The translations under genes and the position numbers were made by a program. Positions 1 to 60,977 of a stretch of 60,977 bases of DNA are shown here, piece after piece. Source of the DNA: a virus (taxonomy: Duplodnaviria; Caudoviricetes); IMG/VR virus record IMGVR_UViG_3300021519_000001, positions 1-60,977 of that record; one strand, 5' to 3'. Under the pieces are notes generated by a model. That model was not told where the DNA came from and did not search any database. It saw only the letters and a list, made by a program, of their open reading frames with translations. Each line of letters starts with the position of its first letter. Positions within the stretch are counted from its first letter, which is position 1.

Positions 1-127
1 GTGCCGAAGTAAACGGGCAAATAGACAAAGCAAACGTCTACAGTCGTCTTCGTGAAGGCTATGAACTAGTCCGTCTTGAAGAACTGCCCGAAGAGTACCA
101 AGGCATGATGCCTACCGTTGATGACGG
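1..127. repeat. Terminal overlap, copy 1 (identical to 60851-60977)
   Basis: Exact 127-nt match of the two contig ends, typical of a k=127 assembly overlap of a circular contig. Confidence 0.97.
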
Positions 128-335
128 TAAGCATGCTGGAGTTGTTTCTGTTGGTGGACTTTTGCTTGCAAGAGTTCCCGATGAGACCATTGCAGAGAGA
201 AACGAGTATTACCGCCGTAAGGCTCAGGATCAGTTACATGCTGTTGACAACGAGATGATGCGAGAAAACGCACACTCTACAATGCGACTTCAGAATCCTG
301 AACGCAGTTCGCGCACAACATTCCGTCAACAGTAA
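1..335 (+). CDS. 3' part of a conserved head-module protein (154 aa; starts at 60721 across the junction)
   Basis: Frame continuous with the ATG at 60721 when circularised; lies between scaffold and capsid genes. Confidence 0.85.
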   Translation, partial: AEVNGQIDKANVYSRLREGYELVRLEELPEEYQGMMPTVDDGKHAGVVSVGGLLLARVPDETIAERNEYYRRKAQDQLHAVDNEMMRENAHSTMRLQNPERSSRTTFRQQ

Positions 336-370
336 AATGTTGATATTTTAAATTTTTGTAGGAGCTACAA

Positions 371-958
371 ATGGCAAACGTTAATAAGCCTTTTGGCCTG
401 CGTCCCATTGGTAACCTGTCTGCTACTGGAGCCCAGAAGCAGTATGGATATCAAATTGCGGATAATCAGTCCGGAGCAATTTACCAAGGCGACTTGGTTG
501 TCGTATACGACGGTTACATCATTAAGTATGACGAAGCTACGCATGCCGCCCCCACAGGCGTCTTCAACGGCTGTCAGTACAATGATCCCACACGTGCTAA
601 CAAGCCAACGTGGAAAAACTACTACCCCGGTAGTATTGACATCACCACAGGTCAGATCGATTGCGAAGTGTTGGATGATCCCAACCAACTGTTCTTGATC
701 CAAGCTGACGGTGCTGTTACTCAAGCCAATATTGGCAAAAATGCTGATCCTACTGCTTCCACAACTGGTAGCACAACGACTGGTATTTCTGCTGGTACTT
801 TGAAATCATCGTCTATTGCAAAAACTGCAGCTTTGACTTTCAAAATTGTAGGTATAAGCAATTCGCCCGACAACGCAATAGGTACCTATACAGTTGTTGT
901 TGTTAAACTTAATCAGCATCAGTACGGTAGCGTCGGTGTTGCATCTGACGGAGCATAA
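371..958 (+). CDS. Putative capsid decoration/minor head protein
   Basis: 195 aa, beta-rich composition, AGGAG RBS, immediately upstream of MCP. Confidence 0.65.
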   Translation: MANVNKPFGLRPIGNLSATGAQKQYGYQIADNQSGAIYQGDLVVVYDGYIIKYDEATHAAPTGVFNGCQYNDPTRANKPTWKNYYPGSIDITTGQIDCEVLDDPNQLFLIQADGAVTQANIGKNADPTASTTGSTTTGISAGTLKSSSIAKTAALTFKIVGISNSPDNAIGTYTVVVVKLNQHQYGSVGVASDGA

Positions 959-960
959 TC

Positions 961-1872
961 ATGGCTATTACACGTTCCCAACTGGTAAAAGAACTTGAGC
1001 CCGGCCTGAACGCACTGTTCGGCTTAGAGTACAAGCGTTACGAAAACGAGCACGAAGAAATCTTCTCAATCGAGACTTCTGACCGTGCATTTGAAGAAGA
1101 GGTCATGTTGACTGGCTTCGGCTCCGCTCCAGTTAAGTCTGAGGGTGCCGGCGTTCAGTACGACACAGCACTGGAATCCTTCACAGCCCGCTACACACAC
1201 GAAACCGTTGCTATGGCTTTCGCGTTGACAGAGGAAGCTGTGGAAGATAACTTGTATGACCGCTTGTCAGGTCGTTACACCAAGGCTATGGCTCGTTCAA
1301 TGAGCTTCACAAAGCAAGTAAAAGCTGCTTCTGTGTTGAACAACGGTTTCACTGGCGGCAGTTATGCCGGCGGCGACGGCGTTGCATTGTTTGCAACCAA
1401 CCACCCAACTGCTTTGTCCGCCAACTATGCAAACACTCCCGCAGTGGCTGCAGACTTGAACGAGACATCGTTGGAGCAAGCTTTGATTGACATTGCAGCG
1501 TTTATCGACGAGCGTGGCTTGAAGGTTGCCTTGACTGGCCGCAAGATGATTGTTCCTAAGGAACTGCAGTTCACTGCAGAGCGCCTGATGAAGAGCACTT
1601 TGCGCACTAGCACAGCGGATAACGATGTGAACGCAATTGCGTCTATGGGCATGCTCCCAGAGGGTTACGCTGTCAACCACTACTTGACAGACGTCAACGC
1701 TTGGTTCATCATCACTGATGCACCTAACGGCTTGAAAATGTTCAATCGTTCACCTATCAAAACCGCTTTTGAAGGCGATTTTGACACAGGTAACGTGCGT
1801 TACAAAGCTCGTGAGCGTTACAGCTTCGGCTGGTCTGACCCACGTGGCGCTTACGGTTCACCCGGCGCTTAA
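961..1872 (+). CDS. Major capsid protein
   Basis: 303 aa, MAITRSQLVKELEPGLNALFG...YKARERYSFGWSDPRG typical of this MCP family; followed by strong terminator. Confidence 0.9.
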   Translation: MAITRSQLVKELEPGLNALFGLEYKRYENEHEEIFSIETSDRAFEEEVMLTGFGSAPVKSEGAGVQYDTALESFTARYTHETVAMAFALTEEAVEDNLYDRLSGRYTKAMARSMSFTKQVKAASVLNNGFTGGSYAGGDGVALFATNHPTALSANYANTPAVAADLNETSLEQALIDIAAFIDERGLKVALTGRKMIVPKELQFTAERLMKSTLRTSTADNDVNAIASMGMLPEGYAVNHYLTDVNAWFIITDAPNGLKMFNRSPIKTAFEGDFDTGNVRYKARERYSFGWSDPRGAYGSPGA

Positions 1873-1893
1873 TCCATACGCAGTTTGCGTACT

Positions 1894-1920
1894 AAAGGCC
1901 ACCTTCGGGTGGCCTTTTTC
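1894..1920 (+). terminator. Rho-independent terminator after MCP
   Basis: AAAGGCCACC-TTCG-GGTGGCCTTTTT. Confidence 0.9.
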
Positions 1921-1986
1921 TTGTCATAAAATTAAATTAGGATGGACTTGCAGCCGCTGTGGTTGCATAAATCTTAGGGGCACATC

Positions 1987-2208
1987 ATGAAATTTGAAAT
2001 GGAATTTGGCGTTTTTGGTAACAGCAAATTGGTAATTGAGACTCACGATTTTGACGTCATCGATATTTTTCAAAAGTTTGTGGAGTTTCAAGAACACTAC
2101 GGTTGGGCTGTTGAGTACGAAGCCACGGCTGTGCTTGATGACGAGTTTGAAGACGAAGATGAAGACGAAGTTGCGGCTGCTGAAGCCGAAGCTGCTAAAA
2201 CAGAGTGA
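1987..2208 (+). CDS. Small acidic hypothetical protein
   Basis: 73-aa ORF, AGGGG RBS, D/E-rich C-terminus. Confidence 0.7.
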   Translation: MKFEMEFGVFGNSKLVIETHDFDVIDIFQKFVEFQEHYGWAVEYEATAVLDDEFEDEDEDEVAAAEAEAAKTE

Positions 2209-2210
2209 TA

Positions 2211-2588
2211 TTAGGGGGCCACGGCCCCCTTCTTTTTGGCTTTTTTAACAAGCCGTTCGTCGTGATGATGTATGCGGTGGCAATTAGCGCAAAGCACAAT
2301 ACACTTCTTGACCTCTTCCATAGCCCGTTTGAACGCACGGTTTTTTATCAGCTTGTTGACTGAATCTTCTTTGGTGCTGCTGTCTATGTGGTGGAAATCA
2401 AATGTAGCTGGGTGGTTTTGCCCGCATTTTATGCAAGCTAATGTAGCTTTAAAGCTACGCCATTGATCTTTATATGCTTTGGCGGAAGCCTTGCTTGCTG
2501 CAATTACAATGGCTTTATTGTTAGCATAGTACGTACTTGCGTACGTCTTTTGTTTAGTTTGCTTAACAATTTTGTCTTTATACGGCAT
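2211..2588 (-). CDS. HNH endonuclease
   Basis: CxxC...FDFHH...CIVLCANCHRIHH HNH/Zn signature. Confidence 0.85.
   Translation of the reverse strand: MPYKDKIVKQTKQKTYASTYYANNKAIVIAASKASAKAYKDQWRSFKATLACIKCGQNHPATFDFHHIDSSTKEDSVNKLIKNRAFKRAMEEVKKCIVLCANCHRIHHHDERLVKKAKKKGAVAP
2213..2237. terminator. Hairpin terminator at convergent gene ends
   Basis: AGGGGGCC-AC-GGCCCCCT followed by TCTTTTT. Confidence 0.6.
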
Positions 2589-3018
2589 GTTTGATCCGGT
2601 ACTTCCAATATAGCGCCGTTTTTAAACCCCAAGGTTTAGATGGCTCAAACATTTTGAAACCCATAGCTATCAAACTGTTTGCAGATGCGGGGTTTTCATT
2701 AGTGTCCGTAATCACCCAATTCATGCCTAACGTTTTGGCTTTGCGAACCCGCGCTTTAATAAACCTTTTCTGAAGCCCGCGTCCACGATGAGCGCGTACA
2801 ACACCTGCCCGACAAAGATACATAGTGTCAGACCAACGACTAGAGGAAACAACACCAGCGAACCCAGCAGCCTCACCATTCTGTGTGTAAGCGACATACC
2901 AGTATCCTTGAGCGATTGGGTAAATTTTATCGTGGGGAAGACATGCTTTTTGAAGCAACGCCAACAACTGCACCACCTCTGGCTGGCGAGTATCGACAGG
3001 GACAATGCGGTATTTCAT
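2578..3018 (-). CDS. GNAT family N-acetyltransferase
   Basis: Acetyl-CoA motif A (V..AHRGRGLQ) and N.AS..L...GF motif B; probable start ATG 3018. Confidence 0.85.
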   Translation of the reverse strand: MKYRIVPVDTRQPEVVQLLALLQKACLPHDKIYPIAQGYWYVAYTQNGEAAGFAGVVSSSRWSDTMYLCRAGVVRAHRGRGLQKRFIKARVRKAKTLGMNWVITDTNENPASANSLIAMGFKMFEPSKPWGLKTALYWKYRIKHAV

Positions 3019-3059
3019 GCCCCCATAATGCCCGGGGATTGTGACAAGAAAAATAATTG

Positions 3060-3088
3060 TTGCGCACTTAAAAATACCGTGATATAAA
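3060..3088 (+). promoter_or_regulatory. Sigma70-like promoter
   Basis: TTGCGC-17 nt-TATAAA with TG extended -10. Confidence 0.6.
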
Positions 3089-3094
3089 CATAGC

Positions 3095-3176
3095 AATCCG
3101 GGCTTTCCGGTGCATCAAACAGTCCCGGCTGACGACATACAGATTGATGCACTTAACTTGTATGTAAGGAAAAATC
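3095..3176 (+). ncRNA. Candidate structured 5' leader (double pseudoknot)
   Basis: Pairings 3110-3118/3144-3152 (9 bp), 3098-3102/3124-3128, 3120-3122/3129-3131, 3135-3141/3159-3165 next to the SD. Confidence 0.6.
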
Positions 3177-3719
3177 ATGGCACGCACTACGTTCAGTGGC
3201 CCAGTACGATCAATGGGCGGTTTGTACCAACAAGGCCCCGGGGCCGTTCTCACACTCACTTCTAGCACTACGCTTGACCCTGTTACTCACGGCGGACGGC
3301 TTTTGGTTGTTGGCGGCTCTTTGGCCGCTGCTTTGACTTTAACGCTGCCCACTATCAACACCACCGCTGATGCTTCTACTGCTGGCCCGGGCCGCGATTA
3401 CAACACCCAAAACAATTTAGGTGTGCTGTATACCATTTGGATTTCCACCACGCTCAGCACTAGTTCTTTAAAAATTGCTACTGATGGTACTGACCGTTAT
3501 ATCGGTTCCTTGCTGTCGGTGGACACAGATTCGTCTGGTGCAATGGTAGGTTTTACTGCTAACGGCTCCAGCAATGACTTTATTAATTTGAATGGAACGA
3601 CCACTGGTGGCGTTGCAGGCACTTGGATTGAGATCCGCGCAATTGCCGCATTGAAGTACTGCGTCACTGGCGTAATCCTTGGTACTGGCACCGTGGCTAC
3701 GCCATTTGCAGACGCTTAA
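3177..3719 (+). CDS. Putative virion structural protein (head fibre/decoration-like)
   Basis: 180 aa, N-terminal MARTTFSGPVRS, T/G-rich; AAGGA RBS. Confidence 0.6.
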   Translation: MARTTFSGPVRSMGGLYQQGPGAVLTLTSSTTLDPVTHGGRLLVVGGSLAAALTLTLPTINTTADASTAGPGRDYNTQNNLGVLYTIWISTTLSTSSLKIATDGTDRYIGSLLSVDTDSSGAMVGFTANGSSNDFINLNGTTTGGVAGTWIEIRAIAALKYCVTGVILGTGTVATPFADA

Positions 3720-3764
3720 TTAACTCAAGGGGGCCATGGGCCCCCAACTTAAAGGAGATTAATT

Positions 3765-4061
3765 ATGGGTTTTCAATTTGACGTAAAAGCAAAGAACATG
3801 ACCGCTACCGGTGCGTCCGGTATTGGTGTTCCTCGGGCGCGTGTTAAATCAATTTATATCGTTAATGGTGCAACAACAGGATCCGTTTCTTTCAAAGATG
3901 GCGGCGCAAGTGGCACTGAATTGATAAAAATTGACACGCCTGCCAGCACTACGGGTACAGGTTCAATGATGATATTAATTCCGGGTGATGGGGTTGTCTT
4001 TTTGGCGGACCCTTATTTGACCCTTACGACCGCCACATCGGTTACATTTTTCTACGGATAA
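3765..4061 (+). CDS. Putative virion structural protein
   Basis: 98 aa, beta-rich, AAGGAG RBS. Confidence 0.6.
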   Translation: MGFQFDVKAKNMTATGASGIGVPRARVKSIYIVNGATTGSVSFKDGGASGTELIKIDTPASTTGTGSMMILIPGDGVVFLADPYLTLTTATSVTFFYG

Positions 4062-4071
4062 GGAGTCCAAA

Positions 4072-4254
4072 ATGGGACGAGCAACAAAAATGGCAGACGA
4101 TCAGTACCAAGGCGAAATTCAGCCCGGTGCTCAGAAACAAAACATGGCTAAAGGCGGCCCTAAGCAAACATCACGTAAGACAGTGGCTCCTTCTGGCTCC
4201 ACTACACCACGTGGTGTAGGCTTGGCTCGCAACAAGCCCTGCAAGATGTACTGA
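4072..4254 (+). CDS. Small basic protein with MAKGG motif
   Basis: 60 aa, AAGGAG RBS, RGxG-like C-terminus. Confidence 0.7.
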   Translation: MGRATKMADDQYQGEIQPGAQKQNMAKGGPKQTSRKTVAPSGSTTPRGVGLARNKPCKMY

Positions 4255-4255
4255 A

Positions 4256-4510
4256 ATGGCTAAGACTCCTGCTTGGCAGCGGAAAGAGGGCAAAAGTGCC
4301 AGTGGCGGTCTAAACGCCAAGGGCCGTGCTTCTTACAACAAAGCCAATCCGGGTAAACCCGGATTAAAGGCTCCGCAGCCAGAGGGGGGTCCTCGCAAAG
4401 ATAGCTTCTGTGCCCGTATGGAAGGCATGCGAAAGAAGAATACAAGCGAGAAGACCGCCAAGGATCCAGATAGCAGGATTAATAAAAGCTTACGGAAGTG
4501 GAAGTGCTAA
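4256..4510 (+). CDS. Small basic conserved phage protein (DUF6321-like)
   Basis: PAWQRKEGK...GGLN.KGR.SY...SFCARM...LRKWKC. Confidence 0.7.
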   Translation: MAKTPAWQRKEGKSASGGLNAKGRASYNKANPGKPGLKAPQPEGGPRKDSFCARMEGMRKKNTSEKTAKDPDSRINKSLRKWKC

Positions 4511-4759
4511 ATGGAACTGATGTTGTGGAACGTTGGCCTAACCGTTCTTATAGGTTTTGTTGGGTGGGTATTAAAGGATAAATCTGAAGAGCTTAACCGC
4601 CTTCAGATTTTGATAAACCGTACCCGCGAAGAACTTGCCAAAGAATACGTTACAAAGGCTGAAGTCCATGCGGACATTAACCGTGTTTTGGATAGACTAG
4701 ACAGGTTGGACGAAAAGTTAGACCGTTTAATGGGAGCAACAAATGCCCGCAGTCAGTAA
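4511..4759 (+). CDS. Membrane-anchored coiled-coil protein
   Basis: N-terminal TM helix followed by heptad-rich segment. Confidence 0.7.
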   Translation: MELMLWNVGLTVLIGFVGWVLKDKSEELNRLQILINRTREELAKEYVTKAEVHADINRVLDRLDRLDEKLDRLMGATNARSQ

Positions 4760-5096
4760 AAAACAAAAGAAGTTTATGGATGCAGCAGCGCACAATCCTG
4801 CATTTGCAAAAAAGGTTGGCATCCCACAGTCTGTGGCGATGGATTTTAGTAAGGCCAGTAAAGGCAAAAAATTTAGACAAGGTGGCGACATGAAACATGG
4901 ATACAAAGACGGCGGACTCGCAAAAAAAGGCGAAGGCATTGCCAAAAAAGGTTTTGCTAAAGGCGGCATGGTTGCTGGTGTAGGCCAGTCACAAGGCGAA
5001 ACGCTTAGCCAAAACGTTAAAAAGAGCGTTCAAGGCGATAAGGTTGCCGTTCGTGGTGTCGGTGCAGCACGTGCTCGCACAGCGATGATCTACTGA
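4743..5096 (+). CDS. Basic protein with three xxxGG motifs
   Basis: 117 aa, K-rich; FRQGG, YKDGG, FAKGG. Confidence 0.75.
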   Translation: MPAVSKKQKKFMDAAAHNPAFAKKVGIPQSVAMDFSKASKGKKFRQGGDMKHGYKDGGLAKKGEGIAKKGFAKGGMVAGVGQSQGETLSQNVKKSVQGDKVAVRGVGAARARTAMIY

Positions 5097-5097
5097 T

Positions 5098-5775
5098 ATG
5101 GCTGTTTCCGGCGTAACCAATTTTGATCTGCAGTTTGATGACCTCATAGCTGAGGCATATGAGCGCTGCGGTATTGAGGTGCGCGACGGTTACGACATGA
5201 AAACGGCGCTTCGCTCTGTTAATTTGATTTTTGCAGAGTGGGCAAACCGTGGTTTGAACCTTTGGACAATTGAGCAGCGCCAGCAGGTGTTGACGCCGGG
5301 CACGTATGAGTATGACCTGCCTTCAGACACCGTAGACGGCCTTTCAGCCGTGATTCGGACCAATGCAGGCCAGTCTACCCAGCAGGACATCACAATCGAC
5401 CGTATAGGCCGTGCTGAGTGGTTGCATGTGCCTAACAAGCTAACCCAGTCACGTCCTGCGCAGTACTATATCCAGCGCACAGTGCCGGCCAAGGTATTTT
5501 TGTATCCTTCTCCTGATTCAACGCAGACATGGACATTTGTCTACTATGCGATTCGCCGCATGGACAACGCGGGTGGGTTTACAAATACCGCAGACATTTC
5601 TTTTCGGTTCTTGCCTTGTTTAGCAGCAGCGTTGGCGTACTACTTGGCAGTGAAAAAAGCGCCTGATCGTGTCATGATGCTCAAGCAAATGTACGAAGAA
5701 GAGTTTATGCGTGCAGCTTCTGAAGACCGTGAGCGCTCGGGCTTCTTTGTGGTACCTACATATACGCAGAGGTAA
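5098..5775 (+). CDS. Head-tail adaptor / tail tubular protein A-like
   Basis: 225 aa; helical termini around beta core (G...Y.LP.D, YP.PD) typical of podovirus adaptors; position. Confidence 0.65.
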   Translation: MAVSGVTNFDLQFDDLIAEAYERCGIEVRDGYDMKTALRSVNLIFAEWANRGLNLWTIEQRQQVLTPGTYEYDLPSDTVDGLSAVIRTNAGQSTQQDITIDRIGRAEWLHVPNKLTQSRPAQYYIQRTVPAKVFLYPSPDSTQTWTFVYYAIRRMDNAGGFTNTADISFRFLPCLAAALAYYLAVKKAPDRVMMLKQMYEEEFMRAASEDRERSGFFVVPTYTQR

Positions 5776-5778
5776 CCC

Positions 5779-6108
5779 ATGGCGTATGTATCAGGCAAAT
5801 TTGCAATTGCGCTGTGCGACAGGTGCGGCCAACGATACAAACTTAATCGTCTTATCAAGGAATGGACAGGCTTTAAGGTCTGCCCTGAGTGCTATGAGCC
5901 CAAGCATCCACAGTTGGAGCCAAAGCGCTCAATAAATGAGCCACAGGCCTTGCAACAACCTCGACCAGAGAGTAGACTTGGAGTTACCGTCTACGTCGGG
6001 TTCACGGCTGATACTTCATTTGCTAGTATCGGAATGATGCCGATGCCTTATGCCAAACCATTAGTCGCTGCTGCGATTCTTGGAACAGTCAGAACGAGCA
6101 TCACATGA
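5779..6108 (+). CDS. Zinc-ribbon virion-associated protein
   Basis: CDRC...CPEC, EPKHPQL. Confidence 0.7.
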   Translation: MAYVSGKFAIALCDRCGQRYKLNRLIKEWTGFKVCPECYEPKHPQLEPKRSINEPQALQQPRPESRLGVTVYVGFTADTSFASIGMMPMPYAKPLVAAAILGTVRTSIT

Positions 6109-6947
6109 CATACACCGAATTAAAAGCTGCCATCATTGCTTACACCGAAAATCAGGGGTTTACAGCCACTGATTTGGCTACGTTTACAAAGCAAGCTGAG
6201 CAGCGGATTTACAACTCGGTTCAGATTGCCAACTTGCGCAAAAACGTGACGGGTGTTTTGTCTTCTGGCAACAAGTATTTGGCATGCCCTAACGATTACT
6301 TATCCAGCTATTCTTTGGCTGTTTATCCTTTTATCAGCACTACTGCAACAGGTACTTCAGGCCAATTTACAATTGTTGTTGCAAGCGCTTCTGGTATTGT
6401 TGTAGGTCAGTATGCTGCTGGATCAAACATTGGTACAGAAGCGGTAGTCACAGTGATCAATGGCACAACCATTACATTGAGTGTGGCAAATAGCGGTGCT
6501 ATATCCGGCGCGGTGACTTTCCAAGGCGACTACACGTACTTGTTGAATAAAGATGTGAACTTTATTCGTGAGGTGTATCCTAATCCGCGTGACATAGCAC
6601 TTCCTAAGTATTACGCTATTTTTGGCCCGCAATCGGCAAATGACGCTGAATTGTCGTTTATTTTAGGCCCTACTCCAGATGATAATTACTATGCTGAATT
6701 GCATTATTACTACTATCCACCGTCTATTGTGACTGCAGAAACAACGTGGCTGGGTGATAATTTTGACTCTGCACTTTTGTATGGTTGTTTGGTGGAAGCC
6801 TATACCTACATGAAGGGCGAGCAGGACATGATGGTTTTGTACGATACAAAGTACAAAGAAGCGTTGATGCTCCTGAAGAACTTGGGTGATGGTAAGCAGC
6901 GTGGTGATGCTTATCGTGATGGTCAAGTTAAATTGGCTGTGAGGTAA
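6105..6947 (+). CDS. Second adaptor/tail tubular-like protein
   Basis: 280 aa; MTYTELK.AI..YTEN, AE.RI, PTPD, LLYG.L.EA. Confidence 0.65.
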   Translation: MTYTELKAAIIAYTENQGFTATDLATFTKQAEQRIYNSVQIANLRKNVTGVLSSGNKYLACPNDYLSSYSLAVYPFISTTATGTSGQFTIVVASASGIVVGQYAAGSNIGTEAVVTVINGTTITLSVANSGAISGAVTFQGDYTYLLNKDVNFIREVYPNPRDIALPKYYAIFGPQSANDAELSFILGPTPDDNYYAELHYYYYPPSIVTAETTWLGDNFDSALLYGCLVEAYTYMKGEQDMMVLYDTKYKEALMLLKNLGDGKQRGDAYRDGQVKLAVR

Positions 6948-6950
6948 TAA

Positions 6951-7367
6951 ATGATCACAGCAGGACTTACCAATAGTTTTAAGCAACAGTTGTTGCTGGG
7001 TGTGCATGATTTTTCAACGGATACGTTTAAGATTGCGTTGTATACGTCCTTGGCTACGCTAGGTCCTGACACAACTGTGTACAGCAGCACAAATGAAGTA
7101 TCTGGTACAGGGTACACCGCTCCGGGTCAAGCTTTAACAAGTGTCACTGTCCTTCTTTCACAGGGAGTGGCATATGTTAGTTTCACCAATCCTGCATGGG
7201 TAGGTTCAACTTTTACAACGCGTGGGGCATTGATTTACAACGCTACTAAGGCAGGAAAATCAGTTGGCGTGCTTAATTTTGGTGTAGACCAGACCATGTT
7301 AGGACAATCTTTTACCATTCAACTTCCGACAAACAACCCGGAAAACGCATTAATCCGCATCTCATAA
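6951..7367 (+). CDS. Tail structural protein
   Basis: TNSFK..LL.G.HDF...FKIALYT..EV.G.GY. Confidence 0.7.
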   Translation: MITAGLTNSFKQQLLLGVHDFSTDTFKIALYTSLATLGPDTTVYSSTNEVSGTGYTAPGQALTSVTVLLSQGVAYVSFTNPAWVGSTFTTRGALIYNATKAGKSVGVLNFGVDQTMLGQSFTIQLPTNNPENALIRIS

Positions 7368-7376
7368 GGAGCTTCT

Positions 7377-7940
7377 ATGACTATCGACAAAATGACCGCC
7401 ACCGACATGGTGCAAGCATCTACCAAATACAACACAATGCCTGAAGACACAATGGCTATCCACGGTACATACCATGCTGTTTGCTACAGCGTAGACGGTT
7501 TTATAAAGTGGGCCGATGACATTGAAAACTTGGTCACTACAGTGGGCAAGAACTTTACACTGGACACCACGCTGGGTAACACCGCTGGCGGCGCAGTTGT
7601 AATGGGTCTTAAGGGCACAGGTACAGCAGTTGTAGCTGATACGCAAGCCTCACACGCCACATGGTTAGAAGTTGGCCTAGCCAATGCCCCTACATACTCA
7701 GGCAACCGTCCTACGCCATCATTTAGCGCGGCTTCTGCTGGTAGCAAAGCAACATCTTCTGCGGTGTCGTTCTCCATTACCAGCACAGGAACAGTGGCCG
7801 GATGTTTTATCAACATTGGGGGTAGCGCAACTAAAGATTCAACGACTGGCACACTGTTCTCCGCTGGAGACTTCTCTAGTTCTAAGTCTGTTGTGTCTGG
7901 CGACACCATCGCTGTTACTTACACTGCTACATTGACATAA
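7377..7940 (+). CDS. Tail structural protein
   Basis: ENLVT..G, C-terminal K.V.SGDT..VTYT. Confidence 0.7.
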   Translation: MTIDKMTATDMVQASTKYNTMPEDTMAIHGTYHAVCYSVDGFIKWADDIENLVTTVGKNFTLDTTLGNTAGGAVVMGLKGTGTAVVADTQASHATWLEVGLANAPTYSGNRPTPSFSAASAGSKATSSAVSFSITSTGTVAGCFINIGGSATKDSTTGTLFSAGDFSSSKSVVSGDTIAVTYTATLT

Positions 7941-7941
7941 C

Positions 7942-8961
7942 ATGGCTGGAGCCGCTTGGGGTGATAATGCTTGGGGCGACTTAGGTTGGGGTGGAGTTAC
8001 CACCTACGATGTAAGCGTTACTGAGTATTTGACCCCAGCTACGGCTTGGGGGGTTGGCACTTGGGGAACTGATCCTTGGGGCGGCACAGTCCCCATATTT
8101 GAGACTCAAGAAGCTACAGTTAATTTTGGGGCTTCAGTTACGGAAACAGCGGTCATAACAGATGCCCAGTCAGCTATTACGGCATTCTTGGGATCGGTTA
8201 CTGAAACTGCGGCTATATCTGAAACCAATGCGGCTACAACGGCATACACAAGCACAGTAACGGATAGCTTGGTTACCTCCACTACAGAAGTAGCGGGAGC
8301 CACGTTCCCAGTATCTATTACGGAAACAACGGCAACAAGTACAACCGAGGTGGTAGCGGCAACATTTGCCAAGTCAATTATTGAGACTGCGGCGACTTCT
8401 ACGACTGAAGCTGTAGCGGCTACGTTTGCTAGAAGTGTTGCTGAAACAGCGGCGCTGACAGATGCAAATACAGCGACTACGGCCTATACGACCACGGTAG
8501 CAGATTCGGTAGTAACAAGTACGTTGGAATCTGTACAAGTTGACTATACTGCTTCAGTCACGGAAACCAACCCGATTGTGTCGGTTGAGCAGGCTGTAGC
8601 CACGTTCTTGGGTAACATTACCGAGTCAATGGCTATATCGGAACAGCAGTTATTTAACTGGCTGGCTTCTATTGTTGAGACAATGGTTACGTCTGACGTT
8701 ACAACTGGCGGAACGTATTACCAAGAATTTATTACAGAACTTGCGGCAATTACCGAAACAAATGGCGGCGGTGCAAACTACCGATTAAGCCGGTCGGAAA
8801 CGATGGCTATAACAGAAACAAATAATGGACGATTCTTGTGGGAAATTATTGATGACACACAAGGCGTTACATGGCAGAATATCAGCAATCCACAAACACC
8901 GGGCTGGGCTGATGTGAGTAACACCGAAACGCCCGGTTGGACAGTAATTTCTACTCAGTAG
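7942..8961 (+). CDS. Thr/Ala-rich repetitive tail fibre-like protein
   Basis: WG repeats at N-terminus, ~22-aa S[VI]TET repeats, W-repeat C-terminus. Confidence 0.7.
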   Translation: MAGAAWGDNAWGDLGWGGVTTYDVSVTEYLTPATAWGVGTWGTDPWGGTVPIFETQEATVNFGASVTETAVITDAQSAITAFLGSVTETAAISETNAATTAYTSTVTDSLVTSTTEVAGATFPVSITETTATSTTEVVAATFAKSIIETAATSTTEAVAATFARSVAETAALTDANTATTAYTTTVADSVVTSTLESVQVDYTASVTETNPIVSVEQAVATFLGNITESMAISEQQLFNWLASIVETMVTSDVTTGGTYYQEFITELAAITETNGGGANYRLSRSETMAITETNNGRFLWEIIDDTQGVTWQNISNPQTPGWADVSNTETPGWTVISTQ

Positions 8962-8970
8962 GAGCAATAA

Positions 8971-9786
8971 ATGGCAAAGACATCCCTTATAGGTCTAACC
9001 CTTCCGGCCACAGGCACGTTGTCTGGCCAATGGGGTGACACGGTTAACAACGCCATCTCGCAGATTGTTGACGTTGCGGTGGCTGGTACGCAGACAATCT
9101 CCACCGATGCAGACATCACGCTGACTGTTACAGAAGGCACATACGCAAGCACAGGTCTGACGGCTAATAGCTCTCAGTATGCGGTTCTTTTATGGACGGC
9201 TGCTGGCACGGTTACTCGCACAATTACAGTCCCTGCCCAGTCTAAAACCTACGTAGTGATTAACAAAAGCAGTACCCAGTCAATTACCGTCCAAGGTGTA
9301 ACCGGAACAGGCGTTACTGTGGTTGCAGGTACACGGGCTATTGTGGCTTGGGATGGTACTAACTTTGTTAATGTGGGCGGTGGATTAGCTGCTGGCTCAA
9401 ATACGCAGGTTCAGTTTAATAATTCTGGTGCATTTGGCGCTTCTTCTGCTTTGACATGGGATGGCACAATCCTGTCAGCAACTAGGTTTGCAGGTGCTTT
9501 AAACGGTACTGTAGGTGCGACCACTCCTGCGGCGGGTGCGTTTACTACTCTTTCAGCTACAACTGCACTCCCTAATACATCAGGCGGTACAGGACAAAAC
9601 GGTGCGTTTACACAGTATGGTGTAACTTATGCCTCTACTACAACTGCATTGGCTACGACTGCGGCAGGCACAGCAGGGTATGTATTAACTGCTAACTCTG
9701 GCGCGGCCCCCACTTTTCAAGCAATTCCAGCCGCTGGCACATCCCAAGCCAAGGCCACAATGATCTCTTTCATCTTTGGTTTCTAA
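8971..9786 (+). CDS. Tail fibre protein
   Basis: L.LPATG..SG.WG..VN N-terminal anchor; GSNTQVQFNNSGAFG motif. Confidence 0.75.
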   Translation: MAKTSLIGLTLPATGTLSGQWGDTVNNAISQIVDVAVAGTQTISTDADITLTVTEGTYASTGLTANSSQYAVLLWTAAGTVTRTITVPAQSKTYVVINKSSTQSITVQGVTGTGVTVVAGTRAIVAWDGTNFVNVGGGLAAGSNTQVQFNNSGAFGASSALTWDGTILSATRFAGALNGTVGATTPAAGAFTTLSATTALPNTSGGTGQNGAFTQYGVTYASTTTALATTAAGTAGYVLTANSGAAPTFQAIPAAGTSQAKATMISFIFGF

Positions 9787-9795
9787 GGAACTATC

Positions 9796-10191
9796 ATGGC
9801 AAATCCAAACCTCTTAGCCGCGACCACAGCATCCGGCACAACCACATACTACACGCCCGGTGGAACTACTGCTGTTGTGCTTGTAACTAACGCCGCTTCA
9901 AGCGGTCAAGTTTATAAGATCAACCAAATCGTAGCGGCCAACGTTAACGGCTCTGCGGCAGTGAATGCAACGGTGTCTATTTACACTAATGGCGCAGTAG
10001 CTCAAGGCTCTGCTCCTAGTGGCGGTACGGCTTACCCAATTGTGTCTACAGTTTCAGTGCCTGCAAATGCTTCATTGATTGTTGCAGACAAAACAACGGC
10101 TTTGTATTTGATGGAAGGCTCTTGCATTTCCATCACTTCAGGCACAGCCAGCGGTATCACATATTCAGTAAGCTACGAAGTAATTTCCTGA
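9796..10191 (+). CDS. Tail fibre-associated structural protein
   Basis: MANPN...KIN.I..ANV.G...SYEVIS. Confidence 0.7.
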   Translation: MANPNLLAATTASGTTTYYTPGGTTAVVLVTNAASSGQVYKINQIVAANVNGSAAVNATVSIYTNGAVAQGSAPSGGTAYPIVSTVSVPANASLIVADKTTALYLMEGSCISITSGTASGITYSVSYEVIS

Positions 10192-10203
10192 TCGGGGTAG
10201 AAG

Positions 10204-11406
10204 ATGTCCCAACGCTACCAAGCCGGCTTCATTACCGCCTCCTATAACGGGTTGAAAGTACCTGATGCGCCTACCATTGGCACGGCTACAGCCGGAGATG
10301 CGTCTGTATCTATAGCTTTTACAGCACCTGCTGATATAGGTGGTGGAGCTATTACGGGATACACAGCAATTGCCACTCCCGGCGGCGGTACGGGCACAGG
10401 CACATCTTCACCAATTACAGTTGGCGGCTTGTCCAATGGTACGGCGTACACACTTAAAGTGTTGGCTACAAATGCTTACGGGTCAGGCCCATTAAGTGCG
10501 GCCTCTAATAGCGTAACTCCTGCTCTTACTCCAACCGCTTTACCAATCTATATTGCTCAAGGCGCAAGTAGTTACATAACTTCCCCAACCGGCACTGTAA
10601 ATGGCACAGCTTATAAATTGATGGGGCCATCTTCAAATCAAGGTTTGGGCACTAGTACAACTTTAGATTCACACACTTATTACTGTACAGATGCTCTTGG
10701 CTATAACTGGTACATTGCCGCTAATTTAGGATATGGAACGCCAACACGTTGGAGTACTTATAATCGTATAGGATTTCCCGGAAGTGGCGCAAGTTCAAAC
10801 CCTGCATACACTACTGCTGATGGAATACCAATTTATTTTACTAATTTAAATGGAACCGTAATAAATTCTGGTACTAGTGCCAATGCAATTACGTTTACAA
10901 ATAATTACTCCGCTAGTAATAATCTTTTGAAACCCGGTTCATTTCAAACTGATGCGCTTGTTTTTAATAACGGTTCGGGGCCGGGTTTTGCAAATTGGTA
11001 TGCGGATGGCAACAAGGCCGCACAAACCTATCCGGGTATTGTCACAAACGCATTTACTAATTGGAATGGAGCATCAACTGTTCAAACCTATGATGGTGTT
11101 GGTCAAGGTAGTAATGACTGTGGCTATATGTGGTGGAGGCCGCCATTATTAACCAATGAAATTATGATAGATTTTGCGAATAGCTACAACAATCTCCCAT
11201 GTCGGTTGTGGTGCTGGAATAACAATACAGGCGCATTAGTTTTAGTTGTAAATTTTGGTAATTTCGGTTCTGTTAACACAGCCGCTGGCGCAATCAATGA
11301 CCCCTATAGTAGAACCATTATTGTTAAACACACCGAAGGGTTTGTTTATTTTATGGGTGATGGCGACCCAACAATTGCAGGTTCTCACTATTATCTGTAC
11401 AGATAA
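10204..11406 (+). CDS. Fn3-like domain tail fibre/receptor-binding protein
   Basis: PDAPTIGTAT...GLSNGTAYT..V.ATNAYG Fn3 signature plus unique C-terminal domain. Confidence 0.75.
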   Translation: MSQRYQAGFITASYNGLKVPDAPTIGTATAGDASVSIAFTAPADIGGGAITGYTAIATPGGGTGTGTSSPITVGGLSNGTAYTLKVLATNAYGSGPLSAASNSVTPALTPTALPIYIAQGASSYITSPTGTVNGTAYKLMGPSSNQGLGTSTTLDSHTYYCTDALGYNWYIAANLGYGTPTRWSTYNRIGFPGSGASSNPAYTTADGIPIYFTNLNGTVINSGTSANAITFTNNYSASNNLLKPGSFQTDALVFNNGSGPGFANWYADGNKAAQTYPGIVTNAFTNWNGASTVQTYDGVGQGSNDCGYMWWRPPLLTNEIMIDFANSYNNLPCRLWCWNNNTGALVLVVNFGNFGSVNTAAGAINDPYSRTIIVKHTEGFVYFMGDGDPTIAGSHYYLYR

Positions 11407-11430
11407 ATTTTTATACTTACAGGATACATA

Positions 11431-12546
11431 ATGCCTATTTATTCAGGAATGTGGACATCAAGGCAACAGATGCAGGCTCTTGCGGCTAGTCTTTGGCCTT
11501 CTGCTCCCGGTGCTCCCACCATTGGAACTGCTACGGCTGGGAATGCCTCTGCGTCTGTTACTTTTACAGCACCTAGCAATTTGGGTATTCCAGCAACCAT
11601 TACTGGCTACACAGTTACATCAAGCCCCGGTGGAATCACTGGTACAGGTTCAGCCTCCCCTATTACAGTATCTGGTTTGTCTAATGGGACGGCATACACG
11701 TTTACTGTAACCGCAACAAATGCATCAGGTACAGGGCCAGCAAGCGCGGCATCAAATAGCGTGACCCCTGTTCTAGCGTATATGGAATATTTGATTGTTG
11801 CTGGTGGTGGTGGCGGGTCAGGCGGAGGTGGTGGCGGTGGTGGTATGTTAACCGGAACAACTGTATTTTCAGGCTCTTACACAGTCACTGTAGGCGCTGG
11901 CGGAAGCCTAAATTATCAAGTTTATGGTAATGCCTCTCCCGGAACAAATTCTCTGATAACAGGACTAACTGCAATAGGCGGTGGTTTTGGTGCAGGGTCT
12001 ACCAATGTTGGCGGCTCTGGTGGTTCTGGCGGCGGTGCTTCAATTGGTTCTACAAGTACAGCGCAAGTTGTAGCAGGTGGAACGGCGACATCAGGGCAAG
12101 GATATAACGGCGGCACATCAACCAATACAGGTACTTACCAAGGCTGGCTAGGTGCTGGCGGTGGTGGGGCTGGTGCAGTTGGCGTTAGTGTTACAAACTA
12201 CGATACAGGAAATAGTTCGCCTTATGGCGGTCTTGGCGGAGCGGGCGCGGCATCGTCTATTGAGACAGGTTCTCCTGCTACTTATGCGGCTGGTGGTCAA
12301 GGTTACTACTCAAGCACCGTTAGCGGAGATGCCACAGGTAATTCAGGAAATGGTGGCGGTGGTTCTAGAACTGCTAATGCCGGAAGTCAAGGGTGGAATG
12401 GGGGTTCTGGTATTGTTGTCATTGCTTACCCAAATACGTATCCAGCCATTTCTTCAATTGGCGGTGGTTTAACATATACCCAACCAACTCGTGCTGGTTA
12501 TAGGGTATATAGATTTACTGCTGGTACAGGCACTATTACTTTCTAA
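11431..12546 (+). CDS. Fn3 plus glycine-rich tail fibre protein
   Basis: Fn3 signature; EYLIVAGGGGG...GGSGIVVIAY glycine-rich domain. Confidence 0.8.
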   Translation: MPIYSGMWTSRQQMQALAASLWPSAPGAPTIGTATAGNASASVTFTAPSNLGIPATITGYTVTSSPGGITGTGSASPITVSGLSNGTAYTFTVTATNASGTGPASAASNSVTPVLAYMEYLIVAGGGGGSGGGGGGGGMLTGTTVFSGSYTVTVGAGGSLNYQVYGNASPGTNSLITGLTAIGGGFGAGSTNVGGSGGSGGGASIGSTSTAQVVAGGTATSGQGYNGGTSTNTGTYQGWLGAGGGGAGAVGVSVTNYDTGNSSPYGGLGGAGAASSIETGSPATYAAGGQGYYSSTVSGDATGNSGNGGGGSRTANAGSQGWNGGSGIVVIAYPNTYPAISSIGGGLTYTQPTRAGYRVYRFTAGTGTITF

Positions 12547-12555
12547 GGAATAAAC

Positions 12556-12939
12556 ATGGCCCATTACGCATTTTTAGATTCAGACAACCGTGTTACCGAA
12601 GTCATTGTAGGCAAAGATGAAGGCGAAGGCGGTATTGATTGGGAGCAACACTACGGCGAGTTTCGTGGTCAGACTTGCAAGCGTACAAGCTACAACACTT
12701 ATGGCGGCGTTCATAACAACGGCGGCACACCATTACGTAAAAACTACGCTGGTATTGGCTACACATACGATGCTGGACGAGATGCTTTTATCCCGCCCAA
12801 GCCTTTTTTCTCTTGGGTATTAAACGAAACAAGTTGCACTTGGGAACCCCCAACACCAATGCCTGTTGAAGAAGGTAAAATTTTTCGTTGGAATGAGTCA
12901 ACCGTTTTATCTTCATGGGTTGAGGTGACTAATGTCTAA
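12556..12939 (+). CDS. Conserved tail fibre-associated protein
   Basis: MAHYA...TSYN...RKNYAGIGYTYD..RDAFIPPKP..SW. Confidence 0.75.
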   Translation: MAHYAFLDSDNRVTEVIVGKDEGEGGIDWEQHYGEFRGQTCKRTSYNTYGGVHNNGGTPLRKNYAGIGYTYDAGRDAFIPPKPFFSWVLNETSCTWEPPTPMPVEEGKIFRWNESTVLSSWVEVTNV

Positions 12940-13972
12940 GCAATATCCCGGTGGTCTAATAACCAAGACCCCCGTAACGCCCGGTGGCCCGTATCAAACA
13001 AGTACGGCTTCAGGTGTATGGACGCTAGAAGAACAAGCTTATTGGACAAAGCTAGGCCAATGGCCTACAGCAGGTAATGCTCTTCCAACAACAATTGATT
13101 TTCTTGTTATTGGTGGTGGTGGTTCTGGAGGTACTCAAAGTAATCGTGCGGGTGGTGGTGCGGGTGCTGGTGGCTATAGAACATCTTACGGCCCATCTGG
13201 TGGCGGGGGCGCGGCAGAATCTGCATTTGCATACACCCCTTCAACTAATTACACGGTAACAGTTGGCGCTGGCGGCGCAGCAATTACTGCGGCTCAAAAT
13301 GGAAATGTTGGTTCATCTTCAGTATTTAATGCTATTACTTCTGTTGGCGGCGGTGCAGGTGGTGGATATACTGAAGCTGGAGGCGGGTCTAAAAATGGCG
13401 CTTCAGGTGGAGGCTCAAGTGGTTATCAAACTGCTCAGAGCGGGCCTCCGGGAACAGGAACAGCAAACCAAGGTTATGCAGGCGGCACTGGTGTAGATGA
13501 TTATGGCAGTGGAGTCTCAGGTTTGGGCGGTGGCGGTGGCGGCGCAGGCGCTGTTGGGGGTAATGCAACAGGAACTTCTAGTGGCACGGCTGGCTCTGGT
13601 GGAACAGGTGTCGCATCAACTATTACTGGTACTTCTGTATTCCGAGCAGGTGGCGGTGGTGGTACTTGTTTAGGAAACCCCGGAACCCAAACTGCTGGTT
13701 CTGGTGGTGCTGGAGGCGGCGGGGCTGGCGCTAACACCAACATAACTCCAAATGGTGTAGCCGGGACTGCAAACACAGGTAGTGGCGGTGGCGGTGCTAA
13801 TAATAATTATGGTGGTTTATCTGGCGCTGGTGGTTCGGGTGTAGTTATTCTTAGATACGGTAGCACTCTCACAATCACAATTGGCGCTGGACTAACAGGC
13901 ACAACTGCTACAGATGGCGCTTTTAAGGTTACAACAATCACAGCAGGGACAGGTAATGTCTCTTGGGCGTAA
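12932..13972 (+). CDS. Glycine-rich tail fibre protein
   Basis: ASGVWTL N-terminal motif; DFLVIGGGGSGG...GGSGVVILRY. Confidence 0.8.
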   Translation: MSKQYPGGLITKTPVTPGGPYQTSTASGVWTLEEQAYWTKLGQWPTAGNALPTTIDFLVIGGGGSGGTQSNRAGGGAGAGGYRTSYGPSGGGGAAESAFAYTPSTNYTVTVGAGGAAITAAQNGNVGSSSVFNAITSVGGGAGGGYTEAGGGSKNGASGGGSSGYQTAQSGPPGTGTANQGYAGGTGVDDYGSGVSGLGGGGGGAGAVGGNATGTSSGTAGSGGTGVASTITGTSVFRAGGGGGTCLGNPGTQTAGSGGAGGGGAGANTNITPNGVAGTANTGSGGGGANNNYGGLSGAGGSGVVILRYGSTLTITIGAGLTGTTATDGAFKVTTITAGTGNVSWA

Positions 13973-13977
13973 CAGCC

Positions 13978-14070
13978 ATGTGGGACTGGGCTGAAGCTTT
14001 CATTGCGGCGGCCTGTATAGCGGCCTTCGTCATCTTTGGCACTTACATGATTTTATGGATATGGCAATGA
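13978..14070 (+). CDS. 30-aa membrane peptide
   Basis: MWDWAEAFIAAACIAAFVIFGTYMILWIWQ; fills the gap between tightly packed genes. Confidence 0.5.
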   Translation: MWDWAEAFIAAACIAAFVIFGTYMILWIWQ

Positions 14071-14073
14071 CTC

Positions 14074-14361
14074 ATGCGTTGGCTCATACTGTTACTGTTA
14101 TTGGGGCTGGTTGGAGCCGTAGCCAAGAATGGCTGTCATGTGCGCGAGTTCTATGGAATTGGCTACACAATTCACAACCCGTCCGAGCGTCACCAGCAGA
14201 TGTCTATGTGGCTGACAAACAATGCACAGCACTGCAAGGCTTCGGACTATGTGGTGATTTGGAACAACTTATCAGAGTGGGCTGGCGCGGCGGATTCGGC
14301 AGAGCTTAGAGCCAAAGTTGTTCATGGATACAAGGATGCACTTGAGCGTGAAAAGAAATGA
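14074..14361 (+). CDS. Secreted/periplasmic hypothetical protein
   Basis: Signal-peptide-like N-terminus, two Cys; ATGA-coupled to next gene. Confidence 0.65.
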   Translation: MRWLILLLLLGLVGAVAKNGCHVREFYGIGYTIHNPSERHQQMSMWLTNNAQHCKASDYVVIWNNLSEWAGAADSAELRAKVVHGYKDALEREKK

Positions 14362-14594
14362 TCGACACCATCAAATTATTTCCGACCGTTCAGCCGTCCG
14401 GGTATCCAGACAAGCATGACCTTGCCCAGAAGAAGCTAGAGAAACAGCACGAAATGAACAAGGCAAATGAGTTGGCTAAGAAACAGCAGACTCAGTTGCA
14501 GGACATAGGGTTTGAGATTTACTGTAAGAAGACAGTGCAAGACCGGCTCCGTATGGAGATATTTACAAACCGTAAGCTGGATATTTATGTATGA
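14358..14594 (+). CDS. Hypothetical protein
   Basis: 78 aa, ATGA overlaps both sides. Confidence 0.65.
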   Translation: MIDTIKLFPTVQPSGYPDKHDLAQKKLEKQHEMNKANELAKKQQTQLQDIGFEIYCKKTVQDRLRMEIFTNRKLDIYV

Positions 14595-14863
14595 CCAAAA
14601 AGCCAGAAGCACCGATACCGGACACGAAAGAGAAGCTGACGCTGTACGTCACGCTAATGGTAAGCACCACCCTGTGCATCTGCGTCTTGGCTATGGTCGT
14701 GGCGTTTCTCCTTGGATTATGGGCAAAACAGGTGGACAACCACGAGATATTCAAGATGCTTTCACCCGCTTTTTCTACTCTTATAGGCGGCATGATTGGG
14801 TTCCTGTCTGGTATCAAACTGATGGCAGATGAACATAAACCGCATCACAAATGTAAGGAATAA
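14591..14863 (+). CDS. Two-TM membrane protein (holin/antiholin candidate)
   Basis: Two hydrophobic helices; lysis cassette position. Confidence 0.6.
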   Translation: MTKKPEAPIPDTKEKLTLYVTLMVSTTLCICVLAMVVAFLLGLWAKQVDNHEIFKMLSPAFSTLIGGMIGFLSGIKLMADEHKPHHKCKE

Positions 14864-14865
14864 CT

Positions 14866-15360
14866 ATGTTAGACATTCTTTCCGGAGGCTTATTAGGCTC
14901 CATTTTTGGCGGTGTGTTCCGTCTGGCCCCCGAGGTTCTGAAGTTCTTTGATAAGAAGAACGAGCGTCAGCATGAACTCAATATGTTTGCACGACAGTGT
15001 GAATTGGAAACGCTACGTGGTCAGCAGAAGTTGGCCGAGATTGGCGCACAACGTGAAGCCGCTGTTGACGTAGGTGTTATGGATGCGTTTCAGTCTGCCA
15101 TAGAACAACAAGCCACAATGGTAAAAGCCGCTGGTGGGTGGGCGGCTAGTCTGTCAGCTTCTGTGCGTCCTGTAGTTACATATTGGATTCTGTTGATTTG
15201 GACGTTCATTCACATCTGGTATGCGTGGTCAAGCATGAACTCAGGGCTTGATGCAACTGAAGTGTTTAAACTGTTCATGTCGCCTGATTTCTCAGCGTTG
15301 CTGGGCGGGACAATAAATTTCTGGTTTCTCGACCGTACTTTAGCTAAACGTGGGCTATGA
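14866..15360 (+). CDS. Holin-like protein (3TM GTA-holin-like)
   Basis: SVRPVVTY...FWF..R motif, TM helices, directly upstream of lysozyme. Confidence 0.7.
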   Translation: MLDILSGGLLGSIFGGVFRLAPEVLKFFDKKNERQHELNMFARQCELETLRGQQKLAEIGAQREAAVDVGVMDAFQSAIEQQATMVKAAGGWAASLSASVRPVVTYWILLIWTFIHIWYAWSSMNSGLDATEVFKLFMSPDFSALLGGTINFWFLDRTLAKRGL

Positions 15361-15800
15361 ACCTAGAGTTAGCCGCTGAACTGTGCCGCCGGTATGAGGG
15401 GTATCGGGCCAAGCCCTACCTTTGTCCGGCTGGTGTGGCTACGATTGGCTATGGTTCTACCTACTACGCAGACAAACGCAAGGTAACTTTGGAAGATGCA
15501 CCGATGGATGAACCCACAGCACGGGCGCTTTTAATGATTGAGTTAGAACATACGTACTTACCCGGTGTTCTGCGTAACTGTCCCGGCCTGATTACAGACG
15601 TTCGCAAGTGCAACGCCATCGTGGATTTTTGTTATAACTTGGGCACAGGACGCTTGCAGACTTCCACGTTAAAGAGGAAAATCAATGCCAATGATTGGGA
15701 AGGGGCAAAAGAACAACTGATGCTCTGGACTAAAGGTGGCGGTCGGGTACTGCCGGGGCTATTAAAACGACGCACGGCTGAGTGCGCCCTACTGGATTGA
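15357..15800 (+). CDS. Endolysin, GH24 lysozyme
   Basis: EG....Y.CPAGV.TIGYG catalytic triad region; YN.G; LPGL..RR..E. Confidence 0.92.
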   Translation: MNLELAAELCRRYEGYRAKPYLCPAGVATIGYGSTYYADKRKVTLEDAPMDEPTARALLMIELEHTYLPGVLRNCPGLITDVRKCNAIVDFCYNLGTGRLQTSTLKRKINANDWEGAKEQLMLWTKGGGRVLPGLLKRRTAECALLD

Positions 15801-15803
15801 CCG

Positions 15804-17912
15804 ATGCCATTACAAAAACTTCTTCTGAAACCGGGCGTCAACCGTGAAAATACTCGCTACACAAACGAGGGCGGGTGGTATCAGTCCGACAAGGTACGGT
15901 TTCGCCAAGGCACTCCTGAGAAGATTGGCGGTTGGGCGCGCATTTCCGTGTCTAGCTTCTTGGGCACTTGTCGCTCACTATGGAACTGGATTACGCTTGC
16001 CAACCTCAACCTGCTTGGCGTCGGCACAAACCTTAAGTTCTATATTGAAAACGGTGGGCAGTATTACGATATTACCCCTATTCGGTCTGCTGCAGTACTT
16101 AGCAACCCGTTTAAGACAACAAACTTAAGCACGACAGTTACCGTGACTCATGCCACGCATGGTGCAGTTAATGGTGACTTTGTCACGTTTAGCAACGTAG
16201 CTACAGTTGGCGGATTAAACTTAAATAACGAATACCAAATAACTCTTATCGATGGTAATTCTTACACCATCACAGCAGCCACTGCAGCTACTTCAACCGT
16301 TGCAGCAGGCGGAGGGACCACGGTCCAAGCTGTGTATGAAATCAACGTTGGTTTGCCTGTTGAAGTTCCGCTAACCGGCTGGGGTGCGGGCGCGTGGAAT
16401 GCGGGCAGTTGGGGTTTTGGTGGAACTTCCACTGCAGCTTTGCGTTTATGGAGCCAAAATAACTTTGGTGAGGATTTAATTCTTGGTTTCCGCGGTAGCC
16501 CCATTTACTATTGGGATGCTGCGTTTGGTTTGGCCCCATCAATAGTTACTATCACAATTGCTTCGCCTGCAGTGGTTACATCCACCATTAGTTTGCTTGA
16601 TAAAACCCCAATTATTTTGACTAACACAGGTTATCCTTCCGCTTTGCCTACAGGCTTAAGTGTAGGAACTATCTATTATGTTAAAGGTACGGGTGGAACA
16701 ACATTTAACTTATCTTTGACTGCGGGTGGGGCGGCAATTATTACATCAGGTACGCAATCAGGATCGCATTACATTTTGCCAAATGCAATTCCTGTAACAT
16801 CATTAGCGGGCGCATCTGATGTGCCGCTGATGCAGAACTTTATTTATGTATCTGATGTCAGTCGGTTTGTGTTTGCGTTTGGCACGAATGACCCGTTGTC
16901 TTCTACGCCAACAGTACAAGATCCTATGCTGATTCGCTGGTCGGATCAAGAATCTGTAGCAGATTGGACTCCAACAGCCACCAATCAAGCAGGCAGTGTG
17001 CGCTTGTCGCACGGCGCAACTATTGTTACAGCTATCCAGACCCGTCAGGAGATTGTGGTTTGGACTGACTCCACGCTGTACTCATTGCAATATCTTGGCC
17101 CACCCTACGTTTGGGGCGTTCAACTGCTAGGTGATAATATTTCTATTCTTGGCCAAAACGCCGTGGCTCAAGCATCTGGTGTCGTGTACTGGATGGGGAC
17201 AGATAAGTTCTATTCCTATGATGGCCGGGTCAATACGTTGAACTGCGACTTGCGCAAATTCATTTACCAAGACATTAACTTGGGGCAAAACCAACAAGTT
17301 TTTGGTAGCACAAACGAGGGCTTCAACGAAGTTTGGTGGTTCTATTGCTCGGCTAACAGCACGGCAATTGACAAATATGTGGTTTATAACTACCTTGAAA
17401 ATACTTGGTACTATGGCACAATGGGCCGCACCGCTTGGCTAGATTCGGGCCTAAGGGATTACCCTATTGCTGCAAACCCATTAACGGCTACAACAGGCAA
17501 TGTTGTTAATCAAGAATATGGCAATGATGACAATGGAACTGGTACTCCGGTTGCAATTGAAGCTTATATTTCTTCGTCTGAGTTTGATATTGGCGACGGC
17601 AATAACTTTGGTTTTGTTTGGCGCATGTTGCCTGACTTGACATTCTCCGGCTCTGATGCCAGCCCTACGCCGCAGCTTACGATGACTTTGTACCCAATGC
17701 AAAACTCTGGCTCTGGGACAGGCACACCGGTTGCGGCAAACGTTGATCAATTAACAGGCGCGCAATATGTAATCACTGAGGGCTTTACGGGTCAGGTTTA
17801 TACTCGTGTAAGGGGCCGTCAGATGATTTTAAAGATTGGCTCTAACCAGCTTGGAACAACGTGGCAGTTAGGCGCTACACGTATTGACCTCAGGCAGGAC
17901 GGCAGACGATGA
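15804..17912 (+). CDS. Tail nozzle / DNA stabilisation protein (tail tubular B-like)
   Basis: 702 aa; KPG.N, VRFR.G.PEKIGGW, IRWSDQE, EVWWFY; precedes ejection proteins. Confidence 0.75.
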   Translation: MPLQKLLLKPGVNRENTRYTNEGGWYQSDKVRFRQGTPEKIGGWARISVSSFLGTCRSLWNWITLANLNLLGVGTNLKFYIENGGQYYDITPIRSAAVLSNPFKTTNLSTTVTVTHATHGAVNGDFVTFSNVATVGGLNLNNEYQITLIDGNSYTITAATAATSTVAAGGGTTVQAVYEINVGLPVEVPLTGWGAGAWNAGSWGFGGTSTAALRLWSQNNFGEDLILGFRGSPIYYWDAAFGLAPSIVTITIASPAVVTSTISLLDKTPIILTNTGYPSALPTGLSVGTIYYVKGTGGTTFNLSLTAGGAAIITSGTQSGSHYILPNAIPVTSLAGASDVPLMQNFIYVSDVSRFVFAFGTNDPLSSTPTVQDPMLIRWSDQESVADWTPTATNQAGSVRLSHGATIVTAIQTRQEIVVWTDSTLYSLQYLGPPYVWGVQLLGDNISILGQNAVAQASGVVYWMGTDKFYSYDGRVNTLNCDLRKFIYQDINLGQNQQVFGSTNEGFNEVWWFYCSANSTAIDKYVVYNYLENTWYYGTMGRTAWLDSGLRDYPIAANPLTATTGNVVNQEYGNDDNGTGTPVAIEAYISSSEFDIGDGNNFGFVWRMLPDLTFSGSDASPTPQLTMTLYPMQNSGSGTGTPVAANVDQLTGAQYVITEGFTGQVYTRVRGRQMILKIGSNQLGTTWQLGATRIDLRQDGRR

Positions 17913-18568
17913 GTTACATCATCACGTCTGAAACGGAGCTTAGCAAAATTGCGGCTCCTAGCTTGCCCTTGGCAACAACGGAATATAACCGCCAGTATCA
18001 AGACCAACTAAATAACGTTTTGCGGTTGTACTTCAACCGGTTGGATAACTTGCTGGCGCAGTTGGTTACATCTTCAGGAGGCGCTGGAATACGGCTTCCT
18101 TACGGGGCTTTTTCAAACTTTACATCTCAAACAACGACAGTTAATACAGCTACGTTGATGTCCCTAAACACCACGGACTTCTCAAACACGGTAACTTTAG
18201 TTACTGGCTCAAAGATGACGGTAGCAAACGCCGGTATTTATAACTTGCAGTTTAGCGCGCAGTTACAGAATTTGGATAACGCACCGCAAGATGTATTTAT
18301 CTGGCTTAAACAAAATGGCACAGACATAGTCGGTTCTACAGGGAAAGTTGGTATGCCCGCTAGAAAAAGTGCGGGTGTTCCGTTTCACGACATCAAAGGT
18401 TGGAACTACTTTTTGTCTATGAGCGCAGGCGATTACGTGCAAATTTATTGGTCTACAACCAATGCATCTGTAACCATAGAAACTTATGCGGCTTCTGGGA
18501 CACCAACTAAACCGTCTACAGCATCCGTCGTAGCTACACTTTCATTTGTGTCGGCGCTGCCAACGTAA
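17909..18568 (+). CDS. Tail needle/spike-like structural protein
   Basis: LRLYFN.LD coiled coil plus C1q/BclA-like beta C-terminus (GIYNLQFSAQ). Confidence 0.6.
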   Translation: MSYIITSETELSKIAAPSLPLATTEYNRQYQDQLNNVLRLYFNRLDNLLAQLVTSSGGAGIRLPYGAFSNFTSQTTTVNTATLMSLNTTDFSNTVTLVTGSKMTVANAGIYNLQFSAQLQNLDNAPQDVFIWLKQNGTDIVGSTGKVGMPARKSAGVPFHDIKGWNYFLSMSAGDYVQIYWSTTNASVTIETYAASGTPTKPSTASVVATLSFVSALPT

Positions 18569-18604
18569 TACAATCAAACAAACATTTTCCCCCAAGGAAG
18601 TAAC

Positions 18605-21600
18605 ATGGCCACAGCACCTCAAGCCCCAATGGAAACGCCACAACAAGGCGCAAATCCTTTTGCTGATCCTAATACGATGGCGGTGTATGACCAAATGCGT
18701 CAATCTGTGTCACCTAAGGAATTTGGCGATCAAGTTTTAGCGGGTGCTGAACAGGTTGATCCACAGGAAGTCGCTAAGTTCAAGTCTGCTTTAGATCAAA
18801 TTCAAATGCCTCCCGAGGCGCTTGATCTACTCAACAACATGGTTGATGAGATTCTGGCCAACCCAAAGCAGTATGCCCAGATCCGTGCCAAGTACAAAGA
18901 GATGGGTGCGCCTGACGAAATCTTGCCAGAGCAGTTTGATGCGCATTTTTTCAGTGCTTTGAACATGGCCGTAGACCAAATGATTGGCGCGCCCAGTGGT
19001 GAGCAAGCATTTGCTAAAGGCGGCATTGCCGAACTGACTCCTGTCTCCAAGGCCATTTCTAATTATGGTCGCAACGGTGACACCATGCTGGCCCACATCA
19101 CACCTGCCGAAGCACGCATGCTTCGTCGCAAGGGCGGTAGCGGCACGATCAATCCCAAAACGGGACTGCCCGAGTTCTTTAACTTGTTTAAGGAAATTGG
19201 CAACGCGTTTAAAGCAGTGGGCAATGTTGTTAAGGATTTTGCAAGCAGCACCGTCGGTCGTATTATTACAACCGTGGCCCTTGGCTTCTTTTTAGGCCCT
19301 GCAGCAGCAAGCTTCATGGGCGTAACTTCTGCTGCTGGTATTGCAGCCGTGAGCGGTTTTGTAGGTAGTGCAGGTGCTACGCTGGCCGGTGGCGGTAACT
19401 TGAGCCAAGCTTTGAAAGCTGGAGCTATTGGTGGTTTAACTGCAGGCGCAACAGTTGGTGTAACAGGTGGCGCTGGTGCTTTTGAAGCAGGCAGTGCTAC
19501 AACCCCCGGAGCCGCGTTCCAAGGTCAGTTGGACAAGTTCAGCAACTTCATGACACCTACGGCTTCCGGTATCCAAGCACCAAGCATCACGCCTACTGGC
19601 CAAGCCACGGGCATGGCTCCAGTACCAAGTTTGACAACAGATAGCATCACAACAACTGGTGCGCGTGATGCTGCTATGGTCAATAATCCATTAGGAGCCC
19701 CGCCTGTCGACGCTTCTTTTGGTAATCCACAAATACCAAAAGTAGCTAGTTTTGGTAGTCCTGTACCCATGGTCAATCCTGACTTTTCACCTGTGACTGG
19801 TGCAGGGTCCGGGGCTCCCGGAACAACCTCATTTGGCAGCAATCCTGCGGTGCAGTTTGACAGAAGCATGATGCCCGACTCGTTTGGTGCGCCTTCTGCC
19901 AGTGCAACTACTGCTGCAACAGGCAACACTATTGCACCGCCTATTCAATCGGCCCCTCCAATCCAAGCAGGTCCTTATGCCACCCCCGGCATAGGAGATT
20001 CTTTGTCTACTGCCGGCAAAGGCATTATGCAAATGATGCCCGGCACAGAAGGTACTTTTTCTCAAGGTCTTGAAAACTTTACAAAAGGTGCTGGCGACTT
20101 ATTTAGTCCCGGACCTACTTCTGAACAACTCACTGCACGCGCCAAAGATATACTGGGTACAGATACGACAGGAAAAATGACGTATGCCGATGCCTTAAAA
20201 GCGGCAAACTCAGAAACTGGCGTTTTGCGTACTTACGGTCCTGCAACCGCTGCTGGTATTGCAGCAATCGGTGCTTTTGGTGGGTTTAGTCCATCTAAAG
20301 TACCTCAGTCCGCACTTAAAACAACACTGCTCGGGGGCCCCGGATCAGCAAAAGATTTGCTTAAAACAGATCCTTATCGTTTTTACATTCAGGGTTTACC
20401 CGGTGTTCAGTACTACAACGGTTCTGTGATCAAGCCTCCCGGCATGGCTACAGGCGGTGAAGTTCAGCATTTTGAAGATGGTGGACCTGCTACTGCTACT
20501 GATCAGCAAGTGGCGGATTGGTGGGCTACAAATAGCGATAAAGGTTATTCCGATAATCAAATTGCGGCAATGATGGATCAATATGGTGTTACGCCAGAGC
20601 AGTTTGCACGATCTATTGGTGCAAATGAATCAGTTGCAGCGGACATTGCTAGTCGTTATCAATCTGCAGAGAATGCCGGTACTGATCCAAGTATTCTTCT
20701 TGGAGGTGCGCCTGCAGGAACTACGACTACCACAACAAGTGGTGGCGGCAATGATGTAGTTACAAACGTTACAGGTGGTGGTGGTGGAATTACAGATTTG
20801 GTTACCGATGCGGGAACCACAAACGTTACAGGTGGTGGAATTACAGATTTGGGTACTGGCGGCGGTAACACACGCTCTGCTTCCGATCAAGCCATTTGGA
20901 ACTACTTTGCTAACAATACCAATTTGACAGATGCGCAAATTGTGGCGGCAATGAATGCCAATAAGTGGAATATCAATGATGTTGCCCGCGTTACTGGCAC
21001 AACAGCAAATCTTGATGACTTTAATCGCCGGATTGCTGCTGTTAATGCTGCAAACAATACCACCACAACAACCGTCAGCACCGGAACTGGAACAGGTACC
21101 ACTACACGTTCTGCTGCAGATCAAGCCATTTTTAATTTCTTTCTTACTCCCGGCCTAACTGACGCACAAATTGTTGCAGCAATGGATGCCAATAAATGGA
21201 CAATTGGCGATATTGCTCGTGTTACGGGCACCACTAGTCAGTTGGATGATTTTAATCGCCGGATTGCTGCTGTTAGAAATAAAACTACAGGTACAGGTAC
21301 AGGTATTAGCGTTAGCACCAACACAAGCATTATTAGGACTACAAATACAAGTACTAACACAAGTACCGGAACAAGCACTGGAGTTACCACAACCCCCGGC
21401 GGTTTAACTAGTATTCAAGCGCCTTGGTTCATCAACCCACAGACCTTTGCTCAAGGCACTAAAGGCGTCACTGTGCCGTCTTCTACTTTGCGCAATACAA
21501 CAAATCTTCCTACAGATGCGTTGTCCCGCACCATTCAAGGCGATCTGCAAGCGGCAGGCCCCACTGTTACCAACCAAACAATGCAAGAGTGGATGGATTC

Positions 21601-22255
21601 GCGTGGATGGAAACCTGAGCAAGTGGCTTATGCTACAGGCGCAGGTTTGCCTGAAGTACAAGGACGTTATTACGGGGCTAAAAATGCTGGTATTTTGCAA
21701 GGCAATGCGCCCAGCACTACTCCAATTACCCAGCCATACAACAATACGACCGGCATTACACAGCTAATGTCACCTACAGGTCCTTTGGGCGAGTTCAGCA
21801 CCCGCACGGTGACGCCCGTAACTCCCGTGCTTCCTACTGCGCCTACAACATCAGCGCTTCCTGCCGTGTCGTTTAATCGCACGGACATTCAGCGTATGCT
21901 GCCTAACATTCCAAACGCTAACCCAACAACACCATTAAATGTTTTGGCGGGTAATCCTAGCCAATATGGTGTAACAGGCTACACAGATGCTTACTCACCT
22001 TTTGCAAATCAAGCTAAATTAATGAACATGGGTGGTATTGCAGGATTGGCTCAAGGAGGTTATCCTAGACGGAACGGTCAAATTGAGGGCCCGGGGACCG
22101 AGACCTCTGATTCAATCCCTGCAATGCTGTCTGACGGCGAATTCGTAATGACTGCTAAGGCTGTTCGCGCAGCAGGCAAAGGCGACAGACGCGCAGGCGC
22201 AAAACGCATGTATGCGTTAATGCATCAACTTGAACAAAACGCAGCACGAGGTTAA
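18605..22255 (+). CDS. Internal virion/ejection protein (1216 aa)
   Basis: GRNGDTMLAHI...GTINPKTGLPEF domain, Gly/Ala hydrophobic segment, internal repeats, C-terminal GPGTETSDSIPAMLSDGEFV domain. Confidence 0.75.
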   Translation: MATAPQAPMETPQQGANPFADPNTMAVYDQMRQSVSPKEFGDQVLAGAEQVDPQEVAKFKSALDQIQMPPEALDLLNNMVDEILANPKQYAQIRAKYKEMGAPDEILPEQFDAHFFSALNMAVDQMIGAPSGEQAFAKGGIAELTPVSKAISNYGRNGDTMLAHITPAEARMLRRKGGSGTINPKTGLPEFFNLFKEIGNAFKAVGNVVKDFASSTVGRIITTVALGFFLGPAAASFMGVTSAAGIAAVSGFVGSAGATLAGGGNLSQALKAGAIGGLTAGATVGVTGGAGAFEAGSATTPGAAFQGQLDKFSNFMTPTASGIQAPSITPTGQATGMAPVPSLTTDSITTTGARDAAMVNNPLGAPPVDASFGNPQIPKVASFGSPVPMVNPDFSPVTGAGSGAPGTTSFGSNPAVQFDRSMMPDSFGAPSASATTAATGNTIAPPIQSAPPIQAGPYATPGIGDSLSTAGKGIMQMMPGTEGTFSQGLENFTKGAGDLFSPGPTSEQLTARAKDILGTDTTGKMTYADALKAANSETGVLRTYGPATAAGIAAIGAFGGFSPSKVPQSALKTTLLGGPGSAKDLLKTDPYRFYIQGLPGVQYYNGSVIKPPGMATGGEVQHFEDGGPATATDQQVADWWATNSDKGYSDNQIAAMMDQYGVTPEQFARSIGANESVAADIASRYQSAENAGTDPSILLGGAPAGTTTTTTSGGGNDVVTNVTGGGGGITDLVTDAGTTNVTGGGITDLGTGGGNTRSASDQAIWNYFANNTNLTDAQIVAAMNANKWNINDVARVTGTTANLDDFNRRIAAVNAANNTTTTTVSTGTGTGTTTRSAADQAIFNFFLTPGLTDAQIVAAMDANKWTIGDIARVTGTTSQLDDFNRRIAAVRNKTTGTGTGISVSTNTSIIRTTNTSTNTSTGTSTGVTTTPGGLTSIQAPWFINPQTFAQGTKGVTVPSSTLRNTTNLPTDALSRTIQGDLQAAGPTVTNQTMQEWMDSRGWKPEQVAYATGAGLPEVQGRYYGAKNAGILQGNAPSTTPITQPYNNTTGITQLMSPTGPLGEFSTRTVTPVTPVLPTAPTTSALPAVSFNRTDIQRMLPNIPNANPTTPLNVLAGNPSQYGVTGYTDAYSPFANQAKLMNMGGIAGLAQGGYPRRNGQIEGPGTETSDSIPAMLSDGEFVMTAKAVRAAGKGDRRAGAKRMYALMHQLEQNAARG

Positions 22256-22258
22256 TTC

Positions 22259-23368
22259 ATGGCAGACGCAACAGTTTCCACCCAAGAACAGATAGTCCGG
22301 GAAGCCCCGGAGATTGAAGCCCAAAAACTGGCGCTTTTACAAAGCTCCAAGGCTCAAGTAGATGCAACCAACCTTGCTGCTCAGAAAGGTAATTTCCTGA
22401 CTCCAAACTATCAGATTGCGGGCATGACCCAAAATCAGATGGATGCCATTCGTGGCGGCGAAGCAGGCATTGGTGCATACCAGCCGTATCTATCAAATGC
22501 TGCAAACCAATTAGTTGCTGGCCAACAAACCACTGGTGCTGCTGTTAATACCTTGCAAGGTGCGGATACACGTAATCAGTTCGGTGCAGCGCAGGGTTTA
22601 GCAGGGCTCGCGGCTCAAGGGACTTTAGGCGCGGCTCAACCTATTGGGCAGGCGCAAATCTCCCAGTACATGAACCCCTACATGAATATTGCACTGCAGC
22701 AACAACTTGACGAAATGAATCGTCAAGCGCAGATTCAAGGTCAAGGTTTGCAGGCGCAAGCTACAAAAGCAGGTGCTTTTGGTGGTACCCGTGAGGGTAT
22801 TCAACGTGCTGAATTGGGCCGTAATTTAGCTCAAACACAAAATCAAGCGATTGCAAATGCTATGCAGCAAGGATATGGCCAAGCCTTGTCTACTGCACAG
22901 CAGCAACAGCAAAACCAGATGGCGGGGTACAACCAATTAAATAACATTGGTCAAGGTATTGGATCGTTGGCCACGGGCCAGTTTGGTATTGGTTCGCAGA
23001 TGGCTCAAGGCCTTGGCTCATTAGGCATGCAGCAAGGCAACTTGGGCACACAAGCAGCCGCTTTGGGTCAATCTGCACAAGGTATGGGCCAGCAGGATAC
23101 TAACTTCTTGTACAACTTGGGTGCGATGCAGCAAAAACAAACGCAGGCCGAATTGGATGCAGGTCGTCAAAACCAGTTGCAGCAAAATATGCAGCCATAT
23201 CAGCAGTTGGGATTCTTGTCTGATATCTACAAAGGCGCACCGTCTACTCAGATGGGTGTCACAACTTCTGCCCAACCCACTCCAAGCCCATTCCAGCAAA
23301 TTGCTGGTTTAGGCACAGGTATTTTGGCTACAACAGCGGCGGCAAAAACCGCTGGTGGCTTGTTTTAA
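22259..23368 (+). CDS. Ejection/pilot protein
   Basis: Q/G/A-rich; YMNPY, GAFGG.R, C-terminal amphipathic segment. Confidence 0.7.
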   Translation: MADATVSTQEQIVREAPEIEAQKLALLQSSKAQVDATNLAAQKGNFLTPNYQIAGMTQNQMDAIRGGEAGIGAYQPYLSNAANQLVAGQQTTGAAVNTLQGADTRNQFGAAQGLAGLAAQGTLGAAQPIGQAQISQYMNPYMNIALQQQLDEMNRQAQIQGQGLQAQATKAGAFGGTREGIQRAELGRNLAQTQNQAIANAMQQGYGQALSTAQQQQQNQMAGYNQLNNIGQGIGSLATGQFGIGSQMAQGLGSLGMQQGNLGTQAAALGQSAQGMGQQDTNFLYNLGAMQQKQTQAELDAGRQNQLQQNMQPYQQLGFLSDIYKGAPSTQMGVTTSAQPTPSPFQQIAGLGTGILATTAAAKTAGGLF

Positions 23369-23377
23369 GGACGCATC

Positions 23378-25753
23378 ATGAAGAATGAGATTTTGAAGCG
23401 CGCCATGTTTGCGATGCCTCTGTCAAAAGAGTCACGTAACAGCGGCATCATGGCTGGGTTTGACGATGAAATGCCCGAAGAGATGCCTGAGGAGCCCGAA
23501 AGCGACATGCCACAGATGGCGCGCACGCCTCAGAATCCTGAAATCTTGATGAATACTTTGCGCGGTGATATGCGTTCTACGAATGCACGTGTGCAAGAAC
23601 TAGCGCAAATGGTTGGCGATCAGGCTGCGCAAGAAACGCCCCCAGAAGTTTTAGCTTTGCTGCAAGCGCAACTGGCCGCTCCTCAAGGCGGTATTGGTGC
23701 ATTGCCACAAGGTCAGCAGATGGCTCCGCCTCCTATGGGCATGCCCCCACAGGGCGATCAAGGCGGTATGCCACCACAAGGAATGCCTCCCGGAATGGAG
23801 GGCGCTGGCCCTTTTTCACAGGGCGGGGCTGAGCAGGCTCCGCCCACTCCTGATGGCATGCCTCCAGCACATGCCGCTGCTGGTATGCTCATTACGCCTC
23901 TTACACGTGCTGCTCAATTTATGGGCGATAAGGCCGCGCAGTATGGCCCTGCGTTGAACCAATATTTGGGCAACCTGACCATGCGCGCTCAACCAACAAT
24001 TCAGCGCATGACGGGTGGTAATCCTGCGATGCCCTTATCTGTGCAAGGACGAGAGACCTTGGTCCAAGGACCTGCCGGCACGATTGCTGAAGGTGTTGGA
24101 ACAAAGCTCGCTCCTTACACAACGATGGGTCCTTTGATGACCCCTACGTTTACTGAAGGCTTGAGGATGGGTGTGCAGCGCGCGGCACAAGAATACCCAC
24201 GTATGACAGAAGCTTTGTCTCGCATGTCTCCTGCTTTAGGTTTGGGTGCAGGGTCATTGATGGCATTACCTTTCATGAAGGATTCCAGCACTCCAATGAC
24301 CCCTGAGCAACAGGCTGCTTATGACGAAAAGATGGCGCAACTGAAGGCTATTGATCAAATGCCTTCGCCTTCTCGTACCCAACAAATGGCACAGCCCCCT
24401 GCTGCGCCTGCTGCATCCGCTGCAGAGAAGCCTGCATACAATCCCATGGGCATGACTGCCGCACAGCCAAATGATTTTGCTACACAAGCAGAAATCGATG
24501 CTCAAGCGCCTGCTAAATCTACTCAGGATTTCATCAAGACTGCGCTTAAGGAAAAAACCCGTGGTGAGCGGATTAAGGAAGGCTACGCAGAACTGTCACC
24601 TTTGTTCTCTGAGATTTTGGGCGACAACAAAGAAGATATGAAGACAAATGCGCTTTTGATGCTGGCAGATGCCGGCTTTAGATTGGGAGCAAGTCGTCAG
24701 CCTACGTTTGCCATGGCTGCAAGCGAAGCTGCAGCTAACTTGCCCAAGGGCTTTATGGCGCTTTTGGCACAGTCCAAGGACCGCGATCTCAAGATCAAGT
24801 CTGCTGCTTTGTCACAGGCGTTTACCGACGTTCAAGAGCAAGACAAGTACGCTCAGCAGACAAAGCTGGAAGTGCTCAAAGGCGATTTCCGTTTGTTGTT
24901 GGAAAAAGCCAAAAACGGCGGTGCTACTGTTGAGGACGGTGGTGCCGGTTTGCTTGTTGCCAAAACCAAACAAGGCGGATTTGCTGGTGTGTCGATCAAT
25001 CCGCAGGACCCAACAGTGCAGTCTGCTTTGCAGAGCCGCTGGACATTGCGCGACACAGACAACCCATTTGTCGAGAACCGCGGACAAGCGCCAACATCAG
25101 TGGAAACAGACAAAGCAGAGCGTGTTAAACTTACTTCAACGCTGCGTGCTTTGGACAACAGCTTGTCTACGCTTGATAACCTCAAGGGCACCTACACAAG
25201 TTTGTACAGTCCCGGCACGTGGTTTGTGGACAAAGTCAACAACTTGATTGTTCCTATTGATTTTACAGGGCTGGTACGTCCTAACGTGAATCAAGCAGAC
25301 GCTGCACAGCGCGTATCTTCTGGCATGAATTCCATCTTGAAAAGTATTGCTTCTGCCAACGACAGTGGCCGTGTTGCAGTGCAAGAGCAAGAATGGGCAC
25401 GCAAAACTGCTGAAAACATTTCTGATCCCAATGCATTCTTTCAGGACAAAGAATTGGCAGCTAAAGGTTTTACCAGTTTAGAAGCCATGCTGCGTAATGC
25501 ACGTCAGCAGACGTTGACACAGCTTGGGTATGAGAACAACGATTATGCAATGCGTACCCCAAACACGGGTACAAAAAACGATCCGTTTGTTATTCCTTCT
25601 GATAAAGACAGCCAACGCGTGATGTTTAACTTCCTTGGTAGTACCATTGGTAAGTTGCAGGATCCAAAAGCTATGGTTTATGTCCAGATGCCAAACAACA
25701 GCGTGCAACAATTTAATCCTACTCAATTGCGTGGCCTGATAGGAAACCAATAA
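23378..25753 (+). CDS. Internal virion/ejection protein (791 aa)
   Basis: IL.R.MF N-terminus, P/Q/M-rich low complexity then helical; position. Confidence 0.65.
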   Translation: MKNEILKRAMFAMPLSKESRNSGIMAGFDDEMPEEMPEEPESDMPQMARTPQNPEILMNTLRGDMRSTNARVQELAQMVGDQAAQETPPEVLALLQAQLAAPQGGIGALPQGQQMAPPPMGMPPQGDQGGMPPQGMPPGMEGAGPFSQGGAEQAPPTPDGMPPAHAAAGMLITPLTRAAQFMGDKAAQYGPALNQYLGNLTMRAQPTIQRMTGGNPAMPLSVQGRETLVQGPAGTIAEGVGTKLAPYTTMGPLMTPTFTEGLRMGVQRAAQEYPRMTEALSRMSPALGLGAGSLMALPFMKDSSTPMTPEQQAAYDEKMAQLKAIDQMPSPSRTQQMAQPPAAPAASAAEKPAYNPMGMTAAQPNDFATQAEIDAQAPAKSTQDFIKTALKEKTRGERIKEGYAELSPLFSEILGDNKEDMKTNALLMLADAGFRLGASRQPTFAMAASEAAANLPKGFMALLAQSKDRDLKIKSAALSQAFTDVQEQDKYAQQTKLEVLKGDFRLLLEKAKNGGATVEDGGAGLLVAKTKQGGFAGVSINPQDPTVQSALQSRWTLRDTDNPFVENRGQAPTSVETDKAERVKLTSTLRALDNSLSTLDNLKGTYTSLYSPGTWFVDKVNNLIVPIDFTGLVRPNVNQADAAQRVSSGMNSILKSIASANDSGRVAVQEQEWARKTAENISDPNAFFQDKELAAKGFTSLEAMLRNARQQTLTQLGYENNDYAMRTPNTGTKNDPFVIPSDKDSQRVMFNFLGSTIGKLQDPKAMVYVQMPNNSVQQFNPTQLRGLIGNQ

Positions 25754-28700
25754 TGCCAACCTTGATGAATTCCCGTGGTGAGATGGTGGACTTTGCAACC
25801 GGTGAGGTTGTTGGTCGTGCTGAGGGCGTTCCTACCACAACCACCGAGCCCCGTGCCGGTGGCGAGGCTGCGCAAGATGTACAAACACAAGGCGGGGACC
25901 GTGTTAGCGGCCTGCTAAACAATCTTTCATGGGGCTTTAATTCAGCCCTTTTTGCTATTCCTGATGCTGCTCAGCGCCTTATCGGCAAGGGCATGGGAAT
26001 GGATGAGAAACAAGTATTCCAATTCACCAATCTCTTCAACAAGGGCGTACAAGCCCCAAGGAACGTTGAAGAGCGCTACGCCCGCGCCGTAGGCGAAGGC
26101 GTTGGTGGAACCATGCCCTTCACTGGCATTCTTGCCTATGCTGGGTCAGTGAAACCGCTTGTCTCTGCGGCTACGCCCGCAACAGGCCTTCTTAAAGGAA
26201 TTGCAGATGATGCTATCAAATATGTTCAACAAAGTCCGAGAACGGCTGCAGCTTTGGATATCGCGTTTGGTGCAGGCTACGAAGGACTTCGTCAAACGGT
26301 TAAAGAAACAGTAGACGACAGCAACCCCTACAAGAAGATCTATGAAGAGTTGCTCCCTGCAGCAGCATTCATCGGTCTTCCTGTAGCTGCCGCAAACCTG
26401 CCCTCTGTGCGTGGTGTGAAGTGGATCTCTGACAAAATCAAAGGCGTATCAAGCGGTCTGGGTGAGATTGAAAAAGAAACACTGCAGGGCCTGCCCGGCA
26501 TGTACAAGCTGCCTATCATCAACGTGCTCCCAACCATACTGATGAAACGTGCGGAGAGCAAGTTGGCACAGGTGTTTGGCCCTATCTCCGAGAGCCCCGA
26601 AGCACAGCAAGCATTGAAGCAACTTGAAGCCGCCTTGGCGGATCCCCGCGTTGCAAATGCGGGTTTCATGTTTGATGCTGCTGAGAAGACAATGTATTCA
26701 CCTTTGGTGCAGCGCAAAGCAGAACTCCTGCAGCAGCTTGGCCCCAAGGAGTTGGAGATCACCAAAGAGCGCATCAACAAGAACCAGCAGGCGCTGGACA
26801 GTTTGTTCTCAAGCTTCTCTCCAGAAGCACGCAAGCCTATTCAAGAAGCGTTCACCGCGGCCCAAGCAGATCGTCAACAGTTCTTTGAGAGCTTGCTGAA
26901 GAACCAAAAGGACCTGACAGATGCGGAAGTAATGTCAATCTCCGAGCGCCTAGGACCACAGAACATTGATCTATTGAATGATGAACTGCGCGGTACTTTG
27001 ATGGCCCGTATGGAAATGGATGCCAAAGCACGCGGCAATATTTTGCGCCGCATGGGCTTGAAGCAGGCCGTGTCGCCAGAAGGTTTGCCAATGCCTACGC
27101 GTGATCAAGGTGTTTCCTTGTTCCCTGCCCGGGATATTGAGTCTGCTGCCAAAGAATTGATCTCCAAGTATTCCCCAGAGCGCCCATCAATGAGCGTGCA
27201 GATTCCTGAGCCTATTCGTTTGCTGCAAAAGTTTGTGCGCACACAGGAAATTGCTCGGGAAAAAGCCGAGGCAGATATGTTGGTGCAATTGACTGATCAA
27301 GCAATTGGTGATCAGCTTGCCGGCCTTGGTAAAACACTAGACCCTGACATGCTTTCAGGCCTACGGGATGCGGTGCTTTCTGCCGTCCGTGGTGAGAAAC
27401 CAAAGACCGGCCGCAAAACTGCAAGCCTGAGTGAATTGTTGCCTCTGCCTGATGCAAAGGGCAACATCTCCATTCGTGCGATTGTGCCGGGTCGCAATAT
27501 TGTGATTAACCCCACACAGCTTAAAGCCGATGCAGCACGTGTTGCTGAAGCAAATACAGCTATTGATTTGAATTTGCCAGAGGCGCTTGACTATTTGCAG
27601 TCTGCTATGCGTTTCCGCAATCAGTCTGTGATCAATTACAACGGCTCAATGAAGCGAGGTAGCAGCCGTATTCAGGATGCACAGCGTCACATCGACACAG
27701 GCAACGCCGTCTACAAGGACATTGAAGGCCTTGTGCTGAACAACGTCCCGCGGATCAAGCAAGAGTACGATGGCATGAAGATGGTCTTAGAGGACTATGC
27801 TGCTGCCTACGAAAAGAACCTTCCCCTGCTGTTGACACAGAAGACACGTGGCGGCGATGAATTCCTTTTGCCCAACGAACGCTTGCTCCAGACTGCTTTC
27901 TCCAGTGCCGACAACTTAAAACAGTTGCAGCTTGCTGTCAGTGGATCACCCCAAGCTACCTCCATCATGGAGCGAGGAACAATTGATTGGCTGCGTAGTA
28001 AAAACGTTGTTGGCGCTGACGGTTTGGTCGATCCCCAAAAGATCCGCCAAGTTTTGGACAAGAATAAAAACATTGTTGAAGCCCTGCCTGCTAACTTGCA
28101 AATGAAGCTGCAAGACGAAGTAAAGCTGGCTGATGATTTTGTAACCCGTTTGGGCGAGATCGATGCCCGCCGTGTAGGTGCTAAGGACCAAGAGCTTGAT
28201 AGCTTGCTTGCCAAAGCAACACGCCCCGGTGCTGACCCTGCACAAACACTGCAAACTGCCCTGCGTGATCCTGCAACTATGCAGACATTGGTGCGTGGTG
28301 TGGAAAAAGATCCAGAAATGCTGGCAGCCTTGCGCCGTTCTGTGTTTGACGTGGCAACTGGGGGTGCCCAAAAAGGTGGCGCGCTTAAGTCGTTTATCGA
28401 CAACAACGAAGGCTCGCTCAAGATACTGTTTAAAAATACAGCCCACTTGGACGACCTCAAAACATTGGCTGATTTGCAGCGCCGTGTGAATGCCTTTGCC
28501 GACGTAACTGGACAGATCCCTATTTTTGAAACTTCAGATCAGCAGTTAAAGCGTTTATTTGGCGCAGGTGTGCAGTTCCTCACAACCACGGCCCGCGAGG
28601 CCGCTGTAGGTCGTATAGCCCCCTCCACGGGTGCTTTGGCGGTAATGCTGCGTATGGCGGGTGGTTTGGAGAACCAGATTTACCAACGTATTTTCACCAG

Positions 28701-29127
28701 AGCTTTGGAAGACGCAGAGTTTGCCAAGCGGATCACGCATGTGGGCACACCACAGGATGCACAAAAGTTGGCGGCTGAGTTGGAGAAGATTGGCATTCCA
28801 AAGTCTGCCTACCTGCCCAACATGAAACGCGTTACCGCACAGACTGCCGCACAAACAGCAATCAGTGATCAGCCAGAAGCAGTCGGTAATATGCCCAGCC
28901 TGCCCGTGGTCCCCGGAACAAGCGCCCAGCAGATGCTGAAGAAGATGCCGCCTGCTCCGCCAACACGTGGAACAAACTTCAACCCCCGCCTGCCAACAGC
29001 GCCTGCTGTGCAGCCCGGAGGTGGTGCGGGCAATATTCCATTGATGTATCCTTCAATGTTCCCCAATGACCCGATCAGTGGATTGCTGCAGCAGCGCCAA
29101 GCCCAGCTACAAGGTCAACAAAGATAA
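25753..29127 (+). CDS. Large internal virion/ejection protein (1124 aa)
   Basis: All-helical composition, C-terminal Y..MFPND motif; last large gene of virion module. Confidence 0.65.
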   Translation: MPTLMNSRGEMVDFATGEVVGRAEGVPTTTTEPRAGGEAAQDVQTQGGDRVSGLLNNLSWGFNSALFAIPDAAQRLIGKGMGMDEKQVFQFTNLFNKGVQAPRNVEERYARAVGEGVGGTMPFTGILAYAGSVKPLVSAATPATGLLKGIADDAIKYVQQSPRTAAALDIAFGAGYEGLRQTVKETVDDSNPYKKIYEELLPAAAFIGLPVAAANLPSVRGVKWISDKIKGVSSGLGEIEKETLQGLPGMYKLPIINVLPTILMKRAESKLAQVFGPISESPEAQQALKQLEAALADPRVANAGFMFDAAEKTMYSPLVQRKAELLQQLGPKELEITKERINKNQQALDSLFSSFSPEARKPIQEAFTAAQADRQQFFESLLKNQKDLTDAEVMSISERLGPQNIDLLNDELRGTLMARMEMDAKARGNILRRMGLKQAVSPEGLPMPTRDQGVSLFPARDIESAAKELISKYSPERPSMSVQIPEPIRLLQKFVRTQEIAREKAEADMLVQLTDQAIGDQLAGLGKTLDPDMLSGLRDAVLSAVRGEKPKTGRKTASLSELLPLPDAKGNISIRAIVPGRNIVINPTQLKADAARVAEANTAIDLNLPEALDYLQSAMRFRNQSVINYNGSMKRGSSRIQDAQRHIDTGNAVYKDIEGLVLNNVPRIKQEYDGMKMVLEDYAAAYEKNLPLLLTQKTRGGDEFLLPNERLLQTAFSSADNLKQLQLAVSGSPQATSIMERGTIDWLRSKNVVGADGLVDPQKIRQVLDKNKNIVEALPANLQMKLQDEVKLADDFVTRLGEIDARRVGAKDQELDSLLAKATRPGADPAQTLQTALRDPATMQTLVRGVEKDPEMLAALRRSVFDVATGGAQKGGALKSFIDNNEGSLKILFKNTAHLDDLKTLADLQRRVNAFADVTGQIPIFETSDQQLKRLFGAGVQFLTTTAREAAVGRIAPSTGALAVMLRMAGGLENQIYQRIFTRALEDAEFAKRITHVGTPQDAQKLAAELEKIGIPKSAYLPNMKRVTAQTAAQTAISDQPEAVGNMPSLPVVPGTSAQQMLKKMPPAPPTRGTNFNPRLPTAPAVQPGGGAGNIPLMYPSMFPNDPISGLLQQRQAQLQGQQR

Positions 29128-29139
29128 CGGAGTTACGAC

Positions 29140-29511
29140 ATGGAAATGATTGGACGACTGGTTGCCACGCTGTTTTTGAGCCGCGAAATAGCGCACCGTG
29201 CGCACTTGGCCGCAACAGGCGCGGGCAGCTTCTCTAAACACATGGCCTTGGGTGAGTTTTACCCTGCAGTGGGTGAACATGGCGATACCATCACTGAAGC
29301 CTATCAGGGCCGCCACGGCTTGATTGAAATTCCCTATCTCAAGTACGAGGATGAGGGCGACATCATCAAGTGCTTGGAAAAGCAAATGGATGACATTGAA
29401 AAGCTGCGCTATAACGCAGTGGACAAGTCAGATACAGTCATTCAAAACCTGATTGATGATGCCCTTGCAACGTACTTAAGTACACTTTACAAACTGAGGT
29501 TCTTACGATGA
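29140..29511 (+). CDS. Ferritin/Dps-like four-helix protein (DUF5856-like)
   Basis: AH..H......H.AL..FY...E.YQG..G; YKL.FL. Confidence 0.7.
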   Translation: MEMIGRLVATLFLSREIAHRAHLAATGAGSFSKHMALGEFYPAVGEHGDTITEAYQGRHGLIEIPYLKYEDEGDIIKCLEKQMDDIEKLRYNAVDKSDTVIQNLIDDALATYLSTLYKLRFLR

Positions 29512-29666
29512 AAAAAGAAGTCTGGGATAAAGCGCGACCAAAAGGTTTGGGCAAACCAAAAGCCCTGACTCCCGCCAAGAAAGCATCTGCCAAGGCGGCT
29601 GCAAAAAAAGCGGGCAGACCCTACCCAAATTTAGTTGACAACATGCGCGCAGCACGTGCAAAATGA
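29508..29666 (+). CDS. Small basic protein (52 aa)
   Basis: MKKEVWDKARPK...GRPYPNLVDNM; ATGA overlap with upstream gene. Confidence 0.65.
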   Translation: MKKEVWDKARPKGLGKPKALTPAKKASAKAAAKKAGRPYPNLVDNMRAARAK

Positions 29667-29700
29667 TTTTGTTAGTTGAGGTTGCCTAGGTTGGATTTAG

Positions 29701-29732
29701 GCCCCGAGGCTCACGCTTCGGGGCTATTTTTT
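29701..29732 (+). terminator. Terminator ending the virion operon
   Basis: GCCCCGAGGC-TCAC-GCTTCGGGGC-TATTTTTT at a convergent junction. Confidence 0.8.
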
Positions 29733-30412
29733 ATGAAGCTTTCAACCCTGCGCATCCACATGTCCTTATAGTTGTCAAACTCACGGCCACATGTCACAAA
29801 CTCCTGTGTCTCGCCGTTCTGAGCAACCATCATGATCACCCCTTGCTCAATCTTGGTTCCATGCGATACATCGTGCGCCAAGGCATACGCCGCAAGCTGC
29901 ACAAAGTAGTCCTCAATCCACTTGCGCTGCTTCATTTTGTTGGTCTGCTTAAAATCAATAATTGCAGAGTGATCTTTGTACACACCAATGCAGTCTGACG
30001 TGCCGGCATACTTCTCGGGGTAGTACAGCGGTATCTCTGTGCCCCACACTTCGTTCACGTGCGGCATGAACGTTTCAATCAACTTATACCCCATCCAGTA
30101 TCCCTTGACCGCGAGCCAAGTGCGCGGGGTCTCTAGCGGTCTGTTCAGCAGCAGTCTTTCCACAACACCGTGCATGTGCGTGCCCACAGTTGCTGCATCA
30201 TTTCTGATACGGTCCGCTTCTTCCAAACCAACCCTCGCGGCCCACGCATCGAGGTGTGATTTATCTTTTGTGCCCGACAGGATGGTTGTCACACTGGGCA
30301 CGGCCGGCTGCCCATCCAACGTATAAGTGCGCCCTTGCTCAGAGTCGATGCGTACTAGTTTGGGATAGACGTACTTCTTGCGTATTGGTATGAGTTGCAT
30401 CATTTGATCCAT
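29711..30412 (-). CDS. PD-(D/E)XK exonuclease (MGME1/Cas4-like)
   Basis: PSVTTIL, GT.MH, AGT.D, IIDFK, Q..AY. Confidence 0.9.
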   Translation of the reverse strand: MDQMMQLIPIRKKYVYPKLVRIDSEQGRTYTLDGQPAVPSVTTILSGTKDKSHLDAWAARVGLEEADRIRNDAATVGTHMHGVVERLLLNRPLETPRTWLAVKGYWMGYKLIETFMPHVNEVWGTEIPLYYPEKYAGTSDCIGVYKDHSAIIDFKQTNKMKQRKWIEDYFVQLAAYALAHDVSHGTKIEQGVIMMVAQNGETQEFVTCGREFDNYKDMWMRRVESFIKNSPEA

Positions 30413-31851
30413 TCTTTGATTTCTTCGCCAAGCACAGCGCTTGCGATATTGATTTTGTTGCGTAGCGCCTTGACGATGTGCTCATCCACGGTGTTGGGCG
30501 ATACAAAGTCGATGTAAGTCACCTTGTCTGTCTGCCCGATACGGTGCGCCCTGTCCTCTGACTGCAAACGCTTTTCTAAGTCAAAGCTATTGCTGTAGTA
30601 AATCACAGTCTTTGCCTCTGTCAAGGTAATGCCGTAGCCGCCGGTGCTTGGGTTGCCCACAAAGAAACGCAAATCTGAGTTTGGATCTTGGAATTGTGTA
30701 ACGATCTCTTGGCGATCCTCAGCTTCCGTGTCTCCGTAGTATGTAGCTACAGAGGTCATGCCGTATTCTTTTTGAATGGCAAGCCGAATGTTTTCTATGT
30801 CCCGTCGGTAATTGGCCCAGATGATTACTTTTCCACTACATTCTTCAAGAGTACCAATCAATTCGTTCACACGATTGTTTGGGATATCGATCTGCTGCCC
30901 GTCGTCAAGCTTGACGTGACCACAGCAAATCTGGTGCAGCCGCATGATCTGAGTCAGCGCATTGTTGGTGGACATCAGGTTGCCATCAACCATAGCAAGA
31001 GCCATCAGTTTCATTTGGTTGTAGTACGTGGTTTGTTCCTTGGTGAGTTCAATCTCACGCCTAACGAACACCTTGTCAGGGAGGTCCAAGCATTCGTCCT
31101 TGGTCACGCGAAATGAGAAGCGGTTGAGCTTTTGCTGCAACTCATCCAAGTGTCTGTAGCCCACGATCTGCTTGAACGTATGTGTAGGCATCTTGCGCTC
31201 AACCAGAATGGCATAGCGTGCTTGGAATGCGTAGTAGCTGTAGCTGTTTAAGCATTCCGGCCCGAGGAACTCGCACTGGCTGTACAGATCAAGCGGTGAC
31301 TTGGTTACAGGGGAGCCTGTTGCAATTCTCCTGTACCGCGCATCACGGGCCACCTTGATAATGCTCTTGGTGCGCTTGGCTGTTGGGGTCTTAATCGTCG
31401 TGCTTTCATCGACGGCCATGAATGCGTTTGTCACTCTCAAAAATGTGCGCGCATGGGCTACACCTTTCTCTGTGCTGAATGCTTCAATGTTCATGATCAG
31501 GATGCGCATGGTGTCCACGGCATTCATCATCTTGTCCATTTGCTCACGCTCCGCCTTGCGAGGCGTAGGCGACCAACAGGCCACAGTCGTCGGAACGTGC
31601 TCTGGCATATGCTTTGGCAATTCGGATGTATACCAATTGCGGTATACCCCCTTTGGCGCTACGATAAGCATGGAGTTGATCTTGCCCTTGTCGTATAGCA
31701 TGGCTGCGTTGTTGATGAGCATAAAGCTCTTTCCCGTGCCCATCTCTGCAAACAATGCAACTTCTTTTTCCTCCCAGAAGCGCTGCAGAAATGCAGCTTG
31801 GTGGACGAACGGTTTGTTCTTGAACGGGTACTGGTTTAAAAAATAATCCAT
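30400..31851 (-). CDS. SNF2-family helicase
   Basis: EMGTGKS, DES, TGSP, QSEDRAHRIGQ. Confidence 0.92.
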   Translation of the reverse strand: MDYFLNQYPFKNKPFVHQAAFLQRFWEEKEVALFAEMGTGKSFMLINNAAMLYDKGKINSMLIVAPKGVYRNWYTSELPKHMPEHVPTTVACWSPTPRKAEREQMDKMMNAVDTMRILIMNIEAFSTEKGVAHARTFLRVTNAFMAVDESTTIKTPTAKRTKSIIKVARDARYRRIATGSPVTKSPLDLYSQCEFLGPECLNSYSYYAFQARYAILVERKMPTHTFKQIVGYRHLDELQQKLNRFSFRVTKDECLDLPDKVFVRREIELTKEQTTYYNQMKLMALAMVDGNLMSTNNALTQIMRLHQICCGHVKLDDGQQIDIPNNRVNELIGTLEECSGKVIIWANYRRDIENIRLAIQKEYGMTSVATYYGDTEAEDRQEIVTQFQDPNSDLRFFVGNPSTGGYGITLTEAKTVIYYSNSFDLEKRLQSEDRAHRIGQTDKVTYIDFVSPNTVDEHIVKALRNKINIASAVLGEEIKEWIK

Positions 31852-31880
31852 ATCTTTCTAACTTTCTTTTTAAAAAGGTG

Positions 31881-31908
31881 TTGACACACCCAAAACACAG
31901 TGTACACT
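31881..31908 (+). promoter_or_regulatory. Sigma70-like promoter of replication operon
   Basis: TTGACA-16 nt-TACACT. Confidence 0.65.
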
Positions 31909-31941
31909 AAATGCACGTTTAAAGAAAGGATAGCGTAAAAC

Positions 31942-32292
31942 ATGTCAACAACTACTGAGCATTTCCCTCTGGTGTACGTCGTACAAGAGATGCCAAATCA
32001 TGATATTGCAGGGGCAATGAAATTTGGAGACCCAACGGTGTTACTGCCGTCAAATGTCCAGATTGCATTTTCCACAGTACCGACAGTCAGGCTGCTAAGG
32101 CGAAAGCTTCGCAGCTTCTCTGACCGTGACTTTTTGCTTTTAGCCGGAGACCCCGTGGCCATCGGGCTTGCATGCGCAGTTGCTGCAGCATACAACTCAG
32201 GCCGATTTAGTGTTTTAAAGTGGGATCGTCGTGAAAAGATGTATATCCCAGTTAAGATTGATATCACAGAGAATGGAGAAAGAGATGACTAA
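31942..32292 (+). CDS. Conserved hypothetical protein
   Basis: 116 aa; VYVVQE, GDP, LKWDR; AGAAAGGA RBS. Confidence 0.75.
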   Translation: MSTTTEHFPLVYVVQEMPNHDIAGAMKFGDPTVLLPSNVQIAFSTVPTVRLLRRKLRSFSDRDFLLLAGDPVAIGLACAVAAAYNSGRFSVLKWDRREKMYIPVKIDITENGERDD

Positions 32293-32839
32293 CGTCAATA
32301 TATTTGAAGAAGATGCAGGCGCACTGCAAGTCAAGAACGAAGACCTGTCTTCCGTTGGCGCTTTGGCTAAACGAGCCAAGGAGTTGGAAAAGGAAATTGA
32401 TGACATTGAAGATGTGCTCAAAGAGCGCAAGGAACAACAACGCAAGTTGTTAGAGGACACCATCCCTGCAATGCTTGATGGCCTTGGCATGAAGTCTTTT
32501 AAGATGGCTGATGGCAGCCAGATCGACATCAAGCCTTTCTATAGTGCAAGCATCAAGGAAGAAAAGCGCGCTCAAGCTTACGAGTGGCTGCGCGAGCATG
32601 GCTTTGATGACATCATTAAGAACACTGTGTCAGTGCGGTTTGGTCGTGGTGAAGACCAACTGTGCGACACATTACTGAGCGATCTGCGTGAGAAAAACTA
32701 TCCAGTTGAGCAAGCGCAGAAAATCGAACCCCAGACCTTGAAAGCTTGGGTTCGAGAGCAAGTGGAACGCGGCAACGAGTTCCCAACCGAGCTATTTGGC
32801 GCATACGTGGGCCAAAAAGCAACCATCAAATCAGCATGA
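32285..32839 (+). CDS. Coiled-coil replication/recombination-associated protein
   Basis: Start ATG 32285; AYEWLRE.G..DIIKN, PQTLKAWVRE. Confidence 0.7.
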   Translation: MTNVNIFEEDAGALQVKNEDLSSVGALAKRAKELEKEIDDIEDVLKERKEQQRKLLEDTIPAMLDGLGMKSFKMADGSQIDIKPFYSASIKEEKRAQAYEWLREHGFDDIIKNTVSVRFGRGEDQLCDTLLSDLREKNYPVEQAQKIEPQTLKAWVREQVERGNEFPTELFGAYVGQKATIKSA

Positions 32840-32854
32840 TCTAAGGAAATTAAA

Positions 32855-33622
32855 ATGGCTAAAAACGAAGTAGCAGTAAAAGAGACCAACGCTTTGGCAT
32901 TGGCAGGTGACTTTGAGCAGGACGCTCAGAGTGGTTTTGAGAACATGAGTCAGGACGATTTTGCCCTGCCCTTCTTGAAGCTTTTAACAAATACAAGCCC
33001 TGAGGTAGGCGAGGTTGACGGTGCATTGCCCGGCATGATCCTCAACAGCGTCACGGGTCAGTTGTATGACGGCAAAAAAGGCATCATGGTGCTGCCTGTA
33101 GCTTATGTACGTCAGTACATTGAGTGGGCTCCACGTGGTTCAGGCTCTGGCGCGCCGATGAATATCTATCCCGCCACGTCTGATATTTTAAGCCGCACGC
33201 ACCGCGAACCGGGCGAGAACAAGGACTACCTCGATAACGGCAACTACATCGAGAACACGGCCAACCACTACATCATGATCATCAACGAGTCAGGTATCCC
33301 TGAGCCGGCATTGATCACAATGAAGTCAACGCAACTCAAAAAGTCGCGCAAGTGGAACAGCATGATGATGTCCACAAAGATGATGGGCACCAACGGTCCT
33401 TTCACTCCTCCCATGTACTCACAGGTGTATCGCCTGACGACACAAGCTGAATCCAATGACAAGGGCAAGTGGTTCGGATGGGAAGTTGAGAAGATCGGTC
33501 CTGTAGAAGACATGAACGCTTACAAGGCTGCCAAGTCCTTCTCTGCTTCTGTTGGTTCAGGCGAAGTAAAGGTCAAGCACGAGCACGAGAGCGCACCAAA
33601 CGCTAACGACGTCCCGTTCTGA
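32855..33622 (+). CDS. Putative single-stranded DNA-binding protein
   Basis: C-terminal DVPF tail like SSB-Ct; N.KG.W..W; position before primase. Confidence 0.65.
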   Translation: MAKNEVAVKETNALALAGDFEQDAQSGFENMSQDDFALPFLKLLTNTSPEVGEVDGALPGMILNSVTGQLYDGKKGIMVLPVAYVRQYIEWAPRGSGSGAPMNIYPATSDILSRTHREPGENKDYLDNGNYIENTANHYIMIINESGIPEPALITMKSTQLKKSRKWNSMMMSTKMMGTNGPFTPPMYSQVYRLTTQAESNDKGKWFGWEVEKIGPVEDMNAYKAAKSFSASVGSGEVKVKHEHESAPNANDVPF

Positions 33623-33627
33623 TTTCC

Positions 33628-33695
33628 GGGGCCGAATTCGGTGTCGGACTCTGAGGGTTCTCAGTGATGATCAGCCGTAGCCGTTAGTAGGCCCC
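33628..33695 (+). ncRNA. Candidate structured leader with loop-E motif upstream of primase
   Basis: GGGGCC-GAA...AGTA-GGCCCC with nested CGG/CCG and CTGAG/CTCAG stems. Confidence 0.45.
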
Positions 33696-33713
33696 ACCTT
33701 TATAGAGTGAAGC

Positions 33714-35246
33714 ATGACCGACATAACAAAATTCAAAGCGATATTCAGCGGTCTGGATATAGCTTACGGAACCTACCGTATTAACAAGGAGCGCGGTGAT
33801 GGCAAACAAGCAGGGCAAGCTACCGTGGTCAGGAAACCGCCGACTGATGACCTATGGGTACAGCATTTGGATGGTGTTGACCCTTCCCTTGGCATTATTC
33901 CTATTCGTGCCGATAACAGTTGTATTTGGGGTTGCATTGATATTGATCAATACCCTTTGGACCATAAAGGCTTGGTGGAAAAGGTTGCGCAGCTAAAGCT
34001 GCCAATGGTTGTCTGCCGTAGCAAATCAGGAGGAGCACATGTCTTTTTATTTTCTAAGGAGCCTGCTCCGGCGCGGGAATTTCAGGAGTATCTCAAAAAT
34101 GCTGCAGCGCTCTTGGGTGAAGCCGGAAGAGAGATATTCCCCAAACAATCAGAGATTCTTGTTGAGCGCGGCGACACCGGAAACTTTCTCAACCTACCGT
34201 ACTTCGGGGGCGACAACGGCACGCGGTATGCATTCAATGCCGACGGGTCCGCGGCCACGCTTGAAGAGTTCTATGCACTCTATGAAGCCGCCGTCCAAGA
34301 GTTGCCGCTCGTTGTTCCAGAAGCGCCGAAACAAGCGGAGAGTCCCGTCAAAGATGGTCCGCCTTGCCTACAGGCTTTGTGCGCCCAAGGCTTTCCCGAG
34401 GGCACCCGTAACAATGGACTATTTAACATTGGAGTCTTTCTTAAGCGCGCATTCCCCGCTGCTTGGGAAGACAAGATGGTCGAGTACAACTTCAAGTATG
34501 TATCCCCGCCCCTGCCTAACAATGAAGTCCAAATTCTTGTTAAACAAGTCGGCAAGAAAGAATACCTTTATAAGTGCAAAGACGCGCCGCTCAATAGCTT
34601 TTGCAACTCGGGCCTATGTCGATCACGCAAATATGGCATCGGAACCAATGGTCCTGATGCGCCTCAGATAGCAGCGCTGTCCAAGTACGCCAGTGAACCA
34701 CCCCTGTGGTTCTTGGATGTCAACGGACGCAGAGTCGAGTTGGACACCGAGAGTTTGTTCACGCAGGTGGCTTTTCAAAAGGCATGCTTAGAAAAACTTA
34801 ACGTGCTGCCGCCCACTCTTCGCAAGCAAGATTGGGAACAGATGCTGAACGCCCTTCTCAAAGAAATGGTGGAGACAGAACAAATCACCGACGCACCAGA
34901 GGACACAAGCATCACTGGCCGCTTCATGGATCTGCTTGAAGAATTCACCACCCACATGCAAGAGGCAATGGACCGCGAAGAGATGCTCATGGGCCGCCCA
35001 TGGACGGATGTCGATGAAGCAAAAACCTACTTCCGGATCAAGGACCTTGAAGCACACCTGAAGCGTAACAACTTCATTGGCCTGACAGCCCCCAAGATGG
35101 CTCAACGCCTTCGCGACATGGGTGGAGAGCCCATTCCGCTTTTCCTCAAAGGCCGTACTGTGCGCTGTTGGCGTATTCCGCGCTTCCAGAAACAGGACGC
35201 ACCATTCGAGTCACAAACTAAACGAACTGCAGGGAGCCCATTCTGA
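33714..35246 (+). CDS. Primase (AEP-like with PriCT domain)
   Basis: WGCIDID, RSKSGG.H, PPCL...EG.RN..LF. Confidence 0.8.
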   Translation: MTDITKFKAIFSGLDIAYGTYRINKERGDGKQAGQATVVRKPPTDDLWVQHLDGVDPSLGIIPIRADNSCIWGCIDIDQYPLDHKGLVEKVAQLKLPMVVCRSKSGGAHVFLFSKEPAPAREFQEYLKNAAALLGEAGREIFPKQSEILVERGDTGNFLNLPYFGGDNGTRYAFNADGSAATLEEFYALYEAAVQELPLVVPEAPKQAESPVKDGPPCLQALCAQGFPEGTRNNGLFNIGVFLKRAFPAAWEDKMVEYNFKYVSPPLPNNEVQILVKQVGKKEYLYKCKDAPLNSFCNSGLCRSRKYGIGTNGPDAPQIAALSKYASEPPLWFLDVNGRRVELDTESLFTQVAFQKACLEKLNVLPPTLRKQDWEQMLNALLKEMVETEQITDAPEDTSITGRFMDLLEEFTTHMQEAMDREEMLMGRPWTDVDEAKTYFRIKDLEAHLKRNNFIGLTAPKMAQRLRDMGGEPIPLFLKGRTVRCWRIPRFQKQDAPFESQTKRTAGSPF

Positions 35247-35494
35247 TGCTGAAAATTACCGGACACGACGATGCAATCATTGGCCCTGCCTTCATCTGGG
35301 GTAACGGCGAACGTATATCAGTTCTGGTATACGACGCAGAGGCTATTCGCACAACGCTGATGGAACGCGACAACATGGATGCGGACGAAGCACGCGAATA
35401 CATTGAGTTCAATATCGAGGGCGCTTACATGGGCCCCGACACCCCCATCCTTGTTTGGATGGAAGATTTGTGGGATGAGGAGTATGACGAATGA
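35246..35494 (+). CDS. Conserved hypothetical protein
   Basis: G.DDAIIG, EA.EY.EFNI.GAY.G..TP. Confidence 0.75.
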   Translation: MLKITGHDDAIIGPAFIWGNGERISVLVYDAEAIRTTLMERDNMDADEAREYIEFNIEGAYMGPDTPILVWMEDLWDEEYDE

Positions 35495-35718
35495 AAACAA
35501 TAATTCATGTCAACCAACACGTTGTAAAAGCCAATAAGAAAAACGGGACTAACGATCCTGTGCTGACTGTTAAAACATACAAGGCCAACAGATATGCGCA
35601 CAGCGTAGAAATTGTTGGCCCTTCTAAAGTTGTCTACAGCCCAGACAAGGCCTTGTCCTGTGGCGCTCACGTATGGATTGAAACCCACGCTGAAGTTTTA
35701 GTGCGTGAGGAACCATGA
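35491..35718 (+). CDS. Conserved hypothetical protein
   Basis: IHVNQH.....K...PV.TVK, L.CGA.VWIET. Confidence 0.75.
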   Translation: MKTIIHVNQHVVKANKKNGTNDPVLTVKTYKANRYAHSVEIVGPSKVVYSPDKALSCGAHVWIETHAEVLVREEP

Positions 35719-37214
35719 CTGATATACGCAAGGTCTTTGGGCCGCCCGGGTCAGGGAAAACTACGTACCTTTTAAATGTTGTTGACCGTGAGTTGGCAGC
35801 CGATCTGTCTTCAATGCAGATCGGCTATTTTTCTTTTACCAAGAAAGCAGCGACAGAGGCCAAGGACCGAGCGATTGCAAAGTTTCCTGCATTGAATGCG
35901 CGCACTGACTTCCCCTATTTCCGAACCCTGCACAGCTTGGCTTTCCACTGCCTAGCCGTTAAGGTGGACTTCATGATGAAGCCCGCGGATTACCGAGAGT
36001 TTGCAGCGCAGGCCGGCATTCAAATGAATGTGGTCCAAGAAGATGATGTGGACATGGCCAAGGCCGACAACCCGATCTTGAACGAGATTAATCTTGCCCG
36101 CATCCGCGGAGTAGATCTGCGTGAACACTACAACCAGTGTGGCCTTGATATCGAATGGCATCACTTTGAATTTGTCGAAAGATCGTATCGGCACTACAAA
36201 CGTAGTAAAGAACTACTTGACTTCACCGACCTGCTAGAAATGATTGTGGTGCAGCCCGAGCGTCTTCCATCTTTGGAAGTGCTGATTGTTGACGAAGCAC
36301 AGGATTTGTCACGTTTGCAGTGGCAGCTTGTCGAATCCCTCGCTAAAAAATCCAAACGGGTATTCCTCGCCGGCGACGACGATCAGGCAGTGTTCACTTG
36401 GGCAGGGGCAGATGTCAAGAGCTTCTTGTCATTTGAAGGCCAGATTACAGTTCTTGATCAGTCCTACCGCGTCCCATCAATCGTTCACAAACTTGCTAAC
36501 AAAGTTGTGGAGCAAATTAAAGAGCGGCAAGAAAAAGAATGGAAGCCCCGCGACTACGAGGGCGCTGTCATGACCTACTACCGGTTTGAAGATGTGCCGA
36601 TTGATGACGGCCAATGGCTCATCATGGGCAGCACCAACTATCTTTTGAACCCTGTGCATGAATGGCTCAGAGCCTCTGGAATCCTTTTTGAGCGCTCAGG
36701 GGTACCAAGCCTTAGCCACCCTCTTTTAAAAGCCGTACAGACGTGGGAAAAGCTGCGCAAAGGGGAGTTCCTGTATGGCGATAAGATCAAAAACGTCTAC
36801 AAGTACATTGGTGGGGAGTTCATTGCCCGAGGACACCGGACCTTCAAGGGTGACCCGCTGGTTGAATACAGCATCAAGGATCTGCAGAATGGCTTTGGCC
36901 TACAGACCGATGCAATCTGGCACCAAGCCCTTTCCCGCATCAGCGAAGACAAGCGTGATTACCTGACCGCAGTTCTGCGCCGCGGAACAAAGCTCTCAAC
37001 CATGGGCCGGATCAAACTGTCCACGATCCACGGAGCCAAGGGTGGGGAGGCGGATAATGTGCTGCTGCTCATGGATCTGAGCCCTAAGTTTGCAAAAGAG
37101 TACGCAACTAACGGGGATAACGTTCATCGACTCTTTTATGTGGGAATAACCCGCGCAAAAAAGACCTTGCATTTAGTTTTACCCAAACATATTGAAAAAG
37201 GCTTCAAAATATGA
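35715..37214 (+). CDS. UvrD/REP-family SF1 helicase
   Basis: GPPGSGKT, DEAQD, GDDDQ, TIHGAKGGE, YVGITRA. Confidence 0.93.
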   Translation: MTDIRKVFGPPGSGKTTYLLNVVDRELAADLSSMQIGYFSFTKKAATEAKDRAIAKFPALNARTDFPYFRTLHSLAFHCLAVKVDFMMKPADYREFAAQAGIQMNVVQEDDVDMAKADNPILNEINLARIRGVDLREHYNQCGLDIEWHHFEFVERSYRHYKRSKELLDFTDLLEMIVVQPERLPSLEVLIVDEAQDLSRLQWQLVESLAKKSKRVFLAGDDDQAVFTWAGADVKSFLSFEGQITVLDQSYRVPSIVHKLANKVVEQIKERQEKEWKPRDYEGAVMTYYRFEDVPIDDGQWLIMGSTNYLLNPVHEWLRASGILFERSGVPSLSHPLLKAVQTWEKLRKGEFLYGDKIKNVYKYIGGEFIARGHRTFKGDPLVEYSIKDLQNGFGLQTDAIWHQALSRISEDKRDYLTAVLRRGTKLSTMGRIKLSTIHGAKGGEADNVLLLMDLSPKFAKEYATNGDNVHRLFYVGITRAKKTLHLVLPKHIEKGFKI

Positions 37215-39076
37215 AAACAGTTCCACTTTTCCCCACTCCCACAGAATGGGTGGCTCCGGAAGTGTTTCCAAACCTTTCAACAGCGAAAGAGATTGCAATT
37301 GACCTTGAAACATGCGACCCCAACTTGGAATCCATGGGCCCGGGATGGGCTAGGAACGACGGTTTCGTTGTCGGCTACGCCCTTGCCGTCGATGGATGGT
37401 CTGGATATTTTCCGGTGGCGCATCAGGGTGGTGGAAATCTGGACAGACGCAGAGTGGAGAGATGGATCACGGACGTACTGGCTTACCCTTCCGATAAGGT
37501 TATGCATAACGCCGCCTATGACTTGGGGTGGCTACAAGCAAGTGGTTTTAAGGTCAACGGACGGATCGTTGATACCATGCTCGCGGCCCCTATTCTTGAC
37601 GAAAACCGTTTCAGCTATTCTCTCAACGCCTTGGGATTTGACTACCTCCAAGAAGCCAAGTCCGAGCAAGGGCTCAAACAAGCCGCTGCAGACTTCGGAG
37701 TCCATCCGAAAAAAGAACTTTGGAAACTACCCGCCATGTATGTGGGAGAGTACGCTGAACAGGATGCAGCGCTCACACTGAAACTGTGGCAAGCATTTAA
37801 GATCCGCATGCGTCAGGATGAAGTCGAATCCATCTTCAATCTCGAAACAGAAGCCTTTCCCGTCCTGCACAACATGACAAGCCGCGGCATCCGGTTTGAC
37901 CGCAGCAAATGTGAGCAGTTGATTGAGCAATTGATCGCCCGTGAGAAACAAATCCACAAGGACCTCAAGTCACTTGTCGGATCCAACGTCGATATCTGGG
38001 CCGCACAAAGCATCGCCCTAGCGTTTGACAAGCTTCACCTGCCCTATGCAAAGACCGAGAACGGCCAACCAAGCTTTACAAAAGGCTTCTTGGATGGTTG
38101 TGAGCATCCGATTGCCAAGATGATTGTGGAAGCGCGCGAGACCAACAAAACGCACAGCACCTTCCTGCAGCCGTACCTTCACTTCAGTGAAAAGACAGGG
38201 CGAATCCATCCGCACGTCAACCAGATGCGCTCCGATGATGGCGGCACTGTCACCGGCCGTCTGTCCATGGCCAATCCTAATTTGCAGCAAGTCCCTGCCC
38301 GCCACGAGATCATCGGCCCCATGGTGCGCAGCCTGTTTCTTCCCGAAGAGGGCGAGATGTGGGCATCAAATGACTTCTCTTCACAGGAACCAAGGCTCTT
38401 AGTCCACTACGCGTCCCTGCTCGATTTACCCGGAGCCGACAAGATGGTGGGTGCCTATCAGAACGACCCCAACACCGATTTCCACCAGATGGTTGCCGAT
38501 ATGGCCGGCATCAAACGTAAAGCTGCCAAGACCATTGGCTTGGGCTTGATGTACGGCATGGGCAAGAACAAATTGGCAGCGCAACTGGACCTAAACCTTG
38601 ATGAAGCGTCAGAACTTATCGACCAATTCCACAGGAATGTTCCGTTCCTGAAAGGCACCGTCAACGCCGTAATGAAAAGGATCGAGCATCCCGCATCCAA
38701 CGGATCCATCCGCACCCTTCTTGGACGTAAGTGCCGGTTCCCACTTTGGGAGCCAATGGAGTGGGGCGTGAACAAAGCGCTGCCTCGTGAGCAAGCCATC
38801 ATGGAATATGGTCAGAGGATCAAGCGCGCAGGCACTTACAAGGGATTGAACCGCCTCATCCAAGGCTCGGCAGCAGACCAGACAAAGGCAGCAATGGTTG
38901 CATTAGCGCGGGAGGGGATCATGCCCATGCTGCAGGTTCATGATGAACTGGCATTGAGCGTCAAGACAAAAGAAGAAGCGCAGCGTGCAGCAAAGATTAT
39001 GGCAACGTGCGTCAACATGCAAATCCCCAGTCGGTGCGATGTGGAAGTCGGACCAAGCTGGGGAGAAGCAAAGTAA
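37211..39076 (+). CDS. polA: DNA polymerase family A with 3'-5' exonuclease
   Basis: AIDLET, TGRLS..NPNLQ, DFSSQE.R, R..AK.IGLG..YG, QVHDEL. Confidence 0.95.
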   Translation: MKTVPLFPTPTEWVAPEVFPNLSTAKEIAIDLETCDPNLESMGPGWARNDGFVVGYALAVDGWSGYFPVAHQGGGNLDRRRVERWITDVLAYPSDKVMHNAAYDLGWLQASGFKVNGRIVDTMLAAPILDENRFSYSLNALGFDYLQEAKSEQGLKQAAADFGVHPKKELWKLPAMYVGEYAEQDAALTLKLWQAFKIRMRQDEVESIFNLETEAFPVLHNMTSRGIRFDRSKCEQLIEQLIAREKQIHKDLKSLVGSNVDIWAAQSIALAFDKLHLPYAKTENGQPSFTKGFLDGCEHPIAKMIVEARETNKTHSTFLQPYLHFSEKTGRIHPHVNQMRSDDGGTVTGRLSMANPNLQQVPARHEIIGPMVRSLFLPEEGEMWASNDFSSQEPRLLVHYASLLDLPGADKMVGAYQNDPNTDFHQMVADMAGIKRKAAKTIGLGLMYGMGKNKLAAQLDLNLDEASELIDQFHRNVPFLKGTVNAVMKRIEHPASNGSIRTLLGRKCRFPLWEPMEWGVNKALPREQAIMEYGQRIKRAGTYKGLNRLIQGSAADQTKAAMVALAREGIMPMLQVHDELALSVKTKEEAQRAAKIMATCVNMQIPSRCDVEVGPSWGEAK

Positions 39077-39604
39077 TCAGCGGATACGCCCTTCAAGGCG
39101 GTCTGCTACCAACTTGGCGTAGCCGGCGATATCTAACCAGTGGTCAACCACATCAGGATTGCCGTTCACAATGCGGCCAATCTTGTGAATGATCATGTCC
39201 ATGGCTTCGGCCTGATCGTGTGCCAACGTCTTGTCACGATTGTTCAAAGCATTCTGTACAACACGTTTCAACATCTGCATGACTTCAGCGCCCTCGATAA
39301 ACTTGCCGTACTCCACGGCCCGAGCGTCAAGGGTCACGTCTACCTCATCAGGGAAGTCAAACATCTCAATCTCCAACGGTGCGCTGCCGGCAGCGCTCTG
39401 CTGTGCAGGGGCAAGCGTGGCCAACTGCTCAGACCTCTTGGGGAACACAAAGCCTGCCTTCTTCATCGTGTTGCGTAGAACATAGATGGATTGCTTGGTC
39501 AGGCCAAATCGCACTGCTACTTCATTTGGCGCTGCAGCGGGATTACTCTGCATAAATGAGCGAGCTTTTGCGGTTTTTGTATTTTTACGTTTAGTTGCTT
39601 TCAT
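39077..39604 (-). CDS. HTH plus DUF6378-like protein
   Basis: L..R...YG.F, K..R...G...D.W.DIAGYA; N-terminal HTH-like segment. Confidence 0.7.
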   Translation of the reverse strand: MKATKRKNTKTAKARSFMQSNPAAAPNEVAVRFGLTKQSIYVLRNTMKKAGFVFPKRSEQLATLAPAQQSAAGSAPLEIEMFDFPDEVDVTLDARAVEYGKFIEGAEVMQMLKRVVQNALNNRDKTLAHDQAEAMDMIIHKIGRIVNGNPDVVDHWLDIAGYAKLVADRLEGRIR

Positions 39605-39765
39605 ATTGGACTCTCTTCATATTGCGATAAATCGCGTTGGGTTGGTTTAGGAAAGAACTTTGGATCAAGTCTCGTGAATGGCCACCACGCCATCAACTCT
39701 TCTTGACTCAAAGGTTTTTGCGGCTCTTTAAGTTGCAGCTTCTTCTGATTTTGTGAACACTTCAT
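39601..39765 (-). CDS. Hypothetical protein (54 aa)
   Basis: MKCSQNQKK...WWPFTR; ATGA-coupled to downstream gene. Confidence 0.45.
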   Translation of the reverse strand: MKCSQNQKKLQLKEPQKPLSQEELMAWWPFTRLDPKFFPKPTQRDLSQYEESPI

Positions 39766-39910
39766 AATATTTCTTTGGCATTGGTGCTTTTTTTTCTAAC
39801 TGCTTGCGCAGCCATTCAGCACCTCCTAATTGGTTAAAAATCATCCACTGTCTATCCGACATCCTTACTTGTCTTCCGATCAGTGGCTCGGGTGGTTTGG
39901 GTCTTGGCAT
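39728..39910 (-). CDS. Small putative DNA-binding protein
   Basis: MPRPKP...VRMSD.QW....LGGA.WLR, RHH-like. Confidence 0.6.
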   Translation of the reverse strand: MPRPKPPEPLIGRQVRMSDRQWMIFNQLGGAEWLRKQLEKKAPMPKKYYEVFTKSEEAAT

Positions 39911-40088
39911 GTTGTAATAAATTCCTTGTTGTTAATCGTTTGGTCCAGCAACTGGCGCAATGCCATTTCGTTGCACTTAATTCCACTCCCCCCTCAGGCG
40001 GGCGAGGCTGCATGCAGTTGTTACATAACTGGTATTTATGCACCGGCTGCTTGCTCCCCAATTGCAAGTGTCTGGTTGTGAAGCTCAT
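39852..40088 (-). CDS. Zinc-finger hypothetical protein
   Basis: CNNC...CASC. Confidence 0.55.
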   Translation of the reverse strand: MSFTTRHLQLGSKQPVHKYQLCNNCMQPRPPEGGVELSATKWHCASCWTKRLTTRNLLQHAKTQTTRATDRKTSKDVG

Positions 40089-40758
40089 GTTCCATCCTCT
40101 TTCTTAAAAACTCTTCATAATCACCTTCGTACTTCTTCACCCCGAAGTGATCACACGTGTAAGCCACATCAACAAAGATCTTGAACCCTGCATCCGTTAG
40201 CTTCTTGCAAAGCTGCACATCCTCCGAAATCAATCCCCCATCAATGATCTGCAGATCACAGATCAAGCGCCGAGGCTTGTCCTCAAAGTAAGGCGTCGAT
40301 TGCTCCCAAACAGCCGTCATGGCCGCACGAGAAAGGCGCAAGAATCCAGTGCCAATGCACTCGACCTCTAGCAGATTCACATACGGGTTCCAACTGTGCT
40401 TCCAAGGGTCCTCAGGACGCAGGTTATAGCGCTCCTCCTCCACCTTCATCGGAACAGGAACACCCACCACGTCCACGGGATGATCAATCAAATCAAAGAA
40501 AGCCTGTGCGTCAAAGGATTGGTCCGAATCAATGAAAACAATGTCGTCCACCCCCGCGTCATAGGCTTCCCCAAACAGATTGCTTCTAGCCTTTTGCAGC
40601 AGCGCCTCACCCATCCAAAAGTTAAGATTCAACTCCAAGTCAGGCCTTTCCACCGCAGCGCGCTGAAAGATCACGGCCATCGTGACCGCAAAGTCACAGA
40701 CAACCTTGCCGTCATAAGACGGGCAAAGAATGGCAACTTTTCGTTTAGTAAAGCTCAC
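40036..40758 (-). CDS. Glycosyltransferase family 2-like protein
   Basis: ARS.L, FIDSD (DxD), GTGF....R, SED..LC, D....C.H.G. Confidence 0.8.
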   Translation of the reverse strand: MSFTKRKVAILCPSYDGKVVCDFAVTMAVIFQRAAVERPDLELNLNFWMGEALLQKARSNLFGEAYDAGVDDIVFIDSDQSFDAQAFFDLIDHPVDVVGVPVPMKVEEERYNLRPEDPWKHSWNPYVNLLEVECIGTGFLRLSRAAMTAVWEQSTPYFEDKPRRLICDLQIIDGGLISEDVQLCKKLTDAGFKIFVDVAYTCDHFGVKKYEGDYEEFLRKRMEHELHNQTLAIGEQAAGA

Positions 40759-40957
40759 GTTTCATGTTCCTGATAACAATCGTAAAACCGCTTATTGTGT
40801 CAGGGCCAAAAACCTTCATCTTCTCGATTTCCCTAGCCACCTCTTCAAGGACCAAGTTACGAATCTTTTCACTGACCTCGTTCCTGTCTAACTGCGCTTC
40901 GACCATCTGGCGCTTACGCCAACCCATGGCCTTTTCCCATATGCTTAGTTCTTTCAT
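40745..40957 (-). CDS. Hypothetical protein
   Basis: 70 aa, RN.VLEEVA.EIEKM. Confidence 0.65.
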   Translation of the reverse strand: MKELSIWEKAMGWRKRQMVEAQLDRNEVSEKIRNLVLEEVAREIEKMKVFGPDTISGFTIVIRNMKRELY

Positions 40958-41124
40958 GTATTGCGCTCCTTTAATTTGGCTTCAACATCTCGGATTGTTT
41001 GAATCAAAGCCGCGCGCAAGGCTTGGTCTTTCTTTTCACCCACATTCCAAATCTCTTTGCGCTCTTCCTCCGTCAGCCCCTTCCAAGGGCGCACGTATTC
41101 CTGAATATCGTCGTCATCTTTCAT
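40954..41124 (-). CDS. Hypothetical protein (56 aa)
   Basis: MKDDDDIQEYVRPWKGLTEEE...EAKLKERNT; ATGA overlaps. Confidence 0.6.
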   Translation of the reverse strand: MKDDDDIQEYVRPWKGLTEEERKEIWNVGEKKDQALRAALIQTIRDVEAKLKERNT

Positions 41125-41276
41125 TTGTCCTCCTTCAGCTTGTCGTTTGCCAGTTCCATCATGCGTCGATAGATCTCAGGATCCTTCTCTTTAAGCCGCC
41201 CCAAAAACAGCGGCAGCCATGTTTCATCAGTCGGCAAATTGCGCATCAATTCACCTAATTCTTTGTATGTGGTCAT
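41121..41276 (-). CDS. Hypothetical protein (51 aa)
   Basis: MTTYKELGELMRNLP...; ATGA overlaps both sides. Confidence 0.55.
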   Translation of the reverse strand: MTTYKELGELMRNLPTDETWLPLFLGRLKEKDPEIYRRMMELANDKLKEDK

Positions 41277-41491
41277 GCTTGTCCCCTTGCTCGGATTTTG
41301 AATGCCATATCTTTTATATGTTCATCAGTAACTATGTTGTCGTAAACATAGTCACACATCTTTGCACACGCCTCACGCTCATGCTGTGCTACTAGCTTGG
41401 CAAATGCCCATAAAGGTTCATATCCACTGTCACCAGTTGCGTACTGCCAACCAGTTTGTTTTGCCATCTCAATCATTTCATCTTGTGTCAT
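41273..41491 (-). CDS. Hypothetical protein
   Basis: FAKLVA..EREACA..C...IRARG motif common in phage small genes. Confidence 0.65.
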   Translation of the reverse strand: MTQDEMIEMAKQTGWQYATGDSGYEPLWAFAKLVAQHEREACAKMCDYVYDNIVTDEHIKDMAFKIRARGQA

Positions 41492-41685
41492 AGCTTCTCC
41501 TCATACTTGCTGCACTCTTCCAACCAAATAGGGTCAAAGTTCCACGGCCAATGGAACCAACCCTTCTGCGCTGCCCTAGCATTGCCAGAGATTTGCGCCT
41601 TAGGCTCCAAGCATTGGATGTGATGCGTCATGGGCAAAGGATCGCGGTTCACGCACTTGTGGCAGTCAGGCTTGCTCATACTCAT
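41488..41685 (-). CDS. Cys-rich hypothetical protein
   Basis: CHKC...H..C...GWF.WP.NFDP.W...C. Confidence 0.65.
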   Translation of the reverse strand: MSMSKPDCHKCVNRDPLPMTHHIQCLEPKAQISGNARAAQKGWFHWPWNFDPIWLEECSKYEEKL

Positions 41686-41863
41686 CCTTTATCTTCTGAC
41701 GATTGATCATGGCCTGCATGGGATCGGTGTCACCCATCAGCACTTCAAGCAGCAGCCTATCTATTGCCTTCAATTGCTTTTCCAATGCCGCGTTCTTGGT
41801 AACCATCTCACCACAAGCGGCAACATATGGCCGCAGCAGTTCTAGTTCTCTTTGCTCAGTCAT
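41666..41863 (-). CDS. Hypothetical protein
   Basis: 65-aa ORF in overlapping chain. Confidence 0.55.
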   Translation of the reverse strand: MTEQRELELLRPYVAACGEMVTKNAALEKQLKAIDRLLLEVLMGDTDPMQAMINRQKIKDEYEQA

Positions 41864-42051
41864 AATTGCCTCGCTTTCATCATTGCATCTGCATAGTGGT
41901 AAGCCATGGATGCCGCATCATTTATATTGAACGACTCCGCATCGTTCATTTCCTTAATAGCCATAGGCAAAGCGGCAGCAGCGAAGTAATCGCGCAGCGC
42001 CATACCTTTGATATGGCTTAGGTGTGAGTTTGGAAATGCAAATTCAGTCAT
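41860..42051 (-). CDS. Conserved phage protein
   Basis: AFP...GM.LRDYFAA.A...AY..ADAM..AR. Confidence 0.8.
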   Translation of the reverse strand: MTEFAFPNSHLSHIKGMALRDYFAAAALPMAIKEMNDAESFNINDAASMAYHYADAMMKARQL

Positions 42052-42308
42052 ACAACGCGCCTCATCTCTTCAAAATAAACAGGCGCATCATGTTCAATGC
42101 GAAAAATCACATCCGGATGCAAAACCCCGCTCAAGTCCACATTACTGTTAGGCAAAAACACCGAAATCAACGTCCATACCTCCGGATAGTCCGGCTCCAA
42201 CTTCAGGCCCGACATGGGCTCAACAGAGCCAACTTCCGCCGGCTCATACTCAAAAAAACATTTGAGGTCAAGCCCTAATTCATCACATTCGTACAAGAAT
42301 TCGTACAT
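42048..42308 (-). CDS. Hypothetical protein
   Basis: 86 aa, acidic. Confidence 0.65.
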   Translation of the reverse strand: MYEFLYECDELGLDLKCFFEYEPAEVGSVEPMSGLKLEPDYPEVWTLISVFLPNSNVDLSGVLHPDVIFRIEHDAPVYFEEMRRVV

Positions 42309-42311
42309 ACA

Positions 42312-42557
42312 TCACCCCACAGTTAAAATTATTAAAATGCCCACAATCAACGAACCTATCGTCACCGGCCACAAAGGCACAGGACGATGGATTGAGGACC
42401 ATCCCATCAAAGCTGCCTGAACAAACTCCTCAGACGATGTCATCTCAGGAGGCTTTGGTTGGTACAGCAGCCCTATCTGTACCTTGCCCGTGTTAAAAGG
42501 CGTTACACGCCCGTTTGCGCTGCTCACAGAGATACATTCATTGGCATTAGTGATCAT
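42312..42557 (-). CDS. Hypothetical membrane protein
   Basis: P.NTGKV.IG..Y; C-terminal TM helix. Confidence 0.6.
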   Translation of the reverse strand: MITNANECISVSSANGRVTPFNTGKVQIGLLYQPKPPEMTSSEEFVQAALMGWSSIHRPVPLWPVTIGSLIVGILIILTVG

Positions 42558-42795
42558 AGGATGCCCCCATTCTTTTCTTGGCCTTCAACGCATCCTCATA
42601 CGCATGCTCAAACCCTTCCAAAAACTTGTCCAACGGCACATCCAACTCAGCAGTCAAAATGGCTGAAGCAACAAGGCACGCGAACCACGCGTCAGCAGGC
42701 TTGACAAAAGTAGTTGCGCAAAAGTTAAGCAGAGTCTGCGCATTGTCCATGATTTGTCCGATGTCTTTATCCACATCGTCCGTCTGTTTAGTCAT
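42547..42795 (-). CDS. Hypothetical protein, first gene of leftward operon
   Basis: 82 aa, AGAAAGGATAG RBS. Confidence 0.7.
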   Translation of the reverse strand: MTKQTDDVDKDIGQIMDNAQTLLNFCATTFVKPADAWFACLVASAILTAELDVPLDKFLEGFEHAYEDALKAKKRMGASYDH

Positions 42796-42854
42796 ATCAC
42801 TATCCTTTCTTTGTTAATGAAGTTTGTCCGCCTTTTATCTAAGTGGACAGGGTT

Positions 42855-42883
42855 ATTATCATGCTTTTATCTAGTTAGGTCAA
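42855..42883 (-). promoter_or_regulatory. Sigma70-like leftward promoter
   Basis: TTGACC-17 nt-GATAAT on minus strand. Confidence 0.7.
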
Positions 42884-43055
42884 TTACTTGGAATGTACTA
42901 TTTCCTAGGGGTTTTCCCTTGGTTAGGGGTTGGGGGTGTTCCGTATAGCGGTGCTGGGTGGATATACAGTGGTTTATGGGGGAGGGGGGATGGGCCGCGG
43001 ACCGAGGGTCAAAAAGGGGAAAAATGGCTCAAAAAGTAATACTAAGGTTTAGGTG

Positions 43056-43267
43056 CTATAGACCTTTTAGGGGTAAGGTATGTTTTTTTTTTTATTTTTG
43101 TGAGATTTGGCGTAATAGACGTAATGGTGTAAGAACTGAATGAAATCAATACGTTATCAGCATTCGGCAAATTACGTCTGGAGATTCAGTGTAATATTTC
43201 TAGGGGGGCTCCGCGAGATGAAAAGTAAAAAAATAAAAACACACTACACCCTCCAAAAGTTCTATAG
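43056..43267. repeat. Imperfect ~45-bp inverted repeat in divergent intergenic region (origin candidate)
   Basis: 43056-43099 resembles the reverse complement of 43221-43267 (CTATAGA-x-CTTTT...T-tract). Confidence 0.55.
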
Positions 43268-43291
43268 GGAGCCCTGATTGCTCTTTGTTGG

Positions 43292-43320
43292 TTGACTCTG
43301 AGGGCGACACGCGATATACT
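43292..43320 (+). promoter_or_regulatory. Sigma70-like rightward promoter
   Basis: TTGACT-17 nt-TATACT. Confidence 0.75.
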
Positions 43321-43345
43321 CGTGGTAGTTCTTTTACGGGAGTTA

Positions 43346-43564
43346 ATGATGGTACATATTGATCAGGGAATAGCCCTGCCAACCAATCGATCCAAATATC
43401 CTTTTGGGGAGATGGAGGCGGGCGATAGCATCCTGTTTGGCGTTCGCAAGCAGGCAGAGAGTTGTCGTGTGGCTGCCCTTCGATTCACACGTGTGCATCA
43501 GCCCAAATGGGTATTTACGCTGCGCAAGGTGGACAATGGTTGGCGTTTGTGGAGAATCAGCTAA
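43346..43564 (+). CDS. Small putative DNA-binding protein
   Basis: I..GI.LP...KYPF..M..GDS...G.R.WR; GGGAG RBS. Confidence 0.7.
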   Translation: MMVHIDQGIALPTNRSKYPFGEMEAGDSILFGVRKQAESCRVAALRFTRVHQPKWVFTLRKVDNGWRLWRIS

Positions 43565-44232
43565 TGGCCAAGAAAGACGTCTACAACGTTCCACCGGTTA
43601 TGCCGGACAAAGCACAAAAGCGAATGACTACAGAAGTGGCTCCGCTGCGGCAGCAGCGTAGGAAGCTGACGCCTAAGGAATGGACCTTTGTTACCGAGCT
43701 TGTGAGTGGTGACGGACGGGTGACCATGAAAGAGGCTGCCATAAGGGCCGGATACAAGTCCACCAGCGCTTCTGTCATGGCATGGAAGCTTACCCACCCC
43801 GACATCAATCCACACGTTGTAGCGGCCATTCAAGCCTATCGTGCTGAGTTGGCATCCAAATACAACACGTCTTACGAGCGCCACATGCGTGATTTGCAAA
43901 CCATTCGCGATAAAGCTTTGGATGCCGGTGCATTTGCTGCAGCAGTCCAAGCAGAGTATCGTAGGGGTCAAGCCTTGGGAACGATCTATGTGGAGCGCAA
44001 AGAGATCCGCCACGGCACAATTGACAGCATGAGCAAGGAAGAAGTGCAGCGCAAGCTTGACGAGCTTAAAAAGCTGTATGGTGGGCCTCCACCCACTGCC
44101 TTGATCGATGCGGACACGGGAGTGGTGATTGAAAGTGCAGCAAGAGAAAAAGACCCCGATTTCGACGCGGGAGTGGAGCAGCCTCCGCCTGACATCTTTG
44201 AGCAAGATTTGGGAGGATCAGATGACACCTGA
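43564..44232 (+). CDS. terS: Terminase small subunit
   Basis: LTPK...FV......T..EAAIRAGY HTH; AAV.AE..RG...G.Y. Confidence 0.8.
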   Translation: MAKKDVYNVPPVMPDKAQKRMTTEVAPLRQQRRKLTPKEWTFVTELVSGDGRVTMKEAAIRAGYKSTSASVMAWKLTHPDINPHVVAAIQAYRAELASKYNTSYERHMRDLQTIRDKALDAGAFAAAVQAEYRRGQALGTIYVERKEIRHGTIDSMSKEEVQRKLDELKKLYGGPPPTALIDADTGVVIESAAREKDPDFDAGVEQPPPDIFEQDLGGSDDT

Positions 44233-44626
44233 AGCTAGGTTTTCGATAAGAGTACGAGAGGGCCTTTCACGTTGCAATATTGAACGCATTGAAAATCGCG
44301 TCAACCTTGGCATTCCTGACATGTTGGTGGGTGTTGGGGATCGGTTTATTCCAATCGAATTGAAAGTGGTGGCTAGGGGTTTAAAGGTGGGCTTGCGGCC
44401 ACATCAGATTGCTTTCATGATTCGGCATACTGTTCAGCACAGGCCCTGCTTTGTGCTTGTGCTTGACATGGGTAACACACTACGCCCTTCAACCATTCGC
44501 TTGTACCATGGGCGCGATGCCATGCAATTGGCTGCAGAGGGCCTAAGGCTTATCCCGATACAGTCTTGGCCATCGCGTGGCATGCCTTGGGGGGAACTAG
44601 AGGAAACCCTAGGTTTAGTAAAATAA
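44222..44626 (+). CDS. PD-(D/E)XK nuclease (Holliday junction resolvase/VRR-NUC-like)
   Basis: PE, RIEN....GIPD, IELK, LRPHQ. Confidence 0.8.
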   Translation: MTPEARFSIRVREGLSRCNIERIENRVNLGIPDMLVGVGDRFIPIELKVVARGLKVGLRPHQIAFMIRHTVQHRPCFVLVLDMGNTLRPSTIRLYHGRDAMQLAAEGLRLIPIQSWPSRGMPWGELEETLGLVK

Positions 44627-44639
44627 ATGTAAATAAGTG

Positions 44640-44667
44640 TTGCAAGGTACAAAAACCTTGTTATACT
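44640..44667 (+). promoter_or_regulatory. Early sigma70-like promoter
   Basis: TTGCAA-16 nt-TATACT, TG extension, A-rich UP-like element. Confidence 0.7.
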
Positions 44668-44715
44668 GGCGATGCCGGTGCTTGATCCGGTGACCTTAGA
44701 AAGAAGAGAGCAGAT

Positions 44716-44955
44716 ATGAAATTATCAGTTGATTTACTTGACAATCATGTCAAGAGTGCAGTCGTCGACATTGGTGCAAACAATGGCTATGTTGAGGTCT
44801 TTGTATCGGGGGGTGTTGTGCATCTCAATGTGTTTAATAAAGGTGGTGACGTAGTCCATGACTATGCCATCACCACTGCAGACCTAAGGAAGAACTTGGG
44901 TAAAGGTTCCACTACCCCTAAGTTTGAGCCCGCTCAAGAACACTACGAAGACTAG
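44716..44955 (+). CDS. Early hypothetical protein
   Basis: 79 aa, AGAAAG-type RBS. Confidence 0.7.
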   Translation: MKLSVDLLDNHVKSAVVDIGANNGYVEVFVSGGVVHLNVFNKGGDVVHDYAITTADLRKNLGKGSTTPKFEPAQEHYED

Positions 44956-44968
44956 AAAGGATAGAGAA

Positions 44969-45127
44969 ATGACTCAGTTGACGATTGATTTAAGCGAATC
45001 GGACGATGCAATGATTCGCGCAAATGCCCGTAGTGCGGTGGCCAATGGTGAATACTATGGCGACTTTGATTATGCTTATGAATGCGAGTGGCGTTATTTT
45101 GAAGACGACCTTGCATATCAAAATTGA
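44969..45127 (+). CDS. Early acidic hypothetical protein
   Basis: ATG 44969 after AGAAAGGATAGAG. Confidence 0.7.
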   Translation: MTQLTIDLSESDDAMIRANARSAVANGEYYGDFDYAYECEWRYFEDDLAYQN

Positions 45128-45149
45128 TTAACTTAGAAAGGATAGAGAA

Positions 45150-45398
45150 ATGGAACGTACTGACGTGTGGTTTGGTTCAATGACTCATGGCAACTTTTCT
45201 GTTGGCCGTGACGATGAAGAGCAAATGGTGGTCATTCATTCAATCGATGAGCGCTCGTTTATGCTTGCCGATGATGCGGACGATTACATGTTTGAGAAAG
45301 GCTATGACAGTTACGTTGTTCCTTCTGAATTCACTGGAACAATTGTATTTTCAAAAGAGTATGTGAGATTGTTAAGAACAGAAAGGATAGAGAAATGA
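45150..45398 (+). CDS. Early hypothetical protein
   Basis: 82 aa, AGAAAGGATAGAG RBS. Confidence 0.7.
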   Translation: MERTDVWFGSMTHGNFSVGRDDEEQMVVIHSIDERSFMLADDADDYMFEKGYDSYVVPSEFTGTIVFSKEYVRLLRTERIEK

Positions 45399-45799
45399 AA
45401 ACATACAAAGTGATTGCCCGTTCAATCCATTACATGACGGCCGAGATTCAAGCTGATAATGAAGATAAGGCTTGGGCGCTTGCAGCAGAAATGGACGCGC
45501 TGCTGTTCAGCACAGTTTTTGATAAAGATACTTGCTGTGATTGGGAAATTTATAAGGTGGAAGAAGTAGCACCGGTGCTGCGCAGCCTTACCCCTGAAGA
45601 GCTTGCTTTTGTTGACGCATATCTGAAATGTGTGGCCGTTGCTGATCGCGAAGATGTCGTTCGCTTTGTTCGCGCCACTAGTGAAGAGCGCAGCAGCCGA
45701 GAATTTTACGATTCAATGTCTGATGTGTACACGTCAATTTGCGATGCCAAGGAAATGTGGTATTTCGCTGTTGATTTTGCTAAGGAGAGTACAAAATGA
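45395..45799 (+). CDS. Early hypothetical protein
   Basis: 134 aa, AGAAAGGATAGAG RBS. Confidence 0.7.
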   Translation: MKTYKVIARSIHYMTAEIQADNEDKAWALAAEMDALLFSTVFDKDTCCDWEIYKVEEVAPVLRSLTPEELAFVDAYLKCVAVADREDVVRFVRATSEERSSREFYDSMSDVYTSICDAKEMWYFAVDFAKESTK

Positions 45800-45957
45800 T
45801 AGTGTCTGAATTAATGGCTGCGCTCGCTAATTTGCCGCAAGATTTGCCCATCGTGATATGGGATGCCGGCACCCGTTTAGGGCTTGCTCATGTTGACGAT
45901 AGCTTTATTGAAGACGAATACCCGCGCGTTGAGTTCAACACCGACCGCGACGATTAA
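45796..45957 (+). CDS. Early hypothetical protein (53 aa)
   Basis: MIVSELMAALANLPQDLPIV; AAGGAG RBS, ATGA overlap. Confidence 0.65.
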   Translation: MIVSELMAALANLPQDLPIVIWDAGTRLGLAHVDDSFIEDEYPRVEFNTDRDD

Positions 45958-45974
45958 CTTAGAAAGAATAGAAA

Positions 45975-46220
45975 ATGCCAATCTATAAATATGACGTGTG
46001 CTTTCCTAACTCTCAAAGTGTGATTCGCACCTTCCCTTCCCTTACTCGCGCTCGTGACTTTATGCGCGTTATGTCCGCCGATGACTTGCCTTTTTTGGTG
46101 ATGCCATGGGACGAAAACAGTAGCCCCTTAATTGTGCGACGCGTGAAAACCCCTAGAAAATATCACACACAAAAGGCCGTAAAGCTTGATATAATTGGTC
46201 CCTCACAACAGAAAGGATAG
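45975..46220 (+). CDS. Early hypothetical protein
   Basis: 81 aa, AGAAAGAATAG RBS. Confidence 0.6.
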   Translation: MPIYKYDVCFPNSQSVIRTFPSLTRARDFMRVMSADDLPFLVMPWDENSSPLIVRRVKTPRKYHTQKAVKLDIIGPSQQKG

Positions 46221-46223
46221 AGT

Positions 46224-46928
46224 ATGTTAAAAACAGTCAGAATCAGCGCGAACAGCAAAACCGGCCCAATTGCAGTTACTTATCGCAGTGGGGAACATGA
46301 AACCTATGGCACATGTCCGACTAGCTGCAGCCTTCACCCCAAAAGTGAAACCGGCACGGCCCAAATTGACAGCGAATATCTACAGGCCGTTTTCGACAGC
46401 GTCCCGCGTGGTGGTCAAGCTTGGACCTATTCACATTTCACGGCCGAGGCGCTCCCCTTCCCTCAGCCAAATAAAACAGTGATAAACGCAAGCTGCGACA
46501 CAACGGCCGAGGCGGTGCGGGCTTTTGAATTAGGCCGTCCCGCTGTGTATGCTGCGCCCTTGGAAACCGCGGACCAGTGGCCGCAGAAAATCCACGGCAT
46601 TAATTTTGTGCAGTGCCCTGCAGAGCTTGCCGACAATTTCAGTTGTCAACAGTGCGGCGGTGGCCGTCCCTTGTGTGCGCGTCCCTTCCGCGAATTTGTC
46701 GTTGTTTTTGTTGCCCATGGCACCGGAAAAAAGAAAGTAGGAAAAGACGAAAAAGGCGGGTGTTATGCTGCAAGTGGACCGGTAGCGATACAGTGGCACA
46801 AAACCCGAACTACTGGCGCGCCTAATGATGCTGCAGCCCTTCGCGAATTTGTGCGGACTCTCCCGCATGGTTCTTTTTTGCGCCACCATATCGCGGGCGA
46901 TTGCGGCCTAGAATTGGGGGCCCCTTGA
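46224..46928 (+). CDS. Cys-rich conserved phage protein (Gp88-like, possible Fe-S)
   Basis: S.N.KTG.I, TCPTSC, WTYSH, CPA......C..C......LC, F.AHG, GCYA..G, LRH..AGD. Confidence 0.6.
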   Translation: MLKTVRISANSKTGPIAVTYRSGEHETYGTCPTSCSLHPKSETGTAQIDSEYLQAVFDSVPRGGQAWTYSHFTAEALPFPQPNKTVINASCDTTAEAVRAFELGRPAVYAAPLETADQWPQKIHGINFVQCPAELADNFSCQQCGGGRPLCARPFREFVVVFVAHGTGKKKVGKDEKGGCYAASGPVAIQWHKTRTTGAPNDAAALREFVRTLPHGSFLRHHIAGDCGLELGAP

Positions 46929-47093
46929 TAATCGTAGTCGTTTTAATCTTATTGGTGTTGTGGTGGTTCCTTGATAATTGGGGATAACACCTAGAAAATA
47001 AAGTAAAAATATAGTAAAAAGAGTAAATAATGAACTACAATTCAAGCACCGGCACAAATAACCGGTATTCATTAACTTAACAGAAAGAATAGT

Positions 47094-48050
47094 ATGGCTC
47101 ACATGATCGACACAACAACAGGCACCGCAGCAATAGCGTATTCAGGGCTCACACCTTGGCACTCACTAGGGCAACAGCTAACAGCAGGCGCGACAATTCA
47201 GGAATGGACACAACAGGCAGGCCTTGCCTATGATGTGCTTGAGAGTCCCGTTTTATTTAAAACATTGTCCACAAGTGCCCCCCAAGCATGGGCGGATCGA
47301 AAAGTTTTGCATCGGAGCGATACGGGCGCGCCCTTGGCTGTAGTTTCACGCGGGTATAACGTAGTGCAGCCCGCGCAAGTAATGGGGTTTTTTAGTAAGC
47401 TTGTGGATCTTGGCGGGTTCACTATGGAAACCGCGGGCGCTTTAAGTTATGGCCGGAGAGTTTGGGCCTTGGCTAAGGTTAACGAGGGGGCCGATATCGT
47501 AGAAGGCGATACAGTGCGCCCTTATGTTTTGCTTGGCACGTCATACGATGGAACCATGGCCACAATTGCCAAGTTCACCAGTGTTCGCGTGGTATGCAAT
47601 AACACAATTACAGCAGCAATAAACAGCGGTGAATCGCAAATTAGGGTTTTGCACAGTGAGCGCTTTGACGCGGATGATGTCCGGCTGCAGCTAGGAATCG
47701 TCGCGAATCAGTGGGAGCGGTTCCTAGTGCAATCCCGCAAGTTAGCCGGTGAAAGTATGACGGCCGAACAGGCGGACGAATTTGTAACCGAATTATTGAA
47801 GCCCTATCACACCGGCAAAATTGAGATTAAAGACAGTCGCGCATTCAAGCGAATTATTGAATTATTTAACGGGCGCGCCATTGGTTCCGATATTGTGGGC
47901 GTGGCCGGCACGCGGTGGGCGGCCTTGAATGCTGTAACTGAATTGGTGGATCATGAGCGCGGACGATCTGACAATACCCGCATTGAATCTGCTTGGTTTG
48001 GAACCGGTGCAGCTCTTAAAAATAGGGCCCTTGAATTGCTCTCGGGTTAA
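47094..48050 (+). CDS. DUF932 family phage/plasmid protein
   Basis: PWH.LG, Y.VVQP, ETAG.L..G..VW.L, S.DG, RVVCNNT, W...NAVTE..DH. Confidence 0.88.
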   Translation: MAHMIDTTTGTAAIAYSGLTPWHSLGQQLTAGATIQEWTQQAGLAYDVLESPVLFKTLSTSAPQAWADRKVLHRSDTGAPLAVVSRGYNVVQPAQVMGFFSKLVDLGGFTMETAGALSYGRRVWALAKVNEGADIVEGDTVRPYVLLGTSYDGTMATIAKFTSVRVVCNNTITAAINSGESQIRVLHSERFDADDVRLQLGIVANQWERFLVQSRKLAGESMTAEQADEFVTELLKPYHTGKIEIKDSRAFKRIIELFNGRAIGSDIVGVAGTRWAALNAVTELVDHERGRSDNTRIESAWFGTGAALKNRALELLSG

Positions 48051-48318
48051 CCATAAAACGGGAGGGGCGATATTATATCGCTTTTCCCTCTGTAAGGTTA
48101 TGCAAAATTTGCATAAAGTGGCCGGTAAAGTAAACCCTATAAACTAGGCCCTCGGCCCCTGCTGATCGACGCGTCAATCGTGGCGCATGGACCACGGCCC
48201 GCGCTCTGCGGGCCGTGGTTTTTGTTCTTTGGGCCGTGGCCCATGGCCCGCGGGCCGTTAGGCCCGCGGGGTTTTTCTCTCTGCTGCCGGTTTTGTTTTC
48301 TTTGATTTTTTCCCTTGA

Positions 48319-48347
48319 ATGGTGGTGGCGGGGGTGGGTGGGCCCGC
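48319..48347 (+). repeat. G-rich 29-nt direct repeat, copy 1
   Basis: ATGGTGGTGGCGGGGGTGGGTGGGCCCGC identical to 50063-50091. Confidence 0.9.
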
Positions 48348-48369
48348 TGATCTTTTTTTGTTTTATTTG

Positions 48370-48397
48370 TTGCAATCGGCTGGCGCAGTGCTATAAT
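48370..48397 (+). promoter_or_regulatory. Early sigma70-like promoter
   Basis: TTGCAA-16 nt-TATAAT with TG extension. Confidence 0.75.
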
Positions 48398-48425
48398 TTA
48401 GGCTCAACTTAGAAAGGATAGAGAG

Positions 48426-48608
48426 ATGACCGATCAGGAAAAAATTGATTTGCTTGGCGAGGCCTTGAACAATCTTATGCAGTCCGCTGACACTTACATT
48501 GTCGATGGATCTTGGATTGATGAATTGACCCTTGACATTGAAACCGCTAGGGCTTTGCTTAAGAGCATGCCGCCTAAGTCTTGGAACGTGGAGAACTCAA
48601 ATGATTGA
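48426..48608 (+). CDS. Early hypothetical protein
   Basis: 60 aa, AGAAAGGATAGAG RBS. Confidence 0.7.
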   Translation: MTDQEKIDLLGEALNNLMQSADTYIVDGSWIDELTLDIETARALLKSMPPKSWNVENSND

Positions 48609-48798
48609 TGACGCAGATATCCCCCGTTTGGCCGTGCACGTTTCCCGTTGTTGCGAATGGGATGGCGAAGACATTTGCGCCGTGTTCCTTGAAGCTTTGA
48701 CCGATGCTAATTTCCATTCATTAAGGGAAATATTAGAAGAGACAATCAAAAAAGAATTTCAGGAACATGTGTACAAACCCAGTAAAACCGATGTATAA
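48601..48798 (+). CDS. Early hypothetical protein
   Basis: ATG 48601 after GGAG; WDG..I......ALTDANFH. Confidence 0.65.
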   Translation: MIDDADIPRLAVHVSRCCEWDGEDICAVFLEALTDANFHSLREILEETIKKEFQEHVYKPSKTDV

Positions 48799-48852
48799 TT
48801 CAACTGTCTAATCGGCCGATTAGATACAACCCTAGAAAGAAGAGAGAACGCA

Positions 48853-49302
48853 ATGAGCAACCCAGTAACACCCTTCCGCAATAATCTGTTTGCATCCCGT
48901 GGCATGGATATCCAGTCCGCACTGGACTATGCAGAGATGATGATTAATACTTTAAGTTCCACTGATCAAGTGGCCGTCCGGACTGCATTCGGTGTTGTGA
49001 TCAACACCATCGAAAGTGCAGTGACCCAGTCCCAAGGCCCGAGCCCCGAAAAGTTGGCCATCATTGCTTTGATCGATGAACGGATCGACGCGCACAAATT
49101 GATCCGCGAAGATGCCATCGGTGATGTTGTCGATGCCCACATCGATAACCTTGATGACAAGATCAGTGACTGGATGTCAAATAACTTTGATGTCACCGAT
49201 TACAACGTGGACGATGCGATTGAATCGTGGATGGAAAATAACCTAGACGAGAAAGTAAGCGAAGCAATTGGTAATGTTGAATTTAATGTTACTGTTCGTT
49301 AA
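48853..49302 (+). CDS. Early acidic hypothetical protein
   Basis: 149 aa, D/E-rich C-terminal half with short repeats (W.M.NN). Confidence 0.75.
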   Translation: MSNPVTPFRNNLFASRGMDIQSALDYAEMMINTLSSTDQVAVRTAFGVVINTIESAVTQSQGPSPEKLAIIALIDERIDAHKLIREDAIGDVVDAHIDNLDDKISDWMSNNFDVTDYNVDDAIESWMENNLDEKVSEAIGNVEFNVTVR

Positions 49303-49365
49303 TACGTGATATAATCCATGCACTGGGTCAACCGATCCAGTGCAACTTTAGAAAGAAGAGAGATC

Positions 49366-49827
49366 ATGAACCGCAAGACAAATCCATTGATCAACGCGAT
49401 CAATAATGCAACAGAACAGTCCCGCAAAGAGGGACACAATTTAATCGCTAGAGCTAAAATCCTAGATGAAGCACGTATGAAAATCAGAGTGAATTACTCT
49501 GGGGTTTTCAAGGATCTAGATTTGAGCGTGCATAACTTGTTTGTTCGTACAAGTTATTACAAGCCCACAATTACTGTGAACATGAATGCTTTGGAATCAT
49601 TCAAAGACACCCAGTTACTGGGCCTGCTTGAATTCTTTTCAAGCAAGACCGAAAAGGTTACAACCCGTGATTGGGCTAACTATTTAAACAGGGATTACAG
49701 TTTTGAACTGGACGATGTGCTTGTCAACATTTCTGCATACGTTCGGACCGATAGCCCAACCTGCAGAAAAGTACAGACAGGAATTAAGGTTGAAGAGATC
49801 CCCCAGTACGAACTGGTCTGTGACTAG
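49366..49827 (+). CDS. Early hypothetical protein
   Basis: ATG 49366 after AGAAAGAAGAGAG; DS.TC.KV..G...Y...C C-terminus. Confidence 0.75.
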   Translation: MNRKTNPLINAINNATEQSRKEGHNLIARAKILDEARMKIRVNYSGVFKDLDLSVHNLFVRTSYYKPTITVNMNALESFKDTQLLGLLEFFSSKTEKVTTRDWANYLNRDYSFELDDVLVNISAYVRTDSPTCRKVQTGIKVEEIPQYELVCD

Positions 49828-50000
49828 ACCGGCCGGACCGGTCCGGCCGGTCTGGTTTGTTCACCAGTAAGCGCTGGTCTAGCTTGTATGTACATACAAG
49901 CTAGAAATCACAAACAAGAAGGCAGCCGAACTGGCTGCCTTTTTTGTCAGCCGTCACTCTACCCTACTGGGTAGAGTATCACAGGGCCCGAGGGCCCTGT
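49826..50000. repeat. Cluster of palindromes/hairpins
   Basis: Perfect 28-bp palindromes at 49826-49853 and 49878-49905; hairpins at 49863-49878, 49956-49977, 49981-50000. Confidence 0.9.
49919..49945 (+). terminator. Rho-independent terminator ending early region
   Basis: AAGGCAGCC-GAACT-GGCTGCCTTTTTT. Confidence 0.85.
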
Positions 50001-50062
50001 AGCCCTAGCATACTATCCTTACGCGCGCCTTACGCTTTCCCTTTTTCTATTATTCTTCCCTC

Positions 50063-50091
50063 ATGGTGGTGGCGGGGGTGGGTGGGCCCGC
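50063..50091 (+). repeat. G-rich 29-nt direct repeat, copy 2
   Basis: Identical to 48319-48347. Confidence 0.9.
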
Positions 50092-50289
50092 GTGTACCTC
50101 TTGTCTACGTATAGGGATGACTTTAGTTAGAGGGGGAGGGCCATAAACAGCCCGTCAAGCGCAGCCGAAACCTTCGCCCTGTTTCTGCCAAATTTAGAAC
50201 CTTTTTAAACTTGGTCTCCCCAAAACACCCCCCTTGTTGTTTTAAATGCAATCAGGGGTTATATTTATGCAAATTTCAAAACGTGGCCT

Positions 50290-51759
50290 ATGCACTCTAC
50301 AAAACCCGATGACGTACAAGACGAACAGCTTCGCCTAGAGCTACGCTTAAAACTCTTGGAGGCGCAGGAACGTGCAACCACTGATTTCCTGTCTTTCTGT
50401 CAATACGTCTGGCCCGAGATGCTTGTTGGGGAACACCACAAACGTATCGCCAAGGCCCTTGATCGTGTAATAACCGGCGAGTGCAAACGCCTGATGATTG
50501 CGATGCCTCCCCGTCATGGCAAGTCCCAGCTTGGCAGCTACCTGTTCCCGGCGTATCTTATGGGTAGAAACCCTGACACCAAACTTATTGTCGGCTCCCA
50601 CACCGCGGAGCTTGCTCAACGCTTTGGTAGGATGATCCGTAACCTTGTTGACGACGAGAAATACAAAGAGTTGTTCCCAAAGATGGCCCTGTCAGTTGAC
50701 AGTAAGGCTGCCGGTCGGTGGAACACGTCTCAAGGCGGTGAAGCGTTTTTTATTGGTAAGGGCGGTGCGATGACGGGCCGTGGTGGTAATGTTGTTGTAC
50801 TTGACGATATTTTGGACGAGCAGGATGCTGTGTCTGAAACTGCGATGGAGAACACGTGGGAGTGGTACACGTCCGGTCCTCGCCAGCGTTTGCAACCGGG
50901 CGGTGCAATCATTGTCATTAATACTCGGTGGAAGACCGACGACCTTTCTGGCCGCTTGCTCAAGCAGCAGGGCTATTTAAAGTCAGACCAGTGGGAGGTG
51001 TTGGAGTTCCCTGCCATTTTGCCTAGTGGTAAACCCTTGTGGCCCGATTACTGGAGCCTTGATGAGTTAGAAAAAGTCAAGGTATCTATTGGTTTGAAGA
51101 AGTGGAACGCCCAGTGGCAGCAGCAGCCAACGAATGATGAAGGTGCGATCCTGAAGCGTAACTGGTGGCGCAAGTGGAAGTACGATGATCCACCAGAGTG
51201 TGAGTATCTGATTCAGGTATACGACACGGCGTACTCAAAGAAAGAGACTGCTGACTTCTCTGTTATTAGTACGTGGGGCGTGTTCTATCCTGATGCTGAC
51301 TCTGGTGCAAATTTGATGCTGCTTAATGTGCGCAAAGGCCGTTGGGATTTTCCTGAGCTAAAGCGCATGGCTAAAGATGAATACATGTATTGGAAGCCGG
51401 ACAATGTTTTGATTGAGGCAAAAGCTACTGGCACGCCCTTGCAGCAGGAACTGCGTAAAATGGGTATTCCTGTCACGATGTTCTCCCCGGGCGGCCGTAG
51501 GTCTGGTCAGGACAAAGTCAGCCGCGCCAATGCCGTGGCCCCGCTCCTTGAGTCTGGAATGATCTGGTATCCAGAGGGACAGGAGTGGGCCGAGGACCTT
51601 GTAGAGGAATGTGCGGCTTTTCCTAATGGGAACAATGACGACCAAGTGGATACTGCGGTGATGGCTTGGACAAGATTTCGTGCGGGTAACTTTATTGCGT
51701 TGGACACGGATGATAATGAAGAAGACGAGCCGGATACAACACCTGTTGAGTATTATTGA
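50290..51759 (+). CDS. terL: Terminase large subunit
   Basis: MPPRHGKS Walker A, LDD Walker B, DTA...AD.S, IE.KA.G, FP.G..DDQVD. Confidence 0.95.
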   Translation: MHSTKPDDVQDEQLRLELRLKLLEAQERATTDFLSFCQYVWPEMLVGEHHKRIAKALDRVITGECKRLMIAMPPRHGKSQLGSYLFPAYLMGRNPDTKLIVGSHTAELAQRFGRMIRNLVDDEKYKELFPKMALSVDSKAAGRWNTSQGGEAFFIGKGGAMTGRGGNVVVLDDILDEQDAVSETAMENTWEWYTSGPRQRLQPGGAIIVINTRWKTDDLSGRLLKQQGYLKSDQWEVLEFPAILPSGKPLWPDYWSLDELEKVKVSIGLKKWNAQWQQQPTNDEGAILKRNWWRKWKYDDPPECEYLIQVYDTAYSKKETADFSVISTWGVFYPDADSGANLMLLNVRKGRWDFPELKRMAKDEYMYWKPDNVLIEAKATGTPLQQELRKMGIPVTMFSPGGRRSGQDKVSRANAVAPLLESGMIWYPEGQEWAEDLVEECAAFPNGNNDDQVDTAVMAWTRFRAGNFIALDTDDNEEDEPDTTPVEYY

Positions 51760-51804
51760 AATGCCGCATAAAATGTCTTGAATATTTGACGAGGACCTCG
51801 GACC

Positions 51805-54800
51805 ATGGCCCAACAGACGTTTGAAGAGATAGTTGCTGCTGTAAAGCAAGCGGAGAGCCGCGGCAAGCGCTACAAGGATGACGGTAAAACTCTGACCACC
51901 AGTCCCAAGGGTGCCCTTGGTGAGATGCAGGTCATGCCCAAGACCATTACAAATCCCGGCTTTGGTGTAACCCCTGCTAAGGATAAGTCCCCGGACGAGA
52001 TTGCGCGTGTAGGTCGTGACTATTTGCAGGCCATGAAGCAAAAGTATGGTGATACGGACAAAGCTTTGGTTGCGTATAACATGGGCCCGGGAGCCACGGA
52101 CAAATGGTTAGCTGCTGGTGCTGATCCAAAGAAACTGCCGGAAGAAACCAGAACGTATGTTCAGCGCGTCAATGGATTGCTTGGCGGAAATGTTTCACGT
52201 GAAACATCTGTTGCAAAGACAGAACCTACTCCTGCCGAAGAGATCATGACCAAGGCCCTTCCTGCGGGGACCACGGCCCAAGCTATGCCAAAAGACGAAG
52301 TCAAGACTTTGGCAAAGATGGATGTCAAGGAAATGCCTGCCAGTTATCAAGCCGCTTTTGCTTTAGCGGCTTTGGCAGATGCGCAGGACGAAGAAGACGA
52401 CAGGGTATACAACGAGAACAAGGGCACGGAAACGGAAGCTTTCTTTGCCAACTACAAGCCTGTCAATCATTTGGCATCGCTTGATTTAAGCGTCAAACCT
52501 TTAACGTTCAAAGAAGGTGGGGAAGTAGATGCTGAAGATTTAAGCAAACCATCCTTTGGCAATCCTAATATCAGAAAGCAAGGCGAGGCAGCAAGGAGAC
52601 TTGCTGCTTTGCGGGATGTCAACACATTACCCGACCCTAAAACATATGCCGTAGCTTCTGGTCTGATGGGCACGGCCCCTGATCAGATGGGGTTCAGTGT
52701 GATGCATCCTAAGTACAAAGAGATTATGGATGTAGCCAATCCTGCTTTTGCGGCGGGTACAGCGCTGCAAATTGCCCCTGTTGCACAGGGTCCCGGCATG
52801 GGACGTATGGTGGGTGCAGCGGAAAAAGCTTTGGAGCCAGCGGTGCGTAGGACGCTGGAAGGTGGAGGTAAGGCTTCGCAAATGTTGCAAGATTTGGCGG
52901 CTCCTCCTTCGCAAATGTTTGTTCGTGCAAGGCCGGAAGCAGCAGCGCGGCACGCGGACCTGCAGGCGCAAGGCTTGTCACCAGAACAAATCCGTGCGCA
53001 GAATTTAACTTTGGTTGATAACCGCGGTAATTTGCTGGAAGAGATCAGTGATGCGCCGGCAGTTTTGCAGCAAAAGACTGCCTCTGTTCCACGTATGTAC
53101 TACGATATGTTAAAGCATCCCGAACTTCAAAGCATTTATCCAGCATATGACATGCCTGATGTGCGGATAGGAACAACAAGGCGCAAAAATGCCCCGTTAG
53201 CTGCGGCGTCTTTTGGGGAGAAAGAAGGAATTCAAGGAACAGTGCGTAGTTTGCCGGGTGATGATGTTAGGGGCACGGTCCGCGGAACTTTATTGCACGA
53301 GGGCCAGCATGCAATCCAGTCCATGGAAGGCTTTACAGAGGGTGCAAACCCTAGTTCTTTTGTTGCTTACGTTAAAGCAAAGCGCGGTATATACGATGCT
53401 GATCCTACGGTCAACGAAAATGTTATTCGAGAAATGGAGAGGGTGTATCCAAATTTGTCTGACATTACAGACAGGATAGGGCAGGATCTTAAAGCTAGGT
53501 ATGGCAAAGTTTTTCCTTCAGACAAACGCATGGGAGAAGCTTTGTACAGGCACATGCCGGGGGAGGTGCAGGCAGAGTTGGCTCGTATTCGCAGTAACTT
53601 GACGCCGGACGAGCTTAAAGCAACGCCGCTTGAAGTGTCTATGCAGCAATTAAATATTAATCCTGCCAATATTTTAGAAATGAACAAAATGGGTTCACGC
53701 CTTGACAGGCAGATTGGTGATCTGGAATATGATGTTTATGGCTACGCGCAAGGCGGTCCTGTGTATCGTGCAGATGGCAGTCCTGAAGAAGGCGAGCGCA
53801 AGTTAGACCGTGAAACAATGGATATGTTGCGCAGGCAAGGTACATCTCCTGCGTCGTTACAACGAGTGGCTCCTCCTGCTGACATAAGTTCTTCTGCGGC
53901 AGGTTTGCCCGGATTGATGTTGTTTGCCGATCCACGCATTGACCAGACTAATGCGTATGGCTACATGTTGGATGGTGGGGATGATACAAAAAACCGTGCC
54001 ATGGCTCAGGCAATGTTTTTAAACAAAAGTAGATCAGAAGACTACCCCGATACGATTGCGCATGAAACAGAACATTTGTTGGCACGTCAGAATTTAGGAT
54101 CTGCGGCTAATATTAATAGTAAGTTTGATGAGTTGATAGGGAATAAGGGCACTTCTCGTCTTAATTTTGTTAGAGACGCCGTTAAAGCTGCCCCTTACTT
54201 AAAAGAAAAATACGACCTGCAGTCTAGCTATCTTGATCCAAAAATGTTTGAGTATCAATCTAAATTTGGTTTGGGCAAAAACCTTTTGTATGAGCAATTG
54301 GCTTCTTTAGCTGCGTTGGAGCAGCGCCACAAGATAGATTTGACCAAAGATCCGGAGTTGCGTAAGACTTTGTTCTCACGTCCCGATGTCCGCGAGACGT
54401 ATAACGCCCTTACTGGTCTGCGTCAAACGCGCCTAGACCCACGGGACTTGCCCCCACACACACGCGTACCTGAACCCGGCATGTTAGATGCAGTTAAAAA
54501 GGTTTTTAAGCGTGCCGATGGCGGGATGGTGTACCGCGCAGACGGAAGTCCTGAAGAAGGCGAGCGTTTGACCCCGCAGCAGATAGAACGAATCGCGGCC
54601 CAAGAATCAGCAGAGCGTGAAGCAGCAAGCAATGCTGCATTTATTGCGCAGAAGTCCGGTATTGGTCGCAAGGCAGGCCCTGTTTCTCAAGCGTTGCAGT
54701 CTGGTCAGGGGCAGATAGAGTTTCTTAAAGGCATGACCAACGTACCGCAGAATATTTTGGGTGCGCCGATGGATATTTCCAACATGATTGCCGGCATATA

Positions 54801-56559
54801 CGGTGGTAATGTTGAAAAGCCGTTTATGGGCAGTGAGTATCTGAAGGAAAAATCACGGGCCGCGGGCCTAGGGTTTACCCCATCTACCGACCCAACGCTG
54901 GCTGGTTTCTACGGTGCTGGTGATTTAGGTAGTAACCTTGTCAATCCTGCCGGCGTTGCGCGCACGGGTGTAAAAGCAGCGGAAAAAACAGGGGAAGCAG
55001 CCAAGATGTTGGCCCGTGATTTCCAAGGTTACAACCAGCAGTTGGCTGTTCCCGGTGCTTCGTATGCGGTTCGTAATAAGGGCACACCTGTTGCTATGAC
55101 AGGGCTTCCATTTTTGCCTAATGTTGATGAAGCAGAAAAGGTAGTCAAGAATGTGACAATTGGCCAAATGAAAGAACCTTTGGCAGTAAAGGATAAATCT
55201 TTAAACGATTGGTTTTCAAAAACGGTTACGCGATATCTTCGTTCAGATTTTGCAACACCTCAAGATCAGTTGGTCAGGGCTGCAGAGGAGGGCAAGATGT
55301 TGCACCTTGCTCCTAAGGAATTTTCTGATTCGGCAGAAGATCAAGCACTTAAACATTTTTTAGGCCGTAGACAATCTGATTTAGAGTACATGCGTCAAGC
55401 AGAAGGGTTTGGTAAATCCAATATGGCAACGCAGCCATATGGACAACGTATAGAAGACATAACAGATATTTCTGCGTATCCGGAAAGGGTGGGGGATTTA
55501 ACACCTAACAGGGTGCCTGCAAGCATGCGCAATCTTGTAGAAACTCAGCCCGAAGCACGGGTAACGGATTTTGCGCCCAACATAGTAGAAAACCTAAAGT
55601 TAGAACAGTTGCGGGACAAGATGCTGGATGTTCGTCAATCAGGAGGAACATATGGGGCATATGGCCAGCCTGCCGCTAAAATACCTTCAGAGTTTTTGTT
55701 ACCAGACGATACCTTGGCAAAATTAAATGTTGCAGCAGCTTCTAATCGGATGGCGCGGTATACAAAGTGGCAAGATGAAACTAGGCAGAAGATGGCCACT
55801 ACGGCTCTGCGCTCGGATCCTGAGTTTCCAAGAGCGGAGTTACAGGAAGGTAAGTTTTTAGGTGTTGCATTGCCTAATATTAAGAAAAACCCACAAATTA
55901 AACAACTGGTTACTGATGTGGGATGCGATGGTGGGTGGTGCACAAGGTACACACCAAACGCTGAAGCCTATGCCTCTGGGTTTAGTCGACTGCATGTGAT
56001 AGTAACGGGAGAAGGCAAACAAGCGCGCCCTGTTGCCCAGTTTGCTATTGCTGATTCTGGCCCATCCTATGATACAAAGCGTTTTTCTATTACTGAGGTA
56101 AAAGAAAAAGGAAACACAAAAGATTTTGCAAACAATCCAGCGCTTCCCGCAATTCAAGAATACATCCAGTACCTTGACAAAACATACGGTGGCCTTGATT
56201 ATGTGGACAATTTAAAAGGGCTACGTTTGACAGCCTTGCCTGAATACCCAATGCAACTGTTAGATTTGTTTAAACCTACTGTTCAACAAAGAAGGATGTT
56301 GGAAAACAAATATGGTAGTGAGGAAAACGGCTTAAGGGCAGTCAGGGACAAAGCAGTTGATTTAAACAATGGATCTCGGTTCATGACGGGAAATGAGGAC
56401 AAGGTTGCTAATACGCTTGAGCAAGCTATGCAACTACTTGTCGGTCCAAAAGAAACCTTAGCACGCCGAATCCAAATGAATTTATTTGGACTTCCCAAAG
56501 AAAAGGCGCATGGGGGTATGATCGAGCGCCAACCCAACGATAACCGCAGATATCTGTAA
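51805..56559 (+). CDS. Large modular (polyvalent-type) virion protein: SLT transglycosylase + two HExxH metallopeptidase-like modules + PcfJ-like module
   Basis: AES...S.KGA.G.MQ.MP...AYN.G; LLHEGQH..Q...GE..A; AHETEH; GWCT; repeated VYRADGSPEEGER junctions. Confidence 0.75.
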   Translation: MAQQTFEEIVAAVKQAESRGKRYKDDGKTLTTSPKGALGEMQVMPKTITNPGFGVTPAKDKSPDEIARVGRDYLQAMKQKYGDTDKALVAYNMGPGATDKWLAAGADPKKLPEETRTYVQRVNGLLGGNVSRETSVAKTEPTPAEEIMTKALPAGTTAQAMPKDEVKTLAKMDVKEMPASYQAAFALAALADAQDEEDDRVYNENKGTETEAFFANYKPVNHLASLDLSVKPLTFKEGGEVDAEDLSKPSFGNPNIRKQGEAARRLAALRDVNTLPDPKTYAVASGLMGTAPDQMGFSVMHPKYKEIMDVANPAFAAGTALQIAPVAQGPGMGRMVGAAEKALEPAVRRTLEGGGKASQMLQDLAAPPSQMFVRARPEAAARHADLQAQGLSPEQIRAQNLTLVDNRGNLLEEISDAPAVLQQKTASVPRMYYDMLKHPELQSIYPAYDMPDVRIGTTRRKNAPLAAASFGEKEGIQGTVRSLPGDDVRGTVRGTLLHEGQHAIQSMEGFTEGANPSSFVAYVKAKRGIYDADPTVNENVIREMERVYPNLSDITDRIGQDLKARYGKVFPSDKRMGEALYRHMPGEVQAELARIRSNLTPDELKATPLEVSMQQLNINPANILEMNKMGSRLDRQIGDLEYDVYGYAQGGPVYRADGSPEEGERKLDRETMDMLRRQGTSPASLQRVAPPADISSSAAGLPGLMLFADPRIDQTNAYGYMLDGGDDTKNRAMAQAMFLNKSRSEDYPDTIAHETEHLLARQNLGSAANINSKFDELIGNKGTSRLNFVRDAVKAAPYLKEKYDLQSSYLDPKMFEYQSKFGLGKNLLYEQLASLAALEQRHKIDLTKDPELRKTLFSRPDVRETYNALTGLRQTRLDPRDLPPHTRVPEPGMLDAVKKVFKRADGGMVYRADGSPEEGERLTPQQIERIAAQESAEREAASNAAFIAQKSGIGRKAGPVSQALQSGQGQIEFLKGMTNVPQNILGAPMDISNMIAGIYGGNVEKPFMGSEYLKEKSRAAGLGFTPSTDPTLAGFYGAGDLGSNLVNPAGVARTGVKAAEKTGEAAKMLARDFQGYNQQLAVPGASYAVRNKGTPVAMTGLPFLPNVDEAEKVVKNVTIGQMKEPLAVKDKSLNDWFSKTVTRYLRSDFATPQDQLVRAAEEGKMLHLAPKEFSDSAEDQALKHFLGRRQSDLEYMRQAEGFGKSNMATQPYGQRIEDITDISAYPERVGDLTPNRVPASMRNLVETQPEARVTDFAPNIVENLKLEQLRDKMLDVRQSGGTYGAYGQPAAKIPSEFLLPDDTLAKLNVAAASNRMARYTKWQDETRQKMATTALRSDPEFPRAELQEGKFLGVALPNIKKNPQIKQLVTDVGCDGGWCTRYTPNAEAYASGFSRLHVIVTGEGKQARPVAQFAIADSGPSYDTKRFSITEVKEKGNTKDFANNPALPAIQEYIQYLDKTYGGLDYVDNLKGLRLTALPEYPMQLLDLFKPTVQQRRMLENKYGSEENGLRAVRDKAVDLNNGSRFMTGNEDKVANTLEQAMQLLVGPKETLARRIQMNLFGLPKEKAHGGMIERQPNDNRRYL

Positions 56560-56568
56560 GGACACAAC

Positions 56569-58953
56569 ATGCCAATTGAAAAGAACATGACAATCGACGA
56601 CTTGCCTGAGGGCGATGTCGCCGTTGAGATGGAAGATGAATTGCCCTCGGATATTGACATTGAGTTTGATACAGAAACCGGTGAAGTTGTTGTAAACATT
56701 GGCGCAGAAGACGACGATGTGGCCTATGACAGCAACTTAGCCGAGATCATTGAGCCGGATGTTTTGCAGCTTATTTCTTCTGACTTGATGTCGTTGTTTG
56801 ATGCTGACAAGTCTTCACGCAAAGAGTGGGAAGAGCAGTACAGCAAGGGCATGAAGATGCTGGGCTTCACGTTTGAAGAGCGTACCAAGCCATTCAAGGG
56901 CGCGTGCGGCGTGCAGCACCCACTTTTGACCGAGAGTATTGTTCAATTCCAAGCCCAAGCGCTTAAAGAATTGATGCCCGCGGGCGGCCCTGTTCGTACA
57001 CAGGTGCTGGGCAAAGAAACACGTGAGAAGTTGATGCAGGCAGACCGCGTCAAGGACTTCATGAACTACCAAATCACCACGGTGATGGAAGAGTACACAC
57101 CTGACTTTGATCAGTTGCTGTTCTATGTTGGCTTTGGTGGCTCGGCGTTTAAGAAGGTTTACTACGACGAGGCCAAGGGCCGCATGGTCAGTGCTTTGGT
57201 GCTGCCAGATAATCTGTATATACCGTATACGGGCTCATCGGTGATGAGCGAATGCCAACGAATCACGCACCGCGTTCCGATGTCCACCAACGATTACCGC
57301 AAGGCGGTCATTCGTGGTCAGTACTTGGATACAGCGCAGATGACGACGGCGGCAGAGACGGGCCAGAGCATTATCAAGAAGGAAGTTGACCGCACAACAG
57401 GCGTTGATCCTACGGGTGTGGAAGAAGAGATCTGTTTGTTAGAGTTCTTGGTTGATCTAGACATCCGCGGCTTTGAGCACAAGGATGAAGACGGCGAAGA
57501 GACGGGTATCAAGCTGCCATACATCGTCACCATTGATGAGATCTCCCAGTCTGTTGTAGGCGTGCGCCGCAACTGGAAAGAGGGCGATTCTCTGTTTGCG
57601 CGTAAGCAGTACTATGTGCATTACTTGCTGGTCCAAGGCCCCGGAGCTTATGGCTTGGGCTTCTTGCATTTGGTTGGTGGTCTTACTAAGACAGCTACTT
57701 CTGCACTGCAGCAATTGGTGGACGCTGGAACGCTCGCTAACCTTCCTGCAGGCTTTAAAGCCAAGGGTGCGCGTATTGCAAACGACGATACACCTTTGTC
57801 GCCCGGTGAGTTCAGGGATATGGACGCTGGTGGTGCGGAGTTGTCTGCATCTTTGTTGCCATTGCCATACAAAGAGCCAAGCCAGACGCTATTTGCGCTA
57901 CTAGGTTTCTGCGTAGATGCTGGTCGCCGTTTGGCAAGCATTACCGACATGCAAGTTGGTGACAGCAACCAGAATGCTGCTGTTGGAACGACGATTGCGT
58001 TGCTTGAAAAAGGCAGTGCGGTCATGTCTGCAATTCACAAGCGTTTGCATTACAGCCAACGCATGGAATTTCAATTGTTGGCCAAAGGTTTTGCAGAGTA
58101 TTTGCCTACTGAGTACCCATACGATGTGCCCGGGGAGAGCCGCAAGATCAAGGCACGTGACTTTGACGACCGCATCGATGTTTTGCCTGTTTCTGACCCC
58201 AACATCTTCTCTGTTGCCCAGCGTATCACGATGGCGCAAACCCAGTTGCAATTGGCTCAGAGCGCACCGCAGATGCACAACATGTATGAGGCTTACTACC
58301 GCATGTATGAGGCTATTGGTGTGCGGGACATTGACACCATCTTGAACAGCCAGCAAATTGATAAGCCAAAGGATCCTGCAAGCGAAAACGCACAGGCATT
58401 GGACGGCTCACCGCTCAAAGCTTTTGCCGGCCAGCAGCATGATGCGCACATCATGACGCATATCTTGTTTGGTATGAGCCCAATGATGGGCGGTATGCCT
58501 AACGTGGCGGTTACTCTGCAGAAACACATCTTTGATCACATCCGTTTGAAGGCGGAAGAAGAGGTGGAAGCGGAGTTGTTCCAGCAGTACGGCACAGATC
58601 CTGACCAGCTTATCTCATCTTTGCAGCGTGAAGCGATGATTGCAATCAAGGTTGCGCAGGGCTTCCAAGAAGTCAAGGCTTTGCAGGTTCAATTACAGGG
58701 CCCACAGACTGATCCTTTGGTGGAATTGAAGAAGCAAGAACTATCCCAAAGCGCTCAGCGCGACCAAGCCAAGCTGCAGATGGATCAACAACGTCTTGGA
58801 TTGGACCAACAGAAGGAACAAGCGGATACACAGTTTGATTCTGCTCGTTTGGCACTGCAACAAGCAGCGGCTGCACAGAAGAACTCACAAGATGCAATCA
58901 GAAATGCCCAACAAGGAGCAAAAAATGCAAACCAAAGCAGCAAAAAGTCCTAA
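56569..58953 (+). CDS. Portal protein
   Basis: 794 aa after TerL; D..SR.EW, P.L.E...QFQA, GS.FKKVY, DAGTL.NLP.GFK, AVGTT.AL; Q-rich coiled-coil barrel. Confidence 0.9.
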   Translation: MPIEKNMTIDDLPEGDVAVEMEDELPSDIDIEFDTETGEVVVNIGAEDDDVAYDSNLAEIIEPDVLQLISSDLMSLFDADKSSRKEWEEQYSKGMKMLGFTFEERTKPFKGACGVQHPLLTESIVQFQAQALKELMPAGGPVRTQVLGKETREKLMQADRVKDFMNYQITTVMEEYTPDFDQLLFYVGFGGSAFKKVYYDEAKGRMVSALVLPDNLYIPYTGSSVMSECQRITHRVPMSTNDYRKAVIRGQYLDTAQMTTAAETGQSIIKKEVDRTTGVDPTGVEEEICLLEFLVDLDIRGFEHKDEDGEETGIKLPYIVTIDEISQSVVGVRRNWKEGDSLFARKQYYVHYLLVQGPGAYGLGFLHLVGGLTKTATSALQQLVDAGTLANLPAGFKAKGARIANDDTPLSPGEFRDMDAGGAELSASLLPLPYKEPSQTLFALLGFCVDAGRRLASITDMQVGDSNQNAAVGTTIALLEKGSAVMSAIHKRLHYSQRMEFQLLAKGFAEYLPTEYPYDVPGESRKIKARDFDDRIDVLPVSDPNIFSVAQRITMAQTQLQLAQSAPQMHNMYEAYYRMYEAIGVRDIDTILNSQQIDKPKDPASENAQALDGSPLKAFAGQQHDAHIMTHILFGMSPMMGGMPNVAVTLQKHIFDHIRLKAEEEVEAELFQQYGTDPDQLISSLQREAMIAIKVAQGFQEVKALQVQLQGPQTDPLVELKKQELSQSAQRDQAKLQMDQQRLGLDQQKEQADTQFDSARLALQQAAAAQKNSQDAIRNAQQGAKNANQSSKKS

Positions 58954-59068
58954 AAAAGCGCCCAAGGAAATGTCCGGAGCGCCAAAACGTGTAAAAACAC
59001 CACAAAATGACCCACGAGTCACGTATGTTTACCGAAAAGATGCATTTAAGAAGGTAAAACTAGCGTAA
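58925..59068 (+). CDS. Small basic protein (47 aa)
   Basis: ATG 58925 after AAGGAG; K-rich. Confidence 0.55.
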   Translation: MQTKAAKSPKKAPKEMSGAPKRVKTPQNDPRVTYVYRKDAFKKVKLA

Positions 59069-59134
59069 TAGTGTGCATAATGCACACATAACCTTCGGAC
59101 AGGGGTCTATCTGTCTGCTTCATTGGAGTTATCC

Positions 59135-59320
59135 ATGCTTGAATTTGCAGAGAAAGTCATATTTGCCATTCGCAGGCTTGAAAACGAGACTAAAGACTTC
59201 GTTAGCAGCGGCAATGTCAAATCGATGGAGCAGTACAAACATTTGATGGGCAGGTTAGAGGGTTATTCGTTTGTTCAGGAAGCCATACAGGATGTCTTGA
59301 ACAAGAACTCTGATCTATAA
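59135..59320 (+). CDS. Conserved small head-module protein
   Basis: GGAG RBS; G.V..ME.Y....G...G. Confidence 0.7.
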   Translation: MLEFAEKVIFAIRRLENETKDFVSSGNVKSMEQYKHLMGRLEGYSFVQEAIQDVLNKNSDL

Positions 59321-59331
59321 AGGACCAACAG

Positions 59332-59790
59332 ATGGAAATGACTGCATTAGAGAAACGATGGGCTGAGGAAGCGGTTGAAAAAGCCGCCGCTGAAGCTTCT
59401 GCTGCTGAGGCTGCCAAGATTGAAGCGGCAGAAGAAGAGCAGAGGGTTGAAAACATCAAGGAACACCTTCCACAGCCTACAGGTTGGCGGATTGTGGTGT
59501 TGCCCTACAGAGGCGCTAAGAAAACCAAGGGCGGCATTGAATTAGCCGAAGAAACCTTGGAACGACAGCAACTCACTACCACTTGCGCATACGTTTTGGC
59601 CGTTGGCCCACTTGCCTACAAAGACACCGACAAGTTCCCGGACGGTCCTTGGTGTAAAGAAGGCGATTGGATCATTTTTGGCCGTTACGCGGGCGCACGA
59701 ATGGGCATCAATGGTGGAGAAATCCGTATTCTCAATGACGATGAAATTCTGGCTCGCATTAGCGATCCAGAAGACATTCTGCACATGTAA
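59332..59790 (+). CDS. groES: Co-chaperonin GroES
   Basis: P.PTG.RI.V, KTKGGI.L, VLAVGP, GDW..F.RYAG, ILNDDEILA. Confidence 0.88.
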   Translation: MEMTALEKRWAEEAVEKAAAEASAAEAAKIEAAEEEQRVENIKEHLPQPTGWRIVVLPYRGAKKTKGGIELAEETLERQQLTTTCAYVLAVGPLAYKDTDKFPDGPWCKEGDWIIFGRYAGARMGINGGEIRILNDDEILARISDPEDILHM

Positions 59791-59798
59791 GGAAACAT

Positions 59799-60716
59799 AT
59801 GACACAAGTAATGAACGATTCGCAACTTGAGTTTGACCTTGGAGAAGGTGAAAAAGCCACAGACGTGAGTTTTGACCGTCCTGAGAATGACGAGGGTCCT
59901 GCGGCACCTGAACCAGAAGCTAATATTTTCCAAAAGCCTGAACAGGAGTCTGCTCCTAAGAATGAATTGGATGAAGTTAGTGAAGGTGTGCAAAAACGCA
60001 TCTCTAAACTTACTGCGCGCATGCGCGAAGCCGAGCGCCGTGAGCAAGCAGCCCTTGAGTACGCTAAAGGCCTGCAAAACCAGACACAAACGCTGCAGCA
60101 AAAGCTTGTACAGACGGACTACAGCCGTTTGAACGAAGCTAAAACACGTCTGGAGACCCAGCAAGTCCAGTTGCGCCAGATCATTGCCAAGGCACGTGAA
60201 GAAAACGATGTCAACACTGAGTTGGAAGCACAAGAGCGCTTGTCTGCTTTGGGTGGTGAGCAGCGTCAAGTAGCAGGTTGGTTGCAGTCGCAGCAAGAAG
60301 TTGTGCAGCAGCAGCAATATCAGCAAGCGCAACCAGCACCTGTTCAACAACAGCCTCAGCGCCCTGTTCCTAGCCCTCGTGCAGAGGAATGGGCAGAGCA
60401 GAACTCTTGGTTTGGACAAGACCGAGTGATGACTTATGCTGCTTGGGGCATACATCAAACACTTGTTGAACAAGAAGGTGTTGACCCCAGTTCAGATGAG
60501 TACTATACTGAACTTGACAAACGTGTTCGGAGTACTTTTCCAGACAAGTTTAGCCAATCCAGACAACAGCGTTCCGCGCCTGCTGTTGCCCCTGCCGCCC
60601 GTAGTTCGGGAATAAATAGTGCGCGCCGTACTGTCCGGCTTTCGCCGAGTCAGGTTGCTATAGCAAAAAAACTGGGCGTTCCTCTTGAAGAGTATGCCAA
60701 GTATGTTAAGGAGTGA
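59799..60716 (+). CDS. Capsid scaffolding protein
   Basis: Acidic N-terminus, long coiled coil, C-terminal LS.SQVAIAKKLGVPLEEYAK; upstream of capsid genes. Confidence 0.7.
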   Translation: MTQVMNDSQLEFDLGEGEKATDVSFDRPENDEGPAAPEPEANIFQKPEQESAPKNELDEVSEGVQKRISKLTARMREAERREQAALEYAKGLQNQTQTLQQKLVQTDYSRLNEAKTRLETQQVQLRQIIAKAREENDVNTELEAQERLSALGGEQRQVAGWLQSQQEVVQQQQYQQAQPAPVQQQPQRPVPSPRAEEWAEQNSWFGQDRVMTYAAWGIHQTLVEQEGVDPSSDEYYTELDKRVRSTFPDKFSQSRQQRSAPAVAPAARSSGINSARRTVRLSPSQVAIAKKLGVPLEEYAKYVKE

Positions 60717-60720
60717 AACA

Positions 60721-60977
60721 ATGACTAAAGTTACTATCGACAAAGCCCCTCGCGCAACCCGCGATACGGAAAAACGTCGCCGTCCTTGGACCCCTCCCTC
60801 ACGTCTTGACGCGCCTCCTGCCCCCGAAGGGTTTAAGCATCGTTGGATCCGTGCCGAAGTAAACGGGCAAATAGACAAAGCAAACGTCTACAGTCGTCTT
60901 CGTGAAGGCTATGAACTAGTCCGTCTTGAAGAACTGCCCGAAGAGTACCAAGGCATGATGCCTACCGTTGATGACGG
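60721..60977 (+). CDS. 5' part of conserved head-module protein (continues to 335 across junction)
   Basis: MTKVTIDK...W.PPS.LDAPPAPEGFKHRWIR; AAGGAG RBS. Confidence 0.85.
   Translation, partial: MTKVTIDKAPRATRDTEKRRRPWTPPSRLDAPPAPEGFKHRWIRAEVNGQIDKANVYSRLREGYELVRLEELPEEYQGMMPTVDD
60851..60977. repeat. Terminal overlap, copy 2
   Basis: Identical to 1-127. Confidence 0.97.

Follow-up and report, generated by a model that had tools for sequence, protein, structure and literature searches.

The window analyzed here is the whole of a 60,977-nucleotide stretch from a freshwater phage (Caudoviricetes; IMG/VR record IMGVR_UViG_3300021519_000001), in which the 80 bases before a late virion gene form a small knotted RNA. 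The genomic slot is defined by the major capsid protein gene at positions 961 to 1872 (+ strand), of the Mu-like gpT/HK97 type, which matches Pfam PF25209 at 50.6 bits and PF10124 (Mu-like_gpT) at 32.7 bits (cutoff, 20.1) and belongs to PHROG 371, major head protein. Three ORFs, two of them on the other strand, lie between 1872 and 3096. Then come, on the + strand, promoter-like sequences (3060 to 3088) consisting of TTGCGC at 3060 to 3065, a 17-nt spacer, and TATAAA at 3083 to 3088; the leader itself; a Shine-Dalgarno sequence, AAGGA, at 3166 to 3170 (UAAGGA with U3165); and an ATG start codon at 3177. The candidate regulated gene (3177 to 3719, + strand) encodes a 180-amino-acid late virion protein that begins MARTTFSGPV and has a fiber- or spike-like beta fold. 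This protein has 381 relatives in viral contigs, two further searches gave 365 and 248 relatives, and its AlphaFold2 model (pLDDT, 79.7) has as its best PDB match, a weak one, the capsid spike of Pseudomonas phage Pa223 (9ny6_C; E value, 5e-5; TM score, 0.41). The homologue in Pelagibacter phage HTVC027P, gp62, is classed as Late, with an average TPM at the last time point of ∼28,600 versus ∼74,600 for the capsid gene (Table S3, PMC12753301). No nucleotide match to window positions 2000 to 4500 was found in the phage DNA collection, and because relatives occur in MAGs and SAGs labeled with many phyla, the host of the freshwater clade cannot be named.

The leader (3095 to 3176, + strand) has the strand order A-B-C-A'-C'-D-B'-D'. 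Its first paired segment, the 5' strand of pseudoknot 1 (helix A; CCGGG, 3098 to 3102), has as its partner A' (CCCGG, 3124 to 3128). A linker, GCUUUCC(G), at 3103 to 3109 holds the second CCGG (3107 to 3110) of an alternative 5' hairpin and leads into the main 9-bp helix, B, whose 5' strand, GTGCATCAA (3110 to 3118), pairs with B', TTGATGCAC (3144 to 3152). Enclosed by helix B are a bulged A (3119), hairpin C (CAG/UCCCGG/CUG, 3120 to 3131, in which CAG at 3120 to 3122 pairs with CTG at 3129 to 3131), the dinucleotide AC (3132 to 3133), the 5' strand of pseudoknot 2 (helix D; ACAUACA, 3135 to 3141), and the dinucleotide GA (3142 to 3143). Hairpin C is closed by C3120-G3131 and contains A' in its loop. 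Beyond B', a loop, UUAACU (3153 to 3158), runs back along helix B to D' (UGUAUGU, 3159 to 3165), the 3' strand of pseudoknot 2, which ends at −12 from the AUG. An initial annotation made from the sequence alone had listed the four pairings, the promoter-like pair with its 17-nt spacer, the AAGGA, and the second CCGG; direct reading of the sequence found each of them in place.

Judged from this single sequence, the pairings are no better than chance. The nested minimum free energy of 3095 to 3179 is −16.5 kcal/mol versus a shuffle mean of −16.19 (z score, −0.11), 86 of 200 shuffles reach an equal or better energy, and the window contains 78 inverted-repeat pairs (9-nt seed, within 40 nt). It is the comparison among homologues that places the pairings far above chance. 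We aligned 60 distinct homologous leaders with MAFFT, without fitting them to any structure (alignment A1), and found 95.0% of 1,428 cells paired versus 19 to 46% when the partners were slid. Both-side changes occurred in 19 of 24 pairs, and the observed values were reached by none of 500 shuffles. The compensatory pairs are spread over all four helices (A, 3/5; B, 9/9; C, 2/3; D, 5/7), so that the covariation called for by the initial annotation is present. RNAalifold recovered helices B and C from A1 unaided, with 10 of its 11 predicted pairs compensatory; in a larger set of 94 distinct sequences, helix B was 99.1% paired and again compensatory at nine of nine pairs. The C3120-G3131 pair was invariant in both sets (60/60 and 94/94), and the inner pairs of hairpin C covaried on A1 (AU, 43; UA, 14; GC, 3). 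Furthermore, G-U pairs are frequent (e.g., UG 28 and UA 19 at one pair of A1) and would read as A-C mismatches from the opposite strand, which assigns the element to the + strand. The proposal of a compact double-pseudoknot RNA was thus upheld by covariation in 60 and 94 leaders.

Column-wise counts for helices A and D on a model-fitted alignment (A3) were dropped because the variable length of the 5' linker puts A out of register; these helices were assessed instead by parsing 149 leaders against cross-lineage controls. Of 156 distinct leaders, 149 conform to the skeleton; they derive from lake and marine viral contigs and include those of the cultured Pelagibacter phages HTVC023P and HTVC027P, in which all four helices are kept, with their sequences rewritten, and the proteins are 40 to 43% identical. 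A perfect Watson-Crick A:A' helix of 5 to 7 bp is present in 140 of the 149 parsed leaders and takes at least 15 sequence types, such as CTAGG/CCTAG, CTGGG/CCCAG, and ACTATAC/GTATAGT. At a cutoff of at least 5 bp, A:A' pairing was found in 140/149 leaders versus 104/745 mismatched-lineage controls and D:D' pairing in 142/149 versus 65/745. The D:D' types include ACATGCA/TGCATGT, TAGTAG/CTACTA, ATGCAC/GTGCAT, CCTAG/CTAGG, GTATAG/CTATAC, and TTACGAA/TTCGTAA, and the loop between B' and D' measures 3 to 7 nt in 132 of 136 leaders. A 28-nt perfect palindrome elsewhere in the window (49878 to 49905), which has CTTGTATGT/ACATACAAG in common with D'/D, was absent from five of five related genomes and was treated as a coincidence.

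At a mean column identity of only 43%, seven junction bases never vary among 115 distinct leaders (alignment A2): the bulged A (A23), the C-G pair that closes hairpin C, the AC (A36 and C37), and the GA (G46 and A47). The element is single copy in the window and in five of five other near-complete genomes. One match per locus, always just upstream of the ORF, was found in 100/100 loci, and the element was found in 11/13 loci of a separate genome collection. It stays with the downstream gene despite genes inserted after the capsid gene, which are the three ORFs in the window and gp60 and gp61 in HTVC027P.

The element had been placed just downstream of a promoter, and homologous leaders agree: 135 of 149 leaders (127/140 of the full type and 8/9 of the mini type) have a −10-like hexamer 4 to 10 nt upstream of their first paired base, and these hexamers include 46 TATATT, 40 TATAAA, and 22 TATAAT. 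The TTGCGC/TATAAA pair of the window went unlisted by a promoter scan because the scan rule demands T at the last −10 position. The predicted transcript start lies ∼1 to 3 nt 5' of helix A. Contigs of relatives, the only form of metatranscriptome data used here, begin at 3117 to 3121 and at 3153 to 3162 in four freshwater metatranscriptomes, although such contigs break where strains branch and are uninformative on where RNAs start or end and on their levels; 18 RNA runs contain 5 to 9% of the sequence words. One relative's metatranscriptome contig extends upstream of the element through the terminator and −10 sequence, indicating that read-through transcripts or library DNA exist and that the element need not always be 5' terminal.

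At its 3' side, the element is held at a nearly fixed distance from the gene. D' ends at −12 from the AUG in 68 of 135 leaders and at −13 in 30 (98/135 together), and the best Shine-Dalgarno match starts between 3 nt inside D' and directly adjacent to it in 124/135, as expected of an element described from the window as abutting the Shine-Dalgarno sequence. Simple sequestration is ruled inapplicable because no conserved helix of the window's type contains the Shine-Dalgarno core or the AUG; the HTVC027P type has some of its Shine-Dalgarno sequence within a helix.

The initial annotation had also proposed that a 5' hairpin competes with the first pseudoknot. The hairpin is 92.1% paired within the window's clade; however, compensatory change was seen in only two cells, the covariation score in that clade was 0.045 versus 0.060 in shuffles, and the hairpin is absent from the L026 clade and the marine clades. 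A switch through this hairpin is weakly supported. The linker offers another pairing, as its UUUCC is complementary in the window to GGAAA of the ribosome-binding site. In the nested ensemble, G3168 to A3170 are unpaired with a probability of only 0.29 to 0.38 through this pairing, and linker-to-ribosome-binding-site complementarity of at least 4 bp occurs in 91 of 135 leaders versus ∼52 expected from shuffled linkers. As a conserved anti-Shine-Dalgarno sequence, the linker was rejected; the complementarity is clade specific, and outside the window's clade it is AT rich and nonspecific. Pairing of the internal strand with AUGGC in the mini and intermediate types was likewise rejected, as only the invariant GCCA/UGGC core pairs; at the one variable position of this pairing, 8 of 14 leaders show agreement and 6 do not, with no covariation support.

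The initial annotation did not recognize a named family and suggested a search of Rfam. At permissive thresholds, Rfam returned nothing for the full-type element in the window and in three sets of 13 loci each, and the sole family to appear for the element was Mu-gpT-DE (RF03012), on the mini type only. RF03012 itself gave no match at the window's element at E values up to 10 (its best score in the genome, 9.9 bits, lies elsewhere), and the element does not reach the gathering threshold of 49 bits, whereas true members score 49 to 72 bits. No Rfam model therefore matches, in line with the annotation, but the element is less of an orphan than this implies, since its skeleton, junction bases, and slot are common with Mu-gpT-DE.

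Mu-gpT-DE comes from the survey of Weinberg et al. (2017), whose main text does not discuss the motif (PMC5737381); in a second article, the ZWD version is said to differ from the Rfam version (PMC7657543), and it may already have more structure. Both elements comprise a P1 helix, a bulged A, a C-G-closed hairpin, an AC...GA strand, and P1', and in both the 3' strand is 12 to 13 nt long, starting with AC and ending with GA before the outer helix. Both occupy the same slot, with a Mu-gpT-like capsid gene upstream and a MANTTFSGPV-type gene directly downstream; Mu-gpT-DE likewise has a −10-like box just upstream, and the same capsid C terminus lies upstream at two RF03012 loci (L213 and L222). 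The element described here is larger (80 versus 53 nt), with an outer helix of 9 rather than 4 bp, and its pseudoknot between hairpin loop and 5' end is absent from the Rfam consensus structure line. Here, too, a 7-bp pseudoknot of the 3' strand stands upstream of the Shine-Dalgarno sequence, while the outer helix of Mu-gpT-DE overlaps the Shine-Dalgarno sequence itself: the P1 3' strand, CAGG, is part of it, and the AUG is inside the 53-nt model. The window's B' stops at 3152, 13 nt short of the Shine-Dalgarno sequence, with D' in that place.

To covariance models, the two forms look separate. R1, a model that we built on full-type leaders, found no match at the leader in L198, L213 to L215, L221, L222, L224, and L228 to L230, and RF03012 found none in L084, L100, L104, L165, L181, L182, L210, L219, L226, and L227; intermediate forms (L219, L220, L223, and L225) were matched by R1 at 30 to 35 bits. 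RF03012 matches 10 of the 13 loci that were chosen as mini-type candidates and 1 of the 13 from the genome collection, and the full form is carried by 100/100, 12/23, and 11/13 loci of the samples here. We read the element as an expanded, double-pseudoknotted relative of Mu-gpT-DE; with models blind to each other's members, we infer common descent from architecture and position only. In this reading, an orphan Rfam motif would gain a much larger and better-defined family, of which the full form is the commoner in our samples, and the motif would belong, as a 5' leader, with the ribosome-binding site rather than with the capsid gene as its “downstream element.” A literature search found nothing on pseudoknots in pelagiphages or on capsid-linked pseudoknot RNA motifs.

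From the observed structure, conservation, position, and architectural kinship, we propose that the element is a cis-acting 5' leader that sets translation initiation of the late virion gene and is an enlarged relative of Mu-gpT-DE, a reading to which we assign a probability of about 0.55. It probably also sets the stability of its mRNA. Positions from about 3096 to 3176 would constitute the whole mRNA 5' leader of the gene after the capsid module. The predicted fold has two side-by-side helical stacks, with B (9 bp) and D (7 bp) as the two helices of an H-type pseudoknot; hairpin C (3 bp) would sit inside B, its loop pairing with the first transcript bases (helix A, 5 bp), and three helices would meet at the junction of seven invariant bases. 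Such a meeting at an invariant junction implies that the 5' end of the transcript is tucked against it. D' would run straight into the Shine-Dalgarno sequence, ∼12 nt before the AUG, from where the fold could act on the ribosome-binding site, and something that stabilizes or melts the fold would tune output. The most likely effector of this kind is free virion protein; a shift to the nested fold, with linker UUUCC covering GGAAA, appears less likely.

The strongest competitor is a constitutive module without sensing, in which the knot buries the 5' end so that the late mRNA escapes 5'-end-dependent decay, and the Shine-Dalgarno sequence is held open. Its duplex with 16S rRNA could then stack on helix D, and expression would be high and steady. 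Several observations suit this explanation: no more than a few bases are predicted to separate the transcript start from the first helix, the Shine-Dalgarno sequence and AUG of the window's type are outside the conserved helices with the helix end at a fixed AUG distance, no alternative structure is conserved, and the HTVC027P homologue is a strongly expressed late gene (Table S3, PMC12753301). However, seven invariant junction bases at 43% mean column identity exceed the needs of a protective hairpin, and a Shine-Dalgarno sequence partly within a helix, as in Mu-gpT-DE proper and the HTVC027P type, looks repressive. We regard a purely constitutive module as possible but clearly less probable than a leader that sets initiation. 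Slightly more speculative is a new kind of translation-initiation module, in which the junction would dock a protein (free spike protein, capsid protein, or a ribosomal component), D would stack on the duplex of Shine-Dalgarno sequence and 16S rRNA, and the 5' triphosphate would be buried. If true, one 80-nt knot would both shield the mRNA and couple virion-protein output to assembly state, and Mu-gpT-DE would be a stripped-down form of the module.

A small-molecule or ion riboswitch, with the invariant three-way junction as its pocket and a ligand fixing pseudoknot D by the Shine-Dalgarno sequence, is improbable. The compact pseudoknotted fold, its invariant unpaired junction bases, and a 3' pseudoknot strand that touches the ribosome-binding site, as in preQ1-II and SAM-II, would fit, but the controlled gene encodes a spike- or fiber-like virion protein with no metabolite link, the element occurs once per genome and in this gene context only, and no Rfam riboswitch family matches.

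Even less probable is a self-cleaving ribozyme or processing site that trims the leader. Phages carry many self-cleaving ribozymes, which typically have a small double-pseudoknot fold in which few junction bases are invariant, and three RNA-library contigs of relatives begin at 3117 to 3121, a very weak hint given that contig ends of this kind do not report RNA ends. The strand order of the element, however, is unlike the P1-P2-P3-P3'-P1'-P4-P4'-P2' order of HDV-like ribozymes, as the initial annotation had noted, and no Rfam ribozyme matches at the element; the lone ribozyme match, Twister-P5 (E value, 0.87; 22 bits), falls outside the leader of L226. The least credible explanation is that the RNA belongs to the capsid transcript as its 3' or “downstream” element or is a small RNA in its own right that acts in trans. 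The Rfam entry type (Gene; sRNA), the family name, and the one RNA-library contig spanning the terminator region into the element would favor this explanation, but it is contradicted by an element 1.2 kb and three ORFs from the capsid gene and 0 nt from the next gene's ribosome-binding site, by an intrinsic terminator and −10 box between capsid gene and element in most loci, and by the finding of no terminator between element and ORF in the window.

For the favored reading, a leader that sets initiation of the virion gene, the two covariation-supported pseudoknots and the seven invariant junction bases are targets for experiment. Function is directly testable because HTVC023P and HTVC027P are cultured on Pelagibacter HTCC1062 and an infection transcriptome exists (PMC12753301).

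Among known RNAs, the element resembles HDV-like ribozymes in being a small double pseudoknot with few conserved bases, a kind of RNA common in phage and metagenome DNA. Similar in position are preQ1-II and SAM-II/SAM-V, which are also compact and have the 3' strand of an H-type pseudoknot at the ribosome-binding site; unlike them, the element has its embedded hairpin in loop 1 rather than loop 3, an extra pseudoknot with the 5' end, no Rfam match, and a virion-protein gene. The flavivirus xrRNA similarly pairs its 5' end into a junction-centered fold that is locked by a second, downstream pseudoknot. The partners are swapped here, the 5' end pairing with the hairpin loop and the junction strand with downstream sequence, and the setting is bacterial. 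The Escherichia coli alpha-operon leader, bound by S4, is a nested double pseudoknot, and the rpsO (S15) and T4 gene 32 leaders are also pseudoknotted; all three mediate feedback on a protein made in fixed amounts. Although the element has no sequence or model similarity to these leaders, its binding protein is hypothetical, and its start codon lies outside the conserved fold in the window's type, it resembles them in being a 5' leader with a pseudoknot at or beside the ribosome-binding site.

The initial annotation had placed a compact RNA leader between a promoter-like site and a Shine-Dalgarno sequence, and direct reading of positions 2700 to 3500 confirmed each of its elements on the plus strand. 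Promoter-like hexamers, TTGCGC (3060 to 3065) and TATAAA (3083 to 3088), are separated by a 17-nt spacer; the pair is absent from the promoter-scan output because the scan rule demands a T at the last −10 position. Downstream lie helix A (CCGGG, 3098 to 3102, with CCCGG, 3124 to 3128), helix B (GTGCATCAA, 3110 to 3118, with TTGATGCAC, 3144 to 3152), helix C, a hairpin inside B (CAG, 3120 to 3122, with CTG, 3129 to 3131), and helix D (ACATACA, 3135 to 3141, with TGTATGT, 3159 to 3165), followed by AAGGA (3166 to 3170) and the ATG at 3177 that opens a 180-aa ORF (3177 to 3719); A and D are pseudoknots. A second CCGG (3107 to 3110) could form a rival 5′ hairpin. On their own, these single-sequence pairings do not exceed what chance would give. 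For 3095 to 3179, the z-score of the nested minimum free energy is −0.11 (−0.19 for a longer stretch), and 78 inverted-repeat pairs (9-nt seed, within 40 nt) occur across the window.

Comparison among loci encoding homologues of the 180-aa protein gives us high confidence that the leader RNA structure is real. For the 80 top-ranking loci of a lake set, the 160 nt preceding the gene yielded 60 distinct leaders for a plain MAFFT alignment; these are conserved, and changes in all four helices go in step. Paired cells made up 95.0%, compared with 19 to 46% when the partners were slid, two-sided changes occurred in 19 of 24 pairs, and 0 of 500 shuffles attained the observed values. Compensatory pairs numbered 3 of 5 in A, 9 of 9 in B, 2 of 3 in C, and 5 of 7 in D, and RNAalifold, unaided, recovered B and C. 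The protein has 381 relatives in viral contigs; two relatives are in cultured phages (Pelagibacter phages HTVC023P, 43% identity, and HTVC027P, 40%), whose leaders have the same four helices in wholly different sequences: CCTAG/CTAGG (A), TTTTGTAG/CTACAAAA (B), and GTATAG/CTATAC (D), then AGGAG, in HTVC023P, and ACTGTA/TACAGT (A), TTTACATAG/CTATGTAGA (B), and CCTAG/CTAGG (D) in HTVC027P.

Two more scans added marine loci (L083 to L232), bringing the leaders with sufficient upstream sequence to 222, of which 156 were distinct. A strict skeleton (helix B, one A, a C-G-closed hairpin, AC, 7 to 9 nt, GA, and helix B′) fitted 149 of the 156. Within these 149, A and A′ formed perfect Watson-Crick helices of 5 to 7 bp in 140, representing at least 15 sequence types, and D and D′ paired over at least 5 bp in 142; with loops and flanks swapped across lineages as a control, equal lengths arose 104 times for A and 65 times for D, each in 745 trials. 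Seven bases (A3119, C3120, G3131, A3132, C3133, G3142, and A3143) never vary among 115 distinct full-type leaders (the window's type), a set in which mean column identity is 43%. Pairing in B reached 99.1% on a model-fitted alignment, and all 9 of its 9 pairs were compensatory. The many U-G combinations among the leader pairs fix the strand and favor RNA.

A covariance model (R1) built on B and C only gave a single match in the window (3096 to 3177, 86.2 bits) and a single match in every one of 100 loci, the match invariably running up to the ORF start, and it found one place per genome in five of five near-complete genomes; HTVC023P and HTVC027P scored 70.7 and 59.3 bits, and in an independent genome collection R1 matched 11 of 13 loci. 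A simple skeleton scan of the window gave no other convincing copy, its three extra matches having 5- to 6-bp helices against a shuffle average of 2.5. One distant homologue of the 180-aa gene in the genome collection (L245, 29% identity) is matched by neither R1 nor RF03012, the Rfam model of the Mu-gpT-DE motif, and may have a further variant of the element or none.

The element remains with its downstream gene irrespective of what lies upstream. The window, which is a complete 60,977-bp viral record bounded by direct terminal repeats, has a Mu-gpT/HK97-type capsid gene (961 to 1872) in the head module, a terminator (1894 to 1917), a small acidic ORF, and minus-strand genes for an HNH endonuclease (2211 to 2588) and a GNAT acetyltransferase (2578 to 3018); after the 180-aa ORF come more virion genes, including an SU10-type adaptor. 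The HNH/GNAT pair (2211 to 3018) seems to have entered the head module as a mobile insertion. Genes are inserted upstream of the element in the window and at three homologous loci (L017, L019, and L066), which share the HNH and GNAT insertion, and HTVC027P has two small ORFs there; most relatives have the terminator alone between capsid module and leader. Elsewhere in the window, a perfect 28-nt palindrome (49878 to 49905; TCTAGCTTGTATGT/ACATACAAGCTAGA) has 9 bases in common with leader helix D′/D and sits in a regulatory-looking gap with a 17-nt palindrome (49823 to 49856) and a terminator (49916 to 49944); it is absent from five of five related genomes.

As modeled by AlphaFold2 (pLDDT 79.7), the 180-aa protein is weakly similar to the Pseudomonas phage Pa223 capsid spike (9ny6_C, E 5e-5, TM 0.41), and the predicted viral structures that match it are labeled Mtd N-terminal domain, gp9/gp10, or tail fiber; with low certainty, we take it to be a spike- or fiber-like virion protein. 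Its N-terminal 12 to 20 residues (MA.TTFSGPV.S) are nearly invariant among homologues, even at 30 to 45% identity elsewhere or where the first 56 residues alone are shared. This stretch (window 3177 to 3236), modeled at low confidence (pLDDT 53 to 54), is likely an anchoring arm.

A −10-like hexamer lies 4 to 10 nt ahead of the first paired base in 135 of the 149 leaders; on this spacing, the predicted transcript would have the element at its 5′ end. At most loci a terminator precedes the −10-like box. This terminator, of the strong intrinsic kind, comes after the capsid gene and a few bases before the box; the −35 position falls in its T tract, a terminator-promoter arrangement with no obvious −35. 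Metatranscriptome contigs come from relatives and cannot show RNA ends; three freshwater RNA-library contigs from one run start at 3117 to 3121, near the invariant A-C junction, and others at 3153 to 3162, inside the element. In a set of 135 leaders, D′ ends at −12 in 68 and −13 in 30; in 124, the sequence that best fits the Shine-Dalgarno consensus starts at a point from 3 nt inside D′ to immediately after it.

We infer the fold geometry, both the stacks and the placement of the 5′ end, as follows. B and D would form an H-type pseudoknot, and C and A a second stack about equal to B in length, so that the linker, 5 to 13 nt long, could reach the base of B; the transcript's 5′ end would then adjoin the invariant junction. 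In all variants the 3′ partner strand lies within the region covered by the 30S subunit, which points to control of translation initiation: it is just upstream of the Shine-Dalgarno sequence in the window type, overlaps it by 2 to 3 nt in the HTVC027P type, and in Mu-gpT-DE proper the AGG of that sequence is inside the outer helix. Two readings rank highest: feedback, exerted by a virion protein not yet assembled, and a constitutive fold that is protective and ribosome-presenting. In the nested ensemble, linker UUUCC (3104 to 3108) pairs with GGAAA (3168 to 3172) in the window, and the Shine-Dalgarno core has an unpaired probability of 0.29 to 0.38; since the nested fold leaves that core mostly paired, the knotted fold could be the "on" state of a switch in the window's clade. 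Complementarity between linker and ribosome-binding site is not conserved outside that clade. A metabolite ligand is unlikely for a regulated gene that encodes a virion protein and is expressed late and strongly (Table S3, PMC12753301). The structural part of the initial annotation stands, in its elements and as a real RNA fold; its switch reading is unproven, and the rival CCGG/CCGG hairpin shows almost no covariation.

The element is widespread among abundant aquatic phages, and direct tests are feasible in two cultured systems, HTVC023P and HTVC027P. No Rfam family matched the window element; a shorter leader at more distant loci is recognized as Mu-gpT-DE (RF03012), with eight loci at 49.3 to 72.1 bits, two just under the 49-bit threshold, and one more match in the genome collection. 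In true Mu-gpT-DE members (L213 to L215, L221, L222, L224, L228 to L230, L198, and L246), an internal strand, (C)UAGCCA, is complementary to AUGGCU(A) in the start-codon region, consistently in the invariant GCCA/UGGC part only and with no covariation support, so that the pairing is possible on complementarity. The main text of a 2017 survey (PMC5737381) is silent on Mu-gpT-DE, and passages of a 2020 paper (PMC7657543) state that its Rfam and ZWD versions differ; a literature search, covering the survey by its main text, found no larger form described.

The RF03012 consensus reads CCUG, A, CAGcc[loop]ggCUG, ACAcUAGCCAcGA, CAGG, AGAU..AUG, and it shares with the window element an outer helix, a bulged A, a C-G-closed hairpin, an AC...GA 3′ strand, and the closing outer-helix strand. 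RF03012 loci share with full-type loci the capsid gene upstream and the MANTTFSGPV-type gene downstream. Four intermediates (L219, L220, L223, and L225), detected by R1 alone, at 30 to 35 bits, combine pseudoknot A with the mini-type 3′ strand. The window element differs in its longer outer helix, in an added pseudoknot of the hairpin loop with the 5′ end, and in a second pseudoknot that sets the ribosome-binding site at the helix end. Neither R1 nor RF03012 detects the other's core members; given the common skeleton, slot, and intermediates, yet no mutual model detection, we file the window element not as a member of RF03012 but as an expanded variant of its kind, a new, larger form of an orphan catalogued motif.

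Follow-up and report, generated by a model that had tools for sequence, protein, structure and literature searches.

The question raised by this locus is whether a short Gly-Gly peptide recurring in several late proteins of a phage is a functional signal and, if so, what it does for the proteins that carry it. The window, meaning the whole 60,977-nucleotide stretch of viral DNA analysed, was described in the initial annotation as encoding 13 such pentapeptides, and all 13 were found in place, within four open reading frames on the + strand, 4072-4254 (p60), 4743-5096 (p117), 18605-22255 (p1216) and 51805-56559 (p1584). A better consensus than the earlier pentapeptide regular expression is [FYM]-A-x-G-G-x-[VIA], to which 8 of the 13 sites conform strictly. 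In RADGGMV and KAHGGMI a basic first residue is the sole deviation, as it is in many tails in relatives. The earlier expression also matches RRKGG (19124), LAGGG (19382) and LEGGG (52855) inside the four proteins, and seven sites in five of the other 78 ORFs of a crude 82-ORF set.

Gly- and Lys-rich low-complexity sequence may yield accidental pentapeptides that a degenerate, post hoc expression would then catch. Using the earlier expression, 16 matches were observed in the four proteins against 2.6 expected, none of 300 per-protein shuffles reaching 16, and the remaining proteome gave 7 against 8.4 expected in the same number of per-protein shuffles; this test is itself post hoc, the expression having been fitted after the sites were seen. 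With 5000 shuffles per protein, p1216 (7 observed versus 0.99 expected, 0/5000 shuffles) was the sole protein to survive an 82-fold correction. The values for p117 and p1584 were p = 0.0036 and p = 0.0062, and the copy in p60 taken alone was not significant (p = 0.08). Gly-rich fibre-like ORFs also match the earlier expression, and an unrelated acidic 79-aa ORF of the early region has two strict matches. As judged from sequence statistics, the decisive support against chance comes from the relatives and not from the window alone.

The portal has 596 relatives in IMG/VR, and 80 portal-related loci were sampled, with 200 per-protein shuffles. The variable giant gene between terminase and portal, the 'cargo' class, contained 114 motifs against 7.0 expected (maximum 15), and the small (≤145 aa) downstream proteins 75 against 4.0 (maximum 10), an enrichment of roughly 16-19-fold confined to these two classes. 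Large downstream proteins had 10 motifs against 7.2 expected, genes upstream of TerL 0 against 1.0 and TerL 1 against 1.1, so that in the 80 loci no other gene class was enriched, save for one conserved portal site. An unbiased profile anchored on GG gave F/Y/M at -3 (2.5-5.6x), A at -2 and V/A two residues past GG, in the cargo and small-protein classes only; these preferences are missing in the control classes. Among the p117 homologues listed, 120/120 have at least one strict copy (2400 homologues in all), and 34/34 p1216-like ejection proteins have one to four copies. Enrichment over a shuffled background in related phages and positional conservation in homologues, both proposed beforehand as checks, were therefore found. 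The chance reading is refuted as far as sequence statistics reach and must be considered extremely improbable. The motif exists, is specific to its classes, is conserved and lies at junctions, and it is very probably a real, selected, class-specific signal, common, as had been proposed, to particular late proteins: the TerL-portal gene, the small basic head-module proteins and the first ejection or tape measure protein (TMP)-like protein.

The longest carrier, p1584 (51805..56559, + strand), is a variable multi-domain cargo protein encoded between TerL (50290-51759) and the portal (56569-58953), both assigned from PHROGs. Cargo gene products in relatives range from 260 to 2039 aa and show extreme domain variability. 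The protein has four copies of the earlier list and a C-terminal tail; its N-terminal part matches a PHROG 'virion structural protein', and its N-terminus is an SLT lytic transglycosylase (residues 7-105, Pfam SLT, E 1.6e-12). The copy FKEGGEV (52507..52527) closes this conserved N-terminal part, and the block ..LASLDLSV.P.. upstream of it is joined to five different downstream sequences in relatives. There are two HExxH cassettes, with HEGQH at residue 498 and HETEH at residue 753. For residues 380-646 the ESM Atlas gave a lead to LPD23 clusters (score 0.94); in Pfam, DUF6782 alone appeared for LPD or metallopeptidase families (E 0.089, under the family cut-off), and a fold search gave no match at E≤0.001.

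The cassette at about residues 666-902 (53800..54510) is a separate gene of 255-260 aa in three relatives (L031, L033 and L034), and H124, E125, E127 and H128 are invariant in the alignment; no Pfam family and no fold match was found for it. The stand-alone genes have the C-terminus F-A-D/G-G-G-A-V plus tail, and this motif-and-tail end coincides exactly with RADGGMV (54511..54531) of p1584, its positional equivalent. In p1584 the cassette is preceded by YAQGGPV (53743..53763) and closed by RADGGMV, each followed by YRADGSPEEGER. A 47-nt direct repeat (53752-53798 and 54520-54566) is 83% identical, and wherever its copies differ within the codons of the shared peptide the change is synonymous. 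Since the repeat copies differ mainly by synonymous changes, the linker peptide beside the motif is under selection. In the AF2 model YAQGGPV lies in a stretch with pLDDT 26-34, and the two motif copies flanking the cassette together span 26-47 compared with 63-92 for the cassette core. The protein ends in KAHGGMIERQPNDNRRYL (56503..56556), an element consisting of the motif and a conserved basic tail.

The small basic protein p117 (4743..5096, + strand) has an N-terminal domain (phrog_16759) which, like that of p1584, matches a PHROG 'virion structural protein'. Its copies, FRQGG (4872), YKDGGLA (4902) and FAKGGMV (4953), lie in a K/G-rich stretch, and its tail VRGVGAARARTAMIY (5049-5093) is near-invariant in 24 aligned homologues. 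The second small basic protein, p60 (4072..4254, + strand), has a weak copy, MAKGGPK, at 4144 and the tail PRGVGLARNKPCKMY (4207-4251). Both tails are of the RGVG.AR...Y-end type, so the four carriers, which had been called otherwise unrelated, are so only in part: p60 and p117 have this C-terminal tail in common.

The head module also encodes a GroES/Cpn10-like protein (59332..59790, + strand; Pfam Cpn10, E 9.8e-10), outside the motif set, with the loop KTKGGIEL. That the motif mimics a GroES mobile loop and tethers these large or unfolded proteins to host GroEL, together with the phage GroES-like protein encoded beside the portal, is a reading that we consider very unlikely. Relatives, too, have a Cpn10 gene in their head module, and the mobile loops of these proteins (K-T-K/A-G-G-I/V-..) match the loose motif expression. 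Judging by the title of a paper on T5, the host is reportedly involved in tail-protein cleavage. However, the GroES mobile loop is defined by Gly followed by three small hydrophobic residues (PMC5649160), and of the distinct motif sites just 3/99 in cargo and 13/64 in small proteins are hydrophobic at all three positions; Glu is the commonest residue past GG in cargo (40/99).

The fourth carrier, p1216 (18605..22255, + strand), is the first protein of the ejection-protein block, with a TMP-like C-terminus and five copies of the earlier list; an adjoining 369-aa protein matches a PHROG 'DNA ejection protein'. Residues 1140-1193 match PHROG tape-measure families (E 4.5e-8 to 9.5e-6), and the orthologue in DSL-LC04 is annotated as a tail tape measure protein. 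A tape-measure role is nevertheless unlikely, and p1216 is not filed as such here, because the relatives HTVC023P and HTVC027P are Pelagibacter phages which we take to be short-tailed and because the adaptor protein of DSL-LC04 is annotated as Pam1-like. The copy FAKGGIA (19010..19030) opens a conserved module (..GRNGDTMLAHITP..GGSGTINPKTGLPEFF) and is kept in 24/24 unfused orthologues among those listed, as well as in DSL-LC04. Copies had been said often to come in tandem pairs, and they do in p1216, for example MATGGEV-QH-FEDGGPA (20444..20491) at the start of its variable middle region; in relatives this pair, or a single copy, is retained although the downstream sequence differs.

At the C-terminus, MNMGGIA-GLAQGGYP is followed by a module containing ..GPGTETSDSIPAMLSDGEFVMT.. 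and by two helices (22022..22252). LAQGG stands ahead of the module and MNMGG 8 residues before LAQGG, and the motif part lies below pLDDT 50 in the AF2 model. This module, for which the copy of Pfam searched has no family, was found in 10,097 cluster representatives at E≤1e-3 and is C-terminal in nearly all of the 150 representatives listed. Its pattern is G-G-x-[IV]-x-G-x-G-T-x-x-S-D-S-[IV/M]-x-A-x-[LV]-S-x-G-E-F-[VI]. Sequence matches in the PDB are the TMPs of Douge (gp16; 8zdo_S, 1.6e-6) and JBD30 (gp46; 8rk3_A, 4.1e-4), and the C-terminus of lambda gpH aligns weakly (hhalign E 4.7e-4, probability 33%). The motif precedes the module in JBD30 (F-A-S-G-G) and lambda (F-A-T-G-G) too, and P0086 has four modules, each opening [KYF]-A-x-G-G-x-[IV]-x-G-P-G...

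A canonical module that starts with the motif, four times over in P0086, would be consistent with a passive relic, left over from the strand or turn that comes first in the widespread TMP-type module and kept as a flexible Gly-Gly joint, perhaps a small beta-turn, in which domain shuffling is tolerated and which nothing recognises specifically. The location in stretches predicted to be disordered and at recombination joints fits as well. However, a mere joint would have no need of F/Y/M at -3, A at -2 or V at +2, all of them kept in the 88 distinct heptamers that the 114 cargo sites comprise. Linkers seldom contain aromatic residues, and small basic proteins that are unrelated have acquired or retained this same pattern. 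We regard a passive hinge as rather improbable.

That the motif sits at domain boundaries, as first suggested, was confirmed by sequence clusters at the junctions, by fusion/fission mapping and by AF2 pLDDT. Clustering of the sequences on either side of the 114 cargo sites gave 76 upstream and 82 downstream clusters, and 12 upstream clusters are each joined to at least two different downstream clusters; the motif is located in the joints where homology to other proteins stops. When the ends of shorter cargo genes were compared with longer ones, 13/27 mapped onto an internal motif of the longer gene (2.2 expected, maximum 6 in 200 randomisations). The corresponding test of N-terminal boundaries gave no enrichment (2/31 versus 2.1 expected), many of the 'starts' in it having arisen artificially because ORFs were called from ATG on truncated contigs. 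At the C-terminal end, a copy lies within the last 34 residues in 53/83 distinct cargo C-termini, and the full tail GG-x-[VIM]-[ED]-[RK]...[YF]-x-end is present in 40/83, after at least four different upstream domains; in 33, exactly 13 residues follow the last GG. Small proteins are alike, with an [IVMFYK][YCF] C-terminus in 29/58 of those bearing the motif and 51/266 of those without it. Cargo proteins that have no tail carry N-terminal copies instead, and some cargo proteins have triple copies in their first 60 residues.

The motif-bearing proteins are most likely inside the virion, given their gene positions, their PHROG matches and the precedent of phi24B, whose gp47 was detected in virions (preprint). 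The explanation that we favour, though tentatively, is that the motif delimits units and is a site of processing in proteins that the virion carries and ejects. In this podovirus and a large clade of relatives, the TerL-portal multi-domain protein, the small basic head-module proteins and the first ejection (TMP-like) protein would be packed in the virion and ejected. Each functional unit is a domain closed by the motif; what follows is either a short basic tail at the C-terminus or, where proteins are fused, a linker and then the following domain. The motif would mark the position of a cut made during or after assembly. Multi-domain cargo would thereby come apart into separate units, and a C-terminal piece would be removed from the TMP-like protein, as happens in lambda gpH and T5 pb2. 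Because no phage protease is recognisable, the cutting activity would be host-encoded or autocatalytic.

The main rival, which we find possible but somewhat doubtful, is that the motif, with or without the basic tail, is a docking or encapsidation tag that binds a putative conserved head component (the portal, a scaffold-like 305-aa protein or the capsid interior); the carriers would be loaded into the procapsid and left uncut, multiple copies providing avidity. The class distribution is identical to that behind the processing reading. The frequency of C-terminal copies and full tails, the resemblance of the small proteins' C-termini and the N-terminal copies of tail-less cargo all favour a docking tag, and tandem pairs, triple copies and the three copies within 45 residues of p117 fit avidity better than cutting. 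The tail past the last copy is itself conserved, which also tells against processing. The T4 capsid-targeting sequence and the binding of SPP1 gp7/MuF to the portal are precedents. However, one tag would be enough after gene fusion, yet internal copies are retained, and the same motif opens the module in the TMPs of siphophages (lambda, JBD30, Douge). These are assembled in tails and not in heads, and thus one common head receptor cannot explain all contexts.

Several further results weigh against processing. The N-terminal boundaries are not enriched, and around the portal of more distant relatives the motif is sparse or absent: RW has none there except the GroES loop, CRP-901 one loose match and the conserved portal site, and HTVC023P one motif. 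The initial annotation recognised no conventional prohead protease, and this stands. In six-frame searches of S78, S77, S49, ClpP, M23, Prok-JAB, C39 and C48 no match was found at E≤1, and Pfam searches of 10 head-module proteins gave no protease, only Cpn10 and the coiled-coil-like 305-aa protein. The suggested analogy to adenovirus- and ASFV-type di-glycine proteases was not upheld, as the clan-CE family tested (C48) is absent; the Gly-Gly cysteine peptidases covered were C48 (clan CE) and C39. HExxH is present in only 9/28 complete cargo sets, so a zincin embedded in the cargo cannot serve as the general enzyme.

The precedents for cutting are lambda gpH and T5 pb2. It had been noted that F/Y-A-T-G-G motifs occur near the processed C-terminus of lambda gpH, and this is correct, with FATGG at 733 and YATGG at 778 (PMC12617516). 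A C-terminal piece of ∼14 kDa is cut from a Gly-rich region, and according to that paper neither the site nor the enzyme is known (PMC12617516). FATGG (733) is beside or within that region, and a cut at F733/A734 would leave a computed piece of 12.5 kDa. The T5 pb2 sequence reads ..FVPR1127/AEGGMMY.., and cleavage is placed after R1127 (PMC10038345), though earlier work put it at V1148±1 (PMC11937520) and the site is disputed; homology of pb2 to the p1216 module is not demonstrable (hhalign E 0.46). R1127 is also a tryptic site. If T5 is a guide, the cut would fall before A-x-G-G rather than after G-G.

It is conceivable, if unlikely, that one widespread activity, host-encoded or self-catalysed in motif and module, matures all ejected tailed-phage proteins. 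Lambda gpH would then be cut at a predicted F733/A734 and T5 pb2 at R1127/A1128 under one code, by which polyvalent cargo would also be split into units and small basic internal proteins trimmed; it would amount to a general 'ejectosome maturation code' without a phage protease. How proteins are chosen for loading into virions, and how giant injected proteins are released as units, is known for only a few model phages, all of which have a protease of their own. In the present clade, which is large and mostly uncultured, the putative loaded set is marked by a simple motif that can be searched for. This motif delimits exchangeable domain cassettes and ties them to a module found in at least 10,097 protein clusters. 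Whether it serves processing or docking, it offers a testable handle on the loading and release of injected proteins, and a concrete prediction for the 50-year-old question of the lambda gpH cleavage site. If it is a loading tag instead, it would offer a means of packaging proteins of choice into phage particles.

Among known systems, lambda gpH and T5 pb2 resemble p1216 in being long proteins ejected before the DNA, with the motif near the C-terminus, a short conserved module and terminal helices. They are converted to gpH* and gpHC and to pb2* and pb2C, as a cut at this element or close to it removes some 90-130 C-terminal residues. Such proteolytic release is known for lambda and T5 only and is assumed by analogy for JBD30. 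The phage of the window differs from lambda and T5 in being short-tailed and in having the motif without the module in head-module proteins and the cargo protein.

Adenovirus and ASFV proteases have Gly-Gly maturation sites, and C39 peptidases recognise double-glycine leaders. The likeness lies in Gly-Gly with an upstream hydrophobic residue, found in small basic core proteins and polyproteins; however, in the present motif the hydrophobic residue is one position further from GG, Val past GG is conserved and, on the T5 precedent, the cut would precede A-x-G-G. T4 capsid targeting likewise uses a short peptide common to unrelated internal proteins as a head address linked to cleavage, and phiKZ-like phages have analogous propeptides. 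T4 capsid targeting comes with a prohead protease, whereas none was found in the window (S77, S78, S49 and CLP_protease in six frames; Pfam), and the T4 signal is a single N-terminal peptide whereas the motif is internal, C-terminal or repeated and of other sequence.

The closest counterparts of p1584 are the large polyvalent proteins of Iyer et al. 2017 (PMC5512222), with which phi24B gp47 is grouped here. The text of that paper that was searched contains neither 'glycine' nor 'linker' and describes no joint motif, and it ascribes processing to an embedded metallopeptidase (PMC5512222), whereas HExxH is found here in just those 9/28 cargo sets. Like p1584, these are giant multi-domain late proteins encoded beside the portal and terminase, with a lysozyme-type domain and HExxH cassettes, and p1584 unites effector-type domains of several unrelated kinds in a single late polypeptide linked to the portal, as a polyvalent protein does. 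They are predicted to be packaged, injected and processed into units (PMC5512222).

All 13 pentapeptides that the initial annotation had listed in p60 (4072-4254), p117 (4743-5096), p1216 (18605-22255) and p1584 (51805-56559), all on the plus strand, were found where it had placed them. Its expression, [FYMLKR]-[AKERN]-x-G-G, gives 16 sites in these four proteins, and a further seven are spread over five ORFs among the remaining 78. Composition-preserving shuffling, a post hoc test within the window, led to an expectation of 2.6 sites for the 16 observed in the four proteins and of 8.4 for the seven observed in the remaining ORFs, and p1216 alone was significant after correction for 82 ORFs. 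Most of the non-specific matches stem from paralogous Gly-rich proteins of the tail region (11431-12546 and 12932-13972; 33 and 42 GG dipeptides; phrog_2295). An acidic 79-aa ORF of the early region (44716-44955) contains two strict motif matches, FVSGGVV and FNKGGDV (shuffling p ~0.0002), without basic tail or linker context; they are probably an unrelated strand-turn-strand sequence.

The relatives, not the window alone, settle that the motif, [FYM]-A-x-G-G-x-[VIA], is real. A portal tblastn search gave as relatives Phage DSL-LC04, at 64% identity, Pelagibacter phages HTVC027P and HTVC023P, Roseobacter phages CRP-901/902, Caulobacter phage RW and Planktothrix phage Pag-Yong1. A scan of IMG/VR found 596 portal relatives, and the best 80 loci were kept for counting the pattern [FYM]xxGGx[VIA] against a background of 200 shuffles per protein. 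The gene class between TerL and portal (the cargo class, p1584 in the window) had 114 sites with 7.0 expected, and downstream proteins of up to 145 aa had 75 with 4.0 expected. The figures were 10 and 7.2 for larger downstream proteins, 1 and 1.1 for TerL and 0 and 1.0 for genes upstream of TerL, while the portal's 40 matches are a single orthologous site, LMP[AS]GGPVR. Enrichment over a composition-matched background, on which the initial annotation had made its proposal depend, is present in the cargo and small-protein classes, and chance is excluded as the origin of the motif as far as statistics can show. When a profile was built around every isolated GG in dereplicated contexts, preferences for F/Y/M at -3, Ala at -2 and Val/Ala at GG+2 appeared in these two classes only.

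Positional conservation in homologues, another point on which the proposal was to stand, was seen in both families considered. All 34 p1216-like proteins carry one to four copies (34 of 50 loci, hand-picked for enough upstream sequence, the other 16 being short or truncated), and at least one copy is present in 120 of the 120 p117 homologues listed among 2400 found. In DSL-LC04 the protein in the slot between TerL and portal is non-homologous, 'PcfJ-like' and 825 aa long, and bears three copies within residues 1-60; the motif also occurs there in five small basic proteins, in the p1216 orthologue and in an ejection-block protein of 645 aa. Distant relatives have fewer copies: three in two proteins ahead of the adaptor in Pag-Yong1, one in HTVC023P, essentially none in CRP-901 and none in RW within the +-9 kb read.

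The window record is complete (60,977 bp, with terminal repeats). Its late order begins with TerL (50290-51759) and continues with p1584 (1584 aa, N-terminal SLT domain), the portal (56569-58953), a 61-aa protein, a GroES-like protein, a 305-aa coiled-coil-like protein, the major capsid protein (961-1872), a run of small basic proteins including p60 and p117, then the adaptor, tail genes and a 702-aa virion protein, and lastly an ejection block of 1216 (p1216), 369, 791 and 1124 aa, which PHROGs relates to tape-measure and DNA-ejection proteins. Pfam searches of p60, p117, p1216, seven segments of p1584 and p1216, and the 791- and 1124-aa proteins gave only SLT above the cut-offs, and Megablast with 15804-22255 found no match in the phage collection. 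Two minus-strand ORFs at 2211-3018 break into the plus-strand head module, and the translation of one has a Cys/His pattern resembling that of an HNH nuclease. The small basic protein at 4256-4510 belongs to DUF6321 (Pfam E 5.9e-18) and ends ..RKWKC; this domain with the same ending also closes a cargo-class protein of one relative and recurs in the HTVC023P protein bearing a motif copy. From gene context, the PHROG labels and the precedent of polyvalent gp47, reported in phi24B virions in a 2026 preprint, we infer that the motif proteins are located in the virion.

The GroES/Cpn10-like gene (59332-59790) is flanked by the portal and scaffold-like genes, has a 47-residue acidic N-terminal extension and is kept in HTVC023P, RW, Pag-Yong1 and DSL-LC04; in its mobile loop the second residue after GG is Glu. 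A phage with its own GroES gene invites the idea that the motif mimics the GroES loop, and Zweig and Cummings (1973) reportedly implicated host chaperonins in phage assembly, a hint in the same direction. However, the three-hydrophobic rule failed at most sites, for which such mimicry was rejected, and the idea is regarded as very improbable.

The 114 cargo sites comprise 88 distinct heptamers with 76 upstream and 82 downstream clusters, and 12 upstream clusters run into at least two unrelated downstream sequences. The proposed placing of the motif at domain boundaries is thereby borne out, the cargo sites lying where one sequence unit meets the next. In p1584, YAQGGPV-YRADGSPEEGER and RADGGMV-YRADGSPEEGER stand on either side of one HExxH cassette (residues about 666-902); they are encoded by a 47-nt direct repeat (53752-53798 and 54520-54566, 83% identical) whose differences are synonymous where it codes for the shared peptide. 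This repeat, between whose copies the 256-residue cassette lies, could provide a recombination route for cassette loss or gain. In three related loci (L031, L033 and L034) the cassette is a separate gene of 255-260 aa, starting at a ..SP..E..LD element and ending F-A-D/G-G-G-A-V-ERQ..D.R.YL-stop, and its C-terminal motif aligns with the internal motif of p1584. The end of a shorter cargo gene falls on a motif inside a longer one in 13 of 27 cases versus 2.2 expected; the matching N-terminal test found no enrichment (2 of 31 versus 2.1 expected) and is unreliable owing to truncated ORFs. An AF2 model of the cassette (10 relatives) had a mean pLDDT of 57.9, with 63-92 in the helical core and 26-47 in both motif-bearing flanks, and gave no Foldseek match in the PDB at E<=0.001.

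The preferred reading, tentative and somewhat short of an even chance, is that the motif is a processing site: copies would delimit units and processing would occur at them. A processing site would explain both the internal copies retained after fusion and the copies coinciding with gene ends. It also fits the tape-measure proteins, for which cuts near a copy of the motif are on record. A passive hinge or relic would leave the conserved flanking residues unexplained and is considered unlikely. Weighing against a processing site is the lack of a recognisable phage protease, as already remarked for prohead proteases in the initial annotation and now found with Pfam on the head-module proteins and a six-frame search for eight families. 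Iyer et al. (PMC5512222, in part) predict a need for such processing in polyvalent proteins, in line with a processing site, although the role is assigned there to an embedded metallopeptidase. HExxH occurs in only 9 of 28 cargo sets, which also weighs against a processing site, and an embedded zincin as general protease was rejected on this count.

Of the 83 distinct cargo C-termini, 53 have a motif copy within their last 34 residues. The tail GG-x-[VIM]-[ED]-[RK]..D.R.[YF]-x-stop is found in 40 of the 83, ending exactly 13 residues past GG in 33, and occurs on several unrelated upstream domains; the small basic proteins have related basic tails finishing -IY or -IC. Repeated copies and a conserved tail both speak against a processing site and suit its main rival, a docking tag, which is possible but rather doubtful. 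Complex prediction with the portal (26-row alignment) and the last 85 residues of p1584 (36-row alignment) scored 0.00, without a verdict. The GG, E/R and Y are invariant in the tail alignment because 35 of its 36 rows were picked by a regular expression demanding the tail.

At the C-terminus of p1216 (22046-22252) the motif opens a module, ..GG-Y-..-GPGT.TSDSIPAMLSDGEFV.. plus two helices, with the pattern GG..GPGT.TSDSIPA.LS.GEFV ahead of the helices. The 85-residue piece with this module matched 10,097 cluster representatives at E<=1e-3 and 1574 at <=1e-10, lies at the C-terminus of almost every one of the 150 matches listed, and has no family in the Pfam copy searched. One 2334-aa match has four module copies, with [KYF]-A-x-G-G ahead of each. 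AF2 on the last 85 aa of p1216 (19 short matches from the 150 listed) gave a mean pLDDT of 59, below 50 in the motif region. A second conserved p1216 module (..GRNGDTMLAHITPAEARMLRRKGGSGTINPKTGLPEFF) follows the first motif copy at 19025-19200; it is duplicated in some orthologues (L089-L091, positions about 136 and 612) and is 39-45% identical to sequence in two unrelated 'Manatee Spring' phage records. Two tandem repeats of ~55 residues (20870-21290; ..SA.DQAI.N.F....LTDAQIVAAM.ANKW.I.D.ARVTGTT..LDDFNRRIAAV) have Thr/Gly-rich runs between them.

The C-terminal module matches the tape-measure proteins of mycobacteriophage Douge and of JBD30, for which the published account, as far as consulted, describes just the last 33 residues as resolved (PMC11445458), the module region being unresolved in the tail structure. 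The match to lambda gpH is weak (hhalign E 4.7e-4). The F/Y-A-T-G-G that the initial annotation placed near the processed gpH C-terminus was indeed found, as ..KFHF-ATGG-FTGTGG..GEFVF.. at 733 and YATGG at 778. According to passages of PMC12617516, gpH loses a ~14 kDa piece from its Gly-rich C-terminal region by a cleavage whose site and catalyst are unknown; a cut at F733/A734 would yield a computed 12.5 kDa. T5 pb2 reads ..FVPR1127-AEGGMMYPGVSYQMGEHGTEVV.., and Linares et al. place its cut after R1127 (PMC10038345, in part); a published reply, likewise seen in part, gives the earlier estimate as V1148+-1 and notes that R1127 is a tryptic site (PMC11937520). Since pb2 has five GG dipeptides in 1219 residues, a reported cut two residues from its sole motif-like GG is unlikely by chance (roughly 3%, an estimate). 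The module and the pb2 C-terminus showed no significant hhalign match.

No published description of the motif was found in the literature, though supplementary alignments may show it. Literal motif strings retrieved, among the matches listed, irrelevant word fragments only; the words 'glycine' and 'linker' are both absent from the passages searched of PMC5512222, and in the ejection-protein review PMC8954989 'glycine' is absent and 'motif' occurs once, in an unrelated connection. We rate virion-protein addressing or processing signals as the known kin of the motif. The small ejected proteins gp6.7 and gp7.3 of T7 are Gly-rich and have zero strict motifs; the GG-LAGLA-GG of gp7.3 resembles the GG-IAGLAQ-GG of p1216 (22031-22066), just ahead of its module.

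Follow-up and report, generated by a model that had tools for sequence, protein, structure and literature searches.

A modular, cassette-built protein with a conserved linker and tail, encoded between the terminase and portal genes of a freshwater podophage

The 1584-residue protein encoded between the large terminase subunit (TerL) and the portal is a string of independently folding units: a lytic transglycosylase (SLT) domain, exchangeable cassettes that include two different HExxH zincin-like units, and a PcfJ-like C-terminal module. The overall arrangement, in which swappable enzyme modules are combined with a conserved linker and a conserved tail, is a natural plug-in layout. The gene lies in a DNA of 60,977 nt (the window, meaning the whole stretch that was analysed), and the features discussed below are as follows.

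50290..51759, plus strand: TerL, the left border of the slot (Terminase_6N/6C; phrog_38, E 6e-113)
51805..56559, plus strand: whole ORF, modular polyvalent protein, 1584 aa plus stop (single uninterrupted reading frame)
51805..52194, plus strand: M1, SLT lytic transglycosylase domain, aa 1-130 (Pfam, PHROG, PDB SLT70)
52195..52506, plus strand: acidic low-complexity spacer of module 1, aa 131-234 (no family; piece cluster 1)
52507..52527, plus strand: junction 1, short type FKEGGEV (63 similarity breakpoints)
52528..52839, plus strand: M2a, 'FGNPN' adaptor domain, aa 242-345 (sequence conservation in relatives)
52924..53058, plus strand: LPD23-like segment of M2, aa 374-418 (aligns with the Pfam LPD23 part of relatives)
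53059..53742, plus strand: M2b, HExxH domain, with HEGQH at 53296-53310 and GEVQAELAR at 53560-53586 (motifs kept in distant relatives; weak zincin-like fold matches)
53743..53799, plus strand: junction 2, long linker YAQGGPVYRADGSPEEGER, DNA repeat copy 1 at 53752-53798 (low pLDDT; breakpoints)
53800..54510, plus strand: M3, HExxH+E cassette, with HETEH at 54061-54075 and Glu aa 830 at 54292-54294 (invariant motifs; stand-alone gene in many relatives)
54511..54564, plus strand: junction 3, long linker RADGGMVYRADGSPEEGE, DNA repeat copy 2 at 54520-54566 (low pLDDT; breakpoints)
54565..55071, plus strand: M4a, Gly/Ala-rich helical segment, aa 921-1089 (conserved; low model confidence; common to both types of C-terminal module)
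55072..56490, plus strand: M4b, PcfJ-like module, aa 1090-1562, with CDGGWC at 55924-55941 and a GNAT-like core at about 55801-56457 (hhalign, BFVD, fold)
56503..56556, plus strand: C-terminal tail KAHGGMIERQPNDNRRYL (conservation in homologues)
56569..58953, plus strand: portal, 794 aa, the right border of the slot (phrog_1216, E 2.6e-37)

The phage is a freshwater podophage, distantly related to the HTVC023P-type pelagiphages (portal 46% identical). Megablast of positions 50290-58953 against deposited phages returned no close relatives. With the whole protein as query, tblastn matches in deposited phages were restricted to the SLT region, with the single exception that aa 401-592 weakly match part of a hypothetical protein of 2156 aa from Xanthomonas phage DES1. 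The phage itself is sourced from metagenomes only. The slot gene is not mentioned in the part of the DSL-LC04 paper that was covered (PMC10611076), nor did a term search of the main text of the paper on HTVC023P-type pelagiphages (PMC9599517) find it.

The borders between the modules are marked by a GG motif, beginning with FKEGG at aa 235 (nt 52507), YAQGG at aa 647 (nt 53743) and RADGG at aa 903 (nt 54511). The original prediction had taken xxxGG as the opening of each module in a cassette-built protein, and the comparison with relatives bears this out: 162 of 283 internal similarity breakpoints (57%) fall within -15 to +20 aa of these three sites, against 7% expected. Gain, loss and exchange of modules, also anticipated, are seen as 24 architectures among 68 complete-looking homologues, a count that is approximate since the piece clusters come from a regular-expression cut and single linkage. 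Cassette order is largely fixed across architectures, so that a good part of the variation consists of cassettes being there or missing and of replaced alleles, and not of free permutation. In most close relatives TerL and the portal are 91-99% identical, whereas modules are down to about 30%. Locus L012 is a mosaic of this kind, with TerL at 99%, portal at 98%, M3 at 95% and M4a at 95%, but M4b at 32% identity. Within the sequences compared, the linkers are where cassettes are added, dropped or swapped, and the genes on either side hardly differ; such flanks, set against modules of about 30% identity, mark the locus as a putative hot spot of phage-host conflict in lakes. In the short contigs of four of the 24 public runs (X2, X3, X4 and X7), a sample that cannot show absence, no joint between 53752-53798 and 54520-54566, as would arise by deletion of M3, was listed.

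The motif at the junctions is more than a chance occurrence. The linker consensus is GG-x-V-Y-R-A-x-G-S-P-x-x-G-E and that of the tail GGMIERxxxDNRRYL, and none of the patterns GG-x-[VI]-[YHRE]-R, GSP-x2-3-GE and DNR[RK]Y is seen in any other frame of the 60,977-nt genome. The two long linkers form a 47-nt direct repeat, 83% identical with a 20-nt identical core, in which the first half carries synonymous differences and the amino acids are conserved. Among 120 proteins (the window's own and 119 homologues), 63 have at least one long linker, giving 88 long linkers in all, and the tail closes 114. Its pattern GG..ER...D.R.Y is invariant on three unrelated C-terminal modules, and the same tail closes stand-alone cassette proteins in the slot of related phages. 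In both of the models described below, pLDDT is under 50 at the linkers and the tail, and the linkers are predicted to be disordered.

Module 1 agrees with the expectation of an N-terminal SLT domain. Pfam SLT (PF01464) matches aa 7-105 with 47.5 bits against a gathering cut-off of 21.3 (E 1.6e-12), and the domain also matches PHROG lysin and lytic-tail families and SLT70 in the PDB. The hallmarks of SLT domains are a catalytic Glu in E-S, a GLMQ-like motif and an AYNxG-like motif, and the signature is readable in the translation as QAESRG (E17), GEMQV and AYNMG.

Module 2 opens with the M2a adaptor, which is near-invariant across hundreds of other proteins. ART-PolyVal, LPD23, PcfJ and GNAT matches are found on proteins with this adaptor. 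Comparison with ESM Atlas gave a best score of 0.86 for M2a, and 0.82 to a cluster in which 32% of the members are labelled as P22 gp16; both lie under the 0.9 mark and are leads only. A paralogous relationship between M2a and M4a as adaptors was considered and ruled out (hhalign probability 0.9%). The segment that follows aligns with LPD23 in relatives, and Pfam makes no LPD23 call in the 1584-aa protein itself. M2b carries HEGQH at aa 498. The downstream motif had been predicted as GE..A..R, which is slightly off, the actual sequence being GEVQAELAR (aa 586-594); the GE..AE part is kept as GEAEAR in distant relatives. Both HE.QHAIQ and GE.EA are kept in LPD23-bearing relatives, and in P0123, P0147, P0253, P0142 and P0158. 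The nearest Pfam family, DUF6782, is under cut-off at E 0.092. A structure was predicted for M2 folded alone, without M3, and another for M4, both models being of middling confidence (the two pLDDT values are 70.3 and 67.5, in no given order). The best VIA match of the M2 model is weak (Wss1, 5ln5; Z 5.4, rmsd 3.6 over 94 aligned residues), and zinc metallopeptidases make up 13 of the 20 highest-ranked matches; Foldseek against the PDB found nothing at E <= 0.001.

The third module has HETEH at aa 753 (nt 54061), and in an alignment of 38 sequences its H102, E103, H106 and E179 are invariant. Peptidase_M78 matches four of these 38 members (best E 0.001), and profile similarity to FtsH and IrrE is weak (E 0.37-1.3). 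None of the Pfam metallopeptidase models of Iyer et al. (2017, PMC5512222) was reached by the 1584-aa protein. Of the prediction that modules 2 and 3 are metallopeptidases, the HExxH(+E) motifs thus stand as invariant, while the fold and profile similarities are weak and reach no Pfam family; because aa 130-1584 are not covered by any family of Pfam or PHROG, both units are called metallopeptidase-like here, by motif and by a weak fold match only. The suggestion that modules might exist as separate genes is realised by M3, since a stand-alone M3-like gene of about 250 aa occupies the same TerL-portal slot in 60 of 63 more distant loci. The portal lies at most 400 nt downstream in 53 of these 60 and TerL upstream in 44, and 56 of the proteins have GG within their last 20 aa. 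At locus L049 the slot contains two genes whose products carry the tail, and in the phage collection the slot of HTVC023P encodes a 201-aa protein with a GG-tail-like motif at its end. Homologues colinear at full length and without shuffling, which would have spoken against the original prediction, are therefore not what is found, because modules shuffle and M3 stands alone.

The C-terminal module contains GWCT at aa 1377-1380 (nt 55933-55944). This motif, the GG openers, HEGQH, HETEH and the C-terminal end all lie where they had been placed. A direct match to PF14284 was obtained neither for aa 1073-1584 nor for the whole protein, even at E <= 5. The proposed PcfJ-like assignment holds indirectly, by way of phage DSL-LC04, in which an 825-aa protein in the same slot passes PF14284 with 36.5 bits against 25. 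Hhalign of M4b against this protein gives 97.6% (E 4.6e-12) over about 340 columns, including C-x-GG-[WY]-C. The query here was an alignment of M4b only, an earlier alignment with whole-protein rows having matched P0164 in the SLT parts only. Structure searches agree: 7 of the 13 BFVD matches at E <= 0.001 are named PcfJ-like, and PcfJ-like models are the best. A literature search for 'PcfJ-like' together with phage turned up, in the records covered, only work on diversity-generating retroelements.

The predicted core of M4b has a GNAT-like fold. All of the 50 VIA matches listed for the M4 model are of GNAT fold, the top one being HAT1 (1bob; Z 8.7, near the tool's 'common' level; rmsd 5.9, 152 aligned, model residues 426-644), and HAT1 is also found by Foldseek at E 8.3e-4. 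The best ESM Atlas score for M4 is 0.76, under the 0.9 mark. GNAT enzymes bind the pyrophosphate of acetyl-CoA through a Q/R-x-x-G-x-G/A motif after strand 4. This motif is not present in the model, where the loop after the strand at residues 520-527 reads GNTKDFANNPALP, and M4b is for that reason not classed as a GNAT enzyme.

Polyvalent proteins, according to the text covered of Iyer et al. (2017, PMC5512222), are polypeptides of phages or conjugative elements with 2 to 15 distinct effector-type domains, predicted to be packaged and to enter the recipient together with the DNA, with MPTase-PolyVal, ART-PolyVal and LPD families as hallmark domains. The protein described here has SLT, M2 (adaptor, LPD23-like segment and HExxH), M3 (HExxH+E) and a PcfJ-like module in one polypeptide of a complete phage genome. 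None of the hallmark domains is called in it, and M2 homologues carry LPD23, ART-PolyVal and PcfJ. The link to polyvalent proteins that had been suggested is supported by these domains, and the protein probably belongs with that class because relatives of its adaptor carry them. As in the proteins treated in that text, many unrelated catalytic domains share one phage polypeptide, putative zincin-like metallopeptidase domains accompany a domain of lysozyme or SLT type, ART-PolyVal, LPD23 and GNAT modules are found in relatives, and the gene sits among late or virion genes. It differs from them, as far as that text goes, in the slot fixed between TerL and portal and in the conserved linker and tail common to stand-alone cassettes; 'linker' and 'PcfJ' occur 0 times in the main text of PMC5512222.

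Three further systems invite comparison. The PcfJ-like protein of DSL-LC04 occupies the same slot, but without SLT and HExxH cassettes. T7 gp16 is a large virion-associated podovirus protein whose N-terminal lytic transglycosylase is thought to open the wall during ejection; it is not cassette-built, and it is encoded with other core proteins and not beside the portal. An N-terminal SLT domain on a large podovirus protein is common to both, and in the phage collection there is no sequence similarity between them beyond SLT. The MuF-domain polymorphic toxins of temperate phages, reportedly described by Jamet et al. in 2017, are said to be encoded by a head gene next to the portal, in which one part is constant and the effectors are exchangeable. 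The present gene resembles them in that position and in having constant and exchangeable parts, but there is no MuF family match at E <= 0.01 in Pfam or PHROG searches, and here several variable parts follow one another inside the chain, each delimited by a specific linker.

The explanation that we favour, and consider fairly probable, is that this is a polyvalent podophage protein in a dedicated TerL-portal slot, composed of exchangeable cassettes, linker and tail, carried in the capsid and ejected with the DNA. It would be incorporated in the capsid close to the portal, the tail serving as a common incorporation or docking signal, and would leave with the DNA; the SLT domain would open the peptidoglycan, and the cassettes would have host proteins as their targets, those of the envelope or those of defence. 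Since the peptide encoded is the same in all linkers, and a DNA core of 20 nt is identical in this genome, recombination from linker to linker would give in-frame, functional new combinations, and the payload could in this way be turned over quickly in the phage population. The protein is probably delivered into the host by the phage. A bolder proposal, which we regard as rather doubtful, is that the GG-x-[VI]...basic-aromatic tail is a portable capsid-incorporation or ejection signal read by portal-proximal machinery, the internal GG linkers being processed copies of it. A co-fold prediction of the portal monomer with the last 60 aa of the protein scored 0.00, which speaks neither for nor against binding of the tail to the portal.

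Several other explanations need to be weighed against capsid carriage and ejection of a cassette protein. The linkers, conserved in amino acids despite synonymous differences and predicted to be disordered, would suit a self-processed polyprotein in which the HExxH cassettes cleave the chain at its GG linkers, either ahead of packaging or once it has been injected, and so release separate effectors. Cassettes also occur as separate proteins ending at the same GG motif, and self-processing of the chain is the role proposed for polyvalent-protein metallopeptidases in the text covered of Iyer et al. (2017, PMC5512222). Yet 19 of the 68 complete-looking homologues are without any HExxH and still keep the junction from SLT to C-terminal module and the tail, so the presence of the linkers must be independent of any protease in cis, and these homologues argue against obligatory self-processing. 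Moreover, stand-alone M3 proteins retain the tail with nothing after it, and no prohead protease family was found in the head gene block. Nor was any protease family that might supply a maturation protease able to cut the linkers found in the scanned ORFs of the rest of the window, head genes included, though absence from a library is not proof. We judge self-processing to be unlikely.

Somewhat less unlikely, but still not what we expect, is a structural ejection or core protein similar in function to T7 gp16, in which the entire chain would work in penetrating the envelope, the HExxH units would cleave envelope proteins or the peptides of peptidoglycan and not defence proteins, and variation would track host envelope types. 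The gene does lie in the head-assembly block, adjoining the portal, the N-terminal SLT domain resembles internal virion and lytic tail proteins (PHROG, and tblastn matches in tail and virion proteins), and the Atlas lead from M2a to P22 gp16-type DNA transfer proteins, weak at 0.82 and under the 0.9 mark, points the same way. However, M2a relatives carry ART-PolyVal and GNAT-type modules, which in known systems have intracellular targets. The region 18605-29127 encodes other large candidate ejection proteins, of which one matches a PHROG labelled 'DNA ejection protein', and the protein has no transmembrane-grade hydrophobic segment (maximum 0.93 in a 19-residue Kyte-Doolittle scan, Gly/Ala-rich parts included). 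SLT domains also occur in endolysins, and 'endolysin' labels are among the PHROG matches, as would fit a late protein outside the virion that acts from within at lysis as a second lysin, equipped with accessory domains. This is very improbable: a dedicated endolysin is encoded at 15357-15800 (phrog_7, E 1.9e-39), the position of the slot between TerL and portal is kept by phages with portal identities of only 35-76%, and in many of those phages its occupant has no lytic domain at all.

What this locus offers is a set of handles on how the parts of polyvalent proteins are directed to the virion, and on how they stay separable and are swapped. All module borders are marked by the linker and the tail, both short and conserved; the two recur on stand-alone modules in the same slot, and the layout spans a wide and abundant group of aquatic podophages. 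The tail as a packaging signal, cleavage at the linkers, and the role of the HExxH and PcfJ-like payloads are thereby made testable. If the tail is a portable signal, any cassette between linkers in the TerL-portal slot would be packaged and injected, and the locus would be a natural plug-in system for delivery, with in-frame linker recombination reshuffling its payload.

The viral record is complete (60,977 nt) and carries an exact 127-nt repeat at its two ends (window 1-127 and 60851-60977), so that gene order continues across the ends. The genome was probably circularly assembled, at about 60,850 nt, and the open frames 60685-60975 and 3-335 probably belong to a single head-region gene (phrog_36003). 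The protein considered here occupies the place between TerL and portal, which we call the slot.

Genes of the slot neighbourhood and the endolysin gene (window coordinates)
50290-51759: TerL, left neighbour of the slot-protein ORF
51805-56559, + strand: slot-protein ORF, open for 1584 codons
56569-58953: portal, right neighbour of the slot-protein ORF
59332-59790: GroES/Cpn10-like gene, downstream of the portal in the head-assembly block (Pfam E 9.8e-10)
961-1872: major capsid gene, reached past the record's ends, downstream of the GroES-like gene
15357-15800: endolysin gene, distinct from the slot protein

By portal similarity the nearest named phage is the lake phage DSL-LC04 (64%); Pelagibacter phages HTVC027P and HTVC023P are at 46%, and roseophages CRP-901 and CRP-902 at 38%. 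Near-identical parts of the slot-protein gene occur on contigs of lake and freshwater metagenome runs (24 rows, 22 studies, with one a possible source), and in one public run, X2, 20 of the 24 compared pieces are at least 99% alike to the window's gene. Most of the more distant loci that extend far enough have tblastn matches to the GroES-like gene 3' of the portal.

Elsewhere in the genome, two paralogues with a Gly_rich_2 domain (11431-12546 and 12932-13972; E about 1e-12), separated by a 127-aa gene, both match phrog_2295, the first also having fn3; they may bind receptors or form fibres. Adjoining the endolysin gene is a 702-aa virion structural protein (15804-17912; phrog_3287), which has a sub-threshold match, at aa 109-170, to a phage endosialidase beta-barrel domain and E1_FCCH. 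Four large consecutive genes at 18605-29127 (1216, 369, 791 and 1124 aa) are almost without family matches, the 369-aa gene matching a 'DNA ejection protein' PHROG weakly (E 3.4e-7). All four are candidates for internal or ejection proteins and are distinct from the slot protein.

The slot protein begins with an SLT lytic transglycosylase (M1; Pfam 47.5 bits), in which the E-S, GxMQ and AYNxG motifs are readable. Past aa 130 it has no match at normal thresholds in Pfam, PHROGs or a PDB sequence search. The following modules, M2 (aa 240-651) and M3 (aa 666-902), were run as a joint query against 1.84 billion representatives and gave 655 matches at E <= 0.001. The first ~100 residues of M2 (M2a; window 52528-52839) form a nearly invariant adaptor, FGNPNIxRQG...RDVNTLPDP.TYA...PD.MGFSV, which is N-terminal in many proteins of 100-2000 aa. 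Among 40 of these matches scanned with Pfam, what follows the adaptor includes ART-PolyVal, LPD23, PcfJ and DUF6973, as well as sub-threshold GNAT and MATCAP matches. In M2 itself, aa 374-418 align with the LPD23 stretch of relatives, and the HExxH domain that follows (M2b) keeps HE.QHAIQ and GE.EA in relatives of only 22-36% identity. The AlphaFold model of M2 (pLDDT 67.5) has weak structural matches: the best in VIA is Wss1 (Z 5.4, weak), with zinc metallopeptidases in 13 of the top 20 rows, and Foldseek found none in the PDB at E <= 0.001. In M3 the H, E and H of the HExxH motif are invariant in 38 sequences, to about 30% identity, as is a Glu 77 residues after the first His; around the motif, similarity to FtsH, IrrE and M78 is sub-threshold only.

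The adaptor also forms the constant N-terminal part of a large stand-alone protein family (P0142-P0260) with varying C-terminal parts, many members having a second conserved motif at the end (...GLLD, ...LLGQ, ...LLGMVAP). This looks like a polymorphic effector family that has no Pfam model of its own. In the structural region of Xanthomonas phage DES1 (L039 3388-9858), a 2156-aa hypothetical protein with no Pfam match at all contains a stretch 26.5% identical to slot-protein aa 401-592, spanning part of the LPD23-like segment and the HExxH domain; this too may be a giant polyvalent protein of the virion.

The C-terminal module consists of a conserved Gly/Ala-rich helical part of low model confidence (M4a, aa 921-1089) and a well-modelled domain (M4b, aa 1090-1562). 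The M4b profile aligns with the 825-aa slot protein of DSL-LC04 (hhalign 97.6%, E 4.6e-12), which lies above Pfam's PcfJ cut-off, and the window's CDGGWC is aligned to CVGGYC. Thirteen BFVD models match M4b at E <= 0.001, seven of them named PcfJ-like. For the M4b core (model residues about 426-644), all 50 PDB rows listed by VIA point to GNAT acetyltransferases (top Z 8.7), and Foldseek matches the core to HAT1 (8.3e-4). The usual acetyl-CoA loop motif was not seen in the M4b sequence, and we therefore describe the core as a GNAT-like fold rather than a GNAT enzyme.

Checked against the translation, all the motifs named in the original prediction are where it had placed them. The four 'xxxGG' sites differ in length.

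xxxGG sites of the slot protein
aa 235-241: junction 1, short form, FKEGGEV
aa 647-665: junction 2, YAQGGPVYRADGSPEEGER
aa 903-920: junction 3, RADGGMVYRADGSPEEGE
C terminus: KAHGGMIERQPNDNRRYL

The diagnostic linker and tail patterns (GG-x-[VI]-[YHRE]-R, GSP-x2-3-GE, DNR[RK]Y) are absent from every other frame of the genome. The two long linkers form a 47-nt direct repeat of 83% identity. Its 5' half has five synonymous differences that leave the peptide unchanged, so the linker peptide itself is under selection; its 3' half has 20 identical nt, and a short DNA identity is thus available for recombination. Three unrelated C-terminal modules carry the tail in invariant form, GG-x-[VI]-E-R-x3-D-x-R-[RK]-Y-[LM]; the more distant loci have GG-x-V...KKLI instead. 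The 201-aa slot protein of HTVC023P ends in ...RGGGMARMKPTKMY, and at the start of the DSL-LC04 slot protein are three GG-x-V motifs and a single linker-like AGPIRRAEGSPEYGE. Linkers and tail are conserved and predicted to be disordered. Tail type goes with phage lineage; since relatives share labels, it is no evidence of co-evolution with the portal.

Three stand-alone M3-like proteins on contigs without a TerL or portal match (L053, L058, L074) have a different conserved C terminus, ...QYKDPF.DT.R, also present on the adaptor-bearing proteins P0165, P0189, P0193, P0195 and P0210, which hints at a second tail type.

The modules are independent, and are exchanged at the linkers. A search with aa 130-1584 against 5.8 billion proteins gave 254 relatives, of which the best 120 (the window's own protein included; 920 to 1956 aa) were compared. 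BLASTP of the slot protein against the other 119 gave 283 internal alignment ends. The three GG sites (-15 to +20 aa) hold 162 of these (57%, against 7% expected), and the M4a/M4b border (aa 1050-1099) a further 29. When all proteins were cut at GG-x-[VI] and the pieces clustered, the N-terminal pieces formed one family (87 pieces, with a glucosaminidase in its place in one protein), the C-terminal pieces two alternative families (95 and 22), and the internal cassettes at least ten. Three internal families each have their own HExxH variant: HEGQH (40/42 pieces), HETEH (39/39) and HEMTH (23/23). Among these best 120, the 68 complete-looking homologues, with an SLT piece at the start and the tail at the end, show 24 architectures, the commonest being just SLT and C-module (16/68). 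The order of cassettes is largely constant, so that change consists mostly of gain, loss or allele replacement. Across 37 viral loci the modules vary while the flanking genes barely do. L012 is 99% identical to the window in TerL, 98% in portal and 95% in M3 and M4a, with M4b at 32%; L015 has the same TerL and portal values with SLT at 35%; and L021 has M2b at 100% and M4b at 31%.

The slot beside the portal is fixed, and cassettes also occur in it as separate genes. An M3 profile search of viral contigs gave 171 relatives; 80 of them were retained, and stand-alone genes were counted in 63 loci that this search had added (L046-L108). A stand-alone M3-profile ORF of at most 320 aa is present in 60 of the 63. 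The portal lies within 400 nt downstream in 53 of the 60, TerL within 400 nt upstream in 44, and both in 41; a large M4b-bearing ORF is directly upstream in 10. GG occurs in the final 20 residues of 56 of these ORFs, and the portals are 35-76% identical to the window's. In L049 the order is TerL, a 1043-aa protein, a 260-aa M3 protein that bears a tail of its own, and portal; the 1043-aa protein combines a lysozyme-type N terminus with the M2a adaptor immediately before M4b, and has the tail at its end.

The slot protein fits the polyvalent-protein concept as set out in PMC5512222, where zincin domains are suggested to process such proteins. Self-cleavage at the linkers, which the original prediction had raised for the HExxH modules, is possible if improbable, and is not needed. 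Of the 68 complete-looking homologues, 19 are without any HExxH, and the head genes yielded no match to a protease family. That all cassettes are purely wall-penetrating structural parts seems to us fairly unlikely. In the text consulted of PMC5512222 and, for DSL-LC04 and the HTVC023P-type pelagiphages, of PMC10611076 and PMC9599517, we found no account of a conserved linker and tail, of their occurrence on stand-alone cassettes, of a slot fixed between TerL and portal, or of so fast a turnover between genomes that are otherwise nearly identical. For the PcfJ-like module, the GNAT-like core is likewise proposed from our models only.

On the basis of these observations, we consider it fairly probable that the slot protein is a modular virion component that is taken in through its tail, leaves with the DNA and recombines at its linkers. 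Slot proteins would be incorporated through the common tail and exit the virion along with the DNA; the SLT would open the wall, and the cassettes would act on host targets. Recombination from linker to linker would give new in-frame combinations.
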